In this document: positions 1 to 50,429 of the stretch, piece by piece
Layout of the letters: each line of letters begins with the position of its first letter
How positions within the stretch are numbered: the stretch's first letter is position 1
Origin: a virus
Lineage: Duplodnaviria > Heunggongvirae > Uroviricota > Caudoviricetes
Direction: 5' to 3' (one strand)
Virus record (IMG/VR): IMGVR_UViG_2663763326_000008
Location: 1 to 50,429 of that record
Length of the DNA: 50,429 nt
Position numbers and translations under genes: made by a program
The notes under the pieces: generated by a model
Database searches by the model: none
Told to the model about the DNA's origin: nothing
Seen by the model: the letters and a program-made list of their open reading frames with translations, nothing else

Positions 1-1158
1 ATGCTCACCGTTAAGCAGATTGAAGCAGCAAAGCCGAAAGAAAAACCATACCGCCTACTCGATGGTAATGGCCTGTACCTTTATGTCCCTGTGTCAGGGA
101 AAAAGGTATGGCAGCTTCGCTACAAGATTGACGGTAAGGAGAAAATCCTGACCGTAGGAAAATATCCGCTAATGACTTTGCAGGAGGCAAGAGATAAAGC
201 ATGGACCGCGAGGAAAGACATCTCGGTTGGCATCGATCCGGTAAAAGCGAAAAAGGCTTCGTCTAACAACAATTCCTTTAGTGCCATTTACAAGGAATGG
301 TACGAGCACAAGAAGCAAGTCTGGTCAGTAGGCTATGCAACTGAACTTGCCAAAATGTTTGATGACGACATTTTACCCATCATCGGCGGTCTTGAGATTC
401 AGGATATTGAGCCGATGCAACTGCTGGAAGTAATCCGCAGATTTGAAGATCGCGGTGCAATGGAGCGAGCCAACAAAGCCCGCAGAAGATGCGGCGAGGT
501 TTTCCGTTACGCTATTGTCACCGGCAGGGCTAAATATAACCCGGCACCTGACCTTGCTGACGCCATGAATGGGTACCGCAAGAAGAACTTCCCGTTTCTT
601 CCTGCAGACCAGATCCCGGCATTCAATAAAGCACTGGCAACATTTTCAGGAAGTATCGTATCGCTCATTGCCACCAAGGTTTTACGCTACACTGCCCTAA
701 GAACGAAAGAGCTTCGTTCCATGCTATGGAAGAACGTCGATTTTGAAAACAGAATTATCACCATCGACGCCAATGTGATGAAGGGACGCAAAATTCATGT
801 GGTCCCGATGTCAGACCAGGTGGTTGAACTTCTCACTACGCTAAGCTCAATCACCAAACCAGTATCAGAGTTTGTTTTTGCCGGGCGCAACGATAAGAAG
901 AAGTCAATCTGCGAGAACGCGGTACTGCTTGTGATCAAACAAATCGGCTATGAAGGTCTGGAAAGCGGTCACGGATTCAGGCATGAATTCAGCACGATTA
1001 TGAACGAGCACGAATGGCCTGCTGACGCTATTGAAGTGCAACTGGCACATGCCAACGGCGGATCTGTGCGAGGGATTTACAACCATGCTCAGTATCTCGA
1101 TAAGCGCAGAGAAATGATGCAGTGGTGGGCGGACTGGATTGATGAAAAGGTGGAGTGA
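1..1158 (+). CDS. int: Tyrosine integrase, P4/CP4-57 type
   Basis: 385 aa; N-terminus MLTVKQIEAAKPKEKPY, catalytic region HGFRHEFST and C-terminal RGIYNHAQYLDKRREMMQWWADW resemble E. coli P4-family IntA as I recall it; window starts at its ATG. Confidence 0.9.
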   Translation: MLTVKQIEAAKPKEKPYRLLDGNGLYLYVPVSGKKVWQLRYKIDGKEKILTVGKYPLMTLQEARDKAWTARKDISVGIDPVKAKKASSNNNSFSAIYKEWYEHKKQVWSVGYATELAKMFDDDILPIIGGLEIQDIEPMQLLEVIRRFEDRGAMERANKARRRCGEVFRYAIVTGRAKYNPAPDLADAMNGYRKKNFPFLPADQIPAFNKALATFSGSIVSLIATKVLRYTALRTKELRSMLWKNVDFENRIITIDANVMKGRKIHVVPMSDQVVELLTTLSSITKPVSEFVFAGRNDKKKSICENAVLLVIKQIGYEGLESGHGFRHEFSTIMNEHEWPADAIEVQLAHANGGSVRGIYNHAQYLDKRREMMQWWADWIDEKVE

Positions 1159-1302
1159 TACACCTTAACTATCGAATAGCACAAAGCCTTGCAATCCAGT
1201 GCAAAGCTTTGTGTGTCTCAGTTTTTATAAATTCTTAAGCAAGAATCATAGTTATAACTATTATGTAAATTTTATGATATATATTGTATTTAAATGCTGG
1301 TT

Positions 1303-3381
1303 TTACTTATTAACCCAACCTGTAGCATTTGTGTTGCTTTCCTTTATATAAAGTACTGTATTTCCACCTCCATCAGAACGAGTGTAAATAGAACCAACTG
1401 GTGCTCCAACTCCGCTAGATGTTGGGTTGCCTTCTTGCCCAAATATCACAAGTGAGCTTTTATCTGTAGCTTGATTATTCTGTGTGGCTGATGTTCCAAA
1501 TGAAACATTCCCTATAAATGACACGCTCTTACAGGTTGATGTAGCAAATATACCAACTGATGGTTTATTAGTTGCAATGCCATCACGAATTTGATTTGAA
1601 CTAACAATTACATTTTCTGCACCAGAGTCAATTCGTATACCATTATGGTTGTTATCTGCGGTAGAAACCCCAGCTATAATGTTTGATTGAATAGTAACAT
1701 TTGAATATTTACCATTAATATGAATCCCATGCAGGGAAATATTTCTAAAGATGTTGCTAGAAATTACAACATCATGCGAAAAACCAGACCCTATAAATTC
1801 TTCTGCATTGGTTTCAGAAATCCATAAAGAACTTGATGTTCCTGAATCGTATTCATTATTAGAGATGATTGATTTGTTAATAAAATCACCTTTGAAAAAA
1901 CCGATTCCGCCTCTTGCTGTGTTTCCAGTGACAGTTAGTCCTGAAACCCATCTTGCGTCTACTGCATATGATTGAGACTCTGTAATAAACATGGAATTGT
2001 TGGATATTACGATATCTTCATGAAATGCATCTGATGTATCTGTATATGGATATGTAGGTGCAGCAAGAAGAATCGGGGATCTAACGCCTTCAAAATAATT
2101 GCCAACAATGCGCCCCCTCCTTGCCCCCTGTGGTTTTGATGATGATGGGAATGGGGTTACATGAACTCCTCGCGCGGTACTGTTATAGAAAGAGCATCCG
2201 CTAACCACCCAATCATACCAGTTGAAAACCCTTACCCCGGCAAAGAGCATTCCATCGAACCTGCAGTTTATGACCCTTATATTTTTGTCCTGATTCCCAT
2301 ATGAATTAGCATGGTTCCCAACCCCCGCCCCCCACGCCCCAAACCCAGTGGTGGTATTTTGTGGATTTGAACCAAAATAACAGTTATCAACAAGAACATT
2401 GATGTTTGGGTAATAATCGCCAAGAGATTCAATCCCCGGATCTAACTGTATCGCTTCTGAATAATTTCGGTTGGAAAGTGGTTTGAAGCCAAGAAACTTA
2501 CAGTCTCTTATAATCACCCCTTGCCCGTCAGCAATATCTACAGCATGAAAATCGACTACATCAAGAAATGTTACTCCAACAATAGAAAGATTTCTTGGTG
2601 AGGAGGCCGCAATGATGTCAAAAGGATCTGTAGGGTGGTCTTGTCCTCCTCCATCTAGTATTCCGCCTGTTATTTTAATGTTAGTGCCAGTATTAGGGTT
2701 TATTCTCAGCATAACGTCATTAGAAAAATTACGTTTAATGGTTACGCCATCAGTCATCTTTAGGTGAGTATTTGATTTTATTTGCAACTCAGAAAGCAAA
2801 GTATATATGCCTGGTAGTGAAAACTGTAGTGTACCTCCTCCAATGCTATATATTGCATCTAGCGCAAATTGCAGAGCTACTTTATTGTCAGCATTCGATG
2901 GATGAGCACCGAAGTCAAGAACATCAATGATTTGTTGGTTCTTTTGGTGTTGAGTTTGATTTGCTGCTCCGGGGAATGGTTGTTTCACCGACACTAATTC
3001 ATCCCCATCACCATCATCAAAGGATGCCAACCTCTTCTGAAACTGATCAGGGTCATACTTCAGCACATTAGGAAAATAAAACTGCTGCGCACCACATGCA
3101 TCATAAACAGCCATAGAATGGCCTTGCACAGTTACGAATTTGGCAATCTGTCCGTTATATACTGGATACCCAGCGGCATTGATGACGATTGGCTGTGCAA
3201 CAGGAACGTGAGAACCATCTTCGTTATCAACATAGACCTGAATCTGGTTATCAGGATTTACCGGGTCAGTGTCAATTTTACCGATATAAATTTTGCCATT
3301 AGCTACGGCTTTAAAAGAACGCGCCATAGTGAAGAGTTGCGAAGGCATGCTCACTACAACATTGGCTGTAATGTCTGTCAT
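1303..3381 (-). CDS. Tailspike protein (P22 gp9-like N-terminal head-binding domain fused to a different receptor-binding domain)
   Basis: 692 aa; N-terminus [11 protein letters not shown]...[22 protein letters not shown]...[13 protein letters not shown]...NVLKYDPDQ closely matches P22 gp9 head-binding domain from memory; remainder diverges. Confidence 0.85.
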
Positions 3382-3481
3382 TTAATTTGCTCCAGATACA
3401 AGGAATCGCCGCAGCATGGCTACGGTGAATTTTGGGCATAAAAAAACCCAGCCGAAGCTGGGTCGTTGCGTTGGTTATCTG

Positions 3482-4405
3482 TCAGTAGTTATGTACTGAA
3501 GGAGGTAATTCTTTATTCTTAAGTCTCATCCATGCGGAAAGATTCGCTGGTCCGTCTGGCTCATTAATATCAACATCTCGTGTGTGGTTTATTAAAACGT
3601 CTCTCGCCATTCCGATAACATACGAGAATTCATGACCGTAGTCGTAGCATCTGCCGGAATAGTTCGATTGAATTTGTTTTAATGCCGGATACAGTTCGCG
3701 GAATAATGCCTGTGAACGGTTGGCATAATCCCATAACCATACAAGGCTGTTTGCTTCTTTTGCAGAAAGCTCGTCGGTTTTCTTCTCTTGTTTGCCAATG
3801 AACTCACCTTCAAGTGGAACTCGAGCTGCAAGTGACAGTGCTTCGGTAAACTGCTCCTCACTGATTTCTTTGTACGAACATCCAAAATGGGATTTCAGTG
3901 ACGACCACATGGTGATCATCGCCTTAGCCTGTTTTTCTTTTGGCAGAGACTGACCGCGACTCATGACGAGTTGTTTAATGGCTTCCTGCTGTTCAGTGGT
4001 GATTTTACCCGGCAACGCCTTTTTAACTTTGCGTGGGTTAACTACATGGCCTTTAGTCCAGTATTCGTAGAGCACATCGTCACACTCTTCCTGATACTGG
4101 ATTACCTTGTCGCGGATTTCAGGGCGGACTTTGTTAGGACTGATGCTGTTCAACCAAGCTGCCAATTTTCGTAAAGCCATACAAATCATGGCTTGCACCC
4201 CACCGGCAGAAGGTATGGTGATTTCCACCATACCCTTCGAGAAGCGTTGAGAAATCTTCTTATGTTGAGATTTCCAGTCTAGCCCCATTCCCTCAACGAT
4301 AGGTTTCATTGGGGTGTACGGCTCACCGTTGTGATTGACGACATAAAGCTCTGCGCCGTGGAATGGCACGTTGATAGTAGATACTGCTGTTGCTATACTT
4401 TTCAT
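3482..4405 (-). CDS. ant: Antirepressor (Ant-like)
   Basis: 307 aa; sits downstream of a small RHH gene and divergent from an Mnt-like gene, i.e. the P22 immI arrangement; size close to P22 Ant. Confidence 0.55.
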   Translation of the reverse strand: MKSIATAVSTINVPFHGAELYVVNHNGEPYTPMKPIVEGMGLDWKSQHKKISQRFSKGMVEITIPSAGGVQAMICMALRKLAAWLNSISPNKVRPEIRDKVIQYQEECDDVLYEYWTKGHVVNPRKVKKALPGKITTEQQEAIKQLVMSRGQSLPKEKQAKAMITMWSSLKSHFGCSYKEISEEQFTEALSLAARVPLEGEFIGKQEKKTDELSAKEANSLVWLWDYANRSQALFRELYPALKQIQSNYSGRCYDYGHEFSYVIGMARDVLINHTRDVDINEPDGPANLSAWMRLKNKELPPSVHNY

Positions 4406-4470
4406 GTCAGTTTTTCCTCAAAATTTACTGGCGATTTAAGCCCGAGCTACTCGCAATAGCTTGGGCTTTA
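4406..4470 (+). ncRNA. Candidate Sar-like antisense RNA / arc-ant intergenic hairpin
   Basis: Inverted repeat aagcccgagct..agcttgggctt (about 4438-4468) followed by ttta on + strand, antisense to the ant translation start; analogous in position to P22 sar. Confidence 0.25.
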
Positions 4471-4471
4471 C

Positions 4472-4618
4472 TCATTCTGGACAAACAATTCCATCCTTAG
4501 CTACTGACTCCTTTAGTCTCCTCAATACCTCATTACTGAACGACCGATCATCCTTTTTCGCGGACTGCTCCAAAGCCTTTTCTAGCCATTCTGGCATCCT
4601 TAATGTCTTAACTTTCAT
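4472..4618 (-). CDS. arc: Arc-like ribbon-helix-helix repressor (48 aa, not in ORF track)
   Basis: Hand translation MKVKTLRMPEWLEKALEQSAKKDDRSFSNEVLRRLKESVAKDGIVCPE; AAGGAG about 7 nt upstream of ATG; RHH-like pattern; directly upstream of ant. Confidence 0.55.
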   Translation of the reverse strand: MKVKTLRMPEWLEKALEQSAKKDDRSFSNEVLRRLKESVAKDGIVCPE

Positions 4619-4722
4619 TTTTGCTCCTTTGTATGTGGTACGCATACATAGTATTTAGGTACGCATTGATAGTCAATAGATACCTACATATCCTGTGGTA
4701 AAAAATTATTCAGGATGCGCCG
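4619..4722. promoter_or_regulatory. Divergent promoter/operator region between arc-like and mnt-like genes
   Basis: 104-bp AT-rich spacer with repeated ggtacgcat motifs and imperfect palindromes (tgtatg..cataca; attgatagtcaat). Confidence 0.45.
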
Positions 4723-4974
4723 ATGTCTGATCGTAAGTACAAAAACCCTCAAGTGAATCTGAGGCTTCCTGTAGAGATAAAGGAACGTCTTATTGAGCTG
4801 GCTGAGGCTAATTCTCGTTCATTAAATGCTGAGATGGTCGCGGCACTTGAAGCGTGGACCGAAAAAAATAAACACATTCAAGCACTAGACCTTGCAACTA
4901 TAGCATCACGATTGATAGATCTTGAACGCGATGTTGAGACGCTAAAGACCATGTATGGTAAGGATGAAAAATGA
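4723..4974 (+). CDS. mnt: Mnt-like ribbon-helix-helix repressor
   Basis: 83 aa; PQVNLRLPVEIKERLIELAEANSRSLNAEMVAALE resembles P22 Mnt/Arc N-terminal RHH (..RAEANGRSMNSE..) from memory; divergent from arc-ant. Confidence 0.75.
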   Translation: MSDRKYKNPQVNLRLPVEIKERLIELAEANSRSLNAEMVAALEAWTEKNKHIQALDLATIASRLIDLERDVETLKTMYGKDEK

Positions 4975-5336
4975 GTGACAATTCAGGATACTCAGACGAT
5001 CAACTGCGAGAGGCTGAATATCGCAAGGCGCTATCGTCTATAACTACAAAGGTTCTCGACTCTTTCTTGAGAGCTAAAGGTGTTCCAGACGAATGCCCAA
5101 TGTGCGGGCAGTCTGAAATGGTTGTCCCTCAAGTTCAATTTGTAAATCAGGATAATGGAAAAGACATCATGGGTAGGCATGCCCATTATGGTGAATATAT
5201 AAAAAACGAAGATGAATCATTCAACCCAATAAATTACTCTTATCATGTAATTTGCAAGCATTGCGGATACATTATGCAGTACAACACAGGTGTTGTGTTA
5301 AGCTGGTATCTAAGGGAGAAAAACAGCAATGTCTAA
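4971..5336 (+). CDS. Hypothetical protein with two CxxC pairs (zinc-ribbon-like)
   Basis: 121 aa; CPMCG...CKHCG; start overlaps mnt stop (ATGA). Confidence 0.5.
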   Translation: MSDNSGYSDDQLREAEYRKALSSITTKVLDSFLRAKGVPDECPMCGQSEMVVPQVQFVNQDNGKDIMGRHAHYGEYIKNEDESFNPINYSYHVICKHCGYIMQYNTGVVLSWYLREKNSNV

Positions 5337-5664
5337 GTTGAAGTTGGCTTACGATGCTGACAATCCTTTTCCGAATAGCGAATTTGCCCCCATCGGAATT
5401 GAAGACTCAGAAGAGCCAGCACATGGAGGTGGCAATGGAGGAGGATCAGATATGAACAGTAGAATGACCCGCATTGAAACGATTGCCGCCAACCAAGAAA
5501 AGCTAATATCAGAAACTAGAAAAGAGTTGATTGGCATCCGTGGCGACATGCACGGAATGGAGCGTCGCCTAGCAGATAAGATGGACGAGAATCAGAAGTG
5601 GCTTATCGCCCTCATGATATCTGCAATCCTTGCTCCGCTGTTTATTGCCTTGGTTACCAAATAG
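5329..5664 (+). CDS. Hypothetical C-terminally membrane-anchored protein
   Basis: 111 aa; Gly-rich linker then hydrophobic C-terminus WLIALMISAILAPLFIALV; overlaps previous gene. Confidence 0.5.
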   Translation: MSKLKLAYDADNPFPNSEFAPIGIEDSEEPAHGGGNGGGSDMNSRMTRIETIAANQEKLISETRKELIGIRGDMHGMERRLADKMDENQKWLIALMISAILAPLFIALVTK

Positions 5665-5685
5665 CTACTAACTAAGGAGATTTGT

Positions 5686-6009
5686 GTGTATACAACAGTT
5701 ATCGTGATAGCTATCGCACTCATTGTGGTTCAGTACCAACTGGCATCTTTAAAACAAAAGATATCTGACCTCAAGACTGAGAACGAAGCACTTAAAAGCT
5801 CAATAAAAGATGAGAAGAACAAACTATCATTCACTATATCTGATATTGAGCAATCCATTGAAATTATTGAGAATAATATTAACAGACTAAAAAAAGAAGA
5901 TATTCATGAAATCAATGACAATATCAAGGATTTGAAATCTTGGCTTAGGAATGTAGGACAAATCGCCACATCAACACGAGATAAGCTCAATCCATCCATG
6001 GATGATTAA
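5686..6009 (+). CDS. Hypothetical membrane/coiled-coil protein
   Basis: 107 aa; N-terminal hydrophobic segment YTTVIVIAIALIVV then heptad-like charged repeats; RBS aaggag upstream. Confidence 0.5.
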   Translation: MYTTVIVIAIALIVVQYQLASLKQKISDLKTENEALKSSIKDEKNKLSFTISDIEQSIEIIENNINRLKKEDIHEINDNIKDLKSWLRNVGQIATSTRDKLNPSMDD

Positions 6010-8136
6010 TTACTCCTGTGCTATTCCGCTTAGCGACGCTACAATGCCAGCCCTCGCTAAGCGATTGAACTCTTCGTTTCCAACTGCATCACGTATTGCT
6101 TTTACGGCGGCTTTATTTGCCATAAATCTGCGTTCCGCCGCCGCTAATGCTTCTTTACTTCCGCCAGCTCTTACTGCTTTCGTGGCTTCCTGAACTGCTT
6201 TCTCTATCGCATATCGACCGCTACGCGTGGTGGCAATTTTAGATACAGCACCTTTTAACCCGGCGCCAACTAAAGCACCCGCGGCAGCGCCTGCAATACC
6301 CCCTCCAGCGCCACCAACAATGGCACCTGATGTTGAGTTGGCAATTGCATTTAACACTGTTGATGTGACGTTGGATAAACCAGCATCCAGATCGCGTAGT
6401 ACATTGGCAGTTCTCCCTGTTCTTTCAATATACTGCTGAGGTTTCACTGCCGCTCTTGCAAGAGTGCCATATGCATCAGCAATTCTTCCGAGATCTGAGG
6501 AATATCTGCTAATGGCTTTTACATTTTGTGGGGTAAGTATCCCTGCGATATGGTTAATTCCTGCTGCATCAGCTTTGCCACCACGTACACCATGCGAGAT
6601 AGCATCTTGCAACATTGATGATATAGCAGGAACACGCTCTGATTCTGGCAGCGCGCGGATCATAGAATGGAACCCAGCAGGACCATTAAGACCTTTAGCT
6701 GACGATGATTGAAGGGATTTTACTCCATTCGTAATCAGTGCATCTGTTGCCAAATCACGCCCGAAAACAGACTCTGCACTCTCTTGTGCTGATAACCTCG
6801 CTTTAGACAGATCATTAGCTTTCTGCCAGTCATCAAGAAATCCGCCGTTTTCCGCCATTGTGCGCATATCATCAGTAATTGCCCGGCGTATTTCCCCTGC
6901 TCTCCTTGCCGCATTTGCCTCTCCGCTACGCTTATATTTTTGCTCCGCATCAGCAAATTTCGCTCTCCATGCTTTCATGCCATCAAATGTTACTCCACCT
7001 TGATTGTTTGCCTGAACAAACTGTTTCATTTCAGGAGTAAGTGGTATGCCAGCAGATCGCTCTGCCTGAATAACGGCATTACCATTTAGCATTCTTGCTT
7101 TTTGATTTGGCATTGTTGACCGCACGTCATCCCATGCCGCGCGCTCGGCATCCTTCATCTGATCAAGATTTTGAAGAATCCTTTGTTTTATAGCCGCACT
7201 TTTTTCTGATGCCGTTCCAGATGCGGCCCCAAATTCATCAAGGTTTCGACTTAACTTTGATGATATTTCGTTAAATGCTGCCTGATGGGCGTCCTGAACA
7301 ATTCCTGGTGTTGATGCCAATGCGCCTTCAGCTTGTGCAATTCCACGACTTCCAGATCGCATTCCTGGTGTTAATGCGTTTATATCAATTCCAGCAGACT
7401 CAGCCGCTTTTGCTACATCTTCGGACACATTAGCGGCCTGACTGGCAATTGACCGACGCCCAGCACCTGACTTTGCCATCCTGGAAACATCATTAGCAGA
7501 ATTCAGTGCTGCACCACCAAGAGCCTGTGAAACCCTTGGCGCAATAACGCGCCCGACACCTGAAAGAACGCCTTGAGCACCAATATTGATACCACCGTTA
7601 ATGGCAGCATTTTGTGCAAAGTCGCCCTCCTGATTTGCAGCATCAGCAAGAGAACCTGCAATCATGTTTCCTGCGGAACCGATATCTCCAGCGAGCTTTG
7701 CTGGCGCTCCAGCAGCTTTTGCCGCTGTGCCAATTGGCAGGAGATACCCACCAATTGTTTCACCGGCTTGCGCGTAAGGGTCTGTCGGTCGATCGACTGG
7801 ACGATAGACATCATCCAATACTTTTGGCCCACCAAGCCCCTGACTGATTGCATTAATCAGACTTGCGCCACCCTGCAATACGTCAAATGGTATGTTTACC
7901 AGACCACGACCAGCCTGTTCTGCAATTTGCCCTGCACTTTGACCACCAGTGAGCCAATCGCCAGCTTGTTGCATCAATGATGGTTCTTCACGTGCTTGTT
8001 CATTATTGGCCTGATTAACTGTTTGTTGCTGAACAGCCTGACCAGCAAAATACTCATCAATGGCGGTGCCAATATCTTCGGTGCTCGTACCATCAGGAAA
8101 GGTAAATGTCTTACCGTTTGCAGTTACTTTCATCAT
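6010..8136 (-). CDS. Ejection (injection) protein, P22 gp16-position
   Basis: 708 aa Ala/Gly-rich protein, last gene of the P22-like late operon before immI; synteny-based. Confidence 0.55.
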
Positions 8137-9464
8137 TCCACCGTAAATTGAATGCCTGATTTTGAGGTATATGATCCGGATTGACTCTGCTGCTGTTGGG
8201 TATTTGTCGGTTGTTGGTTATTGCTCTGTTGTTGTGCAGGCTGCTGAATATCTTCATACAGCTTGGCTTTTCTGGATTGCAATTGCTTAGTTAGTCCGCT
8301 GGGGAGAGAATCTCCATAAGTTGAAAGATAATCATCCATTTGCTGATTAAACTTTTGGCCTTCAGTATTTGCCATCAGTTTTGAGGTGTTGATTAAGTCC
8401 TGGACTTGCTCATTATTCAGCATCTTGCCGTTAGATAATTGGCTAACATAGTTACCAAGTGTGCCGAATATTCCATCAGTGCGTTTTACCTGCACTTGCT
8501 CACCTTCGCGTACCACAGATTGCGGATCCAGCGATTTCATATAGTTGAAAATCATTCCCAACTGCGCGGCTGGAGTGTTGCGCTTCCCAAGGGCTTGTAG
8601 GTTGTCAGAAGCACTGCGCATTGCAGAATAATTCTTTGAGAACCCATTAATATCACTATTCAGATCTCGAACAAGTTTTGGGTCAATCTTTCCGCTTTCC
8701 TGTTGTTTCATCCCTAATTCCTGCAACTTCAGGGCTACGTTATCATTATGCATTTGTGCCCGCTGAGCCCTGTCTAGTTGAGCGTTCTGGATATTTGCCC
8801 ATCCTCTCGCATTCTCCATATCAGCCTGACGGATGCTTTCATCCAATCGCCCTTTCTCTAGTTGGCGACCAACCATCTTATCCTGATAATCCAGCATTTT
8901 ATCCGGACCAACAGCCCCTAGCGTCATAGTAGTCAGCATGTGTGATAGCTGCTCTGGATTCTGGATACCTGTCTGAATCATCCAGTCAGCATTAGCACCA
9001 ACGCGATTTAACCTGTCCTTGTTGTCAGTAATGAATTTACTGTAGGCTTCCGGTCCCTGAGAAAGAGCGACGTTAGCCCTCATGGCTAAATCGCCCATAT
9101 CGTTGCGTTGCTGCTCATTAAGACCGGAAAACGCCTGTTGTGCCTGCGCAACAAACGCTGGATTTTCCTGGGCAAACTTAAATAGTCCCGATGGATCACC
9201 AGAAGCCCATGCATCAGCGTGAACCTTATTGAACGCACTAATAGCTTTCTGTTGCTGTTCCTGATTGTAAATATCAGCAACTCCAGCCAGACCACGTAAC
9301 GCGGTCAGACCAACGTTATTTGCACCTGAGCGAGCCAGTTCATTGTTTTCGCGGATCAGACCAAGCGTTGCGTTAATGTCGCTTGCCTTTGGCGCATTCT
9401 CATTTTGCGTACCGATGCCAGCCAGAAAACCACCAGAATTAATACCCTGTTGCCACGTAGCCAT
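8133..9464 (-). CDS. Ejection protein, P22 gp20-position
   Basis: 443 aa, Gln/Asn-rich; synteny between gp7-like and gp16-like genes. Confidence 0.55.
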
Positions 9465-9551
9465 TGATTACCCCTTAAAACAACGAGCCAAGCAGACCAA
9501 GACCAGCACCGATACCAGCACCCCACGGAGTTGATAGCTCGAGAGCACTGG

Positions 9552-10166
9552 CTATGCCACCCCCAAAAGCGCACCGGATGCAGCACCACTAACCCCCTGC
9601 TGCAATGCTGACGGTCGGTTGGCGTTTGCCGCAGCCAGCGCCGCGCTTTGCTGTGAAATCTGACTCATGTTGTTGGCATATGTTTGCCCGGCGTTTGCCT
9701 GCCCCTGAAGAGCGCCAAGACCAATATTTGCCAGGTTGTTGTAATTGTTCATCTGACCAGATAGCCATTGCTGACCAAGCGTTGGTGCGATTGTTGCTAA
9801 CTGATTACTGGTTGCGGTGGAACCTAATCCACCTGTTGCTTCCGCTGCCGCCAGACTCTGATAGCGAGCCTGACCAGCAAGATCTTTGTACTGCTGAGAG
9901 TTGTAATACTGGTTAAGCGCCTGACCTTGCCCCTCCAGAGACGATAAGTTCTCGAGGCTGCCGACATACTTATCAGCCAGAGGAGTAAACGGCTTCAGGT
10001 TGTTCATGATGGTGTTGAACTGCTGATTTTGCAGGTCTGCGGCATACTTCTGGGCTTCTGCGGCATACTTTGCACTTTTATCAGAACTGCCACCTTTCCC
10101 GCCTTTTTCAGGGCAATAAGGTTCCTCACCGCGCAGTTTTCTGCCCAGTTTAAATGCATATAACAT
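9552..10166 (-). CDS. Ejection protein, P22 gp7-position (possibly frameshifted at 3' end)
   Basis: 204 aa; 87-nt gap to next gene contains an ATG-less frame encoding a Gly-zipper hydrophobic tail after a C6/A4 homopolymer. Confidence 0.5.
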   Translation of the reverse strand: MLYAFKLGRKLRGEEPYCPEKGGKGGSSDKSAKYAAEAQKYAADLQNQQFNTIMNNLKPFTPLADKYVGSLENLSSLEGQGQALNQYYNSQQYKDLAGQARYQSLAAAEATGGLGSTATSNQLATIAPTLGQQWLSGQMNNYNNLANIGLGALQGQANAGQTYANNMSQISQQSAALAAANANRPSALQQGVSGAASGALLGVA

Positions 10167-10168
10167 GG

Positions 10169-10624
10169 CTATCTCCCGTGATTCAGGAAGTCGATTAGTT
10201 CTTCGCGTGTGGCGCTGTAAAAAGTCACGTCATCCACGCCTTTGAAGTATTTCTTGATGGTTCCTACACGCTTAAGGCCAATCATTGCGCAGTACATCTG
10301 ACCGTGGCGGAATTTGCGCGCGGCGAACGATGTGACGCACTGAACGGTGGTGTTAATCAGAATGTATCGCCAGAACGCCAGCCCGATTTCCTTGCTGAAT
10401 CCACGAACCTCTGGCAGGTACATGGCGTGGCAATCGAATGTCAGCGGCTGAATCTCCTGATAGTAAACAATGCCGCCGAACTGCCCGTGCACGTTCACCT
10501 CAAAGTAACGGCATTCAGGTTTGTAGTCGTATCCATCACCGTTGTTGCTACCAGCGATAATGTCAGGGTGATTTCCGACTGCTTCGATCAGGTCGATGTT
10601 TCGCGTTGGTTTGAATGTAATCAT
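10169..10624 (-). CDS. Virion assembly protein, P22 gp14-position (hypothetical)
   Basis: 151 aa; position between tail needle and gp7-like genes. Confidence 0.4.
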   Translation of the reverse strand: MITFKPTRNIDLIEAVGNHPDIIAGSNNGDGYDYKPECRYFEVNVHGQFGGIVYYQEIQPLTFDCHAMYLPEVRGFSKEIGLAFWRYILINTTVQCVTSFAARKFRHGQMYCAMIGLKRVGTIKKYFKGVDDVTFYSATREELIDFLNHGR

Positions 10625-11325
10625 CAGTCAATCAGCCCATGTAATCTAAGTGCCGTTTCAAGCGCCAGAATACGCTGCCGCGCCTGCTGCAAACCTGTAG
10701 CGAGAGCCGCGACTTCGGATTGTGTGTACGTAGTGCCGACCGTGTATGACTGGTTAGCGTTGAATGAGCCAAGAAGTGGCGTACCTGTGGCTGCAGTCCA
10801 TCCGGTCTGCCTTGCTCCAACGACCTGAATTCCATCAACTGAATATGATGTTTTTACATCCAGCGGTGACGCAAGAGACTGCGATTCGGTTACAGTTTTC
10901 GATACGTAATCACTCTTAATGTCAGATACATCGCTTTCTACGCCATCCAGTCTTTGGTCAACAGTGACCAGATGCGCCTGAATATCGATAACCTCATCCA
11001 GCAAGTAATCAACATCGCTACGCAGTACGACTATCTTCCCTTCGGCAGTTGTTAACCTGACCTCAAGTAGATTTATCGCTTTTGTGTTTGCGGTGATTCT
11101 TGCATCGTGATCAGCCAGTTCGACGTCCTGTTCATCGTTTTTCACCTGAGCATCGTAAGCGCCCTGACCAGCCTGATTTGCTTTCCCGGCAATTGCGCCG
11201 ACATCAGCTCCCTGATTTATGACATACAGCAGGTAAGACTGGCTGAATATATTGCGTGGAAGGATTGATGTATCGAGTCGTGTAGCCTGAATGATTACCG
11301 GCTCATTGAGATTCGAATCAGCCAT
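10624..11325 (-). CDS. Tail needle protein (P22 gp26-like)
   Basis: 233 aa; N-terminus [25 protein letters not shown] and C-terminal ...[15 protein letters not shown]...LRLHGLID match P22 gp26 from memory. Confidence 0.8.
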
Positions 11326-12743
11326 TACTCGATCCTTATCTGGCAGCCTGACAGAGTGACAGGTGACTTAGTGATAACACGCAATTTGAAGCCGACATTT
11401 TTCCTGATGCGCCCAACTCGCTTCCACAAAACGCGTTTGTCGTAAACGAACGGTTCATTCTGCTCAATCATCTGCTCACGTCCGTAATTGATGCCGTCAG
11501 TGGTTGCAGAGAGGAACAGGCGGTCAGCGTACTGAGCTACGCCAGTGGATGATTCCACCTCCAGATCGAAGCATCTGGCGTTATCCGCTTTGAAGAGTGG
11601 AGTAAACAGCAGGTGTTCCTGTTGCTTGTCGTACTGGCTGCTGATATCGAACTGCAATTTGCCGGTAACCGATTCCAGCTTATCGCCGCACGTTATCTGA
11701 TTGCCTTCGTAAATGAAGTCGATAGCGCGGTACACATCGTCATACAGGCCTGTTTTCAGTACGCACCATTGCGGACCATTGGCGCTTGAAGATGCGTCGT
11801 ACACGAGAACATGGCGCGGAAGGTGGATAATCAGCAACTCATGAGCATCAAATCGCAGCGATTCCATCACACCATCAGCCAGCTCATCAGCAGTGTAGGA
11901 GCGGAGTATTTTCTCAATGCTCGCGCTGGCGATTGGTGATACCTGACCGGAACCGATGATGTACACAGACGGCGCACCTGTTGCCGGATTGCTGATGAAC
12001 GCATAAGAATCAGCGAATGGCGTTTTGCAGTAAGTCCCGGCAATGCCTTTCTGCACCATCAGCGATGGCTGTGCGACATACAGAGCAGCACCAACAGTGG
12101 TTGCACCAGTCAGGGAGAAATATTCAATAGTCGATGAACCAAAGCAGACGATGAAGTCTCGCCATGTCCCGATGCCAATGATGCCGTCAGGCTGCGATTC
12201 TGCACGATATTGTGCGCTGTATCGGTCAGGATGTGATTCGTCTTCAAGGTCAGTGATGAACCATGAATCAGTTCCGTCTTTTGACCACGCATAACGCCCA
12301 CGTAAGCGCGTAATGTCGCGGACTGCGCCTAACTCATACTGCGTGAATCCGCTGTCTGTAGGCCAGTTTGAGACGGTTTTAACCGTGCCATCATAACGAT
12401 ACTCGACCAGTTGACCATTAACGCCTACCGCCTGAGATGTCCGACCATGCGCCATTGATACGCGACCACTTCCGGCAACGTCACCGACTTCACTTTCTCC
12501 TTTGTACAGCTTGCCACCACACACACGATAAACAGCATTCTGCGCCATGTTGTACTCAACGCCGCGAGATACACCGTTCACATCAGAACGTTTGGCAATG
12601 CCCGGGAATGAGCGAAGATATCCGCTGCTGTTCAGGATTTCTTTGGGTGTAGCCAGCATATTCACTGGCAGATAGTCGATATAGTCGGCGTTTCGGAAGT
12701 CTTTGCCGACACCTTTCATAAGCGGAAGTTGCTGAATCGGCAT
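11325..12743 (-). CDS. Tail hub / head completion protein (P22 gp10-like)
   Basis: 472 aa (P22 gp10 is the same length as I recall); synteny. Confidence 0.7.
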
Positions 12744-12752
12744 TTATTCACC

Positions 12753-13214
12753 TCACGTACTCGGTTCATCTTTCTCGATGTAAAACCGATTCCACGTAAA
12801 CGCGCTTTTGTTACCACTACCGCGAGGCATGTCATTTCGCCGCTCAAGTGGTGGTATTTTGGTTAAAGCGATACAGATTGTCTGATATGCACTGTCAGCA
12901 GCGGTAAGGAGAGCGTCTGACGGCTGAATGACGTTATCCATGCACACTTGCACAGCGAGTTTCAAAGCGACGCCATCATTTGCCCATGCAGGGATACCTG
13001 AATCATCGTCAGGTAACGGCATGATGCCGTTTTCTGTATCAGCAAACTGATATCCAAGTTCGATGCCTTTCGCCTGCCATGCTGCCATCATGTCTTCGAG
13101 GTCATTAATGGCATCTTCAATTGCCTGAGGGTCAGCATCTGTCAACGTGGCATTGGAATACAGCCCGGCTTTTCGTAAAGCCTTAAGAACGAGATCACCC
13201 TTCGTTTTCGCCAT
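12753..13214 (-). CDS. Head completion/tail accessory protein (P22 gp4-like)
   Basis: 153 aa; synteny between coat and gp10-like genes. Confidence 0.65.
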   Translation of the reverse strand: MAKTKGDLVLKALRKAGLYSNATLTDADPQAIEDAINDLEDMMAAWQAKGIELGYQFADTENGIMPLPDDDSGIPAWANDGVALKLAVQVCMDNVIQPSDALLTAADSAYQTICIALTKIPPLERRNDMPRGSGNKSAFTWNRFYIEKDEPST

Positions 13215-13422
13215 CTTCTTCCTCCTTAGCCACTTTATGCTTCGTTGCGGTTTCTTCAGGAGTTTTTACCCAGCCTTTTTTCAGGTGAGATTTAACTTCT
13301 TCGTCATCAACAATGATGTAATCGACAGCAAACTGACCACAGGTGATCATGTTGCCCGGCTTATAGAGCATTGTTCGTGCCATTGTCTTCTCCCAATAAA
13401 AATGGGGCCGAAGCCCCACCAA
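13195..13422 (-). CDS. Small hypothetical protein (start probably internal Met near 13383)
   Basis: 75-aa ORF between coat and gp4-like genes; acidic C-terminus. Confidence 0.3.
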   Translation of the reverse strand: MVGLRPHFYWEKTMARTMLYKPGNMITCGQFAVDYIIVDDEEVKSHLKKGWVKTPEETATKHKVAKEEEDGENEG

Positions 13423-13424
13423 AA

Positions 13425-14678
13425 TTACTGCCCGGCAATAACGATGCCCGTATATTCAGGAACAAGTACAGAGCAACCGTACAGAGTGGTGAAACGAGCA
13501 GTGGTTACGCCTTTGATGTGGTCGAAGGCGTAAGACATGATCAGCGTAGCGCCCTGCTCGGTGGTTGCTGTCATTACCTGTGGACCCTGACCAGTTGGGA
13601 ACGCCAGTTTGCCGTACATCAGTTCAACAGAACCATCAGCCCAGAACAGGTTAGCCGGTGCGGCATTTTTGTTGAGAATGGTAATTGCTGCACCATTTGC
13701 CGCGTTAGCATCAACGTTTGCATATGGTCGGCTGGCGACATCCGCGTTGTCAGGCGGCAGAATTTTCGGGGAGATAGTTACTGTCGTTCCGCTTACTGCC
13801 AGAACGCGGAATACCTGCGGCTGCCCGGTGGTGTCTTTGGTGATCTGGTGTACAGAATTCACGCCAGCAATGGTGAACGCATCGCCAACCTGCAAGCCTT
13901 TAGCAGATACCGTAATAGTCCCCTGTCGGTTATCAACTGGCATACCATTTGAATCTTTCGCTTCAACCTTGTGTTCAGGTTGGCCTGATACTGTCAAGGA
14001 TTCAGCGCTTCCTTTCGGTAATCGACCAGAAATATCGGTCTTGTAGCTATCAAAGGAAGCAACCGGAGGGATCTGCGCTTTTTCGTATGCTGTCAGGGTT
14101 GCGCCCTGAGCGTAGGCACGGTGACCAAGCTCGCCAGCAAGGTCTTTGTAGTTGAATGGGTTCCAGAAAGAGCGACGGTTGATACCCTGAGGTACACCAA
14201 TCGCCGTCATGGTGGCATCAATATCCGCCGCACCATTCCACAAGGCAAGGCCCCGTGAGCCATTTTCTGAGGCAGGAATTGCGACCACGTTAGTAGCACG
14301 CTGCGTGACCATGGAAATCAGGTCAGAGTCAATCTGTGCAGCAAGGCGCATACCTGCGGCTCGACCAGCTTCAGTTTTATGTTCCGGGTCACGCATTTCA
14401 CGCGCATCCAGAGTGTACAGAATGTTTTTCGGCTCCTTGAACACAGAAGGAACAAGGCGCTGAACCAGTGCTGTTGGTGTTTTTTCGCTGAGGTCCAAGC
14501 CCTCCTCAATGTTCATGTGGTAATGCTGCGGACGATACAGAACATCACCTGCTCGCTGCATTGCTGTATCACCGGGACGGAATTTTTTAGCGTTACGGGA
14601 AACTACGCAGGCGGCCTCAAAGCCTTCAACGTAGTTTTCGAACATGATTTCAAGGTCTTTTGCTAATTGGTTAGCCAT
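13425..14678 (-). CDS. Major coat protein (P22 gp5-like)
   Basis: 417 aa; position after scaffold gene; motifs such as NLFWADGSVEL resemble P22 coat NVFWADDAIRI from memory. Confidence 0.8.
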   Translation of the reverse strand: MANQLAKDLEIMFENYVEGFEAACVVSRNAKKFRPGDTAMQRAGDVLYRPQHYHMNIEEGLDLSEKTPTALVQRLVPSVFKEPKNILYTLDAREMRDPEHKTEAGRAAGMRLAAQIDSDLISMVTQRATNVVAIPASENGSRGLALWNGAADIDATMTAIGVPQGINRRSFWNPFNYKDLAGELGHRAYAQGATLTAYEKAQIPPVASFDSYKTDISGRLPKGSAESLTVSGQPEHKVEAKDSNGMPVDNRQGTITVSAKGLQVGDAFTIAGVNSVHQITKDTTGQPQVFRVLAVSGTTVTISPKILPPDNADVASRPYANVDANAANGAAITILNKNAAPANLFWADGSVELMYGKLAFPTGQGPQVMTATTEQGATLIMSYAFDHIKGVTTARFTTLYGCSVLVPEYTGIVIAGQ

Positions 14679-14696
14679 GCTTAATGCTCCGATAGG

Positions 14697-15590
14697 TTAT
14701 TTTTTTGCCTTTTTAGCGGCGAAATACGGCGTCCAGTCACCAGTTTCCAGCGCCTTGGCTTTCAGTTTGTCGAGGTTATTGATTACTGCGCCGTTGCTCC
14801 CCTTAACTGTCGGGGTTGTGGCTGCCGTGGTTTTTGCTTTTGGCATGATTCTGGCCTTAGATTCGATACGTTCCAGCAGACGACCAATTGCTACGGGGTT
14901 GGTAGCTTCTGCCAGTTGCTTGCGCAGTTCAGCGTTGCGACCAAGCGCCAGAACAACGATTTCCGGCTTCTCTGACTCAAACAGGATCGCGTTTTGTGTC
15001 TCGATGGGGATTTCCTCGAGTACGGCCTGTTCTGCTTCCTGATAGCCAGGAACCTTGAGAGCCTTAACACGTTGCTGATATTTGGATAATCGCTCTTGAT
15101 AGGCAGCCTGAAGCTCCTGCTCCTTCTGCTTGCGAGCCATCTCCTGTTGCTGGTACTTGCCGTTATCCTCTGCCCACTTAGCCATGCGTTGCTGGTAGAT
15201 TTCTTCATCGAAACCGATGTCCTCATCATCCAGTTTTGGCATTCGCGGTGGTTGAGTGATTACCGGCTGCTGCTCGACGGGTTTCTGAGACTGACGCATC
15301 AGCTCTTTCAGCTCGCGGTCTTTCTCTTTAATCGTCTTGCGCAGGTGTTTTACCAGTCCATGCTCTGCGCTATCTTCTCTGGTTGGCGAATCCAGCTTTT
15401 CATCACCAAAGTAGAATTCCTGCTCTGATTCGTCGTCATCAGTTTCAGTAGCTTCCTCTGCATCATTGCCGGAGGACTCACTGCCATCTTCTGTTTCGAC
15501 TTCTTCAGCCAGTTCGACATCATCAGGAATCTGCTCTGACGCGTCGGTTTCGATTTCAACTTCTGGTGTGTTTTCTGCCATCTGGTCCAT
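14697..15590 (-). CDS. Scaffolding protein
   Basis: 297 aa, highly acidic N-terminus, coiled-coil-like, between portal and coat genes. Confidence 0.7.
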   Translation of the reverse strand: MDQMAENTPEVEIETDASEQIPDDVELAEEVETEDGSESSGNDAEEATETDDDESEQEFYFGDEKLDSPTREDSAEHGLVKHLRKTIKEKDRELKELMRQSQKPVEQQPVITQPPRMPKLDDEDIGFDEEIYQQRMAKWAEDNGKYQQQEMARKQKEQELQAAYQERLSKYQQRVKALKVPGYQEAEQAVLEEIPIETQNAILFESEKPEIVVLALGRNAELRKQLAEATNPVAIGRLLERIESKARIMPKAKTTAATTPTVKGSNGAVINNLDKLKAKALETGDWTPYFAAKKAKK

Positions 15591-15680
15591 TTGTTACCCC
15601 TGTTTACTCGATGTTCAGCCCATCGGAAGGCAATAGGGTGCCAGGCCTCATAAAGACAGCCATTGCACGTTATGGGTTAA

Positions 15681-17879
15681 TTACTGCTGTGGTTGTTGCT
15701 GAGTTGATTTTTGCAGGATGCTGCTGATGTCCATGCGCTGCGCATGGCCCTGTGCCTGACTTTTCAGGACAAGCTCTGCATCAGCACGGGCATTATCTCC
15801 TTGCTGTTGCTGGAACTGTCCGAGCAGTTTCAGAGCCTCGCGGATATCAGATTTCTGCTGACTATCGGCAGATGCGAGTATTTTCACAACATTTGCCGCT
15901 GCAACCTGAGCATCAGTCTGTGCCTGGAATGCTTTAACCTGAATGGCTGCCTGTTCGTTCTGCGCTTTCTGCAATTCAGCCTGACCAGCAAGAAGCTGAC
16001 CTTGCGCTGCAACCATAGCCGGATCTGGCTGACTGGCCTGTTGTTGTTTCGCCTGCTCAACCATCTGCTGTTCTTCTGGTGTTCTCGGCTTGATAACTCC
16101 AGACAGAAGCAACTGATTGCGGTTGTATTCTTTAAGGTCGTCCATCCCTTCGCCGTCCATATTGTCGAGAATCATCGACGATACAAGGTCGTGCTTCGGC
16201 GTTCCTGGAGGGATAAGTGCCAGCATGGAAAGTAACGACTTAACCGTTGCATCACGGCGAGTAGCGAACGACTGACCGACATCGACAGTCACTTCATAGT
16301 TACCCTGCGAAAGGTCGTTAAGCGCGATAACCTGTCCTGTCTGACGGTCAACCACTTCACCAGTCATCAGCGCCACGTCATCGCTGCCGTCCTCATTAAC
16401 GATACGCATCGGCGTATCGCTGCCATAGACTTCACGCGCCATAGAAAGCCACACAACGCCAGCGCGACGCATAGATTTAGCCATGTTGTCCATGTAGATA
16501 TAGGACTGCGTGTCCATCCGGTTAAAGATGCTATCAACGGTATCGGTAGCGACGTTGCTCGGCATGTTCTCAAGCTGCGACGCACCTGTAATTTGCTGAA
16601 TAGCCGTTCCGGTGTACTGCAATAGTCCGGCAAGAGCAGGAGGCATTTGTGTTGGGGGTGTCCAGCCAGCAACCTGAGCTTCTGAAATGACTGTTCCGTT
16701 TTTGTCCTTCTTGCTGGTCATAGGAAGAACTGCAGGTCTTTTCTTATTCCTCTCTGCCCAGTGATTCATTAATGGGCCGGGAATGAAATCAACATCCACG
16801 ATAGGAATACCATCACCGCCAGCCTGAGTAGCGTTATCTGCAATCATGGAAACCATCAGGTTCTCAAGACGCTGTGCATCCATCGCTTTTGCTGCGTGGC
16901 CTTCGATTCGCTCCTGATTATCAACAAATGAACGACGCCCATATACCGGGATGAGAGGAATATGTTCGCCCGGAATACGCTTCGGTTCTTCCAGCCATTC
17001 AGCGCCAGACAGAAGACCGCAATAAACTCGGCGTTTCTTCACTGTCCGCTCACCAATCAGTTCGAATGCGCCATCGGTCAGCTCGTCGACAATATCTTTG
17101 ATTTGCTCTTCATCATAGATTGCCGTTTCTCCGCTAACAGGGTTGCGCCATGCCGTGAGCTTCACCTTCTCTATGCGAACTTCGTAGTAGCGACCAACAT
17201 AGATGGCATCTGGCGTTGACCAGTCATATTGAGTGCCAGTGTCATCACGAGAAAGGCTTGCCGCGATGGAATCAGGGTATTCAGCCTCGAACGCTTTAGG
17301 CGTCATGGAGAACATTTCCATAGCCCACATAGCATCAGAGCGGTCATATTGCTTGCTGTCCTGATCGAAGAAGACGCATGTCGCTGGGTCGTAAACAGGA
17401 AGAAGACTGATGCGTCGCTGCTCGTTACTCGGATCCATTTCATCTTCGTAATCGGCACACATGCGGAAACAACCGAATCCGCCCGTTACAGCATCATCAA
17501 ATGCGTTATCACACGCTTCGCCACCGGATGTTTCCTGATAGTCAGCGCGGAATTTGCCGTTCATTTTTTCGGCTAACGCTTCCGATGCCTTGTCATCCTT
17601 AGGCCTGAACTTAACGCTGATGCGATTCTGTCGATACTCGCCAATGATGCGATCACATTCACGGGCAATCTTATTCAGTTCAAAGCGCGGGTAATGCTCA
17701 AACCTGCCTTCATCAAATGAGTAACCAGCGTTTGTGCTGCCTTCCCACTGTGCGCCGGACACACGTACGAAACGTTGAGCCTCAATAATCTGCTCACGCA
17801 TATCCTGCGTTGCTGACCAGGCATTATCAAAGTTGCACAGCACCTTGCGATGCCAGTCAGTCATCTTTTTTTCTGCCAT
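15681..17879 (-). CDS. Portal protein (P22 gp1-like)
   Basis: 732 aa immediately downstream of terminase large subunit; Gln-rich C-terminal barrel-like tail. Confidence 0.85.
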   Translation of the reverse strand: MAEKKMTDWHRKVLCNFDNAWSATQDMREQIIEAQRFVRVSGAQWEGSTNAGYSFDEGRFEHYPRFELNKIARECDRIIGEYRQNRISVKFRPKDDKASEALAEKMNGKFRADYQETSGGEACDNAFDDAVTGGFGCFRMCADYEDEMDPSNEQRRISLLPVYDPATCVFFDQDSKQYDRSDAMWAMEMFSMTPKAFEAEYPDSIAASLSRDDTGTQYDWSTPDAIYVGRYYEVRIEKVKLTAWRNPVSGETAIYDEEQIKDIVDELTDGAFELIGERTVKKRRVYCGLLSGAEWLEEPKRIPGEHIPLIPVYGRRSFVDNQERIEGHAAKAMDAQRLENLMVSMIADNATQAGGDGIPIVDVDFIPGPLMNHWAERNKKRPAVLPMTSKKDKNGTVISEAQVAGWTPPTQMPPALAGLLQYTGTAIQQITGASQLENMPSNVATDTVDSIFNRMDTQSYIYMDNMAKSMRRAGVVWLSMAREVYGSDTPMRIVNEDGSDDVALMTGEVVDRQTGQVIALNDLSQGNYEVTVDVGQSFATRRDATVKSLLSMLALIPPGTPKHDLVSSMILDNMDGEGMDDLKEYNRNQLLLSGVIKPRTPEEQQMVEQAKQQQASQPDPAMVAAQGQLLAGQAELQKAQNEQAAIQVKAFQAQTDAQVAAANVVKILASADSQQKSDIREALKLLGQFQQQQGDNARADAELVLKSQAQGHAQRMDISSILQKSTQQQPQQ

Positions 17880-17880
17880 A

Positions 17881-19296
17881 TCAACCTACACCACAAGGAA
17901 TTGAGTAACTGGAATAGTCGGGTTGCGCAGCCGACTCCGGGCAATGCATACACATCATCAGCGCATCAGCCAGGTTAGGAGATGGAATACCGAGCTTCTG
18001 CTTCATTTCGACCTTAGTCATAAGCTCCAGCTTCCCGTTGTTATTGAATTTGCGCTGAATCTGCGTCAGTTCTGCAAACAGCTTCTCCAGCATCTTCTCG
18101 CCTATTGCTTCTTTGTCGAAACTCAGCATGTCGTCGGGGTCTGCATACTCACCGTGGACAACCGCCCGATATGTCAGATACAGCCTGTCAGCCAGCGCGT
18201 AATAGAATTGCGCTCGCTTATTGCGGAACACATCGCCAATAGTGCGAACGTTGTCGCCCTGTACGACTTCATCGGCCCATGCTCCGGCCTGATATGGTGC
18301 ATCTTCATCGAATGGCGATTCGCTACCCTTGAACATCGTGGCGGTGATTTTCTTGCCGGAGAACGCTTCCGTTGTCTGTCTGCGTAGCCCCGCACCAACA
18401 CCATCACCATCCCACAGGTAATGGTCAGCGCCGTCTTCAATTGCCAGCGAAGTAGCCCAGTCAGCACCCTCGTTGATATCCATCAGCAGACCTTCGGCAA
18501 TGCGCTTAACTACCGAACCGTGACGCGATGCATAACCTTTAGCATCTGGCCCTGTATCTGATGGGTCATGCGCAGAGACAACAGCGCCTTTCGCCTTCCA
18601 TCCGAGTTTCTTGTGCGCATCGGTTGCGGCTTCAAGCCATTCACGTTTGATGATTGCCATATCACTTGCGCTCACTGGCTCACCAAGCCAGATGTGACGA
18701 TACAGTGTCGGATTTCTGCGTTTACACTCTTCCATCTCCAGACGGAGAACTTCAGGAAAATGCGGATTGTCGGTGTAGTTCACCGTCAGCAGACAAATAT
18801 CATCGGGAGGATTTACAACGAATCGCTGATAGGTATCGTCGAGGATGTTCTTCGGGTTAAAGCTCACCCATATTTCAGAGAACGGCTTACGGATGGTTGG
18901 GATCAGGATATCCCACGATTCCTTTGTTACCGCTTCCGCTTCTTCCACCCAGCAGATATCAATGCCTTCGAGCGATTTAATCTTCGTCGGGTTGTTTTTG
19001 ATGCCATAGAACATGAATTCAGCATTTGTTCCGAGATGACGAATCATTGAACGCTGAATTTCAAACTCAGCCGAATACCCTTCCCGCTCTATGGTGTCTT
19101 CAAGCAACCGGATTACCGAATCGCTGATACTGTTTTGCAGTTCACGAGCGCAGAGAATACGCACAGGCTGCCGGCGCGCCGCTTCAACAAGCAGCCTCGC
19201 AATTGCCCATGATTTACCGCTACCTCGACCGCCTTTGGCGACTTTGTAGCGATGCGCCTCAATGAACGGTTCAAAGATAGGATTAATCGGAGTCAT
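17881..19296 (-). CDS. Terminase large subunit
   Basis: 471 aa; Walker A-like KGGRGSGKS near N-terminus; nuclease-domain acidic residues; gene order. Confidence 0.9.
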   Translation of the reverse strand: MTPINPIFEPFIEAHRYKVAKGGRGSGKSWAIARLLVEAARRQPVRILCARELQNSISDSVIRLLEDTIEREGYSAEFEIQRSMIRHLGTNAEFMFYGIKNNPTKIKSLEGIDICWVEEAEAVTKESWDILIPTIRKPFSEIWVSFNPKNILDDTYQRFVVNPPDDICLLTVNYTDNPHFPEVLRLEMEECKRRNPTLYRHIWLGEPVSASDMAIIKREWLEAATDAHKKLGWKAKGAVVSAHDPSDTGPDAKGYASRHGSVVKRIAEGLLMDINEGADWATSLAIEDGADHYLWDGDGVGAGLRRQTTEAFSGKKITATMFKGSESPFDEDAPYQAGAWADEVVQGDNVRTIGDVFRNKRAQFYYALADRLYLTYRAVVHGEYADPDDMLSFDKEAIGEKMLEKLFAELTQIQRKFNNNGKLELMTKVEMKQKLGIPSPNLADALMMCMHCPESAAQPDYSSYSIPCGVG

Positions 19297-19733
19297 TTTC
19301 CGAATAGAGTGCTCATCGGTGATGTTTCAATCTGAATTGCGCCGCCGTCTTTGCCTGTTAGCTCGTGATCAACCTTGTCGCGCCATTTATCCTTCTGTCG
19401 GTTCTTAAGCCAGAAGATGGCGGCGGTTGTATCAGGCGGGTAATACTTCTCAAGCGGAGTTTCGACAATTCTGTTTTCAATAACACGAATATCGATGTCT
19501 GGAGCCACGAAGCCCATAGCGCGTTGATAAAGACGATCACTAACTTCTGCATCAGCGACGGCCTTACCCTTTTTTATGGACTCTAAAAACTCCGGATATT
19601 CCAATTTCCAATTGTTGATTGTTGCCTCGCTAACTTCAAAGAAGTCCGCGAGTTCGGCGTCTGTATAGCCCAGCAAGCACAGTTTGCGTGCCTGTTCGGC
19701 ATACGCCTCTTGATACTTCGTTGGGCGCGCCAT
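19293..19733 (-). CDS. Terminase small subunit
   Basis: 146 aa, overlaps terminase large start; N-terminal HTH-like region. Confidence 0.7.
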   Translation of the reverse strand: MARPTKYQEAYAEQARKLCLLGYTDAELADFFEVSEATINNWKLEYPEFLESIKKGKAVADAEVSDRLYQRAMGFVAPDIDIRVIENRIVETPLEKYYPPDTTAAIFWLKNRQKDKWRDKVDHELTGKDGGAIQIETSPMSTLFGK

Positions 19734-19735
19734 GT

Positions 19736-19978
19736 TTATGCTCCGGTAGTGAACAGGTCTAACGCTTCCTTCGATTTACGCACCGCTTCGATTGTGCGGG
19801 TCGTGATATCTGAATTAGCGCCGCCTGACTGGAAGTGAATTTTGAATAGCTCAAGCTTCAGCTCGTCAGTGCCAATGAACTGAAATGCTTCTTCTGCGGC
19901 TGCGTTCTGGTTCATGACCAGTTTGTAAATCTCTAGCTGGAATTTCTGTTCTTCAGTCATGGGAATAATCTCTGCCAT
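19736..19978 (-). CDS. Hypothetical protein
   Basis: 80-aa ORF directly upstream of terminase small subunit. Confidence 0.4.
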   Translation of the reverse strand: MAEIIPMTEEQKFQLEIYKLVMNQNAAAEEAFQFIGTDELKLELFKIHFQSGGANSDITTRTIEAVRKSKEALDLFTTGA

Positions 19979-20425
19979 TGTTGGCTCCGTTTATCCGTTA
20001 AAAGGGATATCAGTTAAGTTATCCCGTGTAGGGTATAAGCCATTGTCGAGACCACTCATTGAATGGTCTCTGCAATAACCGATGTCTTTCCATCAGTCCG
20101 CCACCACAAAGAATCTTTTTTGCCATAAGGCTGGAGGTTCATCTTTCAGTGGCTGCCAGTGTTATTTCCCCACTTACTGGCTTGGGTTGTTTCGCTGTAC
20201 TGCCGTAACTGGTTGCCCAGAATAAATTCCGGTTTCATTATCAAGCCCACCCGTAGATAGGCTTTGTAATGAACTGGCTCTTATCTCAACGCAGCCCCTT
20301 ACCGCGCGCCAGATGCTCAACTTCAAGCATCAGCAATGAGATGTTTAATCTGGATTCACTCCAGAAGTGATCACCACCCTGTCTACAGAGCCAGATGTGA
20401 AGGATGATGAGTAAAATTATCGCTA

Positions 20426-20893
20426 TCATCGAAGGCATTGCGTCCTGATGTATTCCTGAAGCGTTCTCAGTGCTGTTTGGTCGCGGATAATTCCGTCCCG
20501 GACACCGAGAACGTTTCGTCCAGCAACTGGAGAGAGTTCGACGGTGGCATCATTGCCCATGCCGGAGGCGCCGGAGGTTTCGGCTGAGGATGGCACAGGG
20601 CATTTTCCTTTGACGAGCACCCTGCCACCATTATCAAGCTTGCGACGAAGAGCATCATTTTCAGCTTTCGCATCAGCTAACTCCTTCGTGTATTTAGCAT
20701 CGAGTACATCAGCAGCACGCTGGCGTTGCTGCATGTCAGTAATGGTGGCGGTCGCCTGCTTCAGCTCACTGACTTTTTTATCTCGCTGCTCTTTGTAGGC
20801 GATGGCGTTATCACGGTAATGATTAACAGCCCATAACAGGCAGACGATGATGCAGATAACCAGAGCGGAGATAATCGCGGTGACTCTGCTCAT
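20426..20893 (-). CDS. Rz: i-spanin Rz
   Basis: 155 aa; N-terminal TM then coiled coil; resembles lambda Rz from memory; follows endolysin. Confidence 0.85.
20467..20673 (-). CDS. Rz1: o-spanin Rz1 (embedded in Rz, alternate frame)
   Basis: Lipobox VAGC, proline-rich PKPPAPPAW, embedded within Rz as in lambda. Confidence 0.65.
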
Positions 20894-21366
20894 ACCTCAA
20901 TCTCTCTGACCGTTCCGCCTGCTTCTTTGAATTTTGCAATCAGGCTGTCAACCTTATGCTCGAACTGACCATAACCAGCGCCCGGCAGTGAAGCCCAGAT
21001 ATTGCTGCAACGGTCGATTGCCTGACGGATATCACCGCGATCAATCATCGGCAAAGCGCCACGTTCCTTAATCTGCTGCAGCGCAACAGCGTCCTGGCTT
21101 TTGGGAGAGAAGTCTTTCAGGCCAAGTTGCTTGCGGTAGGCATCCCACCAACGGGAAAGAAGCTGGTAACGTCCGGCGGCTGTTGATTTGAGTTTGGGGT
21201 TTAGCGTGACAAGTTTGCGAGGGTGATCGGAGTAATCAGTGAATAGCTCTCCGCCTACAATGACGTCATAACCATGATTTCTGGTTTTCTGCCGTCCGTT
21301 ATCAGTTCCCTCTGACCACGCCAGCATATCGAGGAACGCCTTACGTTGATTATTGATTTCCACCAT
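20890..21366 (-). CDS. R: Endolysin, lambda R-type lytic transglycosylase
   Basis: 158 aa; [49 protein letters not shown] matches lambda R from memory. Confidence 0.9.
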
Positions 21367-21673
21367 CTTCTACTCCGGCTTTTTTAGCAGCGAAGCGTTT
21401 GATAAGCGAACCAATCGAGTCAGTACCGATGTAGCCGATGAACACGCTCGTTATATAAGCGAGATTGCTACTTAGTCCGGCGAAGTCGAGAAGGTCACGA
21501 ATGAACCAGGCGATAATGGCGCACATCGTTGCGTCGATTACTGTTTTTGTAAACGCACCGCCATTATATCTGCCGCGAAGGTACGCCATTGCAAACGCAA
21601 GGATTGCCCCGATGCCTTGTTCCTTTGCCGCGAGAATGGCGGCTAACAGGTCATGTTTTTCTGGCATCTTCAT
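21350..21673 (-). CDS. S: Holin, lambda S-type
   Basis: 107 aa; [35 protein letters not shown] with dual-start motif, as lambda S107/S105. Confidence 0.9.
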
Positions 21674-21915
21674 GTCTTACCCCCAATAAGGGGATTTGCT
21701 CTATTTAATTAGGAATAAGGTCGATTACTGATAGAACAAATCCAGGCTACTGTGTTTAGTAATCAGATTTGTTCGTGACCGATATGCACGGGCAAAACGG
21801 CATGAGGTTGTTAGCGCAACCTCCTGCCACCCGCTTTCACGAAGGTCATGTGTAGAAGGCCGCAGCGTAACTATCACTGATGAATTCAGGATAGCCAGTG
21901 GCTACGGCTCAGTTA

Positions 21916-21991
21916 TGGTGCTGGTTAACGGACTTGAACCGCTACCCATTCGCTTACAAGGCGACTGCTCTACCATTGGAGCTAAACCAGC
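21916..21991 (-). tRNA. tRNA, anticodon tentatively UGU (Thr), CCA encoded
   Basis: Hand-folded cloverleaf: acceptor GCTGGTT/AACCAGC, T-arm AGCGG-TTCAAGT-CCGTT, anticodon loop CTTGTAA; coordinates +/-2. Confidence 0.6.
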
Positions 21992-21996
21992 ATATT

Positions 21997-22071
21997 TGGC
22001 GGGACAGCGTGGACTCGAACCACGATAAGAAGGTTAACAGCCTTCCGTAATGACCTTTATACGACTGACCC
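21997..22071 (-). tRNA. tRNA, anticodon tentatively GUU (Asn), CCA encoded
   Basis: Hand-folded: T-arm CGTGG-TTCGAGT-CCACG, anticodon stem GAAGG/CCTTC with loop CTGTTAA; one acceptor mismatch; coordinates +/-2. Confidence 0.5.
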
Positions 22072-22134
22072 AAATAAAAAAAGCCACCGTTGCAACTTAA
22101 GAGTCACTAACGGCAGCTTACCCTCTAATTATGG

Positions 22135-22653
22135 CTAAATGGCTAATTGCATGTCAAGGCTTTTAACAGCAACATGCTTAACTTTCTCAACACGTTTACG
22201 CATTTTGAAAGCATTTTGCATTGGCTGGTATAAAACAAATAATGACGCTTTCAGGATGTCGTCAATTTCGTTTCTACAGGTTGCCAGTGAAGGTTTTCTC
22301 CATCCCTCGCCACCACGTCCACACATCTTGCGTGGCTTTGCAGTCGCGTGATAGTAGGATGCAATTGCTCGCTTAGATGAACCATGAGCGTAGTAGCTGA
22401 GGAGGATGCCAAAGGCTTTCTTGTCAATGTACATGACGGAATCGACGACCTGAGAAATCAACATTCCATCATCATCATTACACATTGGCCTTGTAATAAC
22501 TCTTCCCGGCTCTACGCTCTCCATAAACTTCGCTATTACGCTGCTCATGCGCTTTTCCAGACGACCTGAATAAACCCATGCGCCCCACAGTTCAAGCCAG
22601 CCATTCAGCCACTCGTGCTGCTCTTTGGTGAGGTTTAGTTCTCTTATGCCCAT
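22135..22653 (-). CDS. Q: Late-gene antiterminator Q-like
   Basis: 172 aa; position between nin region and tRNA/lysis cassette. Confidence 0.65.
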
Positions 22654-23315
22654 GCGCCTTCTCCCTGTACCTGAATCAATGTGAGGTTTCCGCAGAACAC
22701 TGCGCCGGTATCGATATACATCTGGTTGGCAAACTTGAGTGGTTTCACTGCTGGCGTATGACCAAAGATGAACGTGTCCGCGCCTTTGATTTCTTTCACG
22801 ATCCCGTCTTGTGAGTTGCTGATTCGTTCGCGGTTCCAGATTACCTGCTGATGATCAACTGGCTTTCCAAACTCGTATTCGTCACAGGGATAATCGGCGT
22901 GGCAGATGACATATTTTTTACCTTCGCTCACCAGTTCGATGATTAACGGAAGTTCATCTGCTTTATGGGCAAGAGCTTTAGCCAGAATTTCTTTGTCGTA
23001 ATCGAGATTAAAGAACCAGCCACCGCCATTAAACAGCCAGTGATTGACGTTTCCACGCTCTGATAAGCCATCAATCATCATTTGCTCATGGTTTCCACGT
23101 ACAGCTCGGAACCAGGGGAATGTGATTAATTCCAGACATTCGAGGTTCTCTGTACCGCGATCAACCAAATCGCCCACCGAGATAAGCAGGTCTTTTTTGG
23201 TGTCGAATCCTATCGTCTCCAGTTTTTTCATCAGGTTCGTGTAGCATCCGTGCAGATCGCCAACTACCCAAACATTTCGGTATTTGCTGCCATCAATTCT
23301 TTCGTAATAGCGCAT
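22644..23315 (-). CDS. ninI: Ser/Thr protein phosphatase (lambda NinI-type)
   Basis: GDLHGC, GDLVDRG, GNHE metallophosphatase motifs; near-identical to lambda PPase from memory; start taken at MRYYERIDG. Confidence 0.9.
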
Positions 23316-23499
23316 CTCTTTCACTCCATCCGCGATGAACCATGAGAACGTCGTTGACGATGGCGTGCATTTTCCCGTCTTTATCATCAACGTATTTTCT
23401 TACCGTGCCGCGACTACATTTCAGTCTGCGTGCTACTTCTGTCTGGTTTCCGTATGCTTCAACGAGCATGTCTGGAATGGTTTTTACTGAGAACGTCAT
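23293..23499 (-). CDS. ninH: NinH
   Basis: 68 aa [36 protein letters not shown] matches lambda NinH from memory. Confidence 0.85.
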
Positions 23500-24110
23500 G
23501 CGGCCTCACTTCTGCTATTTCGCAGGTCTTTGAGTTTCTGTTGGTACTCTGCCTTGATCGCCTTGCACTCTTCGATAGTCCAGCGATGGCGGCTATGGTT
23601 TGATTCGATTTCGTCTACTGCTTCCTGCCCGATGCGGTTAATCAGTTCGACGCGATACGGAACGAGATTTCCGCTTTTGTGCTGGTTGCACACCACGCAT
23701 TGCTTGTGAATATTGCGTTCATCAAATCGGAGTTGAGGTGCCGCAGCAGTTGTCCGGTAATGTCCGGCATCCCACTGAGCAGACGTGAGCGTTCCGCACG
23801 AGATACATGGTAAGTCGCGGTCTCTTTCTCTGATGAAGGCGTTTACGGCTTGTTGGGCTTGTTTAATCCAGTAACTGCGGGGCTTTAAGGCGAGTTTTCG
23901 AATCTTAAGTTTATCTTTCTGTTTCTGCTCCTCTCGTCGTCGTTTCTTCTCTGCTGCTTTTTCCGCTTTTTCGCGTTCTTTACTTCGTCGTTCGAGTGCT
24001 ATCTTGGTTCCACACTCTGGAGAGCACCACCACTGATTAGCGAATGCAGGGTGAAACCATTCCCGGCATTCATCGTTTTTACATCGTCTTCGCGCTGGTT
24101 TAGCCATCAT
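23496..24110 (-). CDS. ninG: NinG (Rap-like recombination protein)
   Basis: 204 aa; [44 protein letters not shown] matches lambda NinG from memory. Confidence 0.9.
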
Positions 24111-24276
24111 CTTCTTCCTCGTGCATCGAGCTATTCGGATCGCTCATCAGTTCTGCGCAGCAGTGCTCACACACGTGAACTTCCAGCACATGCAGCTTCT
24201 GACCGCAGTTAGCGCACGTTAAAGCCCGCTCGACGCTTTCTTTCTGGTATTGGAGGGATTGGGATGGGCTAAGCAT
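24100..24276 (-). CDS. ninF: NinF
   Basis: [44 protein letters not shown] matches lambda NinF from memory; start taken at internal Met. Confidence 0.8.
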
Positions 24277-25213
24277 TAACAACCTCCATACAAACTTTCA
24301 CGAATGCCGTTGCTACTTCTGCATTGATTGCGTTTCCATATCCAATAATTCGCTGATCTTGATTGCGCTTTGCCATTCTTCCCAGTGTGGACTTGCCTCG
24401 TCCCAAGCTTTTGGCAATGCCATTAACCATCGGGAATGAGCCGGGTCTAACTGGACGATATTTTTCATCTCTACAGTAAAGCCAGTCTGCATCTCTCCAG
24501 AAGCCGTTAACCGGTAATGGGTACATAGCTTCACCGTCCCGGGAAGTTTCAAGCAGATTCTTGGGGTTCCGCTCTTGTCTTTTCCGCTGTAGCAATGCGT
24601 TGAACCTGTTGCATCGTTCGCTAAAGGAGTTTGCCATCCCGCTAGTCTCACGCATCCAGATAGGTTCTGAATTCCCCTGCGCGTCTCTGGCTGAAAGTTG
24701 ATATTTGTCGTTGGAGTAGGCCACCCAATACAATCGCTGCCTGATGTGCGGAGAACCGAAGCCCGCAGCGCAAATATCGGTACCTGCAGAGGTGTAGTTC
24801 GCACCTTCCAAGTCAGTTTGTACAAGGTCGAGCCAAGCGAGGCCGTCTGCGCTTGCAACCTGTTCGCCAATAACGATGCCAGGATTGCATTTTTCAATAA
24901 GCCAGAAGAATGCCGGCCATAAGTGCCGCTCGTCATCAACCCCTTTTCCTTTGCCTGCCGAGCTGAAAGGTTGGCATGGGCAACTTCCTGTCCAGATGCT
25001 CTTGTTGTCTGGCCATCCTGCTTTTCTAAGTGCATAGCTCCAAACTCCGATTCCTGCAAAAAAGTGGTGCTGGGTAAATCCTCGCAAATCACCTGGTGTG
25101 ACATCTTCAATACTCCTTTCATCTACATAACCGGGGGCAATTTCTCCAGCGTCAATTAAGTTACGCAGCCATTGCGCTGCATACGGATCTATTTCGTTGT
25201 AATACGCAGTCAT
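24269..25213 (-). CDS. DNA cytosine-5 methyltransferase-like protein (start uncertain, 25213-25255)
   Basis: PCQPFSSAGKG (PC motif) and FAGIG-type motif seen; occupies the ninC/D slot. Confidence 0.65.
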   Translation of the reverse strand: MTAYYNEIDPYAAQWLRNLIDAGEIAPGYVDERSIEDVTPGDLRGFTQHHFFAGIGVWSYALRKAGWPDNKSIWTGSCPCQPFSSAGKGKGVDDERHLWPAFFWLIEKCNPGIVIGEQVASADGLAWLDLVQTDLEGANYTSAGTDICAAGFGSPHIRQRLYWVAYSNDKYQLSARDAQGNSEPIWMRETSGMANSFSERCNRFNALLQRKRQERNPKNLLETSRDGEAMYPLPVNGFWRDADWLYCRDEKYRPVRPGSFPMVNGIAKSLGRGKSTLGRMAKRNQDQRIIGYGNAINAEVATAFVKVCMEVVNA

Positions 25214-25215
25214 CG

Positions 25216-25392
25216 TCATTTCCTCGCACGATGTCTTAGCCACCGGATATCCCACAGGTGAGCCGTGTAATTGAAGGTTTTTACGTCAGATTCTTTTTGG
25301 ATTGGCTTGCGTTTATTTCTGGAGCGTTTCGTTGGAAGGTATTTGCAGTTTTCGCAGATGATGTCGGCGATACTTCTTCGCTGTCGTCTCAT
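25216..25392 (-). CDS. ninE: NinE
   Basis: [29 protein letters not shown]...[20 protein letters not shown] resembles lambda NinE from memory; ATGA overlap with ninB stop. Confidence 0.7.
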
Positions 25393-25799
25393 TCGTACCT
25401 CCTGTCGGTAAATATGACACCCTGACCAATAGCCCATGCTGTCGTGTACTCAATCAGGCTTGCCATGCGCTTCACGCTCATCTGCGCGCTACTTTCGCGA
25501 ATGTTGACGTATTCGCCTTCAAGCCCGGGCAAAACATCAGCTTCCTGCTTTGTTGCCACTGCATGACCGCTGATCAACAAAACCTTCCATTGTTCTGGTT
25601 TTAACCATTTATCGCACCATTGAACCTGACGTGCGATATCCGCCAGCATCGCGTGAAATTTTGCGTTCTGGTCAAGGTTGCGCTTGTAGTCAGTAATGCG
25701 GATGGTGACTGGCTTGTCTTTATCGAGTGGTGTTGCGAGGATGGCATTTATTGCGGCTTGCTGTTGTTGCTTAGTTCGGAGGAAGATTGTTTGCTTCAC
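25389..25799 (-). CDS. ninB: NinB (Orf-family recombination mediator)
   Basis: 136 aa; [21 protein letters not shown] resembles lambda NinB SLDQNRKLWACLGDVSRQVEW from memory. Confidence 0.85.
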
Positions 25800-25810
25800 T
25801 GAATACTCCT

Positions 25811-26002
25811 TTATTTTTTATGCCTGTAACCCCATTCTTCCAGCAACCTTGCGGCGTACCACCCAAGAAACAGAGGAAAGAACATTACAATGAGATATTC
25901 CCCGCCACGGTCAATGTTCGAAATTGACCAGATTACGATGTAACCAGTGCAGGACAGGAATATTACAAACCCCAAAAAGCTACTTCGTCGACTCATGCTC
26001 AC
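25811..26002 (-). CDS. Hypothetical small membrane protein
   Basis: 63 aa, two hydrophobic segments. Confidence 0.35.
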   Translation of the reverse strand: MSMSRRSSFLGFVIFLSCTGYIVIWSISNIDRGGEYLIVMFFPLFLGWYAARLLEEWGYRHKK

Positions 26003-26313
26003 TCCTTCACTTTGATTCCAGCAGCGCGGATGTTTTCCTCATAAGCATCCATTCCATCACCGAATCCATTGGAATAATCAACAGTAAACCCTTTGGCTAA
26101 TGCTTCTCTGCTGTCGATAAACTTTGGCGCGGTTATTTCAATAGCTGCTCGCGATGCCTGCCATAAAGTCCACCACTCATTTAAGGAGTGACGAATATCC
26201 ATACTTGAAAATGCGAAGTACCTATCACCATTTCTTGCCTCGGTTATCATCTCGAATGGTAATCTCAATTTTTTGGCAACGTATTCTTCAAACTGCTTTC
26301 TTGATTCGTCCAT
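25999..26313 (-). CDS. Hypothetical protein
   Basis: 104-aa ORF, overlapping neighbours in operon-like fashion. Confidence 0.4.
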   Translation of the reverse strand: MDESRKQFEEYVAKKLRLPFEMITEARNGDRYFAFSSMDIRHSLNEWWTLWQASRAAIEITAPKFIDSREALAKGFTVDYSNGFGDGMDAYEENIRAAGIKVKE

Positions 26314-26324
26314 ATCAATCCCCG

Positions 26325-26525
26325 TTATGACAGGTTAATTTTCACCCAACCCTTCCCACGCACATTTGCAACAAGCCCTTTCTTTCTCAGGTATTGCATA
26401 CGACGATCGATGGTTTCGATATACATTCCATTGCTCCGCCATTTAAGCCAGATATCAAAAACAGGTGTTGGTCTTTCACTCAGCATTGAAAGAATGTTTT
26501 GATCTAATTTTTCGTACTTGCTCAC
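26325..26525 (-). CDS. Hypothetical protein (possible winged-helix)
   Basis: 66-aa basic ORF. Confidence 0.4.
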   Translation of the reverse strand: MSKYEKLDQNILSMLSERPTPVFDIWLKWRSNGMYIETIDRRMQYLRKKGLVANVRGKGWVKINLS

Positions 26526-26848
26526 AAATACCCTCTCTCACTTAATCGCGCCCACGCTTCGTTAAACTCTTCTCGGGTTGCGCCGGATTTTCTTTCTTCA
26601 AACATCATGCATTCGCTGATGTCTCCCCATGACTTTGGTCGCTTTTCAGCGAACAGATCATCCCATTCGAATACCCAGCGGCCTGATTTTCGGTAGTGGT
26701 AAATGGTCAGCCATGTTGTGCTGTTCGCTGGATACCCATAGAGAACTTCGACTTTTTGATCACGGTCTTTATGCTTCTTCAGCAGGATAAAGCCAGCAAC
26801 CAGCGAAGCTCCGGCAAGAATGATGATTGGAATTTGCCAGTCAGCCAC
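26522..26848 (-). CDS. Hypothetical protein with N-terminal TM segment
   Basis: 108 aa; PIIILAGASLVAGFILL hydrophobic N-terminus. Confidence 0.4.
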   Translation of the reverse strand: MADWQIPIIILAGASLVAGFILLKKHKDRDQKVEVLYGYPANSTTWLTIYHYRKSGRWVFEWDDLFAEKRPKSWGDISECMMFEERKSGATREEFNEAWARLSERGYL

Positions 26849-26860
26849 GTTTACCTCCGC

Positions 26861-27067
26861 TTAACTCACAAAACGCCACGCCATTTTTGCTACAGCGACA
26901 GGCATAACACCGATAATCACCCAGACAAATGCAGCGCCAAACAACGTATACCATGGGTCTTTACCGTCATTCACAAGACGAATGTAGCTATGCAGAACAA
27001 TAAAAAACGTCAGAAGAATCCATCCAACGCCAACGCATTTGAGTGCGACGAGCATAAACTCAGCCAC
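26861..27067 (-). CDS. Hypothetical small membrane protein
   Basis: 68 aa, two hydrophobic segments. Confidence 0.35.
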   Translation of the reverse strand: MAEFMLVALKCVGVGWILLTFFIVLHSYIRLVNDGKDPWYTLFGAAFVWVIIGVMPVAVAKMAWRFVS

Positions 27068-27139
27068 GATTTACTCTCCCCCAAATAAAAAGGCCTGCGA
27101 TTACCAGCAGGCCTGTTATTAGCTCAGTGATGTAGATGG

Positions 27140-28516
27140 TCATACGTCAGCCCCTTGTGCATATCGTCTGCCACGCGCAGCAGGTGCATTTGATGCTGTG
27201 CAAATCTGTCTGGCTTCATCCTGGTCACATGCAACAAAGTGTCCGTTACAGAACCGCTGGTAAACCGTACCAAGCGAGCCAAAACGGTTTTTCGTCACGA
27301 TGATTTCAGCAAATGGCGCGGCGCTACTGTTCTCGTCATATACCGCTTCCCGATAGAGCATGATGATTGAGTCTGCGTCCTGTTCAATGCTTCCTGAATC
27401 ACGCAAATCTGCGTTTGTCGGGCGTTTGTTTGGTCGCTTCTCAACATCGCGCGAAAGCTGACTTAGGGAGATAACAGGCGTTTTCAGGTCTTTCGCCATC
27501 GCCTTCAGGCTTCCGGAGATGTGAGCAATTGCTAGGTCGTTGCGGTCTGCTTTCGGCTTCTCAATCAGGCCAAGATAATCCGCCATGATTAGAGACAGGT
27601 TTGGATTTTCCTGTTTATGCCGTTCTGCGATTGAGCGTATTTCTTCGACCGATAACCGCGAGGCATCGACTACCCATACATCCAAATCCGCAAGCTGACT
27701 CATGCCGTTAGCAACACGTGCCCAGCACTCGTCATCCATCGATGCAGGATTTCGCAGCACGCTAACCGACATCCTCCCGGCGTTGGCAATGCTCCGCTCT
27801 GCAATCTGCAATGCGCTCATTTCCATTGAGAAAATCAATACTCCGCGCCGGACGTCAGAACCAGGAATAACGCGGCTTGCAACGCCTTCGGCAATCTTCA
27901 GCGCCAGTTCGGTTTTCCCCATACCAGGACGAGCGGCGATTATCACCAGGTCTTCCGCGTTCATCCCTCCGGTGATGGCATCAAGTTCTTCGATTCCGGT
28001 CTTCAGGGTATCGGACTCTTCTCCGTTCCTCAGACGCCTGTCAAGCGTGTCAGTGTAGTCGGTGATGATTTCCCCTAACCGTACAGGTTTAACCTCGTCA
28101 CGGGGCTTTCTGATGGCTGAAAGACGCTTTACAAGTTCATCCATCGCCTGACTCGATGCGTCGATGGTTCCGCTCTGAATTGGTTCACGCATTTCATCCA
28201 TGATTTCCAGCACCAGACGGCGGTGATAGTTATCCGCGACCATTCCGGCATATCCCTTCAGGTTTGCGGCACTCGGGCAGTTTTTGCTGGTCATCAGGAT
28301 TGACGTGAAATGCTCCTCTCCGCACGCCTCGGCAACCATCAGCGCGTCGATTAAATTTCTGTTTCGCGCCTGCTTGCGGATAACCTCGAAGGCTTTCCGG
28401 TAGAGCGGAATTGAAAACGCTTCCGGCTCCAGCGTTGCCAGAACGTCGCTGGCGGTTGGAGTTAATCCACCAATCAGCAGGCCACCGATAACGCTCGCTT
28501 CGATATCCTGTTTCAT
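27140..28516 (-). CDS. Replicative DNA helicase (DnaB family, P22 gene 12-type)
   Basis: 458 aa; Walker A GMGKT, DnaB-like N-terminal domain; overlaps O-like gene stop. Confidence 0.9.
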
Positions 28517-29460
28517 GCAATCCCCCTGTCTGCAAACTTCCCTTCCCGAACTCCCGTTAACGAGTCTTCTCTCAGCAGGTAATCAAAATCAGCCGTCCAG
28601 CCCGTGTCGTTGTCTCCGAAGTAAAACGGCTTGGCCTGATGCACAAACGCCCTGACATACGCCCTGAAACCGTCCACGTTTGGCGTTTTCAGTTGCGGGA
28701 TGATTTTCTTCAGGCGGCGTTTGCGTTTCTCGTTGACCGCAACAGCGTGTGGCAGTCTGTCACCGACTTCGGTGTTGTAGGCGTTCAGGAAGGATTCGTA
28801 GTCGATTCGTTCTGCCTTGCGACGTTCAGGTTTAACCTGCCCATCGCCTCCCCCATTGGGGGGTAGGGGGGTATTATTTATATTCTTGTTAATACCTTCT
28901 TGTTCATGATGTGCGGTTGTTTGTGCGGCTTCATGTGCGCTTTCATGTGCGGCATGTACGCTGAAAGCCGCGCCATTGCTGGCTTCATCATGTGCGGCAT
29001 CATGTGCGGTTGTTTGTGCGGCTTCATGTGCGGGTGAATTGTCCATTTTTTGAGCATATTCATGGTAATTTGTGATGGTGATCACACGACCTTTTTGCTT
29101 CTCTCCATCAATGGTGATCATCCCCTCTTTCACAAAAACCTGAAGCATCCGCTCAACCTGATCACGGCTTGCCGGCTTGCCATGCCTGTCGCATAACTGA
29201 AGACCTAAATCAGCTGCTGTCACAACCAGTTGACCGGGTTGCAGATGCCATTCATGACCTTTGAAATTAGCTTTGTATGGCTTTCTGGCGGCATTCAGGA
29301 GAAGGTTTTCCCACAGGGTGCGAAGATAAACGTCTTTCGCCCATGACTGTTTCAGAATGCTCCGGTACAACGGAATGTAACCAGTTTTCTGGTTCTCCAT
29401 CCTGTTGCTCCTGCGCTCGTGTGCGGCGCTGAAATCGTAGATTTTTGCTGTATTGCTCAT
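28513..29460 (-). CDS. Replication initiation protein (O-like / P22 gene 18-position) with embedded origin
   Basis: 315 aa; central low-complexity [10 protein letters not shown] repeats encoded by DNA iterons; position between cII and helicase. Confidence 0.8.
28880..29040. repeat. Origin iterons (about 8 copies of TGTGCGG-containing repeat) with adjacent AT-rich tract
   Basis: catgtgcggttgtttgtgcggcttcatgtgcg present twice plus further tgtgcgg copies; AT-rich tattatttatattcttgttaata alongside; inside O-like gene as in lambdoid ori. Confidence 0.7.
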
Positions 29461-29462
29461 AA

Positions 29463-29735
29463 CTACCTGCCTTGACGAAAGACCTTAAGAACATCGTTAA
29501 ACTGACTTACGGATATGTCTTCTTTGAGCAGCTTTTCCAGAAATGCGTTTGGAATGAACGTATATCCCTCCTCTTTTGGTAGAGACGGGAGCAACGACCT
29601 CGCCTCAGCCTTCAGAAGCTCAGTTCTGGCAACTTTCACAAAAGAGATTTGAGTTCTTTCATCAATGGAACGAAGGAAGCGCAAACGCTTAACTTCTTTG
29701 TGTGTATCAGGTGGATTAAAGCCTTTGTTTCGCAT
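29463..29735 (-). CDS. Hypothetical protein between cII and O-like gene (about 90 aa)
   Basis: C-terminal part of track ORF 29463..30044, whose upstream part overlaps cII in another frame; GAGG about 7 nt upstream of internal ATG; my frame check was inconsistent by 1 nt. Confidence 0.3.
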   Translation of the reverse strand: MRNKGFNPPDTHKEVKRLRFLRSIDERTQISFVKVARTELLKAEARSLLPSLPKEEGYTFIPNAFLEKLLKEDISVSQFNDVLKVFRQGR

Positions 29736-29757
29736 ATAATTACCTCGTTGGATGTTA

Positions 29758-30051
29758 TTAAAATTCCATTTGTATTTGTTCAGAACGCTCGGTTGCCGCC
29801 GGGCGTTTTTTATTGGTGAGAATCGAAGCAACTTGTCGTGCCAATCGAGCCATGTCGTCGTCAACGACGCCCCATTCAAGAACAGCAAGCAGCATTGAGA
29901 ACTTTGGAATCCAGTCCCTCTTCCACCTGCTGATCTGCGACTTATCAACGCCCACAGCTTCCGCTGTCTTCTCAGTTCCAAGCATTGCGATTTTGTTAAG
30001 CAACGCACTCTCGATTCGTAGAGCCTCGTTGCGTTTGTTTGCACGAACCAT
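29758..30051 (-). CDS. cII: Transcriptional activator CII
   Basis: MVRANKRNEALRIESALLNKIAMLGTEKTAEAVGVDKSQISRWKRDWIPKFSMLLAVLEWGVVDD matches lambda CII from memory; start at internal Met of track ORF. Confidence 0.9.
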   Translation of the reverse strand: MVRANKRNEALRIESALLNKIAMLGTEKTAEAVGVDKSQISRWKRDWIPKFSMLLAVLEWGVVDDDMARLARQVASILTNKKRPAATERSEQIQMEF

Positions 30052-30129
30052 ATGTAAGTATTTCCTTAGATAACAATTGATTGAATGTATGCAAATAAAT
30101 GCATACACCATAAGTGTGGTTTAATTTGA

Positions 30130-30144
30130 TGCCCTTTTTCAGGG
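30130..30144 (-). promoter_or_regulatory. nutR boxB-like hairpin
   Basis: gccctgaaaaagggc on minus strand between cro and cII. Confidence 0.7.
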
Positions 30145-30169
30145 CTGGGATGTGTAAGAGCGGGGTTAT

Positions 30170-31184
<1,015 letters not shown>

Positions 31185-31429
31185 TAAAAGGTCGCACAGA
31201 AGTGCGGCCTTTTTTATTGGTAGTGATCCACACATTGTGCTAACGCATTAATTAGCATTAATATTTAGCTTAATCACAGAACAGCTAAAAATATTTTATC
31301 GATAAATATATACATATCAATGAGATAAATAAAAATGATGCATTTTGTAGCTAATTAATGATTTAGCTACCATTGCCCTGCTTATTTGAAATAAGCTATC
31401 ATCACCATAACCAAGCATATGGGGGATTT

Positions 31430-32365
31430 ATGGATACTAAAAAACGAGCTCAAAAAGCAGCAGCAATGTCAGCAATCGTTAGATCAGCTCCAAAGCCAAC
31501 TCACACAGGATTAATGGCGACAGGTGTTTCTTGTGCTGTTTTGCCTGATGGTCGCAGAGTGGTTTCAATGCAAGGTGCAAATGGATTGGCAGAAACATTC
31601 GGTGTATCTGTTGGCTCAAAAATGCCAAGATGGGTACCAAATGGGAAGCCAGGTCAATTACCATATGTTCTCCAAGCAAATGAGCTTCAGCCATATATTT
31701 CTGATGAACTAAGAGAAGCGCTAGCAGAACCAATTGTATATAAAAATACATCAGGTGCAGGTGTCGCTTATGGCATTGACGTTACTATGCTACCAGCGCT
31801 TTGCGAGGCATGGACAGATGCTGAGAGGGATGGAGCCCTACGACAAAAGCATCACTTGAATACAGCTGCAAAAGCCAAAGCGCTCTATAAAGCTCTAGCT
31901 AGAGTTGGCGCCGTTGCGCTCGTTGATGAAGCGACTGGATACCAAAAAGAACGAGAGCGCGATGAACTGGCAAAACTCCTTGAGCAATTCATCGCTAAAG
32001 AAATGCGACCATGGGTAAGCACATATCCGCCAGAATTCTTTGAGGAGTTATGTAGACTCAGAGGAGTCCCATTCAAAGCAAACATGCGGAGACCGCAATA
32101 CTTTGGTCATCTTGTGAATAACATAACTTATGACCGCATGGCACCAGAGCTAAGAAATGCGCTAAAGGAAGAAAGAGCAAAAGCAAAAAAGGCAGGTGCA
32201 AAAATGCATCAGTTTCTATCAGAGGGAACTGGATATGGTCTTCTTCAAAAGAGACTTACAGGGGTAACAACACTCATGCAAGCAAGCGATACTTATGAAG
32301 ATTTCATCCAATTGCTTGATAAGGTACACCCTCTACTAACCGTAGAAGATATTGACGCAGAATAA
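31430..32365 (+). CDS. Hypothetical 311-aa protein in the rexAB slot (moron)
   Basis: Start taken at MDTKKRAQ with ggggga RBS; preceded by very AT-rich 240-bp spacer; followed by hairpin terminator then OL/pL. Confidence 0.6.
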   Translation: MDTKKRAQKAAAMSAIVRSAPKPTHTGLMATGVSCAVLPDGRRVVSMQGANGLAETFGVSVGSKMPRWVPNGKPGQLPYVLQANELQPYISDELREALAEPIVYKNTSGAGVAYGIDVTMLPALCEAWTDAERDGALRQKHHLNTAAKAKALYKALARVGAVALVDEATGYQKERERDELAKLLEQFIAKEMRPWVSTYPPEFFEELCRLRGVPFKANMRRPQYFGHLVNNITYDRMAPELRNALKEERAKAKKAGAKMHQFLSEGTGYGLLQKRLTGVTTLMQASDTYEDFIQLLDKVHPLLTVEDIDAE

Positions 32366-32371
32366 CTTTAT

Positions 32372-32397
32372 TGCCCCGGCCTCAGCGCCGGGTTTTC
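32372..32397 (+). terminator. Putative rho-independent terminator after the moron
   Basis: cccggc-ctcagc-gccggg hairpin followed by ttttctttg. Confidence 0.45.
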
Positions 32398-32558
32398 TTT
32401 GCCTCACGATCCCATTCACCCAATAACACATAACCTATTGTATTTATTTGAAAATTAATAGATACAACTCACTATACATCGCAATTCAGATCTCTCGATC
32501 ACCTCCCAAGCCACACAACCCTGCAAAAAATAAATCCATATAAAAAACATACAGATAA

Positions 32559-32630
32559 CCATCTGCGGTGATAAATTATCTCTGGCGGTGTTGACATAAA
32601 TACCACTGGCGGTGATACTAAACACATCAG
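32559..32630 (+). promoter_or_regulatory. OL3-OL2-OL1 operators with pL promoter
   Basis: accatctgcggtgataaat / tatctctggcggtgttg / taccactggcggtgata with ttgaca -35 and gatact -10, lambda-type. Confidence 0.85.
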
Positions 32631-32674
32631 CAGGACGCACTGACCACCATGAAGGTGATGCTCTTAAAAATTAA

Positions 32675-32689
32675 GCCCTGAAGAAGGGC
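32675..32689 (+). promoter_or_regulatory. nutL boxB
   Basis: gccctgaagaagggc hairpin downstream of pL. Confidence 0.8.
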
Positions 32690-32861
32690 AGCATTCAAAG
32701 CAGAAGGCTTTGGGGTGTGGTGAAGGGTTCATGGATGGGAATATGTCGCACGTAAAGCGGCGAGGCCTGCGGAACTATTGCCGAATTGAAGTCGGCCGAA
32801 GCAGGTCGAAATGGGTCTCCCACCTACCACACCACCAAAGCTAACTGACAGGAGAATCCAG

Positions 32862-33188
32862 ATGGATGCACAAACACGCCGCCGCGAACGTCGCGCAGAG
32901 AAACAGGCTCAATGGAAAGCAGCAAATCCCCTGTTGGTTGGGGTAAGCGCAAAACCAGTTAACCGCCCTATTCTCTCGCTGAATCGCAAACCGAAATCAC
33001 GAGTAGAAAGCGCACTGAATCCGATAGACCTTACAGTGCTGGCTGAATACCACGAACAGATTGAAAGCAGCCTGCAACGTATTGAACGCAAGAATCAGCG
33101 CACATGGTACAGCAAGCCACGCAGTGAAATGGGGGTGACTTGTGTTGGTCGCCAGAAAATGAAATTAGGCAGCAAACCACTTATTTGA
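32862..33188 (+). CDS. N: Antiterminator N
   Basis: MDAQTRRRERRAEKQAQWKAANPLLVGVSAKPVNRPILSLNRKPKSRVESALNPIDLTVLAEYH matches lambda N from memory; C-terminus diverges slightly. Confidence 0.9.
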   Translation: MDAQTRRRERRAEKQAQWKAANPLLVGVSAKPVNRPILSLNRKPKSRVESALNPIDLTVLAEYHEQIESSLQRIERKNQRTWYSKPRSEMGVTCVGRQKMKLGSKPLI

Positions 33189-33196
33189 GGTGAGAT

Positions 33197-33520
33197 ATGG
33201 AAGCATTAGTAGTAGAGCGAAGCGAGGATGGCTACTGGACGCACCCAGAATACGCCAACCTGTTTGGGGATAGAGAGGTAATTTCAGTTGATGAGTTCAG
33301 ATCTTTCTGCAAGCAGCATGGCATTGAATCATCAATTGTTGAAATGGAAAACGACAACAATCAAACGGTAATTGACGCGTATTTTGAAGATGGGAATCCA
33401 AACATCAGTGGATGGGAGCCAAGCATGCCAGATGGAGAAGGATGGTTTGTCGGTTCGATTCACGATACAGAAGACGGTCCGATCTGCGTTTGGTTCAGAA
33501 ATGTAGATAAGGCCGCATAG
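33197..33520 (+). CDS. Hypothetical protein
   Basis: 107-aa acidic ORF downstream of N. Confidence 0.45.
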   Translation: MEALVVERSEDGYWTHPEYANLFGDREVISVDEFRSFCKQHGIESSIVEMENDNNQTVIDAYFEDGNPNISGWEPSMPDGEGWFVGSIHDTEDGPICVWFRNVDKAA

Positions 33521-33533
33521 TCGGCCTTTATTT

Positions 33534-33854
33534 TTGGCACAAACAACAGAGGCTAACATGGAATTTAAAGGTACTGAAGGTAAGTGGGAAATAATGATGG
33601 ATGGCGATGAGATTAAAATCATCCAGGCAGACTCACTTGAAAATGGCGCAGGCTGGCGTTCGTATATTGCAATCTGTGAGGAAGTTCAATGTATTGAAGA
33701 TGCCAATCTAATAGCGGCAGCACCTGACCTTCTCGAAGCACTTCAGTTATTACTTAAGCAAACCAAAAATAGAACAACGACAACATATCCAGAATGGTAT
33801 GGAGCTGTTAATAATGGTCTTGCAGCAATCAGAAAAGCTCTTGGGGAAGAATGA
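33534..33854 (+). CDS. Hypothetical protein
   Basis: 106-aa ORF. Confidence 0.45.
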   Translation: MAQTTEANMEFKGTEGKWEIMMDGDEIKIIQADSLENGAGWRSYIAICEEVQCIEDANLIAAAPDLLEALQLLLKQTKNRTTTTYPEWYGAVNNGLAAIRKALGEE

Positions 33855-34195
33855 TGAATAAGAAATACATCGTTGAAGTTATAGAGCGAGAAACGAAAGA
33901 AGTAATTAAACATTTCGAATTTGATAATTATAGAAAAGCTGACCGCGTAGAAGAGGGATTGTTGCGACAAAGTAATCTCGAAAAATTTGATGTTGTCATG
34001 CGATGCGAATAAGCACCTATAGCAGATTTGCGAGTCTGCTATGTGAGCAATGTCGCTCGTAACTAAACAGGAGCCGACTTGTTCTGATTATTGGAAATCT
34101 TCTTTGCCCTCCAGTGTGAGGGCTTTTTTATATGCATACCAATAACGCTTCACTCGAGGCGTTTTCGTTATGCAATCAAACAGAAGGAGCATCCT

Positions 34196-34366
34196 ATGCA
34201 ACAGTTCGCTATTGCAGGGGCGGCATCGGTTCGCCCTTTCAACCCGATTTTATCGGTACAGCATTCACGAAAAAATATTTTAACCGGAGCAGACTTTAAA
34301 CAACCAAGAATGAAAAGTTTGCTCGAAAAGCTTTGGGATATTTTGAAACAACAAGGCCGTCCATGA
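34196..34366 (+). CDS. cIII: CIII-like protease inhibitor
   Basis: MQQFAIAGAASVRPF...SLLEKLWDILKQ resembles lambda CIII MQYAIAG... from memory; start at internal Met of track ORF. Confidence 0.5.
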   Translation: MQQFAIAGAASVRPFNPILSVQHSRKNILTGADFKQPRMKSLLEKLWDILKQQGRP

Positions 34367-34447
34367 GTTTTACAGATAACTGGTCAGACGAAGAATTCAT
34401 TCGTCAGATGAAAGAAATGCTCAATCAGCACAAAGAACAGGAGAAAG

Positions 34448-34759
34448 ATGATGATTCTGACTCTGAATGATAAGCGTGAAATATCGCAAATTATCGCAAG
34501 TTTTACTGATGAAGATTACGAGCGAATCAACAGTGAAGTTGATCGCCTCTGCAAACGTTGCGACCCAATAAGCGAAATGCTTCGCTCATATAAACCAGAT
34601 GAACACACTAAGGACGCTATCGACTGGCTGGAAGATGATGACTGTGACTATCAGGAAAAAGCCGCTGAATGGTTCTGGGATGCAATAACCGAAAGAGTTA
34701 AGGCTGAATATGCCTTCGCAATATTCAAGCGCAGACACATTTTTGGAGAAGCAGCATGA
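34448..34759 (+). CDS. Hypothetical protein
   Basis: 103-aa acidic ORF upstream of recT. Confidence 0.4.
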   Translation: MMILTLNDKREISQIIASFTDEDYERINSEVDRLCKRCDPISEMLRSYKPDEHTKDAIDWLEDDDCDYQEKAAEWFWDAITERVKAEYAFAIFKRRHIFGEAA

Positions 34760-35667
34760 GCAATATCGTTGAATTCGTTAAACAGCAGGAGCAGTTATTC
34801 TGCGGAGCATTGACTGAACAGACGGTGACATGGGCTAAGGAAAGCCAGTTTGCAATTCAGTATTTCCAGAAAAACGATTACCTGGCTAAAACAGCACTGG
34901 CAAATCCAACCAGCGCACAGAACGCCATCATCAATGTTGCGGCGATCGGCATCACCTTAAACCCGGCCAGCAAACTGGCTTATCTGGTTCCTCGCGACGG
35001 CATGGTGTGCCTTGATATCAGTTATATGGGATTGCTCCATATTGCAATGGAGTCTGGTGTTATCTCATGGGGTCAGGCAAAACTTGTTCATGCTAACGAT
35101 ACCTATGAGTCAAACGGGCTTGATAAAGCACCAACCCATAAATACAACGCCTTCGGTGATCGTGGTGATATCGTTGGCGTTTACTGCACAGTTAAGACGC
35201 CAGCAGGTGATTATCTAACGGAAGAGATGAGTCTGGCTGAAATTGAGGCTGTAAGGAAAACAAGCAAGGCGGCATTCAGCGATAAAGGACCATGGGTAAA
35301 TCACTGGAATGAGATGGCGCGAAAGACGGTCGTAAAGCGTGCAAGCAAGTATTGGCCTAAGGCATCACGTCTTGATAGTGCTATTCACGTACTAAACGAA
35401 GAAGAAGGTGTGTGGACTGAACCAGTTATGCCGCACAAATCAGAGGAAGATATCCGCGAAGATGAACGGAAACGCCAGCAGGAAATAATGGAAAAAGCAC
35501 AACTTCTTTGTGATGAAATGGCTCAGGCTGAAAAAATGGATGATTTGAAGAGATATTTTGCAGAAGCATATCGCCTGACATCTGGAATGAAATTGCAGCA
35601 GAACATACAAGCCATTTACATAGAATGCAAAGCGAAACTGGAGGTTGCCAGTGAGCAAACTGTATGA
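34756..35667 (+). CDS. recT: RecT-family single-strand annealing recombinase
   Basis: 303 aa; GPWVNHWNEMARKTVVKRASKYWP resembles Rac RecT GPWVTHWEEMAKKTAIRR from memory. Confidence 0.8.
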   Translation: MSNIVEFVKQQEQLFCGALTEQTVTWAKESQFAIQYFQKNDYLAKTALANPTSAQNAIINVAAIGITLNPASKLAYLVPRDGMVCLDISYMGLLHIAMESGVISWGQAKLVHANDTYESNGLDKAPTHKYNAFGDRGDIVGVYCTVKTPAGDYLTEEMSLAEIEAVRKTSKAAFSDKGPWVNHWNEMARKTVVKRASKYWPKASRLDSAIHVLNEEEGVWTEPVMPHKSEEDIREDERKRQQEIMEKAQLLCDEMAQAEKMDDLKRYFAEAYRLTSGMKLQQNIQAIYIECKAKLEVASEQTV

Positions 35668-36133
35668 AATAGCCAATGAATACGCAAAATTGATGGATTC
35701 AGATTTAGAACCAGAGATGATTGCTGACACAATAGAAGGCATGGAAGGAGAATTTACCGATAAAATAGAGCAACTTCTTTCCGTCATTAAAAATGAATCT
35801 GGTTATGCTGAACGCCTCAAGGAAGAGGCAAAGTCACTTAATGAGCGAGCCGCAGTAATCCAAAATAAGATTGACAGCATCAAATCATATATAGCGTCAT
35901 CGCTTGAAATGGTTGGCAAGAAAAATATTCGAGCAGGTATTCACCAGGTAACAATCCGCAAACCGTCAGAAATTGTAGAAATAATCGACTCAAGCGCCCT
36001 TCCTCCTGAATACGTTGAGTTTGAAACGACAATTAAAGCCGACAAACTGGCAATCAAACACCAACTAAAAGCAGGAATAAATATCCCCGGCGCTCAACTC
36101 AAAGTTGGGAAACCTTCACTTCTTATCAAATAA
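35645..36133 (+). CDS. Hypothetical coiled-coil protein (recombination-module partner)
   Basis: 162 aa immediately after recT, overlapping its stop. Confidence 0.4.
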   Translation: MPVSKLYEIANEYAKLMDSDLEPEMIADTIEGMEGEFTDKIEQLLSVIKNESGYAERLKEEAKSLNERAAVIQNKIDSIKSYIASSLEMVGKKNIRAGIHQVTIRKPSEIVEIIDSSALPPEYVEFETTIKADKLAIKHQLKAGINIPGAQLKVGKPSLLIK

Positions 36134-36144
36134 CGGTATCGCCT

Positions 36145-36459
36145 ATGAAAAAGACTCCATGGGAGAAATGGGAAGTCGATTTCTTGCGCGAGGTAGCGGC
36201 GACAATGCCAGTTGAAGTTATCGCAGAAAAACTGGAAAGGACTGAAAAAGCAGTAATGGCGAAAGCAACAAGGATTGGCGCTGACATTGTTAGCCGACTT
36301 CGTGGAAGACGCTGGACAAGAGCCGAAGTATCACTTTTCGGTAAGTTCTCCGCAGAAGAAATAGCAATTGCAACCTGCCGCTCAATTTATTCAGTAAGAG
36401 CTATGCGATACAAGCTAAAAAAACTCGATGAAGAAAGAGCAGGCATACGAATAAATTAA
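36145..36459 (+). CDS. Hypothetical protein
   Basis: 104-aa ORF. Confidence 0.4.
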   Translation: MKKTPWEKWEVDFLREVAATMPVEVIAEKLERTEKAVMAKATRIGADIVSRLRGRRWTRAEVSLFGKFSAEEIAIATCRSIYSVRAMRYKLKKLDEERAGIRIN

Positions 36460-36475
36460 CATGGAATAATTAACA

Positions 36476-36757
36476 ATGAAGCTAAACATCGACCTCGGAA
36501 AATACGTTATTACCGGAACCAAACACGACCTGATTCTTAGCGAAAGAGGAATTATCAAAGAAGGCGAGAATGCAGGGAAAGAAACACTAAGTCGTATCGG
36601 TTATTACAGCAAGTTTGAGCATCTGGTTAAAGAGTTATGCAACCGTGAAATCCTGTTATCTCAGGCGCAGACGCTACAGGATATTCAGCAGCATATCGAG
36701 ACTTTAGGTGTATCACTTAGCATGGCTGTTGACCAGTTCATGGAGAGTAAATCATGA
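36476..36757 (+). CDS. Hypothetical protein
   Basis: 93-aa ORF. Confidence 0.4.
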
Positions 36758-36917
36758 GAGGACTTGCATACAATCCCGGCATTCTTCCGGCAGAAATGAT
36801 TATTCGCCAACGCGTAAAGCCAATGCCATCGAGAGAGGAATTGCTTAAGCGAAACTCGTTTCCATCAGTGAATCAGAACAAATATCTGAATGCGATGTGG
36901 CGTAAAGGAGGCAAACA

Positions 36918-37166
36918 GTGAGCAATTCAGCACGACTACAGCTTGGTTTTTCACCGCTATCAAAAACAATCGTGTTGGCAAAAATGCGTGACTTAGGGGA
37001 TGGAACAAAACGTCGTGTCGGCAATGATCGCGGTCGCGATGTAACCAACGAGGCCGCACAACTCGTTTGGCATCTAGTCATGGCTGAAGGCGGTGAAATT
37101 AATTGGGAGCTGGATGATGGTTCTCGCATGGTATTGAAGGCAGAAAAGCAGGAGCCTCCACAGTGA
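36918..37166 (+). CDS. Hypothetical protein (apparent GTG start)
   Basis: 82-aa ORF, no in-frame ATG at start. Confidence 0.3.
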
Positions 37167-37438
37167 ATATCGACACCACGATAACGATCGATACGGCCCT
37201 AAATACCGGACTGGCACTTCTCGGTTGGCTTTACATCATGTCCAGTACATGGCGATGGCTGGGTTCCATTTTCCTAAAACAGTGGAAAAAACGGCGCAAA
37301 CAGGAACTACGCCAGAAGGCATTAGAAGCGTTCTATGACGCATTTGAACTTAGCCGCATAGAACCAGGCACAACAGCCAGGATAGCGACAAAAGGCGACC
37401 TGATGATAGTGATGTTCAGACAGGAGAAAACAAAATGA
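37163..37438 (+). CDS. Hypothetical protein with one hydrophobic segment
   Basis: 91 aa; GLALLGWLYIMSS segment. Confidence 0.35.
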   Translation: MNIDTTITIDTALNTGLALLGWLYIMSSTWRWLGSIFLKQWKKRRKQELRQKALEAFYDAFELSRIEPGTTARIATKGDLMIVMFRQEKTK

Positions 37439-37659
37439 CAGAACAGACGATGACAAATCGCGAACTTGTTGATGCCGCGATTGAACTTGCTGGCGATTTT
37501 TATTCCATGATGGGTTACGAGCATCGACCTGGTTTTAAGTATTGGGAGTCACCGCATCCGCAAGAACAACAGGTGTTTGAAATGGCTTGCCGTGCTTTTG
37601 AGGTTATTCGCGGTTCTGATGTGATGGACGCCGTTGCCGACTTGGAGGATGAAGAGTGA
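37435..37659 (+). CDS. Hypothetical protein
   Basis: 74-aa acidic ORF. Confidence 0.35.
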   Translation: MTEQTMTNRELVDAAIELAGDFYSMMGYEHRPGFKYWESPHPQEQQVFEMACRAFEVIRGSDVMDAVADLEDEE

Positions 37660-38285
37660 GCGAGATTAACTATCAGGCACTGCGTGAAAAGGCAGAAAAA
37701 GCAACGTGGGGAGACTGGGACTCATATAAACCACACCGTGGCGCACGTGGTTATAAGGTCCGACTAAGTGGTCAGGCCATTGCGCAACACGTTCTGAAAA
37801 ACAACGCTGAATTTATTGCTGCCTTTAATCCAAAGGTTGCTTTGGCATTACTGGATGAACTGGAAAGAAACCAGCAATACATCAAACGCCGTGACCAGGA
37901 GAACGAGGATATTGCGCTAACGGTAGGGAAGCTGCGTGTTGAGCTGGAAGCCGCAGAGAAGCGCAACGCAAAATTACAAAGCGAGAATGCATACATCCGC
38001 AACCGGTACAAAGAACTGGACCTGTTAATCGGGAAAAACATTCTGGTCATGCAGGCTGCGATTATCGAATGGCAGGCAACTGGCGACGCTAAGAGCGGAC
38101 TGGCATGGATTTATAACACACTGTTTGGCCCAGGCGAATTGCCGGACGAATCTGAGAAAGATGCTCAGGCCTACTTTAATCGCAAATATGCACCGATTGA
38201 CGAAAAGCTTATGGAGCTTCACAAGTGGTTTTGGGAACAAAGTAAAGCCGAGCGCGCCGCTGGCATTCGCATCAAAGGAGAGTGA
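37656..38285 (+). CDS. Ea22-like early-region protein
   Basis: 209 aa; N-terminal INYQALREKAEKAT motif and coiled coil typical of lambdoid ead/Ea22-like proteins as I recall them. Confidence 0.45.
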   Translation: MSEINYQALREKAEKATWGDWDSYKPHRGARGYKVRLSGQAIAQHVLKNNAEFIAAFNPKVALALLDELERNQQYIKRRDQENEDIALTVGKLRVELEAAEKRNAKLQSENAYIRNRYKELDLLIGKNILVMQAAIIEWQATGDAKSGLAWIYNTLFGPGELPDESEKDAQAYFNRKYAPIDEKLMELHKWFWEQSKAERAAGIRIKGE

Positions 38286-38423
38286 GGATGTTCAATAATT
38301 TGCCTGGTACTGGTTTTTTCGTTGTTTTCGGTGTCATTTGCGCCGTTATTGGCTGGGCAGTTATTGAGTCCATTCTTTGGCTGCTTTCTTTCATTCACAT
38401 AACTATTGGTTGAGAACTGATCC

Positions 38424-39278
38424 ATGACCACTTTAACCGACAAAGAACTGATTAAAGAAATCAAAGAGCGAATCGGTAGCCTGGACGTGCGAGACAATAT
38501 TGAGCGTCGGGCTTATGAAATTGCTCTGGCATCGCTGGAAGCAGAGGCAGTTATGTTCTGTATATCAGGACAAAATGTAGATTCAGAAGAACATGTATCA
38601 ACCAGCAAAGCGGTTGTTGATGCCTGGGTTGAAGAATGGAATCAGGTTGACGGAAGTCCTGGCGAACCACTGTACAAAACTATGCCACTCTACTATCACG
38701 CTGCCTTGCCAGCGCCGGTAGTGCCGGAAGAAGCAACTCCGGAAAACGTAGAAATGCTCTCTGGCTATGTTTCCACGTACAAATTAACCGATAGCGAGCG
38801 CGATATTGCTGCCGAAATATGGAACGCCTGCCGCGCCACCATGCTTCATGGTGCCGAACCTGCAAGTAATCATGAAGAGTTGCCACTTGATTATCTCCAA
38901 GGTCAAAAAGATGGTCTTGAATGGGCTGCGCAGCTTGCAGAAGCAAATCACCCACAAACTGGCGACTGGCTTTACGATGACCCGCTGGAGCTGGCTAAAG
39001 CTATCAGAAAAGGTCCTGACATGCCCGAATTCGATGGACCAACTCCGGTAACTCTGGATGGTTGGATAAGCTGTAGTGAGCGAATGCCTGAGAACATTCC
39101 CGGAAGTTGTAAAGAGTATCTGGTGTTTGATGGGCTTAATAATAAAGTTCATCACGATTACTGGGTTGTCCCTGATGGAGACAGTGCGCCAGTTGCGTCG
39201 TTCTGGAATCATTACGGGGCACATGTAACTCACTGGATGCCTCTACCAGAACCGCCGAAGGAGGTTAACCGTGGCTAA
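38424..39278 (+). CDS. Hypothetical protein with DUF551-like C-terminus
   Basis: 284 aa; C-terminal WISCSERMPE...THWMPLPEPP pattern common in lambdoid early-left regions. Confidence 0.5.
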   Translation: MTTLTDKELIKEIKERIGSLDVRDNIERRAYEIALASLEAEAVMFCISGQNVDSEEHVSTSKAVVDAWVEEWNQVDGSPGEPLYKTMPLYYHAALPAPVVPEEATPENVEMLSGYVSTYKLTDSERDIAAEIWNACRATMLHGAEPASNHEELPLDYLQGQKDGLEWAAQLAEANHPQTGDWLYDDPLELAKAIRKGPDMPEFDGPTPVTLDGWISCSERMPENIPGSCKEYLVFDGLNNKVHHDYWVVPDGDSAPVASFWNHYGAHVTHWMPLPEPPKEVNRG

Positions 39279-39555
39279 CCTGCAACTTGCCGTTAAAGGT
39301 GAATACTTCGATGCCATGATTCGCGGGGAGAAAACGGAAGAGTATCGCCTGTGTAATGACTACTGGAATAAGCGCCTCGTTAACCGTAAGTATTACCGCC
39401 TGATTATCACAAAGGGATATCCGAAGCGCGAAGACTTCAGTCGCAGAATTGACGTCCCGTATAACGGATATGAAATAAAGACAATCACACATCCGCACTT
39501 CGGTGATAAACCGGTAAAGGTGTTCGCGATAAAGGTAAATATCGGCAATAAATAA
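39271..39555 (+). CDS. Hypothetical protein
   Basis: 94-aa ORF. Confidence 0.4.
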   Translation: MANLQLAVKGEYFDAMIRGEKTEEYRLCNDYWNKRLVNRKYYRLIITKGYPKREDFSRRIDVPYNGYEIKTITHPHFGDKPVKVFAIKVNIGNK

Positions 39556-39627
39556 CAATCCTCGCACTCGCGGGGATTTCTTTTATCTGAACTCGCTACG
39601 GCGGGTTTTGTTTTATGGAGATGATAA

Positions 39628-39846
39628 ATGTACTTCCGGGTCACAGGTGAATGGAATGGAGAGCCATTCAACAGAGTTATCGAAGCAGAGAACATCAATG
39701 ACTGCTATGACCACTGGATGCTGTGGGCGCAGATAGCACATGCAGACGTAACCAATATTCGAATTGAAGAACTGAAAAACACCAAGCCGCCTGATGGCGG
39801 TTTTTTATTGCCTGATTTGCAGGTTCGATTCCCTATTCGGAGATAG
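39628..39846 (+). CDS. Hypothetical protein
   Basis: 72-aa ORF. Confidence 0.35.
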   Translation: MYFRVTGEWNGEPFNRVIEAENINDCYDHWMLWAQIAHADVTNIRIEELKNTKPPDGGFLLPDLQVRFPIRR

Positions 39847-39851
39847 CACTC

Positions 39852-40052
39852 ATGCAACACGAACTACAACCTGATTCACTGGTTGATTTGAAATTCATCA
39901 TGGCTGATACTGGCTTTGGTAAGACCTTCATCTATGACCGGATTAAGTCCGGAGACCTGCCTAAAGCCAAAGTTATCCACGGGCGAGCAAGATGGTTATA
40001 TCGTGACCATTGTGAATTCAAAAATAAGCTCTTAAGCCGCGCCAATGGGTAA
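39852..40052 (+). CDS. AlpA-family HTH protein / putative excisionase
   Basis: 66 aa; HTH-like ADTGFGKTFIYDRIKSGDLP; immediately upstream of integrase. Confidence 0.6.
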   Translation: MQHELQPDSLVDLKFIMADTGFGKTFIYDRIKSGDLPKAKVIHGRARWLYRDHCEFKNKLLSRANG

Positions 40053-40300
40053 AATAGCGGGTAAAATATTTTTCACATCTAAAAAACACCATTCCAATCA
40101 ATCCCCTGCCGCCTCAAGTAGATGTCTGCAGGGGACACCATGAACACTTCTCACTAAGTTCAATTAATTCCATAACTCACTGTTTTAACTGATATCATCT
40201 CCTTATACTCGTCCAGCAAAGTACCATTATTTCTAATGGAATCTATACATCTTTGCGTATAACATTGTGTATAACTGAGTTCGATCTTTTTTCTATACAC

Positions 40301-41476
40301 ATGCTGCTATCTGACATCCAAATAAAAAGAGCAAAACCGAAGGACAAACCCTATACGCTTAACGATGGTATGGGGCTATCACTCCTGATCGACACAGCGG
40401 GCAGTAAAGGCTGGCGTTTTCGCTATCGCTTTGCAGGTAAGCCTAAGATGATTTCCTTTGGCGTATATGGCGATGTGTCGTTGGCACAGGCACGTACCAA
40501 ACGTGATGAAGCGCGTTCGATGTTAGCCAACGGGATAAACCCAAGTGAAGCCAGAAAAGCAGATAAGATTGCTTTGCAGTTCGCGCATGAGAACAGCTTT
40601 GAGTCTGTGGCCAGAGAATGGCACTCATCGAAAAAAGCCACCTGGTCAGAGGGTTATGCAAAAGAGGTTCTCAATTGTATGGAAAAGGATATTTTTCCTT
40701 TTATCGGCCAGCGCCCAATTGAGCAGATTGAACCATTAGAACTGCTAACCGTCCTGCAAAAAATAGAGAAAAGAGGTGCGCTAGAGCAAACCAGTAAGAT
40801 CCGCCGCCGCTGTGGTGAAGTGCTTCGTTATGCTGTTGCCACTGGTAGAGCAAAGTATAATTTTGCACCCGATTTAGCTATCGCACTCAACAAACCTAAA
40901 ACCCAACACTTCCCGTTCCTGACTGAAAGCGAGTTGCCCGAGTTCGTTAATGCTCTGGATAACTATCAGGGCAGTTTAGTTACCAAATACGCCACGCAGC
41001 TGTTGATGCTAACAGGCGTGCGAACAATTGAACTACGTGCAGCGGAATGGGCTGAGTTTGATTTAGATAATGCCTTATGGGAGATCCCCAAAGAACGGAT
41101 GAAGAAACGCCGCCCCCATCTGGTTCCGTTATCAACTCAGGCGATCAATATCCTGAAAAAGCTGCAAGAAATAACAGGGAATTACAGCCTCGTTTTCCCT
41201 GGCCGGAATGACGTCAGTAAACCAATGAGCGAAGCCAGCATCAACAAAGTGATAAAACTACTGGGTTATCACGGTCGGTTAACGGGTCACGGTTTCAGGC
41301 ATACCATGAGCACCATCTTGCATGAGCATGGGTTTGAAAGTGCCTGGATTGAAATGCAGCTTGCGCATGTTGATAAGAACTCTATTCGAGGTACTTACAA
41401 TCATGCGCAATATATTAAAGATCGACAAGTAATGATGGAATGGTACGCTAGCTTATTAAATACGACCTGCTATTAA
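40301..41476 (+). CDS. int: Tyrosine integrase, P4/CP4-57 type (paralog of 1..1158)
   Basis: Start taken at MLLSDIQIKRAKPKDKPY; shares RRRCGEV.RYA..TGRAKYN.APDLA and HGFRH motifs with the first integrase. Confidence 0.9.
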   Translation: MLLSDIQIKRAKPKDKPYTLNDGMGLSLLIDTAGSKGWRFRYRFAGKPKMISFGVYGDVSLAQARTKRDEARSMLANGINPSEARKADKIALQFAHENSFESVAREWHSSKKATWSEGYAKEVLNCMEKDIFPFIGQRPIEQIEPLELLTVLQKIEKRGALEQTSKIRRRCGEVLRYAVATGRAKYNFAPDLAIALNKPKTQHFPFLTESELPEFVNALDNYQGSLVTKYATQLLMLTGVRTIELRAAEWAEFDLDNALWEIPKERMKKRRPHLVPLSTQAINILKKLQEITGNYSLVFPGRNDVSKPMSEASINKVIKLLGYHGRLTGHGFRHTMSTILHEHGFESAWIEMQLAHVDKNSIRGTYNHAQYIKDRQVMMEWYASLLNTTCY

Positions 41477-42406
41477 ATCCAGCATGAAACAAATATGGTG
41501 AGTAATTTGATACTGTTTGTTTTTTGGCAACCCAGGGAAATGCCTTACAGTTGGTTGACTATTGTAATAATAATAGTTAAGACCAATGTTGCTGCCAAAC
41601 TGGGTTGGATGTTGGGGAACAAGATTTGTAATTTGATCTGAAACATCTAAAAATTTTGCAGTAACATTTGAACTTCCTCGTTGCGTGTTGCTTGATACAA
41701 AATGACGAATCCAAACTGTATTCGCTTGTAAATTCTTGAACACCAAATGTGCGGCAACAGCAGAAGGTTGACCACCTCCAAGATCTAGTACCTGGCCAGT
41801 AATTGTATAATCGCCAAATCCTAAGTAATTTTGTCCCACGAATTGATGTGCGTGCGTGAAAAGTTCCGGCCCATTATAATCAGCATTTTTTGCTAACTTT
41901 CTAAAGTTATCGCTAATAATAATTAACTTCGACAAAGGAAGAAGAGCGCACTGATTAGGAAGCATTTTATTATTTAAAACAACATGATAACTAATCAATT
42001 GATTTGTCGCCAACAACTGAATATCAGAGTTGGATAATGATGGATTATCATATAGAAGTGCAACTCGTCTATTTAAGTTAGCATTCAACCAATTATTAAT
42101 ATCATTAATCGTTGTATTGGGCTGAATAAGATATCCAGAGATGATATTATTTTTATTTGTTAATACACTTGATAAATTTTGATTTAAAGTTAAGACGTTA
42201 TTGTGTGAAGAAAAATCTTCCTGATAAGGATTAAGGATAACAATTATGTCAGAATTCCAAACATTTAAACATGTTAATAAATTTCTCGTATTGACGTTAA
42301 TTGGTTCTAAAATTGGTAGCAGACCATTTAGGCTAACTCCCTTCGCAACGAGGTCCCTAAGGCATAATAACTCTGTACTTCTCGCATACAAATATGGGCT
42401 ATACAT
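41456..42406 (-). CDS. Hypothetical 316-aa protein, AT-rich cargo gene (second gene of two-gene operon)
   Basis: Asn/Leu-rich, low-GC codon usage; 21-nt spacing after upstream gene; 3' end overlaps integrase 3' end by about 21 nt; no motif recognised. Confidence 0.55.
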   Translation of the reverse strand: MYSPYLYARSTELLCLRDLVAKGVSLNGLLPILEPINVNTRNLLTCLNVWNSDIIVILNPYQEDFSSHNNVLTLNQNLSSVLTNKNNIISGYLIQPNTTINDINNWLNANLNRRVALLYDNPSLSNSDIQLLATNQLISYHVVLNNKMLPNQCALLPLSKLIIISDNFRKLAKNADYNGPELFTHAHQFVGQNYLGFGDYTITGQVLDLGGGQPSAVAAHLVFKNLQANTVWIRHFVSSNTQRGSSNVTAKFLDVSDQITNLVPQHPTQFGSNIGLNYYYYNSQPTVRHFPGLPKNKQYQITHHICFMLDLIAGRI

Positions 42407-42427
42407 AACTTACAACTCCTGAGGATA

Positions 42428-43309
42428 TCAACAAATTTTAATTTTTACATCCATCAAATTCATGATGAATTCTTTTTGCTTTCTTGATAATGGTGTTGCA
42501 TAACCTAAAACACGTAAACATGCTGGAAGAGAATAAATATAATCCAAAAAAACTTTATCGTTACATCTTTTTTTCATAGCAGAGATAAAGTATTTATTTG
42601 CTATGTTTAATGGCATCTGCATGAATATCTCTTTACAATATTCATAAACCAATCCGTTAGGCATATTTATTTTAGTTGAAGTGTAATCTTCTATTATAGC
42701 TAAGAACTCTTCCTTTCTAAGAACTGAAAACAAGCTGTCACTTTTAATATAATCAATATTTGAATCTGCCTCCTTAATGACACTCAATTGATCTTTTTTA
42801 TTCAAAACCATAACTCCCACTCTGGGGAGATTTAAAGCACAATATTTACTTGCATACTCTGGATGTGTAACTATATACACTTTATCAAAAACATCCAAAT
42901 AATCAGGGGCTTGAGTAATCAACCTTTTTGGTGAATCATACTCTGTCTTAATCTCGTAAGCTGTAGACGTACCATTAAACACCGCAACATCCACTATAGA
43001 GTTTTTAATTGGTAACTCTATGGACGACGAACTTGTTTTTGGGCTGTGCTTACCGAATATTATTTTATTGACAAGTGCTGTCTTATAAACATATTCATTT
43101 CTATAATTCAGACGCAAAAAATCATATAATGATGTAAATAAATCCCTTAGTGAAATCTCATGTTCATTATTATCATTGTTTGAAAACAGTGTTTCATAGC
43201 AGTAAGAATCAAAACTCCCAAATAAATCCGAAATATCCTTACCTTTTGCTAAGGATGAAAAAATGGGGCGACGGAAAAATTTAGCATATTCCTTTTTATT
43301 ATGACTCAT
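42428..43309 (-). CDS. Hypothetical 293-aa protein with PD-(D/E)xK-like nuclease motif, AT-rich cargo gene (first gene of operon)
   Basis: SSIELPIKNSIVDVAVFNGTSTAYEIKTEYD contains E...D...ExK spacing typical of restriction-endonuclease-fold nucleases. Confidence 0.55.
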   Translation of the reverse strand: MSHNKKEYAKFFRRPIFSSLAKGKDISDLFGSFDSYCYETLFSNNDNNEHEISLRDLFTSLYDFLRLNYRNEYVYKTALVNKIIFGKHSPKTSSSSIELPIKNSIVDVAVFNGTSTAYEIKTEYDSPKRLITQAPDYLDVFDKVYIVTHPEYASKYCALNLPRVGVMVLNKKDQLSVIKEADSNIDYIKSDSLFSVLRKEEFLAIIEDYTSTKINMPNGLVYEYCKEIFMQMPLNIANKYFISAMKKRCNDKVFLDYIYSLPACLRVLGYATPLSRKQKEFIMNLMDVKIKIC

Positions 43310-43988
43310 TACTCATACTCTATAAACATCATGCAATTTGATAAGTTATGACGAATTCTCACCATCCAGTTACTACCTGTACATACTAATCAAAAAAAAC
43401 GAGTACGCAAGATACGAAAGTACTTTTCTTGTTCACCAGTTAGCTTACCTTGATCCTCACCAGCGACTGGAAGATAGGTAGCAGTATATGTGGAAACCTT
43501 CCCCTAGCTAGGTCTACAAACGTAGTTTGGGCATTTAGGCTCCACGATTCACGGTTTGACACGGCCTGATATCTGCACATTCGTTTTGATATGCAGCAAT
43601 CGTGAAAAAGGAAAATATACGCTCGACAGACCAAAACGGCACTACACCGCACCCGCCTGCGGTTTTCATATCACTAAAAATTTTCAGCCTGGATTTTTTA
43701 CAAACGATACCGCCAGTCCGTGCCAGTCCTCGAGATGTACTGCGATACAGGAACTGAAAAGAATGAAAAGAAATTCATTTTTTTTCAGTTTTACTGTCCG
43801 TCGAATCTATGGCCTGAATACGCAACTCTATGATATTAAATGGATAATTAATTTTAGGTGTGTGATTTTATGAAGGTTTGTGAAACATGAAGAAGATAAC
43901 CAGTTGAAAAATAATAATTTTATGACCGTATAAACTGAAATCCTGTGTTCAGGTTCCGGGAACAGATCGGCCATTCCCGACGCATACT

Positions 43989-44261
43989 TTACCCATTCTT
44001 TTGCGCAGCCAGCAGCAACTTTAAAGCCTTTTCCCGTTCCTCGGGTGGAATTGCATCAATCAGCTCTTTAACCCTTCCCTGCCCGTTCAGCGCGCTTGGA
44101 CTAACGGAATGGGAGAAAGCAACATTCATCACAAACGAGTGACCGCACTCCACATTAGAGCAATAGCAGTACACATCGTACAGTTGTGGGTGTTTCCTGT
44201 TTGTTTTACCTATCCGTGCTACTGCCTGACATGTGGGGCAGTACATTCTCATCATCTTCAT
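43989..44261 (-). CDS. ogr: Ogr/Delta-family zinc-finger late-gene activator
   Basis: CPTCQ...(22 aa)...CYCSNVECGHSF matches the CX2C-X22-CX4C Ogr/Delta pattern of P2/P4. Confidence 0.75.
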   Translation of the reverse strand: MKMMRMYCPTCQAVARIGKTNRKHPQLYDVYCYCSNVECGHSFVMNVAFSHSVSPSALNGQGRVKELIDAIPPEEREKALKLLLAAQKNG

Positions 44262-44327
44262 CGTTCTGTGCCCTATACTGTTGCCCGCCAGAAGAAGGGA
44301 TTTGGATCCCTACCTCTTGTTCTGAAC

Positions 44328-44517
44328 GTGTAACACTGGTAACACGTGTAACGCTATTGATTTAAAAGGATTTAATCTGTTACCAGTTAGCAAAATCAAG
44401 AGGTAACGCGTGGTAACACACCATTTTTTGTTACCTCTGTTACCAGTCAGTATTTTTGACTGGTAACACTGAAGAACCGCATCAGTAACGGGTGTTACCT
44501 CTGTTACCAGTGTTACC
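44328..44517. repeat. Iteron array (about 12 copies of TGTTACC / GGTAACA in both orientations), crr/ori-like
   Basis: ctgttaccag, tgttacctc, tggtaacac, gtgtaacac repeated at short irregular spacing immediately downstream of alpha-like primase gene. Confidence 0.6.
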
Positions 44518-44543
44518 TCATAAAAATAAGACTCACGCGATAA

Positions 44544-47231
44544 TCACTCAGGTTCAGCGCTTCCCAGTACCTGTGTATTGAACTGGTACACACGTTTAAG
44601 CCCTATTTCTGGCAGGCGAATGCTGTTTTGCGTCCGGCCATCTTCACCGGGTTTCAGCCAGCCCGCGTCCACACACAACCTGGCCACCTTACGCGAGTCA
44701 AATCCCTTACAGATCTCCTTCCAGCCTGACGGGAGAACGTAGAACGTCACAACCGGCTCTGTCACGTTGTCTCCTTTATCGACTTTTCTGAATCCCATCA
44801 TTGAAACAGGCCGGTTCCTGTCGTCATTCCAGTCAGCAAACCGACTGAACTGATTACGCGTCATGAAGTCCCGAACCTGTTCAAGTGCCGCTTTATCTTC
44901 CTGATTAGCTGTATGGCCCCGGTCAGCCATCCATGCAGCCAGACAGCTTTGAGCGGCACGAAAGGCCTCTCCCTCCGGCCATCCTGTGATGCCCGCTTTT
45001 GTGGCCAGCTCCCCGGCCATCGCAACCAGAGCAAAACGGGTAACAGCCCGGCCAACCTGATTCCCGGCATTTTCCGGCGTCAGCCTTCGGGTATACTCTT
45101 TCAATAAGGCTTTCGCCTGACTGGTCAGTTCCGGCAGATCAGCGGTCAGGCAATACAGCCAGTCGCGGAATGGTGCACCATGATAATGCGCTACGTGCTG
45201 CTCAAGATGCTCAGCCAGGGTTTTCCCGCTACTGAAGCCATGAAGTTCTTCAAACACGCCATACTTGCCCGAATCGCTTGGGATCTGGATCATTCTGACC
45301 TCAACCCCGGCATACGTACGTTCCCCGGCGCTTGCCGCATGCTCTACCAGTGACAGTTCCCCGGTAGACAGAAACAACAGATTCCAGCGGTTGGTTTCCC
45401 TTACCGAACCATCTGTTCTGGCTCTGGCTTTGCCCTGCCCGTTAGCCAGCATATAAGCGATATTTCCCGCCTCCCTGCCGTCAACCTCCCGGATTTCATC
45501 CAGCATCAGCGTGGCATCATTGCGGCGGCTCGCCGTTCCTTCTAAGGCATTCCCCGTCGCCCGCCACGTATGCCAGAAATCTGTTCCACCACATACTGAT
45601 GCAGCCACTTTCATCGTCGTGGTTTTACCGTCTGTGGATTCCCCTTTGAGGTGATAACCTCCACCGCCGATACCAACCAGTTTCAGAAGGGGGGCAGCAA
45701 ATGCCAGACTCACCGCAAAGGCAAGACGGGCATTCTTTATGCAATAACGGCCTATATTTTCACGCCAGCCCTCTGATGTGCCGCTGACACGAAAATCACG
45801 CCCCTGCACACTCGATGTTTGTAAGATGACTGACTGGGCTTCGCGCCCTATCACTTCATCCTGGAGAACGTAAACCCCGCCGTGCCAGCCAGTTTTATTC
45901 ACACAGGTTACTTTTCTGTCCGGTTTACACAGCGAGATATATTCCATCAGGAATGCTCTGGCCATGCCGTTAATGTTGATGTAAGAAAGCCCGTTAACCA
46001 GCAGAACGCGGCGCAGTTCTTCCCCGCTACCGCCCAGCATCTCCATCGGCATTGCCCATTTACGGCTGTTTCCGTTGGTATCTTCCCATTCCAGCAAACG
46101 CCCGTAATTACTTCCATCAGCATCACTGGTGATTGCCGTCACCCGCAACGGACTGCAAATTTTGATATTACGTATCTCTGTATCACCATCAGACTTATTA
46201 ACCAGCTTGTCGTACCACAAATATTCTTTTGTCAGCCGGAACCCTTCTGGTAAACGGGTCTGCCCTTTGCCATGCAGCGTCATTTCTTCACGAAAGGCAT
46301 CTCTCGCCCGTTCTTTCCCCACTTCCTGCCGATAATCATCCCAGTCAGCCTTATGGCGTACCGGAGGGAGCGTTACCCAGCCATCCACCGCTTTGGCGGC
46401 TTTCTCTGCCTGAATACGCCCGGTGTTTTCTTTGCCGTCAGCCAGATCATTATCTCCGGCCAGAATGATCCGGGTTTCCGGCCAGCGTTTTCGGATCTGC
46501 TCCGTCACCTTCAGTAAATTGGTGGCAGCGACAGCCGCCACGATCCATCCTTCAGTCAGCAGACTGACGGTAAGCGCCGTGGCAAAACCCTCAGTGATAA
46601 TCACCTGTTCAGGTGTTTCAGCGGGTATATCGGTCAGGGCAATGAATGCGCCAGACAGCTGGCTACCGGGCAGCAGACTTTTATCCCCGTCAGGATTGAT
46701 AAGCTGGCCACCAGTAATATTCCCGGAAATATCCGTCAAAGGCAGCAGTAATGAACCGGTGGAAAATGTTATTCCGGCCAGATTCAAAGGCTGTGACAGC
46801 AAGGGAAGTGAATACCCGTGTAAGCTCTTATTTGTCAGATAGACCGGCTCACCATTGCAGGACTGCTGTCTGAGTCTGGTATATCGCTCCGCGCCCGCTT
46901 CTTTTCCTGCGGCCTTTTTCCTGGCTGGCAATGCGGGCTTCTCCTGTATTTCTGGTAATGCAAGCGCCTCAGATACCATCCCGGCGACTTCTTTTATCTT
47001 TCTTCCTGTCACCAGACGAACCAGATCAAGACCATCGCCATGACCGCACTGATTACAAAACCACGTCCCTCGCCCCGCTTTATCGTCCAGTCGAAAACGA
47101 TCTTTTCCACCACAGGCAGGGCAAGCCCCATGATGTCCTGCGGACGGTACTTTAATACCTAATGCTGACAGGATATAAGGCCAGCGCCCAATTGCAGCTC
47201 CGGAAATCGTGGATACAGACGGTGTTTTCAC
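44544..47231 (-). CDS. Primase-helicase (P4 alpha-like replication protein)
   Basis: 895 aa; N-terminal zinc-ribbon CPACGGKDRFRLDD...WFCNQCGHGDG, central toprim-like region, Walker A GESTDGKTT. Confidence 0.85.
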   Translation of the reverse strand: MKTPSVSTISGAAIGRWPYILSALGIKVPSAGHHGACPACGGKDRFRLDDKAGRGTWFCNQCGHGDGLDLVRLVTGRKIKEVAGMVSEALALPEIQEKPALPARKKAAGKEAGAERYTRLRQQSCNGEPVYLTNKSLHGYSLPLLSQPLNLAGITFSTGSLLLPLTDISGNITGGQLINPDGDKSLLPGSQLSGAFIALTDIPAETPEQVIITEGFATALTVSLLTEGWIVAAVAATNLLKVTEQIRKRWPETRIILAGDNDLADGKENTGRIQAEKAAKAVDGWVTLPPVRHKADWDDYRQEVGKERARDAFREEMTLHGKGQTRLPEGFRLTKEYLWYDKLVNKSDGDTEIRNIKICSPLRVTAITSDADGSNYGRLLEWEDTNGNSRKWAMPMEMLGGSGEELRRVLLVNGLSYININGMARAFLMEYISLCKPDRKVTCVNKTGWHGGVYVLQDEVIGREAQSVILQTSSVQGRDFRVSGTSEGWRENIGRYCIKNARLAFAVSLAFAAPLLKLVGIGGGGYHLKGESTDGKTTTMKVAASVCGGTDFWHTWRATGNALEGTASRRNDATLMLDEIREVDGREAGNIAYMLANGQGKARARTDGSVRETNRWNLLFLSTGELSLVEHAASAGERTYAGVEVRMIQIPSDSGKYGVFEELHGFSSGKTLAEHLEQHVAHYHGAPFRDWLYCLTADLPELTSQAKALLKEYTRRLTPENAGNQVGRAVTRFALVAMAGELATKAGITGWPEGEAFRAAQSCLAAWMADRGHTANQEDKAALEQVRDFMTRNQFSRFADWNDDRNRPVSMMGFRKVDKGDNVTEPVVTFYVLPSGWKEICKGFDSRKVARLCVDAGWLKPGEDGRTQNSIRLPEIGLKRVYQFNTQVLGSAEPE

Positions 47232-47638
47232 AGCAGCACCTCCTGACCTTCCGGCTTCACAAATTCAAAACCTTCGGGTAGTTCGCCATCAGGTGCTCCG
47301 AAAATAATATCCCGGTAAACCTCACGCATCTCTGTGACACCAAAAACTGACAGGCGAATATTTTCTGACATAAAGCCTGGTTTAAGCATTTTTTCCAGTT
47401 TCTCTGCGGCCAGTATGCAACCAGCATCAGCCCCAAACTCATTCACCCACGGCATTTCAATATGGTAAATAATATTACTCACCACTTTTTCGTGGGAGAG
47501 TTCTATTCGTTCGCCATCTTCAATATAAACAGGTTCATTATGAACACGCACCATTAAGGAAATGAATGCATCAGCAATGTAGTAGCGTAAGACTGCTGTT
47601 CGTAAAGCATGCGCCTTTAAATTTTGATTATTATTCAT
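47228..47638 (-). CDS. Hypothetical protein upstream of alpha (operon)
   Basis: 136 aa; ATGA-type overlap with alpha start. Confidence 0.4.
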   Translation of the reverse strand: MNNNQNLKAHALRTAVLRYYIADAFISLMVRVHNEPVYIEDGERIELSHEKVVSNIIYHIEMPWVNEFGADAGCILAAEKLEKMLKPGFMSENIRLSVFGVTEMREVYRDIIFGAPDGELPEGFEFVKPEGQEVLL

Positions 47639-47867
47639 CGCGCATCACTCCCTTAATTGTGCTGGTTTCCTTAACAACGCCATCCAGTTGTTCGGCAATA
47701 CAGGCCACTAAAGCCGCAGCGCCTTCCGCTGAAACAGTTCTCGCTCCATTCACTGTGGGCACGGACAAGACCTCTGCAAGAAACTCACTGGCCAGTGCCG
47801 CCCGTAACAGACGACTCTCCCCCTGTTCACTCAATATGCAGCCTTGCTTAAAATTCATGGATTTCAT
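47631..47867 (-). CDS. Hypothetical protein
   Basis: 78-aa ORF overlapping next gene. Confidence 0.35.
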   Translation of the reverse strand: MKSMNFKQGCILSEQGESRLLRAALASEFLAEVLSVPTVNGARTVSAEGAAALVACIAEQLDGVVKETSTIKGVMRDE

Positions 47868-48496
47868 GCAACCACCTCCCCGGCTCTTTTCACAGGGATA
47901 CGGGCAGCAAAGCTCAGGATAAATTCAGTGGCAAGTTTAAGGCGTGCAGCATGCTCGCATTCTGCGATTACACGCACAGGGCGTGGACGGGCATCACGGT
48001 CTGTACGGCGGACAGCCAGAAAGACAAAGGTAAATTCAGGGTGAGATAAAGCAGGGACTGTAGCCATAATGGCAACCTCCTTCAGATAGCGGGTAACGCT
48101 ACCACCGGAGTTCCTACGCTCATGGGTGGTAGCCCAGACGGGGGTAGGAATACCGGCTCTGAAGGATACCGGCCAGCCCGAAAGCTGCCCCGCCTGGACT
48201 ACCATAATTCTGATGATGTGGCGTAAAAAATAAAAAAATACAATCAGCCACCACACCATAAATTTTAGGTGAGTCAAAGCTGCGACACAAAAAAACACGC
48301 CTAGCGCGTGTAGTATCGCCTTCAGATAACACGGGTTCCTACGCCCGGCTGCCGATTTTGCGGCAACCTTTAAACTATATCCCGCGCATTCCTGGTGAGG
48401 CAAGAAATTTATAACCGAAAACTGATCATTGCCTGGATTAATTAACGCTGGCATGCTTAAGCCTCTGCTTAAAAATAGTTCTTCATTTTTCCTGAT

Positions 48497-48528
48497 GCTG
48501 TAAACGAGACCCGCCTCTGAGCGGGTCT
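48497..48528. terminator. Putative terminator hairpin downstream of capsid gene
   Basis: agacccgc-ctctga-gcgggtct perfect 8-bp stem followed by ttctgt; directly after capsid stop. Confidence 0.35.
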
Positions 48529-48541
48529 TTCTGTCGCTAAG

Positions 48542-49546
48542 TCAATCCGCAAACGTCAGGGTGCACTCATCAACAGCCGCGTACAGTTCAGGTTCACCGA
48601 GTGCATAACCTTCATTGCGCAGGTAGGAATGCACGTATTCACTGCTTTCATCATCAAACTCAGCACGAAACCAGCGTGTTATCGCCTGAGTGTAAATATG
48701 CAGATTATCCAGCGTCGTTACTGCCAGACGCTTACCCGGCATAAACGGGGGAATAAACGCAAAGCGGCCAGCAACAGAACTTGTAGCCATCTGTGCCGCA
48801 TTCACATCAGACGGGCGGTCTGCGGCATTAAATAACTTCAGGCGTTGATGTGCTGCCAGCTCTGCCCCAACCAGTACAACCAGACGAGGATCTTCACGAA
48901 ACTGCTCAGCAATAAGCTCTGTAATCAGATGGTTGGCCAGAGCATCAATATTTTTCCAGGTGCCAGTCTCTCCCAGAGTGACAGGCTCAGAGATGATTTG
49001 CTTTCCGTTCCCGTAGGCTTTCGCCAGTGCATGCCAGCCAATATTGACATCCTCGCCTTTTTTATTGATTTCCGGGTTTGTAGTATTTGCAATCGACACA
49101 CCGTTGAAACCGACCCGCAGCATGTCCAGCGCATATGCCTGGGCAAAAAAGCTCTCAACCGTTTTCTCAAACTCATCCGGCACGCCGGTATGGTAAATAT
49201 GAGACATATCGGAATAGCTGATCCGGGCGCAGGTATCCGTCTCTGTCAGAAAGAACTCCGTACCATTGATTGCCATTTTTTTGTGGAAACGGCCACCATC
49301 CACACGTCCGGTATACAGTTCACTGGCACCAATATTGACGGCATTACCTGACACGGCGTTAACATCACGTAGGGTAATATTTTTAATAAGCCACCCGGAT
49401 TCCAGAATTGAGGTACGCAGTATATTTTCAGTAGGTTCGCTTAATGCAAAGCGTCTGTTTGATTCTTCCTGATAGTTAGTGCCAGTGACGAATTTATTAT
49501 GATAACGACGTGCTGCGTCCGGCCTTTCAGTTTTGAAGGCATACAT
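48542..49546 (-). CDS. Major capsid protein, P2 gpN-like
   Basis: 334 aa; VGFNGVS, EDPRLVVLVGAEL and LDNLHIYT resemble P2 gpN AGFNGVK, EDPDLVVIVGRQL, LENLSIYY from memory. Confidence 0.65.
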   Translation of the reverse strand: MYAFKTERPDAARRYHNKFVTGTNYQEESNRRFALSEPTENILRTSILESGWLIKNITLRDVNAVSGNAVNIGASELYTGRVDGGRFHKKMAINGTEFFLTETDTCARISYSDMSHIYHTGVPDEFEKTVESFFAQAYALDMLRVGFNGVSIANTTNPEINKKGEDVNIGWHALAKAYGNGKQIISEPVTLGETGTWKNIDALANHLITELIAEQFREDPRLVVLVGAELAAHQRLKLFNAADRPSDVNAAQMATSSVAGRFAFIPPFMPGKRLAVTTLDNLHIYTQAITRWFRAEFDDESSEYVHSYLRNEGYALGEPELYAAVDECTLTFAD

Positions 49547-49568
49547 AGTTTTTCACCTTTTTAAGTAT

Positions 49569-50429
49569 TTAAGAAAAGATTTTATTTTTGTACTCAGTAA
49601 CCAGATTGTATTTCATTACATGCTCAACATAATCCCGGTCACTTACGACTGAACGTAATACATAATTATCTGCTCGATAGTACTCCCTGTAAGCCATAGC
49701 TCTTGCCATTCCACCGTTATTTAATACATAACGATCAGTTGGAACGCTACAACGACTAATAATTTCACTCACGGAATCAGATAAAGACTTGAGTGCATCA
49801 GTAATAAATTTAATATCACGGACAACGTCACTGTCATTAAATACAGAAATAAAATCAGCAGGGATCTGGCCGGATTGAGGAAATATATTCAGTAAACGCT
49901 TATCGATTCCCTTCCCAATGTAGTTTCCTTCATCGGCCAGTACTCCCGGCAAAAGCTTGATCGTGCTCAATCGACTATGTTGTTCATTCAACCGGGAAAC
50001 AGCCAGATGGTAATACCGTTCAGCATCCGCTCGTTCAGCATGCCCCATTTTATTCGTTTTGGCTTCAGCAATGCTACTGACGCCGTTTTTTGAGAATGTG
50101 CTTTTCCATGCAACTTCCGCATTTGTCACTTCACGCTGCCGGAAAGATAACTCTTCCTCTTCCTGACGACACAACTGGGCATAACGGCTCAGGAGCAGGT
50201 TGATCTCATTCGCCACAGTTTCCGTATCAGGTACTGTTAACCCCGTAAGTGAATACAGCTTTTCACCTTTAGCTCGCAGCTTATTCAGTGAATATATTTC
50301 AATAATACGCACAATACAGGCCGTGTCGCTATGAGTCTCTTTAAATGATCTTACTTTGTAACTATCTAACACCGACACATGTTCGTTCTTAATTGATGCC
50401 AATTTCTTCTTAAAAACATTGTCAACCAT
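49569..50429 (-). CDS. Putative capsid scaffolding protein (P2 gpO-position)
   Basis: 286 aa directly upstream of gpN-like gene on same strand (P2 gpO is about 284 aa); no sequence match confirmed; ATG at last base of window. Confidence 0.4.
   Translation of the reverse strand: MVDNVFKKKLASIKNEHVSVLDSYKVRSFKETHSDTACIVRIIEIYSLNKLRAKGEKLYSLTGLTVPDTETVANEINLLLSRYAQLCRQEEEELSFRQREVTNAEVAWKSTFSKNGVSSIAEAKTNKMGHAERADAERYYHLAVSRLNEQHSRLSTIKLLPGVLADEGNYIGKGIDKRLLNIFPQSGQIPADFISVFNDSDVVRDIKFITDALKSLSDSVSEIISRCSVPTDRYVLNNGGMARAMAYREYYRADNYVLRSVVSDRDYVEHVMKYNLVTEYKNKIFS

Follow-up and report, generated by a model that had tools for sequence, protein, structure and literature searches.

The two P4-type integrases of a tandem array at argW very probably have different owners, a P22-like prophage and a P4-related satellite

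The two integrase genes in the window (the whole stretch of DNA analysed here, 50,429 nucleotides) very probably belong, judged from sequence comparisons, to different mobile elements: one to a P22-like prophage, the other to a P4-related satellite. Both elements are inserted in tandem at one tRNA-Arg gene, argW. The gene order is yfdC - argW - (P22-like prophage: intS ... torI) - (P4-related satellite: int2 ... alpA) - dsdC. This layout has been well described before, the IntS-TorI recombination module of KplE1 and HK620 is already-known biology and the answer to the two-integrase question is not new, so that the observation of two integrases brings no new biology in itself; its bearing is mainly on annotation (below). 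Of the two assignments offered in a preliminary description of this DNA, it is the second, in which the prophage uses integrase 1 and integrase 2 is the satellite's, that proved correct when virion genomes, the position of the att core and natural variants were compared. Sequence outside the window was read from a near-identical closed chromosome, that of strain 4993. Alignment over 40,377 bp shows 2 mismatches and 1 gap between it and the window (99.993% identity), and 39076-50429 is the same in both; the outer two att cores, the P' arm and the satellite AlpA gene lie outside the window and were taken from this chromosome.

Integrase 1 (1-1158, plus strand, 385 aa; RefSeq "prophage integrase IntS") is the intS-type integrase of the prophage, and integrase 2 (40301-41476, plus strand, 391 aa) is that of the satellite. 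The start of the latter is the ATG at 40301 and not the upstream TTG at 40253, according to RefSeq and to N-terminal alignment with integrase 1 and P4 Int. The two proteins are 45% identical over their full length (175/387, E=1e-123), and over ~400 aa they share 35% (integrase 1) and 40% (integrase 2) identity with P4 Int. Each has the Arm-DNA-bind_3 + Phage_int_M + Phage_integrase architecture (matches to PF13356, PF22022 and PF00589), and the conserved R...HGFRH...Y motifs are visible in their alignment. By their domain content, and the Arm-DNA-bind_3 N-terminal domain in particular, both classify as P4-type tyrosine integrases, which bears out the earlier view of them as paralogues of this type with distinct sequences and common motifs.

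The P22-like prophage and its ends

Across its full length the integrase 1 gene shares 95.6-96.9% DNA identity with the int genes of HK620, Sf6, CUS-3, HK633 and N7, and ~20 P22-like phages besides HK620, Sf6 and CUS-3 have an int that matches it in the same 95.6-96.9% range. In the near-identical genome argW is annotated (RefSeq) 161 bp upstream of integrase 1; the phage attachment arm fills the 160 bp to the left of this gene and is followed by argW and, further out, by the host gene yfdC. Within ~1-176 bp to the left of window base 1 lie the intS promoter, the P' arm and the attL core, which is formed by the argW 3' end, and the attL/P' sequence there closely resembles that of HK620. The intS promoter of KplE1 has been reported to overlap attL, and IntS and TorI to give negative autoregulation (PMC2951348). 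Here intS, beside argW at an attL just left of the window, would likewise be transcribed from its own promoter within attL and, if those experiments on the same module carry over, would be negatively autoregulated.

Integrase 1 and the tailspike gene (1303-3381, minus strand; in the RefSeq annotation the prophage's last late gene) are convergent, with a spacer of exactly 144 bp between them (1159-1302, 28.5% G+C), just as the preliminary description had it. On the plus strand at 1179-1214 the spacer folds into a hairpin followed by a T-run, a terminator, and a terminator is annotated at the homologous place in HK620. The suggestion that an att site might lie in this spacer fails, since virion genomes run on from int into it, matching the window contiguously to ~1225-1228; a search of 1159-1302 for argW-like sequence found none. 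In the region that encodes the N-terminal head-binding domain, the tailspike gene matches its counterparts in HK620, CUS-3 and epsilon34, and the receptor-binding part has no close match among phage records. The remainder of the prophage body (3482-39800, annotated from the near-identical genome) contains immI (ant/arc) and the genes for ejection proteins, coat, scaffold, portal, terminase, lysis and Q, then the nin region, replication genes, cro/cII, cI, N and the leftward early operon. The P22-type coat, portal, gp4/gp10 and ejection proteins, the tailspike head-binding domain and the lambdoid early region are those of a Lederbergvirus-type phage, and the prophage, 40.3 kb long and P22-like, is apparently complete.

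The last prophage gene is torI (39852-40052, plus strand; RefSeq "TorI", 66 aa), which is the final gene of the leftward early operon and encodes the excisionase (recombination directionality factor). TorI is identical at 66/66 residues to HkaC of HK620, which has been equated with TorI (PMC3509656), and the role of TorI as an excisionase is established (PMC2951348, PMC3509656). An AlpA/Xis-like gene had been noted at the end of the pL operon before integrase 2; its position and its being an excisionase gene both stand, but it is torI and not alpA, and TorI has no match to Pfam Phage_AlpA. The true AlpA gene is the satellite's, just past the window's right end. In the layout we propose, torI lies at the far end of the prophage from intS, where it closes the leftward early operon and is followed by the attR core at 40126-40141. 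Upstream of torI is a second tRNA-derived piece (39817-39832, plus strand), a 16-mer identical to the argW T-arm, that overlaps the cII box/pI promoter annotated in HK620 (aligned with HK620 and the lambda-like HK630); the CUS-3 record terminates at the equivalent of this piece, which is labelled "attR core" there. No shuffle gave as many exact argW-like matches as the window.

A shared att core at the junction of the two elements

The 16-bp att core CTGCAGGGGACACCAT is present in one exact copy within the window (40126-40141, plus strand), where it is at once the attR core of the prophage and the attL core of the satellite. It is identical to the argW 3' end, and it is the published core of KplE1 and HK620 (PMC2951348). 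Three copies are found in window-equivalent coordinates, at -176..-161 (the argW 3' end), 40126-40141 and 51120-51135, the third of these being beside dsdC and ~700 bp to the right of the last window base. The earlier reader could see no tRNA-derived direct repeat by eye because the window holds a single core copy; there is indeed no repeat inside the window, but the tRNA-derived core does exist, and the search outside the window that had been called for was decisive, as both partner copies were found there. Two further intervals had been named as possible att sites. The one at 40053-40300 is such a site, where IntS arm repeats precede the core (40126-40141) and Int2 arm repeats follow it; the one at 41477-41560 is not, being internal to the sce7725 coding sequence.

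A three-way alignment shows the window tracking HK620 attP as far as the core and, from there on, the satellite-only strain SK1144, and phage homology to the window ends at ~40141-40154, at the core end. In the P arm, two GGGTAAAAT repeats (40046-40068, plus strand) are candidate arm-type sites for IntS; these 8-mers have three further copies upstream of integrase 1, within the P' arm, and 40046-40068 is homologous to the annotated HK620 "attP" repeat_region (1441-1463). On the other side of the core, TCTATACA / TGTGTATAACT repeats (40242-40300, plus strand) are candidate Int2 arm-type sites in the satellite P' arm, an arm that probably includes the int2 promoter, and these motifs recur by the satellite's far core (window-equivalent 51037-51060). 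Repeats of GGGTAAAA are present on both prophage flanks and TGTGTATAAC/TCTATACA repeats on both satellite flanks, and comparison of the IntS arms with the Int2 arms found no repeat in common.

The HK620 virion genome has the order torI(hkaC) - attP core - int - terminator, and in Sf6, HK620, KplE1 and Kapi1 attP lies between int and xis, which places these genes at opposite prophage ends (Kapi1 paper). The elements of the IntS-TorI module found here are an IntS-type integrase, TorI, duplicated CTGCAGGGGACACCAT including the argW 3' end, and attP between the excisionase gene and int; with attP in that position integration splits the pair, and int and torI therefore come to lie at opposite ends. 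By analogy with published experiments on this module, IntS and TorI would excise the prophage by recombination of core copy 1 with copy 2. The prototype is KplE1 (CPS-53) of E. coli K-12, whose IntS, TorI and argW site are common to HK620, Sf6, CUS-3 and Kapi1, and the window resembles the KplE1/HK620 module in its integrase (~96% DNA identity), identical TorI, identical 16-bp core, the same arm repeats, the argW 3' end as target and the split layout, which puts int at attL and the excisionase gene at attR. It differs in that the module here serves an apparently complete 40.3-kb P22-like prophage, and in that the prophage attR adjoins the satellite instead of dsdC.

With lambda and P22 the prophage shares a heterobivalent tyrosine integrase and a small excisionase from an N-antiterminated leftward operon, and immediately before torI there is a stretch with 95% identity to the lambda-type region that precedes xis. 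In those phages, however, attP is beyond int, and both int and xis remain at the same prophage end, whereas here attP lies between the two genes; it is this difference that made the first of the earlier assignments misleading. There the prophage would own integrase 2, expressed from the leftward early promoter and with att downstream of it, and integrase 1 would come from an element to the left. The torI and int2 genes do resemble a lambda or P22 xis-int pair in being on the same strand, and no terminator-like site was found between them. Nonetheless, the core sits between torI and integrase 2, integrase 2 is missing from every related phage genome, and it adjoins argW directly with no prophage in ~400 genomes (below); the 160 bp phage arm to the left of integrase 1 gives way at once to argW and yfdC, with no other element, and the coding part of the convergent sce7725 gene covers 41477-41560. 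Empty-site and virion-genome comparisons refute this layout, and we give it next to no credence.

Natural variants at argW

Junctions expected from the predicted crossovers were built and then searched for in 5,426 complete E. coli genomes. The empty argW-dsdC site is present in 912 of them (up to 100% identity), and this empty-site comparison, which had been proposed earlier, was also decisive. The IntS/TorI element alone (torI-core-dsdC junction) was found in 857 genomes, and the satellite alone (argW-core-int2 junction without an intervening prophage) in ~400. The tandem order of the window, torI-core-int2, is present in 13 genomes at 99.5-100% identity, and the reverse tandem, argW-satellite-core-intS...torI, in 6. 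Since single, tandem, reverse and empty states all occur, each cassette moves as a core-bounded unit. The frequency of the satellite-only state suggests that the phage may have entered a strain already carrying the satellite.

These counts also bear on whether the window is part of a composite ~51-kb element, bounded by the outer cores and carrying both integrases, that integrates and excises whole. Three identical direct-repeat cores would permit recombination of copy 1 with copy 3, and the one 16-bp core is recognised by both integrases, but each half is found alone in hundreds of genomes with the order reversed in 6, the arm-type repeats are element-specific, and 51 kb is longer than the P22-type headful of ~41-43 kb. 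We consider such an element very improbable, and occasional co-excision of prophage and satellite possible. The worry that the window is an assembly chimera, in which misassembly at repeated sequence joined the two integrases, has the repeated 16-bp core as its sole support; the torI-core-int2 junction recurs in the 13 independently assembled complete genomes and the window is colinear with a closed chromosome, which refutes the chimera and leaves it a negligible probability. Separate ownership of the integrases by prophage and satellite could still be accompanied by functional coupling of the tandem pair, through leftward-operon transcription across the shared core into int2 or through integrases cross-acting on the identical core, although we regard this as a weaker possibility.

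The P4-related satellite

Integrase 2 begins 160 bp past the core at 40126-40141 and stands at the head of a P4-related satellite of ~11 kb, whose attachment core is this same 16-bp sequence; among 50,697 phage records this integrase is absent from all. The core at 40126-40141 doubles as the satellite's left core, its right core being the copy beside dsdC. After int2 come two cargo genes of the sce7725 and sce7726 families (41456-43309, minus strand; NCBIfam, 32% G+C) in the position of the P4 cII/defence hotspot; the second has a PADLOC "cll" match, and P4 cII itself is annotated as sce7726 family. Next are an Ogr/Delta-type zinc-finger activator (43989-44261, minus strand; PF04606, E=5e-14), a GTTACC/GGTAAC iteron cluster found by repeat search downstream of the primase gene (44326-44520), resembling the P4 crr region, and a primase/helicase with Zn-ribbon, Toprim and DUF927 domains (44544-47231, minus strand; Pfam) that shares 38% identity with P4 alpha in its N-terminal 320 aa and differs in the helicase part. 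An Ash/Icd-like ORF (47864-48454, minus strand; Pfam Phage_ASH) overlaps a P4-type RNA immunity region with C4 antisense RNA (48122-48209; Rfam RF01695, 81 bits) and isrK (48290-48367; RF01394, 69 bits), and this region has 71% DNA identity to P4 8285-8707. Genes for a P2-family major capsid homologue (48542-49546, minus strand; PF05125, E=1e-66; 25% identical to P2 gpN) and a 286-aa all-helical protein (49569-50429, minus strand), for which no family, fold, Sid or gpO similarity was found, complete the part inside the window. The satellite extends ~700 bp further and takes in its P arm, the third core copy and its AlpA gene, whose product matches PF05930 (E=5e-20) and is 46% identical to P4 Vis. 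From the homology of the two proteins to P4 Int (40%) and Vis (46%), Int2 and the AlpA/Vis-like protein are predicted to excise the satellite via copies 2 and 3.

Like P4, then, the satellite is ~11 kb in size and has int next to an att core, sce7726/cII-family cargo after int, an Ogr/Delta activator, an alpha-like primase domain with iterons downstream of it, a C4 + isrK immunity region and an AlpA/Vis protein. Of the SatelliteFinder P4-like core set (int, psu, delta, sid, alpA, ash/epsilon and alpha) it has int, delta, alpA, ash and an alpha-type primase; sid and psu had no Pfam or PHROG match in any satellite ORF, and because they were not found we call the satellite, from its gene content, P4-related and not canonical P4-like. 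It differs from P4 further in its DUF927 helicase part, in carrying the P2-family capsid homologue and the 286-aa helical protein, in its target, argW rather than leuX, at which P4 integrates, and in having no recognisable P2/P4 cos 19-mer (the 19-nt cohesive end is unmatched at <=3 mismatches and there is no significant BLAST match to P4/P2 cos regions, a diverged cos still being possible). It might represent an undescribed branch of P4-related satellites without Sid and Psu, in which the satellite's own diverged P2-family capsid gene and a conserved 286-aa helical partner would set capsid size through its own coat protein, but we think this unlikely.

Because the shared 16-bp core serves at least two integrase lineages, argW is a hotspot with elements stacked in either order. 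Prophage callers, or the expectation of a lambda layout, misplace the borders of HK620/Sf6-type prophages there, adding the neighbour's integrase and cutting off attL, and the window, which begins at the intS start codon and stops inside the satellite, is itself an example of such misplaced borders.

Chromosomal setting and the two integrases

The window is a piece of an E. coli chromosome. An exact comparison with ST131 strain 4993 (NZ_CP103557.1) shows no difference over 39076-50429 and, over 1-40376, 2 mismatches and 1 gap, which lie in the prophage part. The flanks absent from the window were taken from the closed genome of this strain, where the order is yfdC, tRNA-Arg (argW), intS, tailspike gene, P22-like prophage and torI, then integrase 2, sce7725, sce7726, Ogr/Delta, primase, two small ORFs, Ash/Icd-like, P2-family capsid, a 286-aa ORF, AlpA-type HTH and dsdC. 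The first base of the window is exactly the intS start codon and its last base is the start codon of the 286-aa ORF (minus strand), so on the left it leaves out the prophage's att site and on the right the satellite's last gene and att site; the practical lesson of this two-integrase case lies in the calling of prophage borders.

The positions in the preliminary description for integrase 1 (1-1158) and for the end of integrase 2 (41476) hold, and the start of the latter was corrected to the ATG at 40301. The two proteins are, as had been proposed, related but distinct (45% identity over their full length) and of P4 type; both have the Arm-DNA-bind_3/central/catalytic architecture, and identity to P4 Int is 35% for integrase 1 and 40% for integrase 2. 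The gene ahead of integrase 2 (39852-40052) had been called AlpA/Xis-like; it does encode a 66-aa excisionase-type protein, but this is TorI, which lies outside the Pfam AlpA family.

Att cores and ownership of the integrases

Two assignments had been offered: either the prophage uses integrase 2, or it uses integrase 1 and a satellite element owns integrase 2. Phage, att-site and population comparisons refute the former and show the latter to be right. Integrase 1 has 95.6-96.9% DNA identity to the int genes of HK620, Sf6, CUS-3, HK633, N7, Kapi1 and others. The HK620 record, a virion genome, reads in the window's orientation hkaC (= torI), attP core, int, terminator, an order that places attP between the excisionase and integrase genes, and the window's TorI is identical to HkaC at 66 of 66 residues. 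Phage homology in the torI region ends at about 40141-40154; none of the 355 phage records matching this region reaches integrase 2, and the 10.3 kb from 40142 onward have no phage-record match save 112 bp in the Icd-like gene. In KplE1, HK620, Sf6 and CUS-3 the same module has a duplicated 16-nt core, CTGCAGGGGACACCAT, with intS at attL (its promoter overlapping attL) and torI at attR (PMC2951348, PMC3509656), and according to the Kapi1 paper attP lies between int and xis in these phages, so that the two genes come to stand at opposite prophage ends. Each defining feature of the KplE1/HK620/Sf6 module that can be tested in sequence is present here. The two-integrase layout is an already known arrangement, this split int/RDF module beside a second argW-specific element.

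The window contains the core a single time, at 40126-40141 (copy 2), within the interval 40053-40300 that had been put forward as a possible att site. The search for repeats beyond the window was also borne out: copy 1 is made up of the terminal bases of argW and one more, at the window-equivalent of -176..-161, and copy 3 adjoins dsdC at 51120-51135 (both in strain 4993). Within the window, a search for direct repeats yielded short families of the kind that chance produces and no att pair, as is to be expected with the partner cores outside it. The crossover is directly exposed by a three-way alignment, in which the window tracks HK620 attP as far as the core and from the core onward tracks SK1144, a satellite-only strain where argW abuts integrase 2. 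Candidate IntS arm-type repeats, GGGTAAAA(T), are present in two copies at 40047-40067 and three in the 160 bp upstream of integrase 1, and coincide with attP repeats annotated in HK620; candidate Int2 arm-type repeats, TGTGTATAAC/TCTATACA, are present in three copies at 40242-40300 and two beside the third core. No candidate set is common to both elements, and these sequence-based candidates agree with the assignment of the integrases.

Two other proposed att locations were discarded. The spacer between int and the tailspike gene, 1159-1302, is indeed 144 bp long and AT-rich (28.5% G+C), but no argW- or tRNA-like sequence was found in it or in 41477-41560. When folded, it forms a hairpin of 14 pairs with a T-run after it at 1179-1214, at the place matching a terminator annotated in HK620 (a pattern scan of the spacer reported no terminator, as its rules miss this hairpin), and virion genomes carry the spacer joined to int as far as about 1225-1228, the start of the exchangeable tailspike module. 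The interval 41477-41560 falls within the convergent sce7725 gene.

A 16-mer upstream of torI, TTGCAGGTTCGATTCC (39817-39832), is the argW T-arm sequence; in argW it directly precedes bases TGCAGGGGACACCA of the core, so the phage carries the final 30 nt of argW in two pieces, with a 293-bp insert containing torI and the P arm between them. The 16-mer overlaps the cII box/pI promoter of the HK620 annotation, is kept in HK620, CUS-3 and UM146, has one mismatch in strain D6, and may be what is left of an older block of attP identity that was longer. The CUS-3 GenBank record CP000711 stops at this 16-mer (40192-40207), labelled 'attR core', so that neither torI nor the true core is part of the record. 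The UM146 chromosome, a related one, does have torI after the 16-mer, and its core lacks one G (CTGCAGGGACACCAT, 880-900 of the extracted stretch); the D6 core has the same 1-bp loss, which might immobilise both prophages.

States of the argW-dsdC locus and proposed working of the tandem

The argW-dsdC interval is a documented hypervariable hotspot. Synthetic junctions built from the predicted crossover were searched in 5,426 complete E. coli genomes. The empty site that had been suggested for comparison (argW-core-dsdC) was found in 912, at up to 100% identity, and an IntS/TorI element alone (torI-core-dsdC) in 857. The satellite alone (argW-core-int2) is present in about 400 (421 genomes covering at least 80% of 40000-41700, minus 13 tandems), the tandem as in the window (torI-core-int2) in 13, and the reverse tandem (satellite arm-core-P' arm-intS) in 6. 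SK1144 exemplifies the satellite alone, with the same satellite proteins between argW and dsdC, and D6 the reverse tandem, with the satellite beside argW and then a decayed IntS...TorI element; satellite DNA identity is 99.99% and 99.8%, respectively. The single, tandem, reverse-tandem and empty states mean that each cassette behaves as a discrete core-bounded unit. This rules out a lambda-style reading in which the prophage owns integrase 2, the view that one composite element is the normal unit, and an assembly artefact.

The prophage spans about 40.3 kb from core copy 1 to copy 2 and looks complete by annotation; its genes for integrase and excisionase both have their full length and closely match those of functional phages, and the cores on its two sides are identical. 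Published experiments on the same module show that IntS integrates the phage at the 3' end of argW with regeneration of the tRNA, that IntS is made from, and represses, a promoter inside attL, and that TorI directs excision. Upon induction TorI would be made from the N-antiterminated leftward transcript, torI being the last gene of that operon, and IntS plus TorI would recombine copies 1 and 2, restoring the argW-satellite junction as it stands in the satellite-only genomes. For the satellite (about 11.0 kb, copies 2 to 3), Int2 would carry out excision together with the element's own AlpA/Vis-type protein (46% identity to P4 Vis). The satellite was probably there first and the phage inserted beside it, since genomes with the satellite alone are common, above all in ST131, and tandems are rare; the reverse order in six genomes implies that either core copy can be used as target.

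Gene content of the satellite and prophage

The element that owns integrase 2 is P4-related. Like P4, it has an integrase directly beside the core, a cII/sce7726-family gene after int, an Ogr/Delta activator, an AlpA/Vis gene, a primase domain (38% identical to P4 alpha), GTTACC/GGTAAC iterons downstream of the primase that resemble P4 crr in position and form, and an immunity region with C4 antisense RNA and isrK; unlike P4 it has neither sid nor psu, and a search for a P2/P4 cos found none. The C4 RNA (48122-48209, 81 bits) and isrK (48290-48367, 69 bits) are Rfam matches on the minus strand inside the Ash/Icd-like ORF; this region, of P4/P1-type RNA immunity, has 71% DNA identity to P4 8285-8707. 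Dense 9-12-mers containing GTTACC/GGTAAC lie in both orientations at 44326-44520, from the primase stop to the Ogr/Delta gene. Kinship to P4 ORF106, suggested by a weak DUF5375 match, was not confirmed by BLASTP.

The sce7725 and sce7726 family gene pair (41456-43309), low in G+C (32%) and convergent with integrase 2, is probably defence cargo in a P4-type hotspot. The second gene matches the PADLOC 'cll' model, PADLOC gave no match for the sce7725 protein, and P4 cII is annotated as sce7726 family. At 48542-50429 a major capsid homologue of the P2 family, diverged to 25% identity with gpN, adjoins the 286-aa ORF, whose product has no Pfam, PHROG or NCBIfam match and no similarity to P2 gpO or P4 Sid. 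It is predicted to be all-helical (a confident model, pLDDT 86) with no meaningful match among PDB folds, and its relatives are hypothetical proteins only, nearly all from Enterobacterales (Salmonella, Klebsiella, Enterobacter, Cronobacter and other enterobacteria). Kinship to P4 ORF106, suggested by a weak DUF5375 match, was not confirmed by BLASTP. A (GGGCT)9 microsatellite in the right arm, between alpA and the third core (window-equivalent ~50930-50980, strain 4993), probably accounts for small length differences between satellite copies.

In the prophage, tRNA-Thr(TGT) and tRNA-Asn(GTT) genes (21916-22071, minus strand) lie between the Q antiterminator gene and the lysis genes, and a DNA cytosine methyltransferase gene (24269-25255, minus strand) lies in the nin region. 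Four copies of a ~12-bp CATGTGCGG-type unit at 28903-29045, inside the replication initiator gene (28513-29460), are probably lambdoid origin iterons.

Follow-up and report, generated by a model that had tools for sequence, protein, structure and literature searches.

The window (the whole 50,429-nucleotide stretch that was analysed) comes from a P22-like (Lederbergvirus) prophage of E. coli and includes its variable "ant moron", a region between the ejection-protein and tailspike genes that turns over fast in such phages (PMC2629481). SieA was found in this same variable region of P22-like phages. The immI layout of ant, arc, a sar-like RNA and mnt is present here, and the mnt homologue is followed on its own strand by three small genes, ORF1, ORF2 and ORF3 (hkcB), which converge on a gene-16-type ejection gene, the last gene of the ejection-protein block (Table 1). 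The ATG of ORF1 overlaps the mnt stop as ATGA, which suggests translational coupling, the start of ORF2 overlaps the end of ORF1 by 8 nt, and ORF2 and ORF3 are separated by 21 nt, with AAGGAG upstream of the ORF3 GTG. The hkcB stop (TAA, 6007-6009) and the stop of the gene-16 homologue (6010-6012) read TAATTA with no intergenic base. The coordinates and the stop-to-stop junction given in a preliminary description of the locus were confirmed from the sequence, together with the overlapping or tight gene starts. Its linkage of the three genes to mnt likewise holds.

Table 1. Features of the mnt to gene 16 interval, with positions numbered along the window
Feature	Position	Strand	Description
Pmnt-like promoter	4666-4694	+	TTGATA-17-TATCCT; promoter scan
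mnt homologue	4723-4974	+	83-aa ribbon-helix-helix repressor, first gene of the operon
ORF1	4971-5336	+	121 aa; cytoplasmic four-Cys zinc-ribbon protein, uncharacterised family phrog_4293
ORF2	5329-5664	+	111 aa; predicted tail-anchored inner-membrane protein, borderline XhlA family; phrog_6324
Internal ribosome-binding site GGAGGAGGA and start	5437-5454	+	in the Gly run of ORF2
ORF3 (hkcB)	5686-6009	+	107 aa, GTG start
Stop-to-stop junction TAA/TTA, hkcB and gene-16 homologue	6004-6015		sequence
Gene-16-type ejection ("DNA transfer") protein	6010-8136	-	708 aa; phrog_770, E 1e-232

The product of the first gene matches the Pfam Arc domain (E 3e-10) and phrog_795 (E 2e-26), a family that also matches the coding sequences annotated as mnt in P22 and epsilon34, and it is 32% identical to P22 Mnt (BLASTP, E 1e-7). 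The Pmnt-like site overlaps a divergent Pant-like site (4676-4648, minus strand), in agreement with the annotated Pmnt and Pant of P22, as well as operator-like repeats; a 21-nt direct repeat (4637-4678) and an 18-nt imperfect palindrome (4652-4690) lie here. This was the only promoter-like site returned by a scan of the plus strand downstream of 4400, and we infer that mnt, ORF1, ORF2 and hkcB are co-transcribed from it. The sole plus-strand terminator-like site within 4974-6009 (5343-5361; six pairs, three of them G-C, tail AATCCTTTTC) is a weak hairpin inside ORF2 and was not accepted as a real terminator.

All three ORFs are under purifying selection and are real genes, with dN/dS values against diverged homologues of 0.04-0.05 for ORF1, 0.08-0.10 for ORF2 and 0.2-0.3 for ORF3, and RefSeq annotates each of them as a coding sequence in identical prophages. 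Among 5426 complete E. coli genomes, about 10 (about 0.2%) carry the ORF1-ORF2 pair and up to 165 carry hkcB. None of the three proteins received a curated Pfam or NCBIfam assignment above cut-off, and none is homologous to virion or housekeeping proteins, a kind of match that the preliminary description had taken to speak against superinfection exclusion. The architecture first described for the proteins is correct: a zinc ribbon, a predicted C-terminal transmembrane (TM) anchor, and a predicted N-terminal anchor with a coiled coil.

ORF1 belongs to the phrog_4293 family (E 3.6e-31), whose members are about 100-180 aa long. It lacks a hydrophobic segment and carries two CxxC pairs (C42/C45 and C95/C98), of which all four cysteines are invariant across 30 homologues, along with a C-terminal tryptophan (W112). 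Its fold has no solved relative. Assignment as a Lar restriction-alleviation protein was rejected, given a TIGR03655 score of 17.7 bits against a cut-off of 39.6 and an E value of 0.56 for PF14354.

ORF2 opens with a variable, acidic extension that leads through a Gly run into a coiled coil, and close to its C-terminus it has a single hydrophobic helix (residues 90-110) with one residue beyond it; membrane topology was derived for both ORF2 and ORF3 solely from hydropathy and the positive-inside rule. Besides phrog_6324 (E 6e-30), it matches phrog_689, annotated "holin" (E 1e-5), and its close relatives carry the NCBI name "hemolysin XhlA family protein". The resemblance to XhlA is marginal. 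Against Pfam XhlA (PF10779), ORF2 scored 20.7 bits, under the gathering threshold of 34.7 bits and with just residues 83-103 aligned, and hhalign of the ORF2 family with SPP1 gp24.1 gave a probability of 12%; many ORF2 homologues at 60-75% identity carry a precomputed PF10779 match. ORF2 resembles XhlA of PBSX (about 70-110 aa for the family) and gp24.1 of SPP1 in being small, with a coiled coil towards the N-terminus and its one TM helix at the C-terminus, and it shares with them a juxtamembrane (D/S)K-x-x-EN-x-x-W motif.

The Gly run also holds a second translation signal, in which the internal ribosome-binding site is followed by an in-frame ATG (5452-5454, Met42) that predicts a short isoform of 70 aa. 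Each of the 15 distinct ORF2 variants has GGAGG or GAGGA 4-7 nt ahead of this second start, while the nearby Gly codons vary. The same arrangement recurs in the remote ORF2-type partners of loci L095 and L097, with an in-frame GTG in that of L099, and short-only genes of the family start at the Met42 equivalent. ORF2 is probably a dual-start gene, yielding a 111-aa form from the ORF1 stop and a 70-aa form from Met42, an arrangement resembling SPP1 gp24.1/24.1* (PMC6316719).

A dual-start motif is typical of holin/antiholin genes (PMC6316719) and, together with the weak family similarity to XhlA and holin PHROGs, it raises the question of a role in the lytic cycle, where ORF2 would be an XhlA/gp24.1-type holin accessory or, as the long isoform, an antiholin that tunes lysis, with ORF1 as a regulator. 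Co-orientation of the ORF2 gene with the late operon in siphoviral prophages points the same way. In P22 immI, Mnt-side transcription is active late in infection too, which can be counted for such a role. We nevertheless consider it very unlikely. XhlA comes from a lysis cassette that also encodes an XhlB-type holin and an endolysin, and lysis requires it together with them (PMC5589764, PMC6316719), whereas ORF2 adjoins neither and has mnt, ORF1 and hkcB as its neighbours. ORF2 genes sit in the repressor operons or tail morons of Gram-negative prophages, never beside a lysis cassette, and the window has a canonical holin-endolysin-spanin cassette elsewhere (20426-21673, 15 kb from ORF2), so ORF2 is not the main holin. 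Moreover, the operons in which ORF2 follows mnt or an S24 repressor gene are lysogenic, late transcription in P22-likes runs antisense through it, and the rarity of ORF1-ORF2 among E. coli genomes and its absence from related P22-like phages imply that it is dispensable for lysis.

ORF1-ORF2 is a tightly linked mobile module that is independent of hkcB. At the 80 ORF2-related loci, the genes next to ORF2 are for repressors, antirepressors or tail proteins, and ORF1 lies directly upstream in 54 of these loci and is absent from 26. For all of the ORF1 homologues examined, the most distant at about 25% identity, a partner gene begins within a few bases downstream; its product has a Gly run, D-M/V, a coiled coil and, at the C-terminus, a TM helix. 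The cassette is tied to lysogeny repressors in several independent settings. Among P22-likes, an 84% identical cassette is found behind mnt genes that align at merely 39-40%, while at loci L083-L088 the cassette is linked to a 151-aa protein whose N-terminus appears RHH-like when the sequence is read by eye. P2/186-like prophages carry the pair behind an S24 repressor gene with an integrase downstream, and siphoviral prophages carry it in tail-gene morons, in both the tail chaperone/tape-measure slot and the gpI/gpJ slot. In most siphoviral prophages the ORF2 family is co-oriented with ant and the late tail genes, so lysogen-specific expression is not family-wide. At locus L059, an immI module 67-69% identical to that of the window has an ORF2-like gene just downstream of ant, not mnt. 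One ORF1-partner pair was observed in an apparently non-phage chromosomal neighbourhood.

These contexts bear on a further possibility, in which the genes have some other lysogenic-conversion or regulatory job unrelated to defence, such as envelope stress, host physiology or control of the Ant antirepressor circuit. That Mnt, Arc, Ant or KilA-N genes consistently accompany the cassette in podoviral and siphoviral prophages would fit this, as would the position of the ORF2-like gene in the L059 immI module, the pair outside a phage setting and the great diversity of moron functions (PMC3594210). No DNA-binding or enzymatic domain was detected in ORF1-ORF3, however, membrane anchors on two of the three proteins would be unusual for components of a transcription circuit, and the association with ant modules may merely reflect shared moron insertion sites. 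We regard this alternative as quite unlikely.

The preliminary description had treated the three genes as a single trio, which does not hold, as ORF3 is a separate gene fixed to gene 16. ORF3 is a full-length member of the HkcB family (phrog_5962, E 1.9e-58 across residues 1-107), with BLASTP identities of 98% to epsilon34 gp14, 96% to the CUS-3 protein, 93% to that of SEN22 and 54% to HK620 HkcB. hkcB has been known as an orphan gene since 2001. ORF3 shares with HK620 HkcB and epsilon34 gp14 a length of 107-109 aa, the junction with gene 16 and a place in the ant moron (PMC2629481). The protein has an N-terminal hydrophobic helix (residues 2-22) followed by a heptad-rich coiled coil, and the family alignment features a strongly conserved C-terminal tail, W-x-x-NVG-x-x-A-x-S-x-x-DK. 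Its gene has a G+C content of 33.6%, compared with 46.6% for the window.

The zero-spacer junction with gene 16 recurs at eight other loci, including HK620, epsilon34, SEN22, CUS-3 and ET734, and is kept where HkcB identity falls to 53-61%, in prophages of Leclercia and Salmonella. In E. coli, matches of the HK620 type span the 3' part of hkcB and the 3' end of gene 16 as a single block; hkcB is anchored at gene 16, whose 3' end travels with it. The upstream side differs between phages. In the window, hkcB lies 21 nt behind ORF2 within the mnt operon and, similarly, CUS-3 hkcB lies 22 nt behind an unrelated gene, whereas in HK620, epsilon34, SEN22 and Leclercia it stands 30-141 nt behind a divergent or unrelated gene. 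Because most phages have such a gap and an unrelated or oppositely oriented upstream gene, this arrangement suggests that hkcB may have a promoter of its own.

The position of the genes invites comparison with SieA, and the "sieA-equivalent slot" assigned to them earlier is apt: P22 sieA is likewise on the mnt strand, 22 nt from gene 16, and ORF1-ORF3 occupy the corresponding gene 16 to gene 9 interval of a P22-like prophage on that strand. SieA is prophage-expressed and has its own promoter in P22. The homology to SieA that had been suggested was not borne out, as the best BLASTP match to P22 SieA over ORF1-ORF3 had an E value of 1.3, whereas a comparable test returned 8e-8 for a genuine type-B-like SieA homologue at locus L087 (204 aa). 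SieA has several TM helices and a conserved cytoplasmic motif, FxRYPxEAxxFNK (PMC10883804), which is absent from the ORF1, ORF2 and ORF3 translations. In addition, SieA proteins are multi-pass and 164-204 aa long, in contrast to the single hydrophobic helix of ORF2 and of ORF3 and the lack of one in ORF1. By these sequence comparisons, none of ORF1-ORF3 is a SieA homologue.

At least one of the three proteins could still be a functional equivalent of SieA, placed in the inner membrane, where it would stop the gp7/gp20/gp16 conduit of an infecting P22-like phage from assembling or working and so keep the DNA out. Beyond the shared slot and strand, the welding of hkcB to the 3' end of gene 16 would be in keeping with this, since mutations that escape SieA lie in the C-terminal regions of gp16 and gp20 (PMC10883804). 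HkcB is also built like HK97 gp15, and HkcB and type-A (P22-type) SieA, which use the same gene-16-proximal slot, never occur together in sequenced phages (8 and 41 records, respectively, none shared), although this exclusivity is confounded by linkage to different gene-16 types and host genera. Set against these points are the lack of SieA sequence similarity and of the motif, the single-pass architecture compared with multi-pass SieA (PMC10883804) and the lack of similarity between HkcB and gp15. It is hard to see what a cytoplasmic ORF1 would do in a pure injection block, and the predicted soluble domains lie on the cytoplasmic side, whereas the conduit assembles in the periplasm. Furthermore, an ORF2 relative in another prophage adjoins a genuine SieA homologue, so ORF2 is not simply a SieA substitute, and this co-occurrence argues against a redundant injection block. 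Taken together, we judge such an equivalent unlikely.

A second point of comparison is HK97 gp15, a proven exclusion moron that lies between the tail chaperone and tape-measure genes and is expressed from the prophage (PMC3594210). This YebO-like protein, encoded by a single gene, is small (62 aa), crosses the inner membrane once and ends in a helical tail. HkcB is built alike: a short N-terminus leads into a TM helix, which is followed by basic residues and a helical tail. The siphoviral ORF2 family occupies the gp15 slot itself. BLASTP of gp15 against 16 HkcB family members gave E values of at least 12, with no detectable homology, and the shared build is an analogy only. Unlike gp15, ORF2 is anchored at its C-terminal end and usually has a zinc-ribbon partner.

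The wiring of the ORF1-ORF2 pair is similar to that of lambda cI-rexA-rexB, in which a lysogeny repressor (mnt here, S24 in P2/186-likes) is followed by a soluble protein and a membrane protein on a single transcript. This likeness is organisational only. RexB spans the membrane four times, and RexA is a much larger protein. PADLOC-DB 2.0 gave no match for mnt or ORF2, a single weak Cas10 match for ORF1 (E 0.012, 12.5 bits) and weak matches in the coiled-coil segment of ORF3 (E of at least 5e-4), none of them a meaningful defence match; no Rex model was among the weak matches, and PADLOC may hold none.

Genomic context and protein architecture lead us to propose, tentatively and as the likeliest of these readings, that these genes act in the lysogen against superinfecting phages at the inner membrane, which we see as a real possibility though not yet a probable one. 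The two accessory modules, ORF1-ORF2 and HkcB, are unrelated and are probably carried on one mnt-ORF1-ORF2-hkcB transcript. The N-terminal anchor of HkcB and the basic residues after it would place its coiled coil on the cytoplasmic face, as predicted for ORF2, and HkcB may work as a small exclusion protein in the manner of HK97 gp15 or SieA. Superinfection exclusion would be a plausible role for ORF1-ORF3, and it is reasonable to see it as best supported for HkcB, given the gp15-like build and the exclusivity with type-A SieA.

In the other module, ORF1 could be a cytoplasmic partner translationally coupled to a membrane effector, ORF2, to form a two-part system whose wiring behind a repressor recalls cI-rexA-rexB and whose effector recalls XhlA/gp24.1, a holin component harmless alone. 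A more specific and somewhat unlikely version is that ORF1-ORF2 represents a widespread, undescribed two-gene prophage system that acts in a Rex-like manner, by abortive infection or exclusion, with the two ORF2 isoforms as inhibitor and effector and ORF1 as trigger or brake. Such a system may combine a novel-fold zinc ribbon with a dual-start, tail-anchored, holin-like protein in three phage architectures; the pair is carried in the repressor operons of P22-like and P2/186-like prophages and in the tail-gene morons of lambdoid siphoviruses.

The cargo of this fast-changing region is resolved here into the gene-16-linked hkcB and a mobile zinc-ribbon/membrane protein pair that is also found behind repressors and beside tape-measure genes. 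This provides two compact, cloneable candidates, of 0.3 kb (hkcB) and 0.7 kb (the pair), for prophage protection at the inner membrane. Should neither module protect, this would be moron cargo of the ordinary kind. A module that did exclude or abort phages would be a new protein family beside the short list of SieA, HK97 gp15 and Rex, and would offer a handle on how ejection and tape-measure proteins cross the cytoplasmic membrane.

The window is a P22-like (Lederbergvirus-type) prophage of E. coli in which a complete immI-type 'ant moron' surrounds the three genes ORF1–ORF3 (see table), and the stretch 4650–6100 was found in nine complete E. coli genomes at 99.7–100% identity. The mnt stop is overlapped by the ORF1 start (ATGA), ORF1 and ORF2 overlap by 8 nt, and ORF3 begins with GTG 21 nt 3' of ORF2, with AAGGAG ahead, and ends at TAATTA, where its stop directly abuts that of gene 16, one of the convergent ejection-protein genes (16, 20 and 7). 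All coordinates in the preliminary description were exact when checked on the sequence, and the architecture that it had claimed, three genes following mnt and ending stop to stop against the late operon, was confirmed. RefSeq labels all three ORFs hypothetical proteins, and searches of PADLOC, NCBIfam and Pfam assigned none of them above cut-off, what matches there were being weak and put down to zinc-ribbon and coiled-coil noise. Compared pairwise with diverged homologues, dN/dS was 0.04–0.05 for ORF1, 0.08–0.10 for the whole of ORF2 (0.03–0.07 for its conserved C-terminal 70 residues and 0.16–0.38 for its N-terminal 41) and 0.2–0.3 for ORF3. These are real genes with operon-like spacing.

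Table. Layout of the ant moron and other prophage regions in the window
Feature	Position	Strand	Remarks
Integrase/primase-like region	1-1158; 40253-41476; 44544-47231	+; +; -	
tailspike	1303-3381	-	
ant	3482-4405	-	
TG-extended promoter-like site	4371-4399	+	promoter scan; within start of ant, as in P22
sar-like antisense RNA	4406-4472	+	between arc and ant; full-length RF00262 match, 29.3 bits, below gathering score of 43, E 0.0044
arc	4472-4645	-	57-aa open frame from first ATG; Pfam Arc domain over residues 15-54
Pant-like and Pmnt-like promoter sites	4648-4694		divergent
mnt	4723-4974	+	
ORF1	4971-5336	+	121 aa
ORF2	5329-5664	+	111 aa
ORF3 (hkcB)	5686-6009	+	107 aa
gene 16	6010-8136		convergent with ORF1-ORF3
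gene 20	8133-9464		convergent with ORF1-ORF3
gene 7	9552-10166		convergent with ORF1-ORF3

A 21-nt direct repeat (4637–4657 and 4658–4678, copies 76% identical) spans the overlapping divergent promoter-like sites, and the same region holds an 18-nt imperfect palindrome (4652–4669/4673–4690). Together (4637–4690) these are candidate Arc and Mnt operators, with a sequence unlike that of the P22 operators. For the arc homologue of an identical prophage, RefSeq gives only a 41-aa 'hypothetical protein', compared with the 57-aa frame here. Of two tyrosine integrase genes, one directly flanks the tailspike gene on its outer side and the other is at the opposite end of the prophage, with a DUF927/Toprim/zinc-ribbon primase-like gene beyond it; this suggests a neighbouring integrated element or satellite.

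The trio had been described as one unit, but ORF3 proved to be tied to gene 16, while ORF1–ORF2 is a separate, rarer cassette. ORF3 is an already catalogued orphan, hkcB: it matches phrog_5962 (E 2e-58), is 98% identical to epsilon34 gp14 and 54% identical to HK620 HkcB, and has been listed as an ant-moron gene of function not known since the HK620 and epsilon34 genome papers (PMC2629481). The zero-base convergent junction of hkcB and gene 16 is found in HK620, epsilon34, SEN22, CUS-3, E. coli ET734, a Leclercia prophage and Salmonella contigs, and is kept even at 53–61% HkcB protein identity; the content of the interval between hkcB and mnt differs in each phage compared. Among 5426 complete E. 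coli genomes, up to 165 match across the junction, 72 of them with at least 80% query coverage; the larger count is an upper figure, as at least one match (H123) stops short of the junction. The epsilon34 match to the window begins at 5670, marking the module boundary between the ORF1–ORF2 cassette and hkcB. Because this homology begins only 16 nt before the hkcB start and a scan found no promoter-like site, hkcB has no apparent promoter of its own here, and that possibility was rejected for this window. The G+C content of hkcB is 33.6%, compared with 46.6% for the window, and the best-conserved part of HkcB in the family alignment is its C-terminal tail (W-x-x-NVG-x-x-A-x-S-x-x-DK).

The sieA gene of P22 has its own promoter and is on the mnt strand, at a distance of 22 nt from gene 16; the slot is therefore equivalent to that of sieA, as had been proposed. 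Homology to SieA itself did not hold and was rejected: no ORF of the trio is similar to SieA (best E 1.3) or contains the SieA motif FxRYPxEAxxFNK (PMC10883804). A strict SieA-like injection block, suggested by the slot and opposed by these comparisons, is rather unlikely. No record contained both HkcB, found in five distinct sequenced phages, and SieA, found in 41 records by a search with P22 SieA as query that returned near-identical type-A proteins only. This non-overlap fits alternative occupancy of the gene-16-proximal slot, but is confounded, since HkcB and SieA go with different hosts and types of gene 16. HkcB is built like the exclusion moron HK97 gp15, in which an N-terminus that is short and neutral or acidic is followed by a TM helix, basic residues and a helical tail; BLASTP showed no homology between gp15 and the HkcB family.

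P22-like prophages carry the ORF2 family on the strand opposite the late genes, in two arrangements. The first is Ant(-) Arc(-) Mnt(+) ORF1(+) ORF2(+) gp16(-), with HkcB(+) before gp16 in some cases. In the second, seen in two contigs (L087 and L088, 5475–7367), three genes lie on the (+) strand, convergent with gp16(-): the first encodes a protein of 151 aa whose N-terminus is RHH-like, the second a 73-aa ORF2-like protein and the third, directly after it, a 204-aa protein. The 204-aa protein is a true SieA homologue (BLASTP E 8e-8 against P22 SieA, RYPGEA motif), and because an ORF2-like gene sits beside it, ORF2 is not merely a SieA replacement.

ORF1 matches phrog_4293 and has no Pfam family, and a profile search of 1.84 billion representatives yielded 59 clusters. 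A 30-sequence alignment shows invariant residues C42, C45, C95, C98 and W112, and the AlphaFold model built from it is confident (pLDDT 92), with a zinc-ribbon sheet preceded by two N-terminal helices and followed by a C-terminal helix; this predicted zinc-ribbon fold is novel. The MqsA zinc domain, the best PDB match of a six-sequence model (pLDDT 69), had an E of 0.09 and was taken as noise.

ORF2 matches phrog_6324. Its acidic N-terminal extension varies and leads into a Gly run that ends in D-M; the strongly conserved core of 70 residues that follows comprises a coiled coil and a C-terminal TM helix with the final residues ...FIALVTK. Its close relatives go by the name 'hemolysin XhlA family protein' and have precomputed PF10779 hits. 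Since the window ORF2 scores below the Pfam threshold for PF10779 and the family aligns with SPP1 gp24.1, a holin component, only over a juxtamembrane motif, it is best classed as XhlA-like and not as an XhlA family member. The Gly run codes for GGAGG (in the window, GGAGGAGGA) 4–7 nt 5' of the in-frame ATG of Met42, and this motif and ATG are kept in 15 of 15 distinct nucleotide variants, while neighbouring Gly codons vary. Short-only genes in two contigs (L086 and L087) have a stop codon within the former Gly run and retain GAGGA and the ATG; remote ORF2-type partners keep GGAGG and ATG, with GTG instead in L099. At the nucleotide level, a ribosome-binding motif and in-frame start are thus conserved inside ORF2, from which we infer that the gene probably yields two products, one of 111 aa whose translation is coupled to ORF1 termination and one of 70 aa. 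Such a dual start resembles those of holin/antiholin genes, including the XhlA homologue SPP1 gp24.1/24.1* (PMC6316719). ORF2 was rejected as the main holin of the phage, a canonical lysis cassette being present elsewhere in the window. That cassette also weighs against an accessory role in timing lysis for the phage itself, which is quite improbable even with the holin-like dual start in its favour.

The ORF1–ORF2 cassette occurs in 10 of 5426 E. coli genomes, much more rarely than hkcB, and in strain E200086 is accompanied by another third gene. In two IMG/VR loci (L021 and L022) it is 84% identical, yet the mnt ahead aligns at only 39–40% identity. When related loci were collected with an ORF2 alignment as query, an ORF1 homologue, often missed by gene callers, lay directly upstream in 54 of 80, a statistic drawn mostly from IMG/VR prophage contigs, with many near-duplicates and two loci from genome contigs. 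Remote ORF1 homologues (~25–30% identity) were inspected in six further unrelated backgrounds, and in five (L093/94, L095/96, L097/98 and L099) a tail-anchored coiled-coil partner with a Gly-run D-M/V follows a few bases 3'; in the remaining one (L092) the partner has this signature and the contig ends within the hydrophobic stretch. These partners are no longer recognisable by sequence search. ORF1 and ORF2 therefore constitute a conserved pair by gene-neighbourhood comparison, and ORF1 seems to need an ORF2-type partner because one follows even in remote backgrounds. ORF2-type genes can occur alone, usually as short forms of 66–79 aa. In one siphoviral prophage (L024, 5230–6213), the strand opposite the tail genes carries an mnt-like gene and a long-form ORF2 homologue (core identity 89%), and between them, in the place of ORF1, an unrelated protein of 135 aa that has no Pfam hit. 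The gene that precedes ORF2 can evidently be exchanged.

The ORF2 family also occurs in lambdoid siphoviral prophages of Klebsiella, Salmonella, Citrobacter and relatives, including SPN3UB and ST101-KPC2phi6.1, in a moron island between a DUF6246 tail-chaperone-like gene and the tape-measure gene. A further site is the gap between tail genes I and J. The chaperone/tape-measure slot is that of HK97 gene 15, the first-named moron, which encodes a small inner-membrane protein blocking DNA entry (PMC3594210). A KilA-N, Ant or Mnt-like gene usually lies 5' of the siphoviral copies and a variable lipoprotein gene and terminator 3'; promoter and terminator scans found only the terminator, just 5' of the tape-measure gene. 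A short junction 3' of the ORF2-like gene (L011, 6300–7120; L008, 6200–7560; and relatives) recurs in five of the loci read (L011, L028, L043, L045 and L058), with one frame reading ...SATI[AG]AS[FL]TDGDRDM, and is followed by the variable gene for a lipoprotein or secreted protein and, just 5' of the tape-measure gene, by a strong terminator; it looks like a cassette-exchange boundary. Most siphoviral copies share their direction with ant and the late operon, which counts against a uniform 'lysogen-only' reading.

In P2/186-like prophages the S24 repressor gene and int flank the family, all on one strand. In L095 and L096 (L095: 2266–4876) the order is S24 repressor, ORF1-like zinc-ribbon gene, a 95-aa tail-anchored partner with the Gly run GGNDNGGGNDM, and integrase, facing Ogr/Delta and CP76 genes. 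The pair is repeatedly wired behind a lysogeny repressor, from two unrelated repressor families, the same organisation as lambda cI-rexA-rexB. Some other conversion or regulatory role tied to the Ant circuit is unlikely.

We tentatively propose anti-superinfection functions for the trio. A single transcript from Pmnt would cover mnt, ORF1, ORF2 and hkcB in the lysogen and late in infection, P22 mnt being made late in infection too, and in P22-likes antisense late transcription would oppose it. Hydropathy and the positive-inside rule predict ORF2 to be N-in and tail-anchored and HkcB N-out and C-in, with both coiled coils at the inner membrane on its cytoplasmic side, where soluble ORF1 would also reside. 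HkcB may serve in exclusion, its target being the ejection-protein channel of the incoming phage. In the two-part system proposed for ORF1–ORF2, the membrane effector would be XhlA-like and holin-related, and would be controlled by ORF1 and the long ORF2 isoform; by analogy with XhlA and gp24.1, which are reported to be harmless on their own (PMC6316719), this effector would be harmless alone.

The region belongs among the small membrane-protein morons of temperate phages. Whereas hkcB was already catalogued, the ORF1–ORF2 cassette is uncharacterised, and its predicted new zinc-ribbon fold, seemingly obligate pairing, conserved putative dual start, repressor-operon wiring and presence in three phage architectures make it worth a bench test.

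Follow-up and report, generated by a model that had tools for sequence, protein, structure and literature searches.

A mobile one-gene P63C cassette in the rexAB slot of a lambda-type immunity region, a candidate prophage defence gene

What occupies the place of rexA and rexB in this prophage? The window, by which we mean the whole 50,429-nt stretch of caudoviricete DNA that was analysed, carries two blocks of lambda immunity DNA: positions 30011–31185 are 97.7% identical to lambda 38400–37226, and positions 32375–33163 are 86.5% identical to lambda 35824–35062. Judged by these identities and by the operator matches, cI, cro, OR1-3, OL1-3, pL, nutL and N are lambda's own backbone, as a sequence-only reading of this DNA had described them. 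Between the blocks, lambda 35825–37225, which contains rexA and rexB, is exchanged exactly for window 31186–32374 (1189 bp). On the left, the lambda homology ends at 31185, one base past the cI stop codon; on the right, it restarts at 32375 (lambda 35824), one base past the rexB stop codon. The same reading had placed a single unrelated 311-aa gene in the rexAB slot, and this was correct: the gene is the sole long open reading frame (ORF) of the insert, and BLASTP comparisons with RexA (E = 8) and RexB (E = 16) revealed no homology. The features of the region are as follows.

30170–30370, minus strand: cro, 64 of 66 residues as in lambda Cro, within the 97.7% block
30423–30395, minus strand: pR-like promoter, found by promoter scan
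30397–30460: OR1, OR2 and OR3 with pR and pRM; OR2 and OR3 exact against lambda, OR1 with one mismatch
30471–31184, plus strand: cI of the lambda immunity type, 235 of 237 residues as in lambda cI
31186–31219, plus strand: intrinsic-terminator-like hairpin, first element of the insert; AAAAGGTCGCAC-AGAA-GTGCGGCCTTTT, then a T-run
31266–31287: distal degenerate box pair, TAGCTT-N10-CAGCTA, 16 bp from start to start
31347–31370: proximal operator-like inverted repeat, GTAGCTAA-N8-TTAGCTAC, with perfect 8-nt arms, abutting the −35 element
31373–31402, plus strand: predicted sigma-70 promoter of the P63C gene; −35 TTGCCC, 18-nt spacer, −10 TATCAT
31393–31398: half box AAGCTA, overlapping the −10 element of this promoter
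31411–31425, plus strand: CCAAGCAT followed by the Shine-Dalgarno sequence GGGGG; CCAA and GG invariant in alignment A4
31430–32365, plus strand: P63C-family gene, 311 aa; ATG at 31430, stop codon ending at 32365
32375–32400, plus strand: Timm terminator, right-hand joint of the cassette and part of the lambda backbone; dG −12.4 kcal/mol
32557–32619, plus strand: OL3, OL2 and OL1 with pL; all operators exact against lambda
32591–32619, plus strand: pL, TTGACA-17-GATACT
32674–32690, plus strand: nutL boxB, exact against lambda
32862–33188, plus strand: antiterminator N, with a lambda N-like translation; labelled N in the identical ST131 record

The insert has the properties of a lambdoid "moron", in the sense that is said to go back to Juhala et al. 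in 2000. It interrupts otherwise contiguous elements sharply (31185/31186 and 32374/32375), its base composition deviates (29% G+C in the control region and 44% in the ORF, against 46.6% for the window), and it has a predicted promoter of its own and flanking predicted terminators, features that are kept across genera. Among complete E. coli genomes the insert is rare (2 of 5426). The hairpin terminator that had been noted behind the ORF is indeed present, as a hairpin followed by a T-run at 32375–32392; it is lambda's own Timm and not a new feature of the insert, and the equivalent of 32375–32400 carries the Timm annotation in the records of phages HK542 and mEp332.

The AT-rich spacer before the gene was also described correctly (31214–31429, 29% G+C), but that description overlooked a far stronger terminator-like hairpin directly after cI. 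This hairpin (31186–31213) has a 12-bp stem and a folding energy of −20.1 kcal/mol (z = −6.06), none of 200 shuffled sequences folded equally well, and it is kept in the cassettes of Enterobacter, Cedecea, Symbiopectobacterium and Photorhabdus. As a predicted terminator, it would separate the P63C gene from the cI transcript. The expectation that the gene is expressed in the lysogen like rexAB presumes co-transcription from pRM, and here both this terminator-like hairpin and a conserved promoter of the gene itself intervene. Because of these two features, the promoter being found across genera, expression of the P63C gene is probably independent of pRM. We also considered control of the cassette by CI and rejected it: the region upstream of the gene contains no CI-operator-like 17-mer, the best candidate having 6 mismatches. 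A search for an RNA element in the spacer gave only sub-threshold Rfam matches, which fell on the terminator hairpins.

Comparison of the cassettes shows the spacer to be a conserved control region, in which a predicted sigma-70 promoter is flanked by TAGCTAA-N8-TTAGCTA boxes. The TTAGCTA columns are invariant in eight cassettes from four genera, in an alignment whose mean column identity is 72%, and TAGCTA occurs 22 times in seven lineages against 0.48 expected, a count that none of 5000 shuffles reached. The plain count of TAGCTA across the window (12 against 7.6 expected) is not significant alone; the signal lies in position, pairing and cross-genus conservation. A relaxed box-pair pattern finds just two sites in the whole 50-kb window, at 31266 and 31348, and homologous cassettes have exact distal TAGCTA pairs about 180–195 nt 5′ of the start codon. 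Whatever the insertion site, the boxes keep their positions relative to the −35 and −10 elements in E. coli, Enterobacter, Cedecea, Morganella, Symbiopectobacterium, Providencia and Photorhabdus. In alignment A4, the T of the −35 element and the T, A and final T of the −10 element are invariant, and homologues have promoters at the same place, with TTGACA or TTGACG and TATATT or TAGAAT. Close to the start codon, CCAAGCAT looks like the remnant of a family-wide GCAAGCAT box; distant P63C homologues have GCAAGCAT(G/A) directly 5′ of the ribosome-binding site.

What kind of protein does this control region serve? By its sequence, it is a full member of PF10546 (P63C) and of PHROG 2384. The Pfam match covers residues 183–269 (E = 6.6e-23; 81.6 bits against a curated cutoff of 26.1), and a Pfam scan of the 311-aa protein at E ≤ 1 found no other family; the match to PHROG 2384, whose category is "unknown function", is near full length (residues 4–306, E = 6.2e-106). 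RefSeq WP_021552633.1 is the same protein, labelled "P63C domain-containing protein". It shares the family architecture of an N-terminal beta-rich domain, a VDEATGYQxxR motif and a helical C-terminal region, and D166, E167, A168, T169, G170, Q172 and R175 are invariant in an alignment of 43 sequences. The protein is basic (pI 8.9), with no predicted transmembrane segment (maximum Kyte-Doolittle value over 19 residues, 1.08). Against homologues of 62–81% identity, pN is about 0.13 and pS about 0.78, and because pN/pS is thus about 0.17, we take the gene to be functional and under strong purifying selection.

No recognisable catalytic, toxic or effector domain was found in the protein. The defence models of PADLOC-DB v2.0.0 gave no family at E ≤ 1, and an NCBIfam scan gave just one meaningless 10-bit match. 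Sequence searches found no relative of solved structure, and Foldseek found no match in the PDB at E < 1. The model of the N-terminal domain (pLDDT 84) has modest matches to winged-helix-type DNA-binding folds, which we take as a lead and not as proof. In the searchable literature, we found no functional study or experimental datum on any P63C protein, including PF10546 and the 933W homologue L0095.

The P63C family is large, with 5434 representative clusters in many phyla, 1336 of which match at E ≤ 1e-30 and are mainly 300–370 aa long. The identical protein occurs in about 950 collection blocks, and in eight of eight places it lies directly 3′ of a cI-type repressor gene. The same holds for an 81% homologue in seven of eight places and for an 89% homologue, while an 84% homologue in Morganella lies directly 3′ of mnt, an Arc/Mnt-family repressor gene, where P22 has sieA. 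At least four kinds of cI-type repressor precede the close homologues (the lambda type of the window and three others), which are also found as insulated morons. Elsewhere, phages of Erwinia, Salmonella, Streptococcus, Gordonia, Burkholderia and Pseudomonas have homologues that belong to or adjoin lysogeny modules or form antisense morons. 933W-type phages have theirs in the nin region, co-oriented with the early lytic genes, which is one example of a family member at a site where expression in the lytic cycle would be expected. Homologues often adjoin Bro-N, ANT, ORF6N, P22_AR, Roi or Arc/Mnt genes.

Among 73 diverse genomes, the upstream neighbour was an S24 repressor gene in two and a DDE transposase-like gene in about 11–15; the latter is divergent, IS1-like and about 300 aa long, and the boxes reach up to its start. 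Many family members are located outside prophages, beside such genes. With DDE-like neighbours in about 11 of 73 genomes against S24 repressors in 2 of 73, P63C genes in general are therefore not bound to lysogeny modules, and we rejected a family-wide link to repressor genes; the repressor association holds in the enterobacterial clade and in several phage groups. Within the enterobacteria, a remnant of the cI 3′ end has moved along with the cassette, both to another immunity region (L009) and to a site behind a tailspike gene (L014). Several cassettes, among them L014 outside the immunity region, have a Timm-like hairpin behind the gene; others have unrelated hairpins there.

Arrays of short boxes upstream of the gene extend far beyond the enterobacterial cassettes, from Proteobacteria to Actinobacteria, Chlamydiae and Planctomycetes. 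GCAAGCA/TGCTTGC was found upstream of the P63C gene at 49 of 76 species loci, against 7 of 76 controls; viral contigs gave the same result and, in addition, a third dialect, TGCACGY. Other P63C clades, of many phyla, have arrays of different boxes, TGCAAGCA or TGCACGYGCA. Box type tracks protein relatedness in 87 of 94 cases, a number that 0 of 2000 permutations reached, and shared descent alone could account for part of this covariation. The factor that binds the boxes is probably the P63C protein itself rather than another one. These arrays are apparently new; as far as we could find, they have no earlier description.

How, then, might the insert have arisen, and what might it do? We propose that window 31186–32374 is a mobile one-gene accessory cassette, and that rexA–rexB was swapped out by recombination, the 3′ end of cI and Timm being the two conserved joints. 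In order, the cassette comprises a strong predicted terminator, which would end the cI transcript, an AT-rich control region of about 215 bp and the 311-aa gene, which borrows Timm as its own terminator; the control region has a predicted sigma-70 promoter, two operator-like TAGCTAA-N8-TTAGCTA box pairs and a half box on the −10 element. The sequence itself shows the replacement, the insulating terminators and the conservation of promoter and boxes. The gene is probably an insulated, autoregulated, DNA-binding accessory gene. We infer that its product is most likely a sequence-specific DNA binder, with an N-terminal winged-helix/DACH/APSES-like domain, the invariant VDEATGYQxxR motif and a helical P63C C-terminal region, and that it probably regulates its own synthesis by binding its own boxes. 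It would then be made in the lysogen without pRM and would most likely act, in the manner of BstA, as a single-protein superinfection-exclusion or abortive-infection factor whose target is incoming phage DNA or its replication; the boxes of each clade would be operators, self-recognition elements or both. It is genomic position only that points to a possible role in exclusion or abortive infection. Taken together, a mobile P63C cassette that encodes a DNA-binding, autoregulated, BstA-like factor is our best explanation, which we hold tentatively and with rather less than even confidence.

The same DNA-binding activity could serve a different end. The protein may be a regulator of the antirepressor or Bro/KilA type rather than a defence effector, binding DNA or the repressors of other phages and thereby tuning the prophage that carries it, the host or prophages in competition with it; it could, for instance, control neighbouring antirepressor genes or interfere with rival immunity. 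We consider this somewhat unlikely, although several observations fit it: the operator-like boxes at the gene's own promoter, the DNA-binding-type fold of the N-domain model and the frequent adjacency of homologues to Bro-N, ANT, ORF6N, P22_AR, Roi and Arc/Mnt genes. Iyer, Koonin and Aravind reportedly first placed P63C, in 2002, among the shuffled domains found in viral transcription regulators, which would also suit such a role. That adjacency, however, may just mirror shared accessory-gene hot spots, and the cassette in the window has no neighbouring antirepressor gene. The box pair is confined to the cassette, the rest of the 50-kb window having none, so the prophage shows no second target, and a purely regulatory role leaves unexplained the recurrent placement after cI and mnt, which are sites of known exclusion genes. 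It is quite unlikely, in our view, that the protein serves a mobile element, as a DNA-binding accessory of transposition or recombination or as a Rep-like initiator with iteron-like boxes, the rexAB slot then being incidental hitch-hiking. The cassette clearly moves between sites, its repeated boxes and AT-rich region resemble plasmid origins, and the divergent IS1-like DDE neighbour recurs in the diverse genomes (about 11–15 of 73). Yet neither the window nor any enterobacterial context that we read has a DDE gene beside the cassette, homologous joints (the cI 3′ remnant and the Timm-like hairpin) account for the enterobacterial movement, the boxes are inverted repeats over a promoter, like operators, and not direct iterons, and the prophage already has O-like and DnaB-like replication genes of its own.

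Two further readings fail on the evidence given above. A strict analogue of Rex, that is, a sensor and a membrane channel that depolarises the infected cell and is co-transcribed with cI, has the genomic slot in its favour and nothing else; there is one gene without similarity to RexA or RexB, no hydrophobic segment (19-residue maximum 1.08) and a terminator-like hairpin between cI and the gene, so that sequence and architecture already refute this reading, which we regard as highly improbable. The rarity of the insert in complete E. coli genomes might suggest a decaying or meaningless ORF from illegitimate recombination, but the strong purifying selection (pN 0.13 against pS 0.78), the spread of the identical protein and of the family, and the conserved promoter, ribosome-binding site and terminators refute this and leave it a negligible chance.

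The slot between cI and pL in lambdoid prophages has proved to be a source of abortive-infection genes, with rexAB in lambda and bstA in BTP1. P63C is a third occupant, unrelated to these two, and a well-defined and inexpensive candidate for a new defence encoded by one gene; by its position, the cassette is a reasonable candidate prophage defence gene. The box arrays give the family a testable candidate activity, sequence-specific DNA binding at defined sites, and the dialects offer a handle on the discrimination of self from non-self. One may speculate further that prophages and other mobile elements use P63C proteins as DNA-guided conflict factors, each encoded by a single gene, and that these form a large, overlooked family. 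Each clade would then recognise its own dialect of short palindromic boxes (TAGCTA, TGCAAGCA or TGCACGYGCA), and the array at the 5′ end of the gene would mark self and switch off or titrate the protein, as aba does for BstA. The protein would bind invading phage DNA that has no such boxes and stop it from being replicated or transcribed, and the cassette would be a true functional replacement of rexAB with a new mechanism of exclusion. We regard this wider proposal as unlikely. If the protein is merely an autoregulated regulator, the locus is still a clean case of how insulated cassettes shuttle among immunity regions, immI regions and late-operon sites through lambdoid mosaic joints, here the 3′ end of cI and Timm.

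How does the cassette compare with known occupants of such sites? It shares with lambda rexAB the slot, from cI to Timm, and the orientation. Rex, however, consists of two genes, one of them encoding a membrane protein, co-transcribed from pRM, whereas the P63C gene encodes one soluble protein; the insert has no sequence homology to RexA (PF15969) or RexB (PF15968) and encodes no polytopic membrane protein. Variability of the slot is already known from the records of Degnan et al. (2007) and from the BstA paper (PMC8585504). The wild lambda-immunity phages HK542, HK244 and mEp332 (GenBank EF120456-8; Degnan et al. 2007) likewise combine lambda cI, OR and OL with an alternative occupant, having non-rex genes between cI and Timm. 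These genes have no P63C domain, and in HK542 and mEp332 they start 22–50 nt past cI with no terminator between, unlike the P63C gene. The layout of repressor gene, terminator, own promoter and accessory gene is also that of P22, in which mnt is followed by a terminator, PsieA and sieA, although SieA is a small inner-membrane exclusion protein, unrelated to P63C in sequence and in kind.

A close parallel in form is BstA of the Salmonella prophage BTP1, for which abortive infection has been demonstrated (Owen et al. 2021; PMC8585504). BstA reportedly has a DNA-binding (KilA-N-like) domain in its N-terminal region (PMC8585504). An hhalign comparison of the P63C and BstA family profiles gave a collinear N-terminal match of 136 columns, ending at about residue 187 of the window protein and 166 of BstA, which is below conventional significance (E = 0.0016, probability 16%); with a single BstA sequence, the probability was only 2.4%. 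The N-terminal domain of P63C is thus, at most, weakly like the N-terminal half of BstA, as it is weakly like winged-helix-type DNA-binding folds. The C-terminal halves are unrelated, with PF26567 in BstA homologues and PF10546 alone in P63C homologues, and we rejected membership in the BstA family by C-terminal domain, since PF26567 is missing and the match is confined to the N-terminal half. Furthermore, bstA begins 88 nt past cI and presumably shares its promoter, whereas the P63C gene lies behind a terminator-like hairpin with a predicted promoter of its own. The aba element consists of direct CCCGCC repeats over the bstA start codon and is specific to the protein variant (PMC8585504), whereas the P63C elements are inverted-repeat boxes around a promoter. 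In both cases, nevertheless, a single protein of about 300 aa is encoded directly 3′ of a prophage repressor gene, in the slot between cI and N, and a short, variant-specific DNA element lies at the 5′ end of its gene, aba in the one and the clade-specific box arrays in the other.

The rexA-rexB segment of a lambda-type immunity region has been replaced in the window. With the + strand running in lambda's leftward direction, lambda 38400-37226 aligns without gaps to window 30011-31185 (97.7% identity), and lambda 35824-35062 aligns to window 32375-33163 (86.5% identity). Because this homology ends one base past the cI stop codon and restarts one base past the rexB stop codon, window 31186-32374 is an exact replacement of lambda 35825-37225, which comprises rexA, rexB and their intergenic DNA. 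The features concerned are as follows.

30170-30370, - strand: Cro, 64/66 identical to lambda Cro
30397-30413: OR1, one mismatch to lambda OR1
30471-31184, + strand: cI, 235/237 identical to lambda cI
31186-31213: terminator-like hairpin directly after cI (12-bp stem, T-run, dG -20.1 kcal/mol, z -6.1)
31430 (ATG) to 32365 (end of stop codon): cassette ORF, 311 aa, sole long ORF in the insert
32591-32619: pL, TTGACA-17-GATACT
32862-33188: N
OL1-3, OR2-3 and nutL boxB: exact matches to lambda

The sequence-only reading had placed one unrelated gene in the rexAB slot, and this is borne out: comparison of the 311-aa protein with RexA and with RexB found no similarity to either. The hairpin it had reported after the ORF is present at 32375-32392, but it is lambda's own terminator, Timm (annotated so in the HK542 and mEp332 records), and the stronger hairpin right after cI had been overlooked. 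The one-base change in OR1 (TATCACCGCTAGAGGTA vs lambda ...GCCAGAGGTA), the other five operators being exact, may slightly shift CI/Cro affinity at that site. Elsewhere in the prophage, two adjoining tRNA genes lie at 21919-22071 (- strand; Rfam 61.5 and 55.3 bits), and at 48122-48367 (- strand) adjacent matches to C4 antisense RNA (81 bits) and to the isrK Hfq-binding sRNA (69 bits) exceed the Rfam gathering threshold, a pair resembling an antirepressor control module of the P1/P7 or Gifsy type.

What does the replacing gene encode? A Pfam scan places the protein in P63C (PF10546; E 6.6e-23, residues 183-269), and PHROG 2384 ("unknown function"; E 6e-106) matches it along its entire length; the PADLOC defence models gave no match and NCBIfam no meaningful one. 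It has no hydrophobic segment and a pI of 8.9, and is thus predicted to be soluble and basic. The cassette DNA is 100% identical in two complete E. coli ST131 genomes, in both of which RefSeq names the product "P63C domain-containing protein". Although this DNA is present in just 2 of 5426 complete E. coli genomes, the identical protein is indexed in ~950 blocks of the assembly collection; the phage collection contained no record similar at the nucleotide level apart from an 86-nt Timm stretch. At E <= 1e-3 the family comprises 5434 representative clusters; tightening to E <= 1e-30 leaves 1336, almost all of them stand-alone proteins (300-370 aa). Members at ~40% identity occur in at least 576 species genomes, the host phyla including Proteobacteria, Actinobacteria, Chlamydiae, Planctomycetes, Verrucomicrobia and Acidobacteria, among others. 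Against homologues of 62-81% identity, pN is ~0.13-0.23 with synonymous sites saturated (pS ~0.78), which shows the gene to be real and constrained.

An alignment was built from the DNA 5' of the gene in cassettes that encode proteins 62-100% identical to that of the window (E. coli, Enterobacter, Symbiopectobacterium, Providencia). Mean column identity is 72% and much spacer sequence varies between genera, while key promoter positions, the ribosome-binding site and several TAGCTA motifs are invariant. The elements in the window are listed here.

31266-31287: distal degenerate pair, TAGCTT-N10-CAGCTA
31347-31370: proximal inverted repeat, GTAGCTAA-N8-TTAGCTAC
31373-31378 and 31397-31402: predicted P63C gene promoter, -35 TTGCCC and -10 TATCAT (promoter scan and alignment)
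31393-31398: half box AAGCTA
31411-31418: remnant of the general box with one mismatch, CCAAGCAT, just before the Shine-Dalgarno sequence

Cassettes from Cedecea, Morganella and Photorhabdus, whose proteins are 59-89% identical, share this layout wherever they are inserted: TAGCTAA-N8-TTAGCTA forms a proximal inverted repeat that abuts the -35, one half box sits on the -10, and the distal pair lies ~100-130 bp farther upstream, beyond a very AT-rich stretch. In seven lineages together there are 22 copies of TAGCTA where 0.48 would be expected, a count matched in none of 5000 shuffles, and the box-pair pattern has no further occurrence within the 50-kb window. The upstream region contains no CI-operator-like sequence and no Rfam family match. 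Judged from this conservation, the AT-rich spacer is a control region, and we hold firmly that an insulated cassette of one gene, served by a conserved promoter of its own, has replaced rexAB.

Box arrays extend across the family in other dialects, TAGCTA being limited to the clade of the window protein (59-100% identity). Of 76 loci from diverse species, 49 have GCAAGCA/TGCTTGC between -250 and +120 relative to the ORF start, against 7 for same-length control segments and a chance expectation of ~3. The copies are grouped in arrays of 3-5 whose orientation alternates, typically TGCTTGC-N12-GCAAGCA-TA-TGCTTGC-N11-GCAAGCA followed by the ribosome-binding site, and GCAAGCA-N13-TGCTTGC is common to phages SEN34 (Salmonella) and Lodos (Pseudomonas). 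A second, independent collection of 68 distinct loci on viral contigs gave the same result and added a third dialect, TGCACGY/RCGTGCA, which is also present 5' of the 933W homologue. In 87 of 94 cases the box type agrees with that of the closest typed neighbour under 85% identity (0/2000 permutations as high); box dialect thus tracks protein relatedness, with shared descent contributing to the correlation. Because the hosts span many phyla, a shared host factor behind the boxes is unlikely; read most simply, the P63C proteins themselves would bind them. We consider it rather probable that the box arrays are binding sites of the protein and that it autoregulates, in which case its expression would not depend on pRM read-through. 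We found no earlier description of these conserved, clade-specific arrays, which make the family directly testable.

The identical protein directly follows a cI-type repressor at all eight places read, including L009, a locus in which repressor, Cro and N are all non-lambda. The 81% homologue follows three kinds of cI-type repressor at 7/8 places and a tailspike gene at the eighth. In L009 (5700-5760) and in L014 (3700-3745), where the cassette follows a tailspike gene, a lambda-type cI 3'-end remnant is retained (...CCTGAAGAGACGTTTGGATGA), a footprint of the recombination joint. The cassette after the tailspike gene is among several that terminate in a Timm-like hairpin, and the remaining ones have unrelated hairpins there. 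The cI remnant and the Timm-like end together therefore indicate that the cassette moves by recombination at two conserved joints. A Cedecea homologue (89%) follows a cI-type repressor, and a Photorhabdus homologue (59%) lies between Q and the holin gene. The Morganella homologue (84%; L122-L125, ~2019-3442) directly follows an Arc/Mnt-family (mnt-like) repressor gene in an immI-like region (arc / Bro-N or ORF6N antirepressor), at the mnt position downstream of which P22 has a terminator, PsieA and sieA. Among homologues in sequenced phages (30-40% identity), the gene lies right after cI in P22-like SPN9CC and Erwinia Midgardsormr38, between repressor and integrase in Streptococcus Javan515, next to the integrase in Gordonia Petra, Burkholderia DC1 and Pseudomonas Lodos, and in the nin region as an antisense moron (SEN34) or co-oriented (933W-type phages).

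Across 73 diverse genomes the neighbours are heterogeneous, with an S24 repressor upstream in only 2 and a divergent DDE transposase-like gene upstream in ~11-15. The latter pairing (L038, L051, L060, L066, L072, L074, L094, L096, L099, L105 and others) may represent a two-gene module or a target-site preference. The partner (~300 aa; weak IS1/IS240/HTH_38 Pfam matches) lies ~1 kb upstream on the opposite strand, and its 5' end carries a conserved 'gaacttttatgcttagYgtcaagca' that resembles P63C boxes. In ~9 unrelated genomes (L038, L048, L050, L051, L072, L074, L082, L101, L104), an opposite-strand ORF of 71-117 aa overlaps the P63C stop by exactly 4 nt; Pfam gave no significant match for the three scanned, and either a conserved partner gene or an artefact of crude ORF calling may account for it. 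Enterobacter/Cedecea prophages (L015-L021, L118-L121) carry a conserved convergent ORF of 65-69 aa, with no Pfam match, 30-40 nt after the P63C stop, between that gene and N. The window lacks this ORF.

How might the protein act? It has no relative in the PDB by sequence, and Foldseek found no PDB match for the full protein. The full AlphaFold2 model (pLDDT 76) is confident at residues 20-170 and poor at 183-197 and in much of the Pfam P63C region. Modelled alone, the N-terminal 136 residues (pLDDT 84) form a beta-beta-beta-alpha...alpha-beta-beta-alpha layout, whose fold matches, modest in score, are mostly DNA-binding and winged-helix-like. Conservation is strongest in an invariant VDEATGYQxxR motif (residues 165-175), and V37, L38, R43 and S46 in the first beta-hairpin are also conserved; no enzymatic domain is recognisable. 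Both a Rex-like reading of the cassette and a junk-ORF reading of its gene are refuted, and the gene is firmly a functional P63C-family member. On positional grounds only, namely the rexAB, bstA and sieA slots, the lysogeny modules and the moron layout, we tentatively hypothesise a defence role in conflicts between phages, with the protein serving as an exclusion or abortive-infection factor, for which the sequence-only reading had also made it a candidate. We regard an antirepressor-type or transcriptional regulator as rather unlikely, and an accessory of mobile-element maintenance, transposition or replication as more doubtful still.

Variability of the cI-to-Timm slot in lambda-immunity phages is already on record: HK542 and mEp332 have other genes there, without P63C, and the cI-N region is a known mosaic hot spot, syntenic with rexAB (Owen et al. 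2021, PMC8585504). The finding is real and of a known kind, lambdoid prophages having cassettes with accessory or candidate-defence genes in their cI-pL hot spot; what is new is a protein family without an assigned function or listed defence role. A Rex analogue in any structural sense is rejected. By analogy, the closest functional counterpart would be BstA, the abortive-infection factor of Salmonella prophage BTP1, likewise one protein of ~300 aa encoded after the repressor; the N-terminal part of BstA is a putative DNA-binding domain, and the 5' end of its gene carries a DNA element specific to each variant (aba), comparable with the clade-specific P63C boxes. Between the two family profiles, 136 N-terminal columns match collinearly but weakly (E 0.0016, probability 16%), and there is no match between the C-terminal halves, which belong to different Pfam families; the window protein is therefore placed outside the BstA family. 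The two may nevertheless have an ancestral N-domain in common and follow a similar logic.

Follow-up and report, generated by a model that had tools for sequence, protein, structure and literature searches.

A two-gene cargo encoding a predicted PD-(D/E)xK nuclease and a TIM-barrel protein in an argW satellite-like island: a probable variant of the anti-phage gop-beta-cII system

Introduction

The viral record IMGVR_UViG_2663763326_000008 (Caudoviricetes), analyzed here over a window of 50,429 nucleotides, carries a satellite-like E. coli island in which two AT-rich genes lie between the integrase and the ogr gene. What do these two genes encode, and what might they do for the element or the cell that carries them? 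An initial annotation, made from the sequence, had proposed them as a candidate defense system without a match to any named one. P4-like satellites are reported to carry variable anti-phage cargo at such a location. The gop-beta-cII locus of satellite P4 (Rst_gop_beta_cll in DefenseFinder) is reported to confer resistance to lambda and P1 (Rousset et al., 2022; PMC9122126), its toxicity is triggered by the phage gene orf184 (bioRxiv 10.1101/2023.04.06.535777), and P4 Gop is lethal to the cell if beta is lacking (Ghisotti, 1990, as cited in PMC9122126).

Gene Organization and Base Composition

The cargo consisted of two co-directional ORFs, both on the minus strand. Gene A (42428..43309, 293 aa) encodes a sce7726-family, P4-cII-like protein predicted to be a PD-(D/E)xK nuclease, and gene B (41456..42406, 316 aa) encodes a sce7725-family TIM-barrel protein, which is putatively a distant relative of P4 beta (Beta_protein in Pfam). 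The ORF coordinates confirmed the gene lengths, shared direction and 21-nt spacer given in the initial annotation. This spacer (42407..42427, minus strand) contained, as read from the sequence, a Shine-Dalgarno AGGAG at 42420-42416, 9 nt before the ATG of gene B. Upstream of A was a non-coding leader (43310..43632, minus strand), which was specific to this cargo and not common to sister islands carrying other genes. The promoter is presumed to lie within the leader, where only weak sigma-70-like matches were seen; the promoter scan gave 18 hits versus 12.8 expected and is uninformative in AT-rich DNA. An Rfam scan of 40000-44600 returned nothing except a sub-threshold malK-II match, which was treated as noise.

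The low GC content of the pair, previously judged by eye, was computed at 32.4% (A 30.6%, B 34.0%; GC3 0.27), compared to 46.6% for the window, 46.2% for the integrase and 50.6% for the ogr-alpha region. Of 972 windows of 1854 bp slid along the sequence, no more than 4 had a GC content as low as this, and this composition supports the earlier proposal that the cargo was acquired horizontally.

Host Island and Cargo Slot

The tyrosine integrase of the island was located at 40301..41476 on the plus strand (ORF start at 40253 or 40301), based on the RefSeq annotation of an identical region, and has a P4-type arm-binding architecture in its relatives, according to domain matches of a homologous integrase (locus L010). 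Its 3′ end overlaps that of B by 21 bp. On the other side of the cargo, the island backbone comprised an Ogr/Delta-like zinc-finger gene (43989..44261, minus strand) and a gene for an alpha-like primase/helicase with DUF927 (44544..47231, minus strand), both supported by ORFs and RefSeq annotation. In addition to the integrase, ogr/Delta-like and alpha-like DUF927 genes, RefSeq annotated an Icd-like gene and a P2-family major capsid gene in the island; psu and sid were not among the genes annotated there by RefSeq, a result that holds at the annotation level only. The att core CTGCAGGGGACACCA (40126..40140, plus strand), identical to the 3′ end of the tRNA-Arg gene (argW), marked the left end of the island, which here abuts a tandem prophage. 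The att call was based on an alignment with strain SK1144, in which the tRNA-Arg gene precedes the integrase. The island is satellite-like and integrated at argW, and from its annotation does not appear to be a canonical P4.

Comparison with sister islands gave sharp boundaries for the cargo slot, at ∼41415-41440 and ∼43633. On the left (41415..41476, plus strand), the last ∼20 codons of the integrase diverged between islands in an alignment of three integrase 3′ ends, and on the right, identity resumed at ∼43633 when four islands that differ in their cargo were aligned. A GC-rich hairpin, terminator-like on both strands (43636..43663; terminator scan), was taken as the right boundary because conservation of the backbone toward ogr begins with it. 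Between the integrase and ogr, sister islands carried a PARIS-like pair (AAA and DUF4435), a Sll1717-type ATPase or two hypothetical proteins, which bears out the earlier suggestion of a variable-cargo location beside the integrase. The PARIS-like (AriA/AriB) pair occupied exactly the same slot, with the same overlap of the integrase 3′ end, although its proteins, an AAA ATPase and a DUF4435 Toprim nuclease, are unrelated to A and B.

Protein A Is a cII-Like PD-(D/E)xK Protein

Protein A matched the NCBIfam profile NF033832 (sce7726) with a score of 175.6 bits (curated cutoff 70, E = 9.6e-52). Its nuclease core, at about residues 69-180, was followed by an all-helical C-terminal domain, and the order of secondary-structure elements fits an alpha-beta-beta-beta-alpha-beta core. 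The motif IELP..IVDVAVF..AYEIKT, from which a PD-(D/E)xK nuclease had been proposed, was present, and its residues E98, D107, E119 and K121 were invariant across 79 homologues from many phyla, as was a RecB/Cas4-type QxxxY motif (Q133-x3-Y137) in 79 sequences. The proposed fold stood as well, since protein A was found to have a restriction-endonuclease-like fold. A is a cII-like PD-(D/E)xK protein with fully conserved catalytic residues, and is predicted to be a DNA-cutting enzyme.

Pfam contained no usable match for A, and sequence searches of the PDB, with both single sequences and profiles, returned only noise for A and B (e.g., the GroEL apical domain). The closest solved relative of A was PDB 3dnx (SPO1766), itself of unknown function, which is grouped with the MmcB-like PD-(D/E)xK proteins and shows 15% identity to A; A differs by additional helical domains at its N and C termini and by its obligate partner, a TIM barrel. 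P4 cII was also assigned to the MmcB-like family by HHpred, and this family is linked to DNA repair. The pair could be read as an MmcB-like nuclease with an accessory enzyme, serving DNA repair or processing for the host or the element, such as damage tolerance or the handling of satellite DNA. We consider this very unlikely, given the patchy, horizontally transferred distribution of the pair and its very low GC content in E. coli, its replacement by the PARIS-like pair in the same slot, and the toxin genes linked to it in other branches. Nor is the pair tied to satellites, as most loci lie outside them; a satellite-specific function was rejected for the same reason.

Protein B Is a TIM Barrel Resembling P4 Beta

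Protein B matched the NCBIfam profile NF033831 (sce7725) with 242.2 bits (curated cutoff 60, E = 1.1e-71) over nearly its full length, residues 2-311 aligning with profile positions 1-311 of 312. We are confident that B is a TIM barrel. The Asp, His, Ser and Lys positions that did not vary among 69 B sequences lay mostly on or close to the ends of strands, as they do in barrel enzymes. The sole Pfam match was a sub-threshold one to NAD_synthase (E = 0.11), and a BFVD fold search gave one significant match, a Gordonia phage protein, for which no tie to the beta family was established.

Profile-profile alignment with hhalign related B to P4 beta over 250 columns (probability 93%, E = 3.3e-7), and the two proteins had in common an N-terminal Y-x-P-x-L-x-x-R-x-x-E motif and a G-D-Y/H motif. 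The BLASTP comparison of B with P4 beta was insignificant, tblastn with P4 beta matched only P4 and a Pasteurella phage, and B matched neither Pfam PF14350 (Beta_protein) at E ≤ 1 nor any PADLOC model. These comparisons suggest remote homology between B and P4 beta, with B lying outside Beta_protein by that family's own threshold.

Relationship to gop-beta-cII and to RES Operons

The initial annotation had matched the pair to no named system, and this did not survive the profile searches: both proteins fell into NCBIfam families, A matched the PADLOC 'cll' model (E = 1.2e-18), and B appeared as a distant relative of P4 beta. P4 cII is itself a sce7726-family protein (NCBIfam, E = 2.5e-44), placing it in one family with A, and the two have a common PD-(D/E)xK core, although A is only 39% identical to P4 cII over 61 residues. 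Both the pair and gop-beta-cII are AT-rich accessory cargo adjoining a satellite integrase. They differ in gene order, which in P4 is gop>beta> <cII (convergent) and in the window is A then B, co-directional, as well as in their host islands, that of the window apparently not being a canonical P4. The toxic component also differs: Gop is a small, toxic protein with 2 TM segments whose gene lies upstream of beta, and no ORF of this type was found anywhere in 41400-43700. The form that has been tested against phage is the three-gene one of P4. With a cII-like A, the remote homology of B to beta would make the pair a gop-less, co-directional relative of P4 gop-beta-cII, and at the sequence level A and B are probably a variant of this anti-phage system. 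PADLOC v2 would miss the pair because only its cII model matches.

A second arrangement, the unnamed sce7726/sce7725/RES operon noted briefly in a P. aeruginosa IME (PMC9394441), has the A and B families in the same order and with the same spacing as the window, whereas the Zn-ribbon-HEPN/RES-NTD1-RES gene found downstream in these operons is missing from the window. There is no room for a RES gene downstream of B, because B ends inside the 3′ end of the integrase.

Distribution of the Pair and Its Third Gene

A set of 80 loci spanned many phyla, including Proteobacteria, Acidobacteria, Bacteroidota, Firmicutes, Actinobacteria and Planctomycetes. A and B were neighbors in 74 of these 80 loci, and in 72 of the 80 B came immediately downstream of A; four of the exceptions to this order were at contig ends. 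Across these phyla A and B form an obligate gene pair, usually translationally close. Two small phage-labelled records with the pair, flagged UNVERIFIED, were left out of the evidence. A gene for a RES-domain toxin followed the pair in 38 of the 80 loci. The toxic third gene added in other branches encoded either Gop, which is a 2-TM protein, or a Zn-ribbon-RES protein. Homologues of Gop were found in the beta-type loci L090-L092, and the Gop-beta-cII triad was conserved in Methylibium, Pseudomonas and Acinetobacter. The near-constant adjacency of A and B, together with the frequent RES gene, suggests that the two are a conserved core whose effectors can be exchanged.

Within E. coli, the pair was present in ∼8% of complete genomes (425 of 5426), most of them from the pandemic ST131 lineage. 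Two independent IS1 insertions, at different sites and in both orientations, break B in the genomes THO-015 and MNCRE44, where A is identical and intact (WP_000019149.1). The presence of a third toxic gene in related branches, and of IS1 in B in some ST131 genomes, would fit the decay of a former three-gene system whose effector has been lost and which no longer works. However, IS1 favors AT-rich DNA, and therefore these insertions need not reflect decay. The two-gene form, moreover, retained unbroken ORFs and every invariant residue at 22 loci, which show 36-65% identity and come from a range of Proteobacteria and Acidobacteria, and LC-MS of clinical E. coli identified the sce7725 protein (PMC8203672). 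A remnant is very improbable on this evidence.

The same IS1 alleles bear on a possible toxin-antitoxin relationship. Because they disrupt B and leave A intact, the view that B is the antitoxin of A was rejected. An addiction module that only stabilizes the island, with no anti-phage role, would be in keeping with the lethality of P4 Gop without beta, with RES being a classic TA toxin domain, and with the location of the pair on mobile elements. Such a module is nevertheless unlikely, as both Gop and RES are missing from the E. coli form, the P4 relative confers phage resistance (PMC9122126), and the loss of B is tolerated with A kept, so that no toxin/antitoxin dependence is visible.

Proposed Function

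On balance, we lean toward the pair being horizontally acquired cargo in the variable slot of an argW satellite-like island, most likely anti-phage, and representing an ancient module in a version of two genes that lacks gop, with gop-beta-cII as its P4 version. An anti-phage role of A and B is likely. No phage-resistance phenotype or functional test of any sce7725/sce7726 pair was found in the literature and supplements (including Rousset 2022 and DefensePredictor as well as a study based on metagenomic selection), an absence that is not absolute, some supplements having been covered in part.

In the proposed mechanism, A and B would constitute a conserved sensing and controlling core that phage infection may switch on, possibly via a phage protein, as reported for gop-beta-cII. 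B would act as a required partner or activator of A, in an enzymatic or regulatory capacity, and not as an antitoxin. The E. coli form carries neither a membrane toxin nor a RES toxin, and its output would probably be DNA cleavage by A. Cleavage could also follow a restriction-modification-like logic, in which B marks or alters host DNA or the nucleotide pool and A cuts unmarked DNA; we regard this as quite unlikely.

A broader anti-phage reading is more tentative, and we hold it to be possible rather than probable: the cII-like nuclease and the beta-like TIM barrel may be the conserved core of a large, as yet unrecognized cross-phylum immune superfamily driving interchangeable killers (the membrane protein Gop, a RES toxin directed at NAD+, or the nuclease by itself), with gop-beta-cII as one branch and with a TIM barrel that may perform new infection-sensing or signaling chemistry. 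In this light, the poorly understood P4 locus would be a single branch within a family that comprises ∼1,500 sequence clusters (at 50% identity) and whose effectors are modular. The link to gop-beta-cII offers testable starting points, as phages and a phage trigger have already been reported, and working out the role of the TIM-barrel enzyme in the module could reveal new sensing or effector chemistry.

The neighbors of the pair over 73 loci gave a mixed signal, with RM, MADS, TIR and integrase genes as well as many housekeeping genes. One Paraburkholderia locus had the pair in a defense context with Hachiman and a type I RM system, and on a metagenome contig the pair was near an RM system and a SLFN helicase.

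Genomic Context of the Gene Pair

Gene A (43309–42428, minus strand), encoding a P4 cII-like protein of 293 aa, and gene B (42406–41456, same direction), encoding a 316-aa barrel protein, were separated by a 21-nt spacer, with AGGAG located 9 nt ahead of the B start codon (ATG). These ORF calls agreed with the initial annotation, as did the flanks: a tyrosine integrase gene (int), whose 3′ end overlapped that of B by 21 bp, and an Ogr/Delta-like zinc-finger gene (ogr) with an alpha-like DUF927 primase gene (alpha). The AT-richness of the pair, previously judged by eye, was borne out by computation, with a GC content of 32.4% (GC3 0.27) versus 46.6% for the window, 46.2% for int and 50.6% for the ogr-alpha segment; a GC content this low recurred in just 4 of the 972 equally long sliding windows.

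The window was 100% identical to Escherichia coli ST131 strain 4993, and of 5426 complete E. coli genomes, 425 carried the 2.2-kb cargo, 422 of them at 99% identity or higher. The backbone of ogr and alpha was present in 450 genomes. In divergent copies, the interval between int and ogr was filled by DUF4435 and AAA ATPase genes (PARIS architecture), by a gene for a Sll1717-family P-loop ATPase, or by genes for two hypothetical proteins. Alignments placed the left swap boundary at ∼41415–41440, in the last ∼20 codons of int, and the right boundary at 43633, immediately before a conserved hairpin (43636–43663) with a terminator-like score on both strands. The alternative cargo between the same flanks, together with the mapped boundaries, shows that this interval is a true variable-cargo hotspot, as had been proposed from the position of the pair. 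The last ∼20 codons of int changed with the cargo, the swap point lying inside the integrase coding sequence (window 41415–41476; 3560–3581 in compared locus L008), and the 3′ overlap with int also occurred with PARIS-like cargo. In Morganella, the pair adjoined an integrase gene (L010, 7747–9018) whose product was 41–43% identical to the pair-adjoining integrases of three other loci (L011, L012, and L014).

In E. coli SK1144, the element was a ∼10.5-kb island at tRNA-Arg (argW), with the gene order int, B, A, ogr/Delta-like, DUF927 alpha-like, two hypothetical genes, Icd-like, P2-family major capsid gene, one hypothetical gene and HTH regulator. The ∼10.5-kb host island (window 44544–50429; locus L001, 13002–23375) differs from textbook P4. 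It has a gene of its own for a “P2 family phage major capsid protein”, neither psu nor sid was among its RefSeq-annotated genes, and it may represent a distinct, capsid-encoding type of P2-dependent satellite. The argW att core CTGCAGGGGACACCA (40126–40140) was common to the island and an upstream lambdoid prophage, indicating two elements at one tRNA-Arg site. The prophage end (∼36000–40140), in tandem with the island, carried ead/Ea22-like and DUF551 genes and a TorI/AlpA-like excisionase gene (39852–40052). Genes for tRNA-Thr(TGT) and tRNA-Asn(GTT) (21916–22071, minus strand) were located within the upstream region, a presumed prophage.

Relationship to gop-beta-cII

Protein A matched NCBIfam sce7726_fam (E 9.6e-52) and the PADLOC model “cll” (E 1.2e-18), with no match in a local copy of Pfam; in newer Pfam, this family is called Phage_P4_cII (PF26915). 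P4 cII belongs to the same family (E 2.5e-44) and aligned with the core of A at 39% identity (E 9e-11). The PD-(D/E)xK arrangement noticed earlier in A held up across 79 homologues from many phyla, in which Y69, R70, E72, K76, E98, D107, N112, G113, E119, K121, D125, Q133, and Y137 were invariant; these residues form a PD-(D/E)xK site with a RecB/Cas4-type QxxxY motif, which places A firmly in the PD-(D/E)xK nuclease superfamily. The AF2 model of A was confident (pLDDT 94, pTM 0.91).

Protein B matched NCBIfam sce7725_fam over its full length (E 1.1e-71), with no match among PADLOC models and only a sub-threshold Pfam match, to NAD_synthase. The sce7725 profile recovered 1488 clusters (50% identity; E ≤ 1e-3) among 1.84 billion representatives. 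Invariant or near-invariant residues were E12, E34, N59, D199, H220, H235, S238, K297, and H304, most of which lay at strand ends or just beyond, as expected for a barrel active site. BLASTP similarity between B and P4 beta was insignificant, but the alignment contained a common N-terminal motif (YSPYLYARSTELLCL in B, YYPALRTRSAEMTGL in beta). Profile-profile comparison of 49 sce7725 with 42 Beta_protein sequences gave a probability of 93% (E 3.3e-7, 250 columns). Retention of a cII-like partner gene in both families provides further, independent support for this link. The pair had initially been matched to no named system; it belongs to the already named sce7725 and sce7726 families and is probably a gop-less, rearranged and distant variant of P4 gop-beta-cII.

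Distribution of the Pair and a Third Gene

The A profile, run against 100,044 species genomes, retrieved 80 loci from many phyla. A B-like ORF was directly downstream of A on the same strand in 72 of them; the order was reversed in one and convergent in another, and B was absent from six, four of which stopped at a contig edge. Two loci from deltaproteobacterial MAGs (L036, 1117–2130; L038, 654–1667) had a cII-like gene with room downstream and no detectable B-like gene, and B was truncated in two others (L033 and L077).

The 22 loci most similar to that of the window, from Proteobacteria and Acidobacteria, had the same two-gene form. Among more distant loci, 38 from many phyla had a third gene after B, as in L032 (7709–8725), L044 (3220–4233) and L086 (7865–8938), within L032–L089. 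With two exceptions, the distance from B to this gene was −28 to +15 nt (maximum 164 nt). Its ∼340-aa product combined an N-terminal CxxC..CxxC motif with a RES domain (E 1e-12 to 1e-17) and matched HEPN/RES-NTD1 weakly. Beta-type loci of Methylibium, Pseudomonas, and Acinetobacter kept the P4 layout of a Gop homologue (two TM), beta and a convergent cII. This distribution shows a conserved nuclease-plus-barrel core with a toxic third gene that is swappable or absent.

The Zn-ribbon, HEPN/RES-NTD1 and RES gene was not found in E. coli and has no PADLOC v2 model; its architecture appears among the toxin domains of Anantharaman et al. (2013; PMC3710099), and a Pseudomonas aeruginosa IME carrying RES, sce7725, and sce7726 genes has been mentioned in passing (PMC9394441). 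The pair was also present on two UNVERIFIED “phage” contigs, one (OR848224.1, 10.5 kb) obtained from a preparation of Listeria phage and the other (MT837073.1, 7.8 kb) from human faeces; these may represent satellites or bacterial contamination.

Putative Function

Rousset et al. (PMC9122126) reported that P4 gop-beta-cII confers protection from lambda and P1 and that Gop becomes toxic when beta is missing; according to a preprint (bioRxiv 10.1101/2023.04.06.535777), toxicity of the system is set off by the phage gene orf184. One distant pair was flanked by Hachiman and type I RM genes, and another had an RM system and an SLFN helicase in its vicinity. The 121 neighbors at 73 loci included integrases, type I S and R subunits, MADS components, a type IIG enzyme and TIR proteins, along with many housekeeping genes. 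The association with defense is suggestive, not overwhelming. The pair probably has a defense role. The literature search found no published functional test of it, and its accessions and signature peptides were absent from the portions searched of the Rousset 2022 and DefensePredictor supplements and from DefensePredictor's complete list of screened transcription units. PADLOC v2 would leave the locus uncalled.

The catalytic residues of A were invariant in every branch, suggesting that nuclease chemistry is central, and since no Gop-like or RES gene occurs in the window, A is the most plausible effector. A constitutive toxin held by B was considered and rejected, because IS1 interrupts B in the ST131-related E. 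coli strains THO-015 and MNCRE44 through two independent insertions that differ in both site and orientation, while A is identical and intact in both (L095, 1657–3384; L096, 4449–6175). An IS1 preference for AT-rich DNA may account for the hits in B, which is dispensable all the same. B would more likely be a required partner, activator or sensor, with the predicted nuclease providing the output of the two-gene form; in three-gene forms, B may regulate the third-gene toxin, as beta does Gop.

LC-MS of clinical E. coli has revealed the sce7725 protein (PMC8203672), indicating that the operon is expressed. In that proteomics survey, the protein was >4-fold more abundant in aminoglycoside-resistant isolates, a difference that probably marks the ST131 lineage rather than a resistance factor.

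Follow-up and report, generated by a model that had tools for sequence, protein, structure and literature searches.

The window analysed here is a 50,429-nucleotide stretch of viral DNA (IMGVR_UViG_2663763326_000008:1-50429), and its final part, positions 40126-50429, is an integrated satellite that is missing only its last ~0.85 kb, comprising an AlpA-type regulator gene and attR. The complete element can be seen in an identical copy in E. coli SA186, where it is an 11.0-kb island running from tRNA-Arg (argW) to dsdC and flanked by perfect 18-bp direct repeats; downstream of argW, SA186 has the same sequence as the window from 40126 on. A first-pass annotation, made from the sequence alone, had placed an alpha-type primase, an iteron array and an Ogr/Delta activator beside P2-type capsid and scaffold genes, and had read this as a capsid-encoding satellite, a P2-like phage with a swapped replication module, or a decayed mosaic. 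The Ogr/Delta, iteron, primase, capsid and gpO-position features were all re-found in their places on the minus strand. The prophage lying upstream of the satellite in the window is P22-like. The features are as follows.

40126..40140, plus strand: left att core CTGCAGGGGACACCA, at the 3' end of tRNA-Arg/argW and at the junction of P22-like prophage and satellite
40298..41476, plus strand (opposite to the rest of the island): P4-type tyrosine integrase (Pfam Arm-DNA-bind_3, 3.7e-26; Phage_int_M, 2.7e-33; Phage_integrase, 2.2e-26)
41456..43309, minus strand: cargo genes of the sce7725 and sce7726 families (PGAP names), in a stretch of 31-40% GC
43612..43789, minus strand: ESSI-2-type cos, with the 16-nt core GGCGGGTGCGGTGTAG at 43642-43657
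43989..44261, minus strand: Ogr/Delta-type zinc-finger late-gene activator, 90 aa, single domain (Pfam Ogr_Delta, 5.1e-14)
44320..44531, no strand assigned: iteron array immediately 3' of the primase gene, putatively the replication origin, with GGTAACA/TGTTACC in both orientations
44544..47231, minus strand: replication protein, 895 aa (Pfam Zn_Ribbon_Prim, Toprim_3 and DUF927)
47228..47867, minus strand: two small genes, 136 aa and 78 aa (PHROG 5991 and PHROG 38507, function unknown), between the immunity region and the primase gene
47864..48454, minus strand: ORF called 'Icd-like/Ash' (Pfam Phage_ASH, 3.1e-32)
48122..48380, minus strand: P4/P1-type antisense-RNA immunity region (Rfam)
48122-48209, minus strand: C4/cI-type antisense RNA (Rfam C4, 81.1 bits; gathering 45)
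48290-48367, minus strand: isrK-like RNA (Rfam isrK, 68.9 bits; gathering 50)
48328-48380, minus strand: a1/b1 target (Rfam c4-a1b1, 43.8 bits, just below the gathering value of 46.7)
48542..49546, minus strand: major-capsid-protein homologue of the P2 family, 334 aa (Pfam Phage_cap_P2, 9.5e-67)
49569..50429, minus strand: 286-aa ORF in the gpO position, always adjoining the capsid gene

Past the end of the window, the SA186 sequence (L001) holds a 75-aa AlpA-type gene (26548-26775; PHROG 2790 'excisionase and transcriptional regulator', 3.2e-11), whose counterparts in relatives are annotated or scored as AlpA, followed by 485 nt of non-coding DNA, attR (core TTCCTGCAGGGGACACCA at 27260-27277, the same core as the left copy) and then dsdC. 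The integrase adjoins tRNA-Arg in SA186; in the E. coli R12 copy, int lies upstream of alpA and on the same strand. Annotation, Pfam, PHROG and tblastx with ESSI-2 detected no portal, terminase, tail or lysis gene in the complete SA186 island, and likewise no protease, head-tail connectors, TerS or TerL of its own; a P2-like full gpO scaffold and GPA replication genes were also not found by annotation or ESSI-2 tblastx. The capsid gene is thus the sole phage morphogenesis gene of the island, and in a whole-genome tblastx of ESSI-2 against it, the matches are the capsid gene, ogr and cos only. The idea that the window holds part of a complete P2-like phage whose replication module was exchanged for an alpha-type one, its other genes lying beyond the window end, is refuted by this flank, and we give it virtually no credence; the SA186 flanks hold no complete ordinary P2-like prophage either. 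A cryptic remnant of a P2-like prophage that has retained its capsid gene is very improbable as well. Such decay could be read from the IS1, ISEc23 or IS3 insertions that some copies bear and from the lack of a resident helper in most carriers, but it is contradicted by perfect att repeats, by genes that are all intact (dN/dS 0.13-0.23), and by a compact architecture with an exact cos core in five genera and no other phage gene remnants. Because the island is bounded by att sites, is devoid of portal, terminase, tail and lysis genes, and keeps its genes intact under selection, both readings fall and the element is a satellite, as the first of the three original options had it.

The replication protein was called alpha-type, and this holds for its N-terminal part: in comparisons with P4 proteins made one at a time, the identity of residues 1-317 to P4 alpha is 38% (E 2e-49). 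No similarity to P4 alpha is seen in the C-terminal half, which carries DUF927. The protein as a whole matches the DNA primases of PHROG 1139 (4.5e-185). The iteron array, also claimed from the start, lies in the 282 nt that separate the primase stop from the Ogr start; nine of the 15 exact copies of GGTAACA/TGTTACC in the window lie within 44338-44517, and the total of 15 compares with 3.7 expected for the whole window and was reached in none of 100 shuffles. Upstream of the primase gene, the Rfam matches define a P4/P1-type immunity region. At least the 5' two-thirds of the Icd-like/Ash call are doubtful, because these RNA genes lie inside the ORF. A sigma-70-like promoter (48403-48374) and a terminator-like hairpin (48311-48295) are pattern matches that do not rise above chance for the region. 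The 136-aa and 78-aa genes are conserved in relatives, and their products have no similarity to P4 ORF151 or epsilon; for the 78-aa protein and epsilon there is no alignment, and no island protein has a Derepression Pfam match.

The capsid gene is one of the features that set the island apart from classical P4. It lies 1.3 kb upstream of the primase start on the same strand, and its assignment as a gpN-like gene survives a profile search: the Phage_cap_P2 (PF05125) match scores 225.8 bits against a cut-off of 27 and covers profile positions 16-326 of 327, and the protein also matches the major head proteins of PHROG 70 (1.8e-86) and the solved capsids 7oz4 and 7jw1. A link to P2 itself was not supported. 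The protein is 48% identical over 320 aa to the capsid of Cronobacter phage ESSI-2 versus 25% to P2 gpN, and the nearest capsids among 50,697 phage records are those of the ESSI-2 group (47-50%). Satellite capsids form one clade (99/100 bootstrap), and the gene is intact in every satellite compared (dN/dS 0.13).

The gene next to it occupies the gpO position, as first described, and encodes a 286-aa protein that is no gpO homologue; the label of scaffold gene finds no backing in homology of sequence, profile or fold. BLASTP against P2 gpO and the ESSI-2 scaffold was not significant, and the gpO scaffold/protease family (PF05929) gave no Pfam match and an hhalign probability of 1.2%. The profile comparison with Sid and Psu that had been proposed revealed no relation to either: Sid gave a BLASTP E of 0.074 over 39 aa and an hhalign probability of 0.6%, and Psu an hhalign probability of 0.3%, with no Psu Pfam match on any island protein. 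The protein belongs to no Pfam, PHROG or PADLOC family. Its AF2 model (pLDDT 87, pTM 0.80) is all alpha-helical with a long helical hairpin; a fold search found no relatives, and no Sid or Psu chain was among the listed matches. The protein is therefore distinct from gpO, Sid and Psu, and represents a helical family with no detectable relative outside these islands, with only 53 representatives among 1.84 billion proteins. Its gene has a constant position in every relative examined and an intact ORF in every satellite compared (dN/dS 0.23), so that the capsid and 286-aa genes are both under purifying selection across genera. Position and co-conservation make the protein a candidate satellite scaffold or size determinant.

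A cos site had been sought, and one is present, of ESSI-2 type and not of P2 type. The stretch is 75% identical to the right end and 89% identical to the left end of ESSI-2, whose two physical ends abut in the island cos with an overlap of 15 nt, which the phage record contains twice, once at each end; the break in the record of ESSI2_ev015 (labelled 'genome assembly') falls within the same 16-nt core. Each satellite locus retrieved, from five genera in all, has a single exact copy of the 16-mer, located downstream of Ogr. The P2/186-type cos (GGCGAGGCGGGGAAAGCAC) had no match at up to three mismatches in the window or the complete island. Given the absence of a P2 cos, the ESSI-2-type cos in its stead and the capsid identities (48% versus 25% to gpN), the helper is probably an ESSI-2-like member of the Peduoviridae (Seongnamvirus, Quadragintavirus) rather than P2. 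The Ogr/Delta call was also upheld (Pfam Ogr_Delta, 5.1e-14), and the island protein is 50% identical to ESSI-2 gp32, the regulator adjoining the portal gene. One copy of the P2-type Ogr box (TGT-N12-ACA) lies 56 nt upstream of alpA; the count of this motif is at chance (14 versus 12.4 expected), and the left half of the alpA copy is not kept in relatives. A different dyad, TTCGG-N13/14-CCGAA, is present once per phage: in ev015 it follows or precedes no other copy and sits in the interval from scaffold to terminase gene, and in ESSI-2 it sits in the corresponding stretch, inside the annotated terL start; this dyad of the helper late-promoter region is absent from the island.

The layout is not peculiar to the window. 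E. coli, Salmonella, Yersinia, Providencia and Pectobacterium share the gene order AlpA, ~285-aa protein, capsid (and, in some, GPO_N), and the lineage occurs in over 400 complete E. coli genomes (ST131 wherever a label is given) as well as in Salmonella, Yersinia, Providencia, Pectobacterium and Enterobacter. Island size stays at 10-11.5 kb across genera. Relatives that share the layout differ in integrase and have two primase types, that of one Salmonella relative being of the DUF5906 type (770 aa). Salmonella relatives have a Derepression (epsilon-type) gene, which the E. coli island lacks. A gene with the gpO protease domain (GPO_N) is found in the Yersinia, Pectobacterium and Providencia relatives and not in the E. 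coli lineage; the Yersinia protein corresponds to the protease half of the ESSI-2 scaffold (48% identity) and has no scaffolding half. The cargo genes beside cos, the second of which encodes a match to PADLOC PDLC02989 (1.2e-18), are candidate anti-phage defence genes in a variable slot, which in relatives holds Kiwa, retron Ec48, DndB, Shedu or DprA+HAD. A true prophage relative with P2-like phage modules, found in Brenneria, offers a comparison for the island.

The genome thus combines a P4/PICI-style backbone (integrase, AlpA, C4/cI immunity, a primase with a downstream iteron origin, and a cargo slot beside cos) with an ESSI-2-related cos, Ogr and capsid and with the satellite-specific helical protein. 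With P4-like satellites, whose core set we took from SatelliteFinder (PMC10085698), it shares a size of ~11 kb, a P4-type integrase at a tRNA gene, an AlpA/Vis regulator, C4/cI antisense-RNA immunity and an Ogr/Delta activator. It further resembles P4 in the first 317 aa of its primase (38% to alpha), in an iteron array just past the stop, like P4 crr, in a helper-type cos beside a variable defence-cargo slot, and in a probable helper from the P2 family. Unlike P4, it has no Sid, Psu or epsilon and encodes a capsid protein and the novel helical protein instead; the C-terminal half of its replication protein is DUF927; its Delta is a single Ogr domain of 90 aa (P4 Delta has 166 aa); its ogr ends a run of same-strand genes, whereas P4 delta lies in the divergent sid-delta-psu operon; and its cos is ESSI-2-type, not P2-type. 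ESSI-2-like Peduoviridae share the identical cos core, the capsid (47-50%) and Ogr (50%) with the island, but they are full phages of 29-31 kb with portal, terminase, full-length gpO scaffold, tail, lysis and GPA replication genes. The island measures 11.0 kb against 28.8-30.6 kb for the helper-type phages, or ~0.36-0.38 of such a genome; the P4 and P2 genomes measure 11.6 and 33.6 kb.

Gram-negative PICIs such as EcCICFT073 (PMC6092414, PMC10111431, PMC10085698) have int, alpA, pri, an origin directly 3' of pri, mostly unidirectional genes, a size of 10-20 kb, a helper cos and no terS, and often a lone major-capsid homologue that is counted as a 'capsid morphogenesis' core component. The island has the same gene set, namely int, alpA, pri and a 3' origin within 10-20 kb and no structural or lysis genes except the capsid homologue. 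Its capsid is P2-family and paired with Peduoviridae, whereas the PICI capsid genes for which a family is given belong to the lambda E family, with lambdoid helpers (11capE), and EcCICFT073 has a gene for a head-decoration protein as well. Ogr/Delta and immunity through C4 RNA are features of P4 and not of PICIs, and in the island a conserved helical partner gene joins the capsid gene, as does the gpO protease domain in relatives. Like the capsid-forming PICIs (cfPICIs), the island encodes its own capsid protein; cfPICIs, however, encode portal, protease, head-tail connectors, TerS and TerL and borrow only tails, and the island has none of these. No description of P4- or PICI-like satellites bearing a P2 capsid was found in the full-text literature that is open without subscription.

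We consider it rather likely that the element is a helper-dependent satellite whose capsid protein and helical partner make small heads or redirect their assembly, with portal, terminase and tail coming from an ESSI-2-like helper. With a capsid gene of its own, a partner and an ESSI-2-type cos, small heads are therefore probably made or reshaped differently from those of classical P4. We infer the route of induction and the timing of expression as follows. Infection by an ESSI-2-like phage (most carriers hold no such prophage) would derepress the satellite, which would excise through integrase and AlpA and replicate from the iterons, and its Ogr homologue would cross-activate late genes. The alpA-286aa-capsid operon would then supply capsid protein and a scaffold-like helical partner, which may assemble small shells sized for 11 kb, or bias assembly towards such, using the helper portal. 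Helper terminase would recognise the satellite cos and package one genome per head, with head completion, tail and lysis also coming from the helper. In Yersinia, Pectobacterium and Providencia, the gpO protease-domain gene would complete the shell kit; the E. coli lineage would use helper gpO.

A satellite capsid gene need not serve the satellite's own packaging, since the EcCICFT073 homologue c1499 is dispensable for transfer and has no phenotype (PMC6092414), and that element is packaged in full-size heads (PMC6092414, PMC6893505). Together with the capsid genes without known role in 21 of 29 reference Gram-negative PICIs (PMC10111431) and the proximity of the island to defence cargo, this precedent favours a function in interference or immunity only, in which the capsid homologue, with or without the helical protein, would poison or decoy helper head assembly or otherwise protect the host, and the satellite would travel in normal helper heads. 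We regard this as quite unlikely: a single, unchanging cos and an island size confined to 10-11.5 kb in all genera agree with the packaging of one unit length per small head; the 33 kb that three copies would take up is more than the helper genomes (28.8-30.6 kb); and strong full-length conservation of a foldable capsid and a protease domain is unexpected for a mere decoy.

A second precedent comes from SaPIbov5, in which the capsid homologue Ccm forms the pentamers of small heads (PMC8569155); elsewhere, the helical proteins Rcm and CpmB compete with phage scaffolds (PMC12409344). Ccm, like the island protein, is a satellite-encoded diverged copy of a helper capsid (23% identical, against 48% to ESSI-2 for the island), and differs in host phylum, capsid lineage and backbone. 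The island capsid gene is always paired with the helical protein and sometimes with a protease. By co-assembly of the Ccm kind, the satellite capsid would take particular positions, such as pentamers, among helper subunits and with the helical protein shift the head to a small T number. Since a protease is missing from the E. coli lineage and a portal from the satellite, helper head proteins must join the same assembly, and at 48% identity mixed lattices may still be possible. We nevertheless think this unlikely, if worth serious attention, as the relatives' complete capsid gene, protease domain and partner exceed the needs of a pentamer supplier, and satellite capsids have long diverged as a separate clade.

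If the small-head reading is right, not all satellites of P2-family phages use a Sid/Psu external cage, since a widespread lineage has a private capsid and helical partner; there would also be a tractable E. coli system for the role of unexplained capsid homologues in Gram-negative satellites, a named candidate for a new scaffold or size-determinant family, and a specific helper group predicted from sequence through the invariant cos core. More tentatively, and with our expectation leaning somewhat the other way, the lineage could embody a third strategy of capsid piracy in the P2/P4 world and the missing intermediate between P4 (no capsid gene) and cfPICIs (full head and packaging genes). An ancient Enterobacterales-wide lineage would have captured a helper capsid gene once, turned its product into a shell protein of its own, and paired it with a helical scaffold that arose de novo and, ancestrally, with a stand-alone gpO protease domain; it would make its own small shells on a helper portal, and ESSI-2-like phages would provide no more than portal, terminase, head completion and tail. 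If the small-head reading holds, the mobility of the islands would also matter for phage resistance in clinical lineages, as they deliver varied defence systems beside cos (among them Kiwa, retron Ec48 and Shedu).

Nearly all E. coli carrier genomes are without a resident phage bearing an ESSI-2-type cos, and no helper was therefore identified in situ. The neighbouring P22-like prophage is ruled out as helper by the cos, Ogr and capsid gene, all of which point to Peduoviridae. EcCIMP1, a PICI helped by the P22-like phage Kapi1 (PMC11773190), is another element, of 20 kb and without structural genes. In public data, the IMG/VR matches to the satellite are provirus calls of 16-65 kb, and ~11-kb metagenome contigs gave no sign of free or packaged DNA, two of them (L039 and L040) starting within an additional gene. 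Provirus callers, it should be noted, merge such satellites with neighbouring prophages. The Salmonella 'phage' contig S.Kent 1-2-1, with a 777-aa ORF and a cos match, was considered as packaged satellite and rejected, its first ORF being unrelated to the satellite capsid; we read it as a probable piece of an ESSI-2-like phage, because it ends with the cos match and the same sample gave a contig with an ESSI-2-type capsid.

Many complete Escherichia coli genomes contain a locus with 100% identity to 43900-50429: at least 80% of this stretch is present in 446 genomes, and the match reaches 99% identity or higher in 421. Where a carrier's strain name includes a sequence type, that type is O25b:H4-ST131. 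In strain SA186, the entire element can be read: tRNA-Arg (argW), an integrase, two cargo genes of the sce7725 and sce7726 families, Ogr/Delta, a DUF927 primase, two small genes, an "Icd-like" ORF, a P2-family capsid gene, a 286-aa gene, a 75-aa helix-turn-helix/AlpA-type gene and 485 nt of non-coding DNA, followed by dsdC. Because the tRNA 3' end, TTCCTGCAGGGGACACCA, recurs directly ahead of dsdC, the island is ~11.0 kb long and has clean att ends. The window runs as far as the 286-aa start codon, and beyond it lie only the 75-aa gene, non-coding DNA and dsdC, with no ordinary P2-like prophage in the flank. No portal, terminase, tail or lysis genes belong to the island, and tblastx against a complete helper-type phage gave matches limited to the capsid gene, ogr and one non-coding stretch.

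Another copy of the att core (40126-40140), not part of a tRNA, precedes the left end of the island in the window, and upstream of it lies a prophage whose searched stretch, 9000-20000, shares 96% identity with the P22-like phages phiv205-1 and CUS-3; thus, two elements sit in tandem at argW. The prophage fills 1-40052; its genes include tRNA-Thr and tRNA-Asn (21916-22071), and its last ORF, immediately ahead of the shared att core, is AlpA-like (39852-40052). Provirus calling appears to have fused this neighboring prophage and most of the satellite into one record. Other IMG/VR "viral genomes" of 42-51 kb (L017-L026, from E. coli isolates and one metagenome) have an identical 286-aa gene at, or at most about 570 nt from, a contig end, several of them ending precisely at its start codon, like the window.

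Features of the island within the window
41456-43309, minus strand: cargo pair, sce7725 and sce7726 family; GC 31-40%, lowest (31%) over 42001-43000
43989-44261, minus strand: Ogr/Delta; Pfam 5.1e-14
44544-47231, minus strand: replication protein, 895 aa; Zn_Ribbon_Prim, Toprim_3 and DUF927 domains
48122-48209, minus strand: C4/cI-type antisense RNA; Rfam 81 bits, gathering score 45
48290-48367, minus strand: isrK-like RNA; Rfam
48328-48380, minus strand: a1/b1 target; Rfam
48542-49546, minus strand: capsid gene; Pfam Phage_cap_P2 9.5e-67 over nearly the full profile, PHROG 70 "major head protein" 1.8e-86
49569-50429, minus strand: 286-aa ORF in the gpO position

The first-pass annotation had placed an alpha-like primase-helicase, an iteron array and an Ogr/Delta activator on the same strand as a gpN-like capsid gene lying 1.3 kb upstream, with a further gene in the gpO position. 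The activator, the capsid gene and its neighbor are all where they were proposed to be, and the gpN-like assignment was upheld in a profile search. The "alpha-like" label holds for the N-terminal 317 residues of the replication protein (38% identical to P4 alpha), whereas the remainder is unrelated to alpha. The array downstream of the primase is also borne out: the 282-nt gap between the replication gene and Ogr/Delta is packed with GGTAACA/TGTTACC in both orientations, and nine of the 15 exact copies in the window fall within 44338-44517 (3.7 are expected for the whole window). The three Rfam RNA elements are the P4/P1 style of immunity. All of them lie within an ORF (47864-48454) annotated "host cell division inhibitor Icd-like" (Icd-like/Ash; Pfam Phage_ASH 3.1e-32); for at least the 5' two-thirds, this call may reflect translation of an RNA region and not a true protein. 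They are flanked by a sigma-70-like promoter and a terminator-like hairpin, both consensus or pattern matches only.

A search for the P2 or 186 cos found none at up to three mismatches. The non-coding segment 43612-43789, between Ogr and the cargo, instead matches the extreme ends of Cronobacter phage ESSI-2 (Peduoviridae, Seongnamvirus), as well as several "ESSI2_ev" coliphages and one Yersinia phage. The right (28618-28765) and left (1-45) ends of the ESSI-2 record abut in the island, overlapping by 15 nt, GCGGGTGCGGTGTAG, present at both record ends, a duplication that would be expected of a cohesive-end genome. The ESSI2_ev015 record, labeled only "genome assembly", ends ...GCAGGCGGGTGC and resumes GTAGCGCCG... 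after leftover Nextera adapter, and is therefore broken within the same cos core. In its RefSeq version (NC_049395.1), the transposase adapter (…TCGTCGGCAGCGTCAGATGTGTATAAGAGACAG) occupies 1-48 and opens the public record, and phage sequence picks up inside the core after it. Each of the 36 loci with the exact 16-mer GGCGGGTGCGGTGTAG has a single copy; 34 of them are satellite loci, and the other two are ESSI-2 and the S.Kent contig. Where gene order was tabulated, the copy sits directly downstream of Ogr/Delta. The satellite capsid protein shares 48% identity with the ESSI-2 capsid over 320 residues versus 25% with P2 gpN, its best matches among 50,697 phage records are the ESSI-2 group (47-50%; none at 60% or above), and the satellite Ogr shows 50% identity to the regulator that ESSI-2 encodes beside its portal gene. 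Judged by sequence, ESSI-2-like phages are the presumptive helpers. This cos is present as a single copy in almost all carrier genomes, so the helper would normally arrive from outside.

Beside the cos, one cargo protein matches the PADLOC candidate model PDLC02989 ("cll", 1.2e-18), and relatives have Kiwa, retron Ec48, DndB, Shedu, DprA+HAD, DUF8370+AAA_31 or HATPase genes in the equivalent slot. The slot thus behaves as a defense hotspot, like that next to the P4 cos.

The capsid and 286-aa genes lie upstream of the immunity region, and since the gaps between them and to alpA are only 17-22 nt, the simplest interpretation is a single operon of alpA, the 286-aa gene and the capsid gene, headed by alpA, for which we infer the timing of expression. 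Every capsid and partner gene compared is intact, with dN/dS between the window and E. coli R12 of 0.13 and 0.23, respectively. Across nine genomic contexts inspected in the satellite capsid clade, the module of AlpA, a ~285-aa protein and a P2-family capsid, with primase, Ogr/Delta, cos and cargo next in order, was found in more than one genus. E. coli has it in R12 and, disrupted by IS3, in PO06021; Salmonella has two types, of which one combines a P4-alpha-like DUF5906 primase with a double-length delta; and further copies come from Yersinia ruckeri, Providencia rettgeri, Pectobacterium and metagenome contigs. The Yersinia and Providencia partners are distant homologs of the E. coli protein (26-27% identity; E 2e-24 and 4e-21). 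A Phage_GPO_N gene (169-177 aa) follows the capsid gene in Yersinia, Providencia and Pectobacterium and is absent from Enterobacteriaceae copies; the Yersinia product corresponds to the N-terminal protease half of the ESSI-2 scaffold (48% identity), with no scaffolding half. In a distance-based neighbor-joining tree rooted on gpN as the one outgroup, satellite capsids form a single clade (99/100 bootstrap), with ESSI-2, ev015 and a true-prophage copy from Brenneria outside.

Like P4-like satellites, the island has an integrase, AlpA, a delta activator and immunity by antisense RNA, and its replication protein corresponds to alpha in the primase half; it has no Sid, Psu or epsilon and no P2 cos. 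By structural definition it fits the Gram-negative PICIs (int, alpA, pri, origin 3' of pri, optional capsid homolog, helper cos), a group in which capsid homologs are a recognized yet unexplained component (PMC10111431, PMC10085698). The absence of portal, terminase and connector genes excludes it from the capsid-forming PICIs. Apparently new relative to the descriptions we found are the joining of a P4-style backbone to a capsid lineage of the P2 family, the novel and conserved partner protein, accompanied in some lineages by a separate gpO protease domain, and the probable targeting of ESSI-2-like rather than P2-like helpers. The full-text literature, a corpus with most subscription journals outside its coverage, yielded no account of such elements, and large surveys may have counted them without comment.

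From the observed anatomy, homologies, conservation and cos identity, we propose that an ESSI-2-like terminase would cut and package the island at its cos, that the Ogr homolog would tie it to helper late expression, as P4 delta does, and that the capsid/helical pair, with the protease domain in some lineages, would form small shells or bias assembly toward them. The island/helper size ratio (11.0 kb vs. 28.8-30.6 kb, 0.36-0.38; P4/P2, 0.35) fits unit-length packaging in a reduced head, and three island copies exceed the helper genome length. A serious rival is that the satellite capsid co-assembles with the helper capsid protein, as demonstrated for Ccm (PMC8569155); however, the ancestral set of capsid, protease and partner, with no portal, exceeds what a Ccm-type pentamer supplier needs, and we therefore favor satellite-built shells on a helper portal. 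Purely interfering with the helper is also a serious alternative role for the capsid homolog, because that of EcCICFT073 is dispensable for transfer (PMC6092414).

The sister satellite type in Salmonella enterica (GCA_011443155.1) keeps the ~290-aa protein, the capsid gene and the cos core. Its primase is P4-alpha-like (770 aa, DUF5906) and its delta-like protein is 175 aa long; it also encodes an epsilon-like "Derepression" protein, and its integrase, a different one, comes with a divergent HTH repressor. In E. coli R12, a variant of the satellite with a 98%-identical capsid occupies another att site, in the thrW region next to vat and beside a vat/MarR island, with an integrase upstream of alpA on the same strand and a truncated second integrase at the opposite end; integrase modules have thus been swapped within the satellite family. 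Insertion sequences break some copies (IS1 or ISEc23 in three ST131-type genomes), and an inversion accompanies the IS3 copies in PO06021. In the SA186 locus (L001, 27047-27136), about 620-710 nt past the window end, ~16 GGGCTG hexanucleotide repeats form a run within the non-coding interval that separates the AlpA-type gene from attR.
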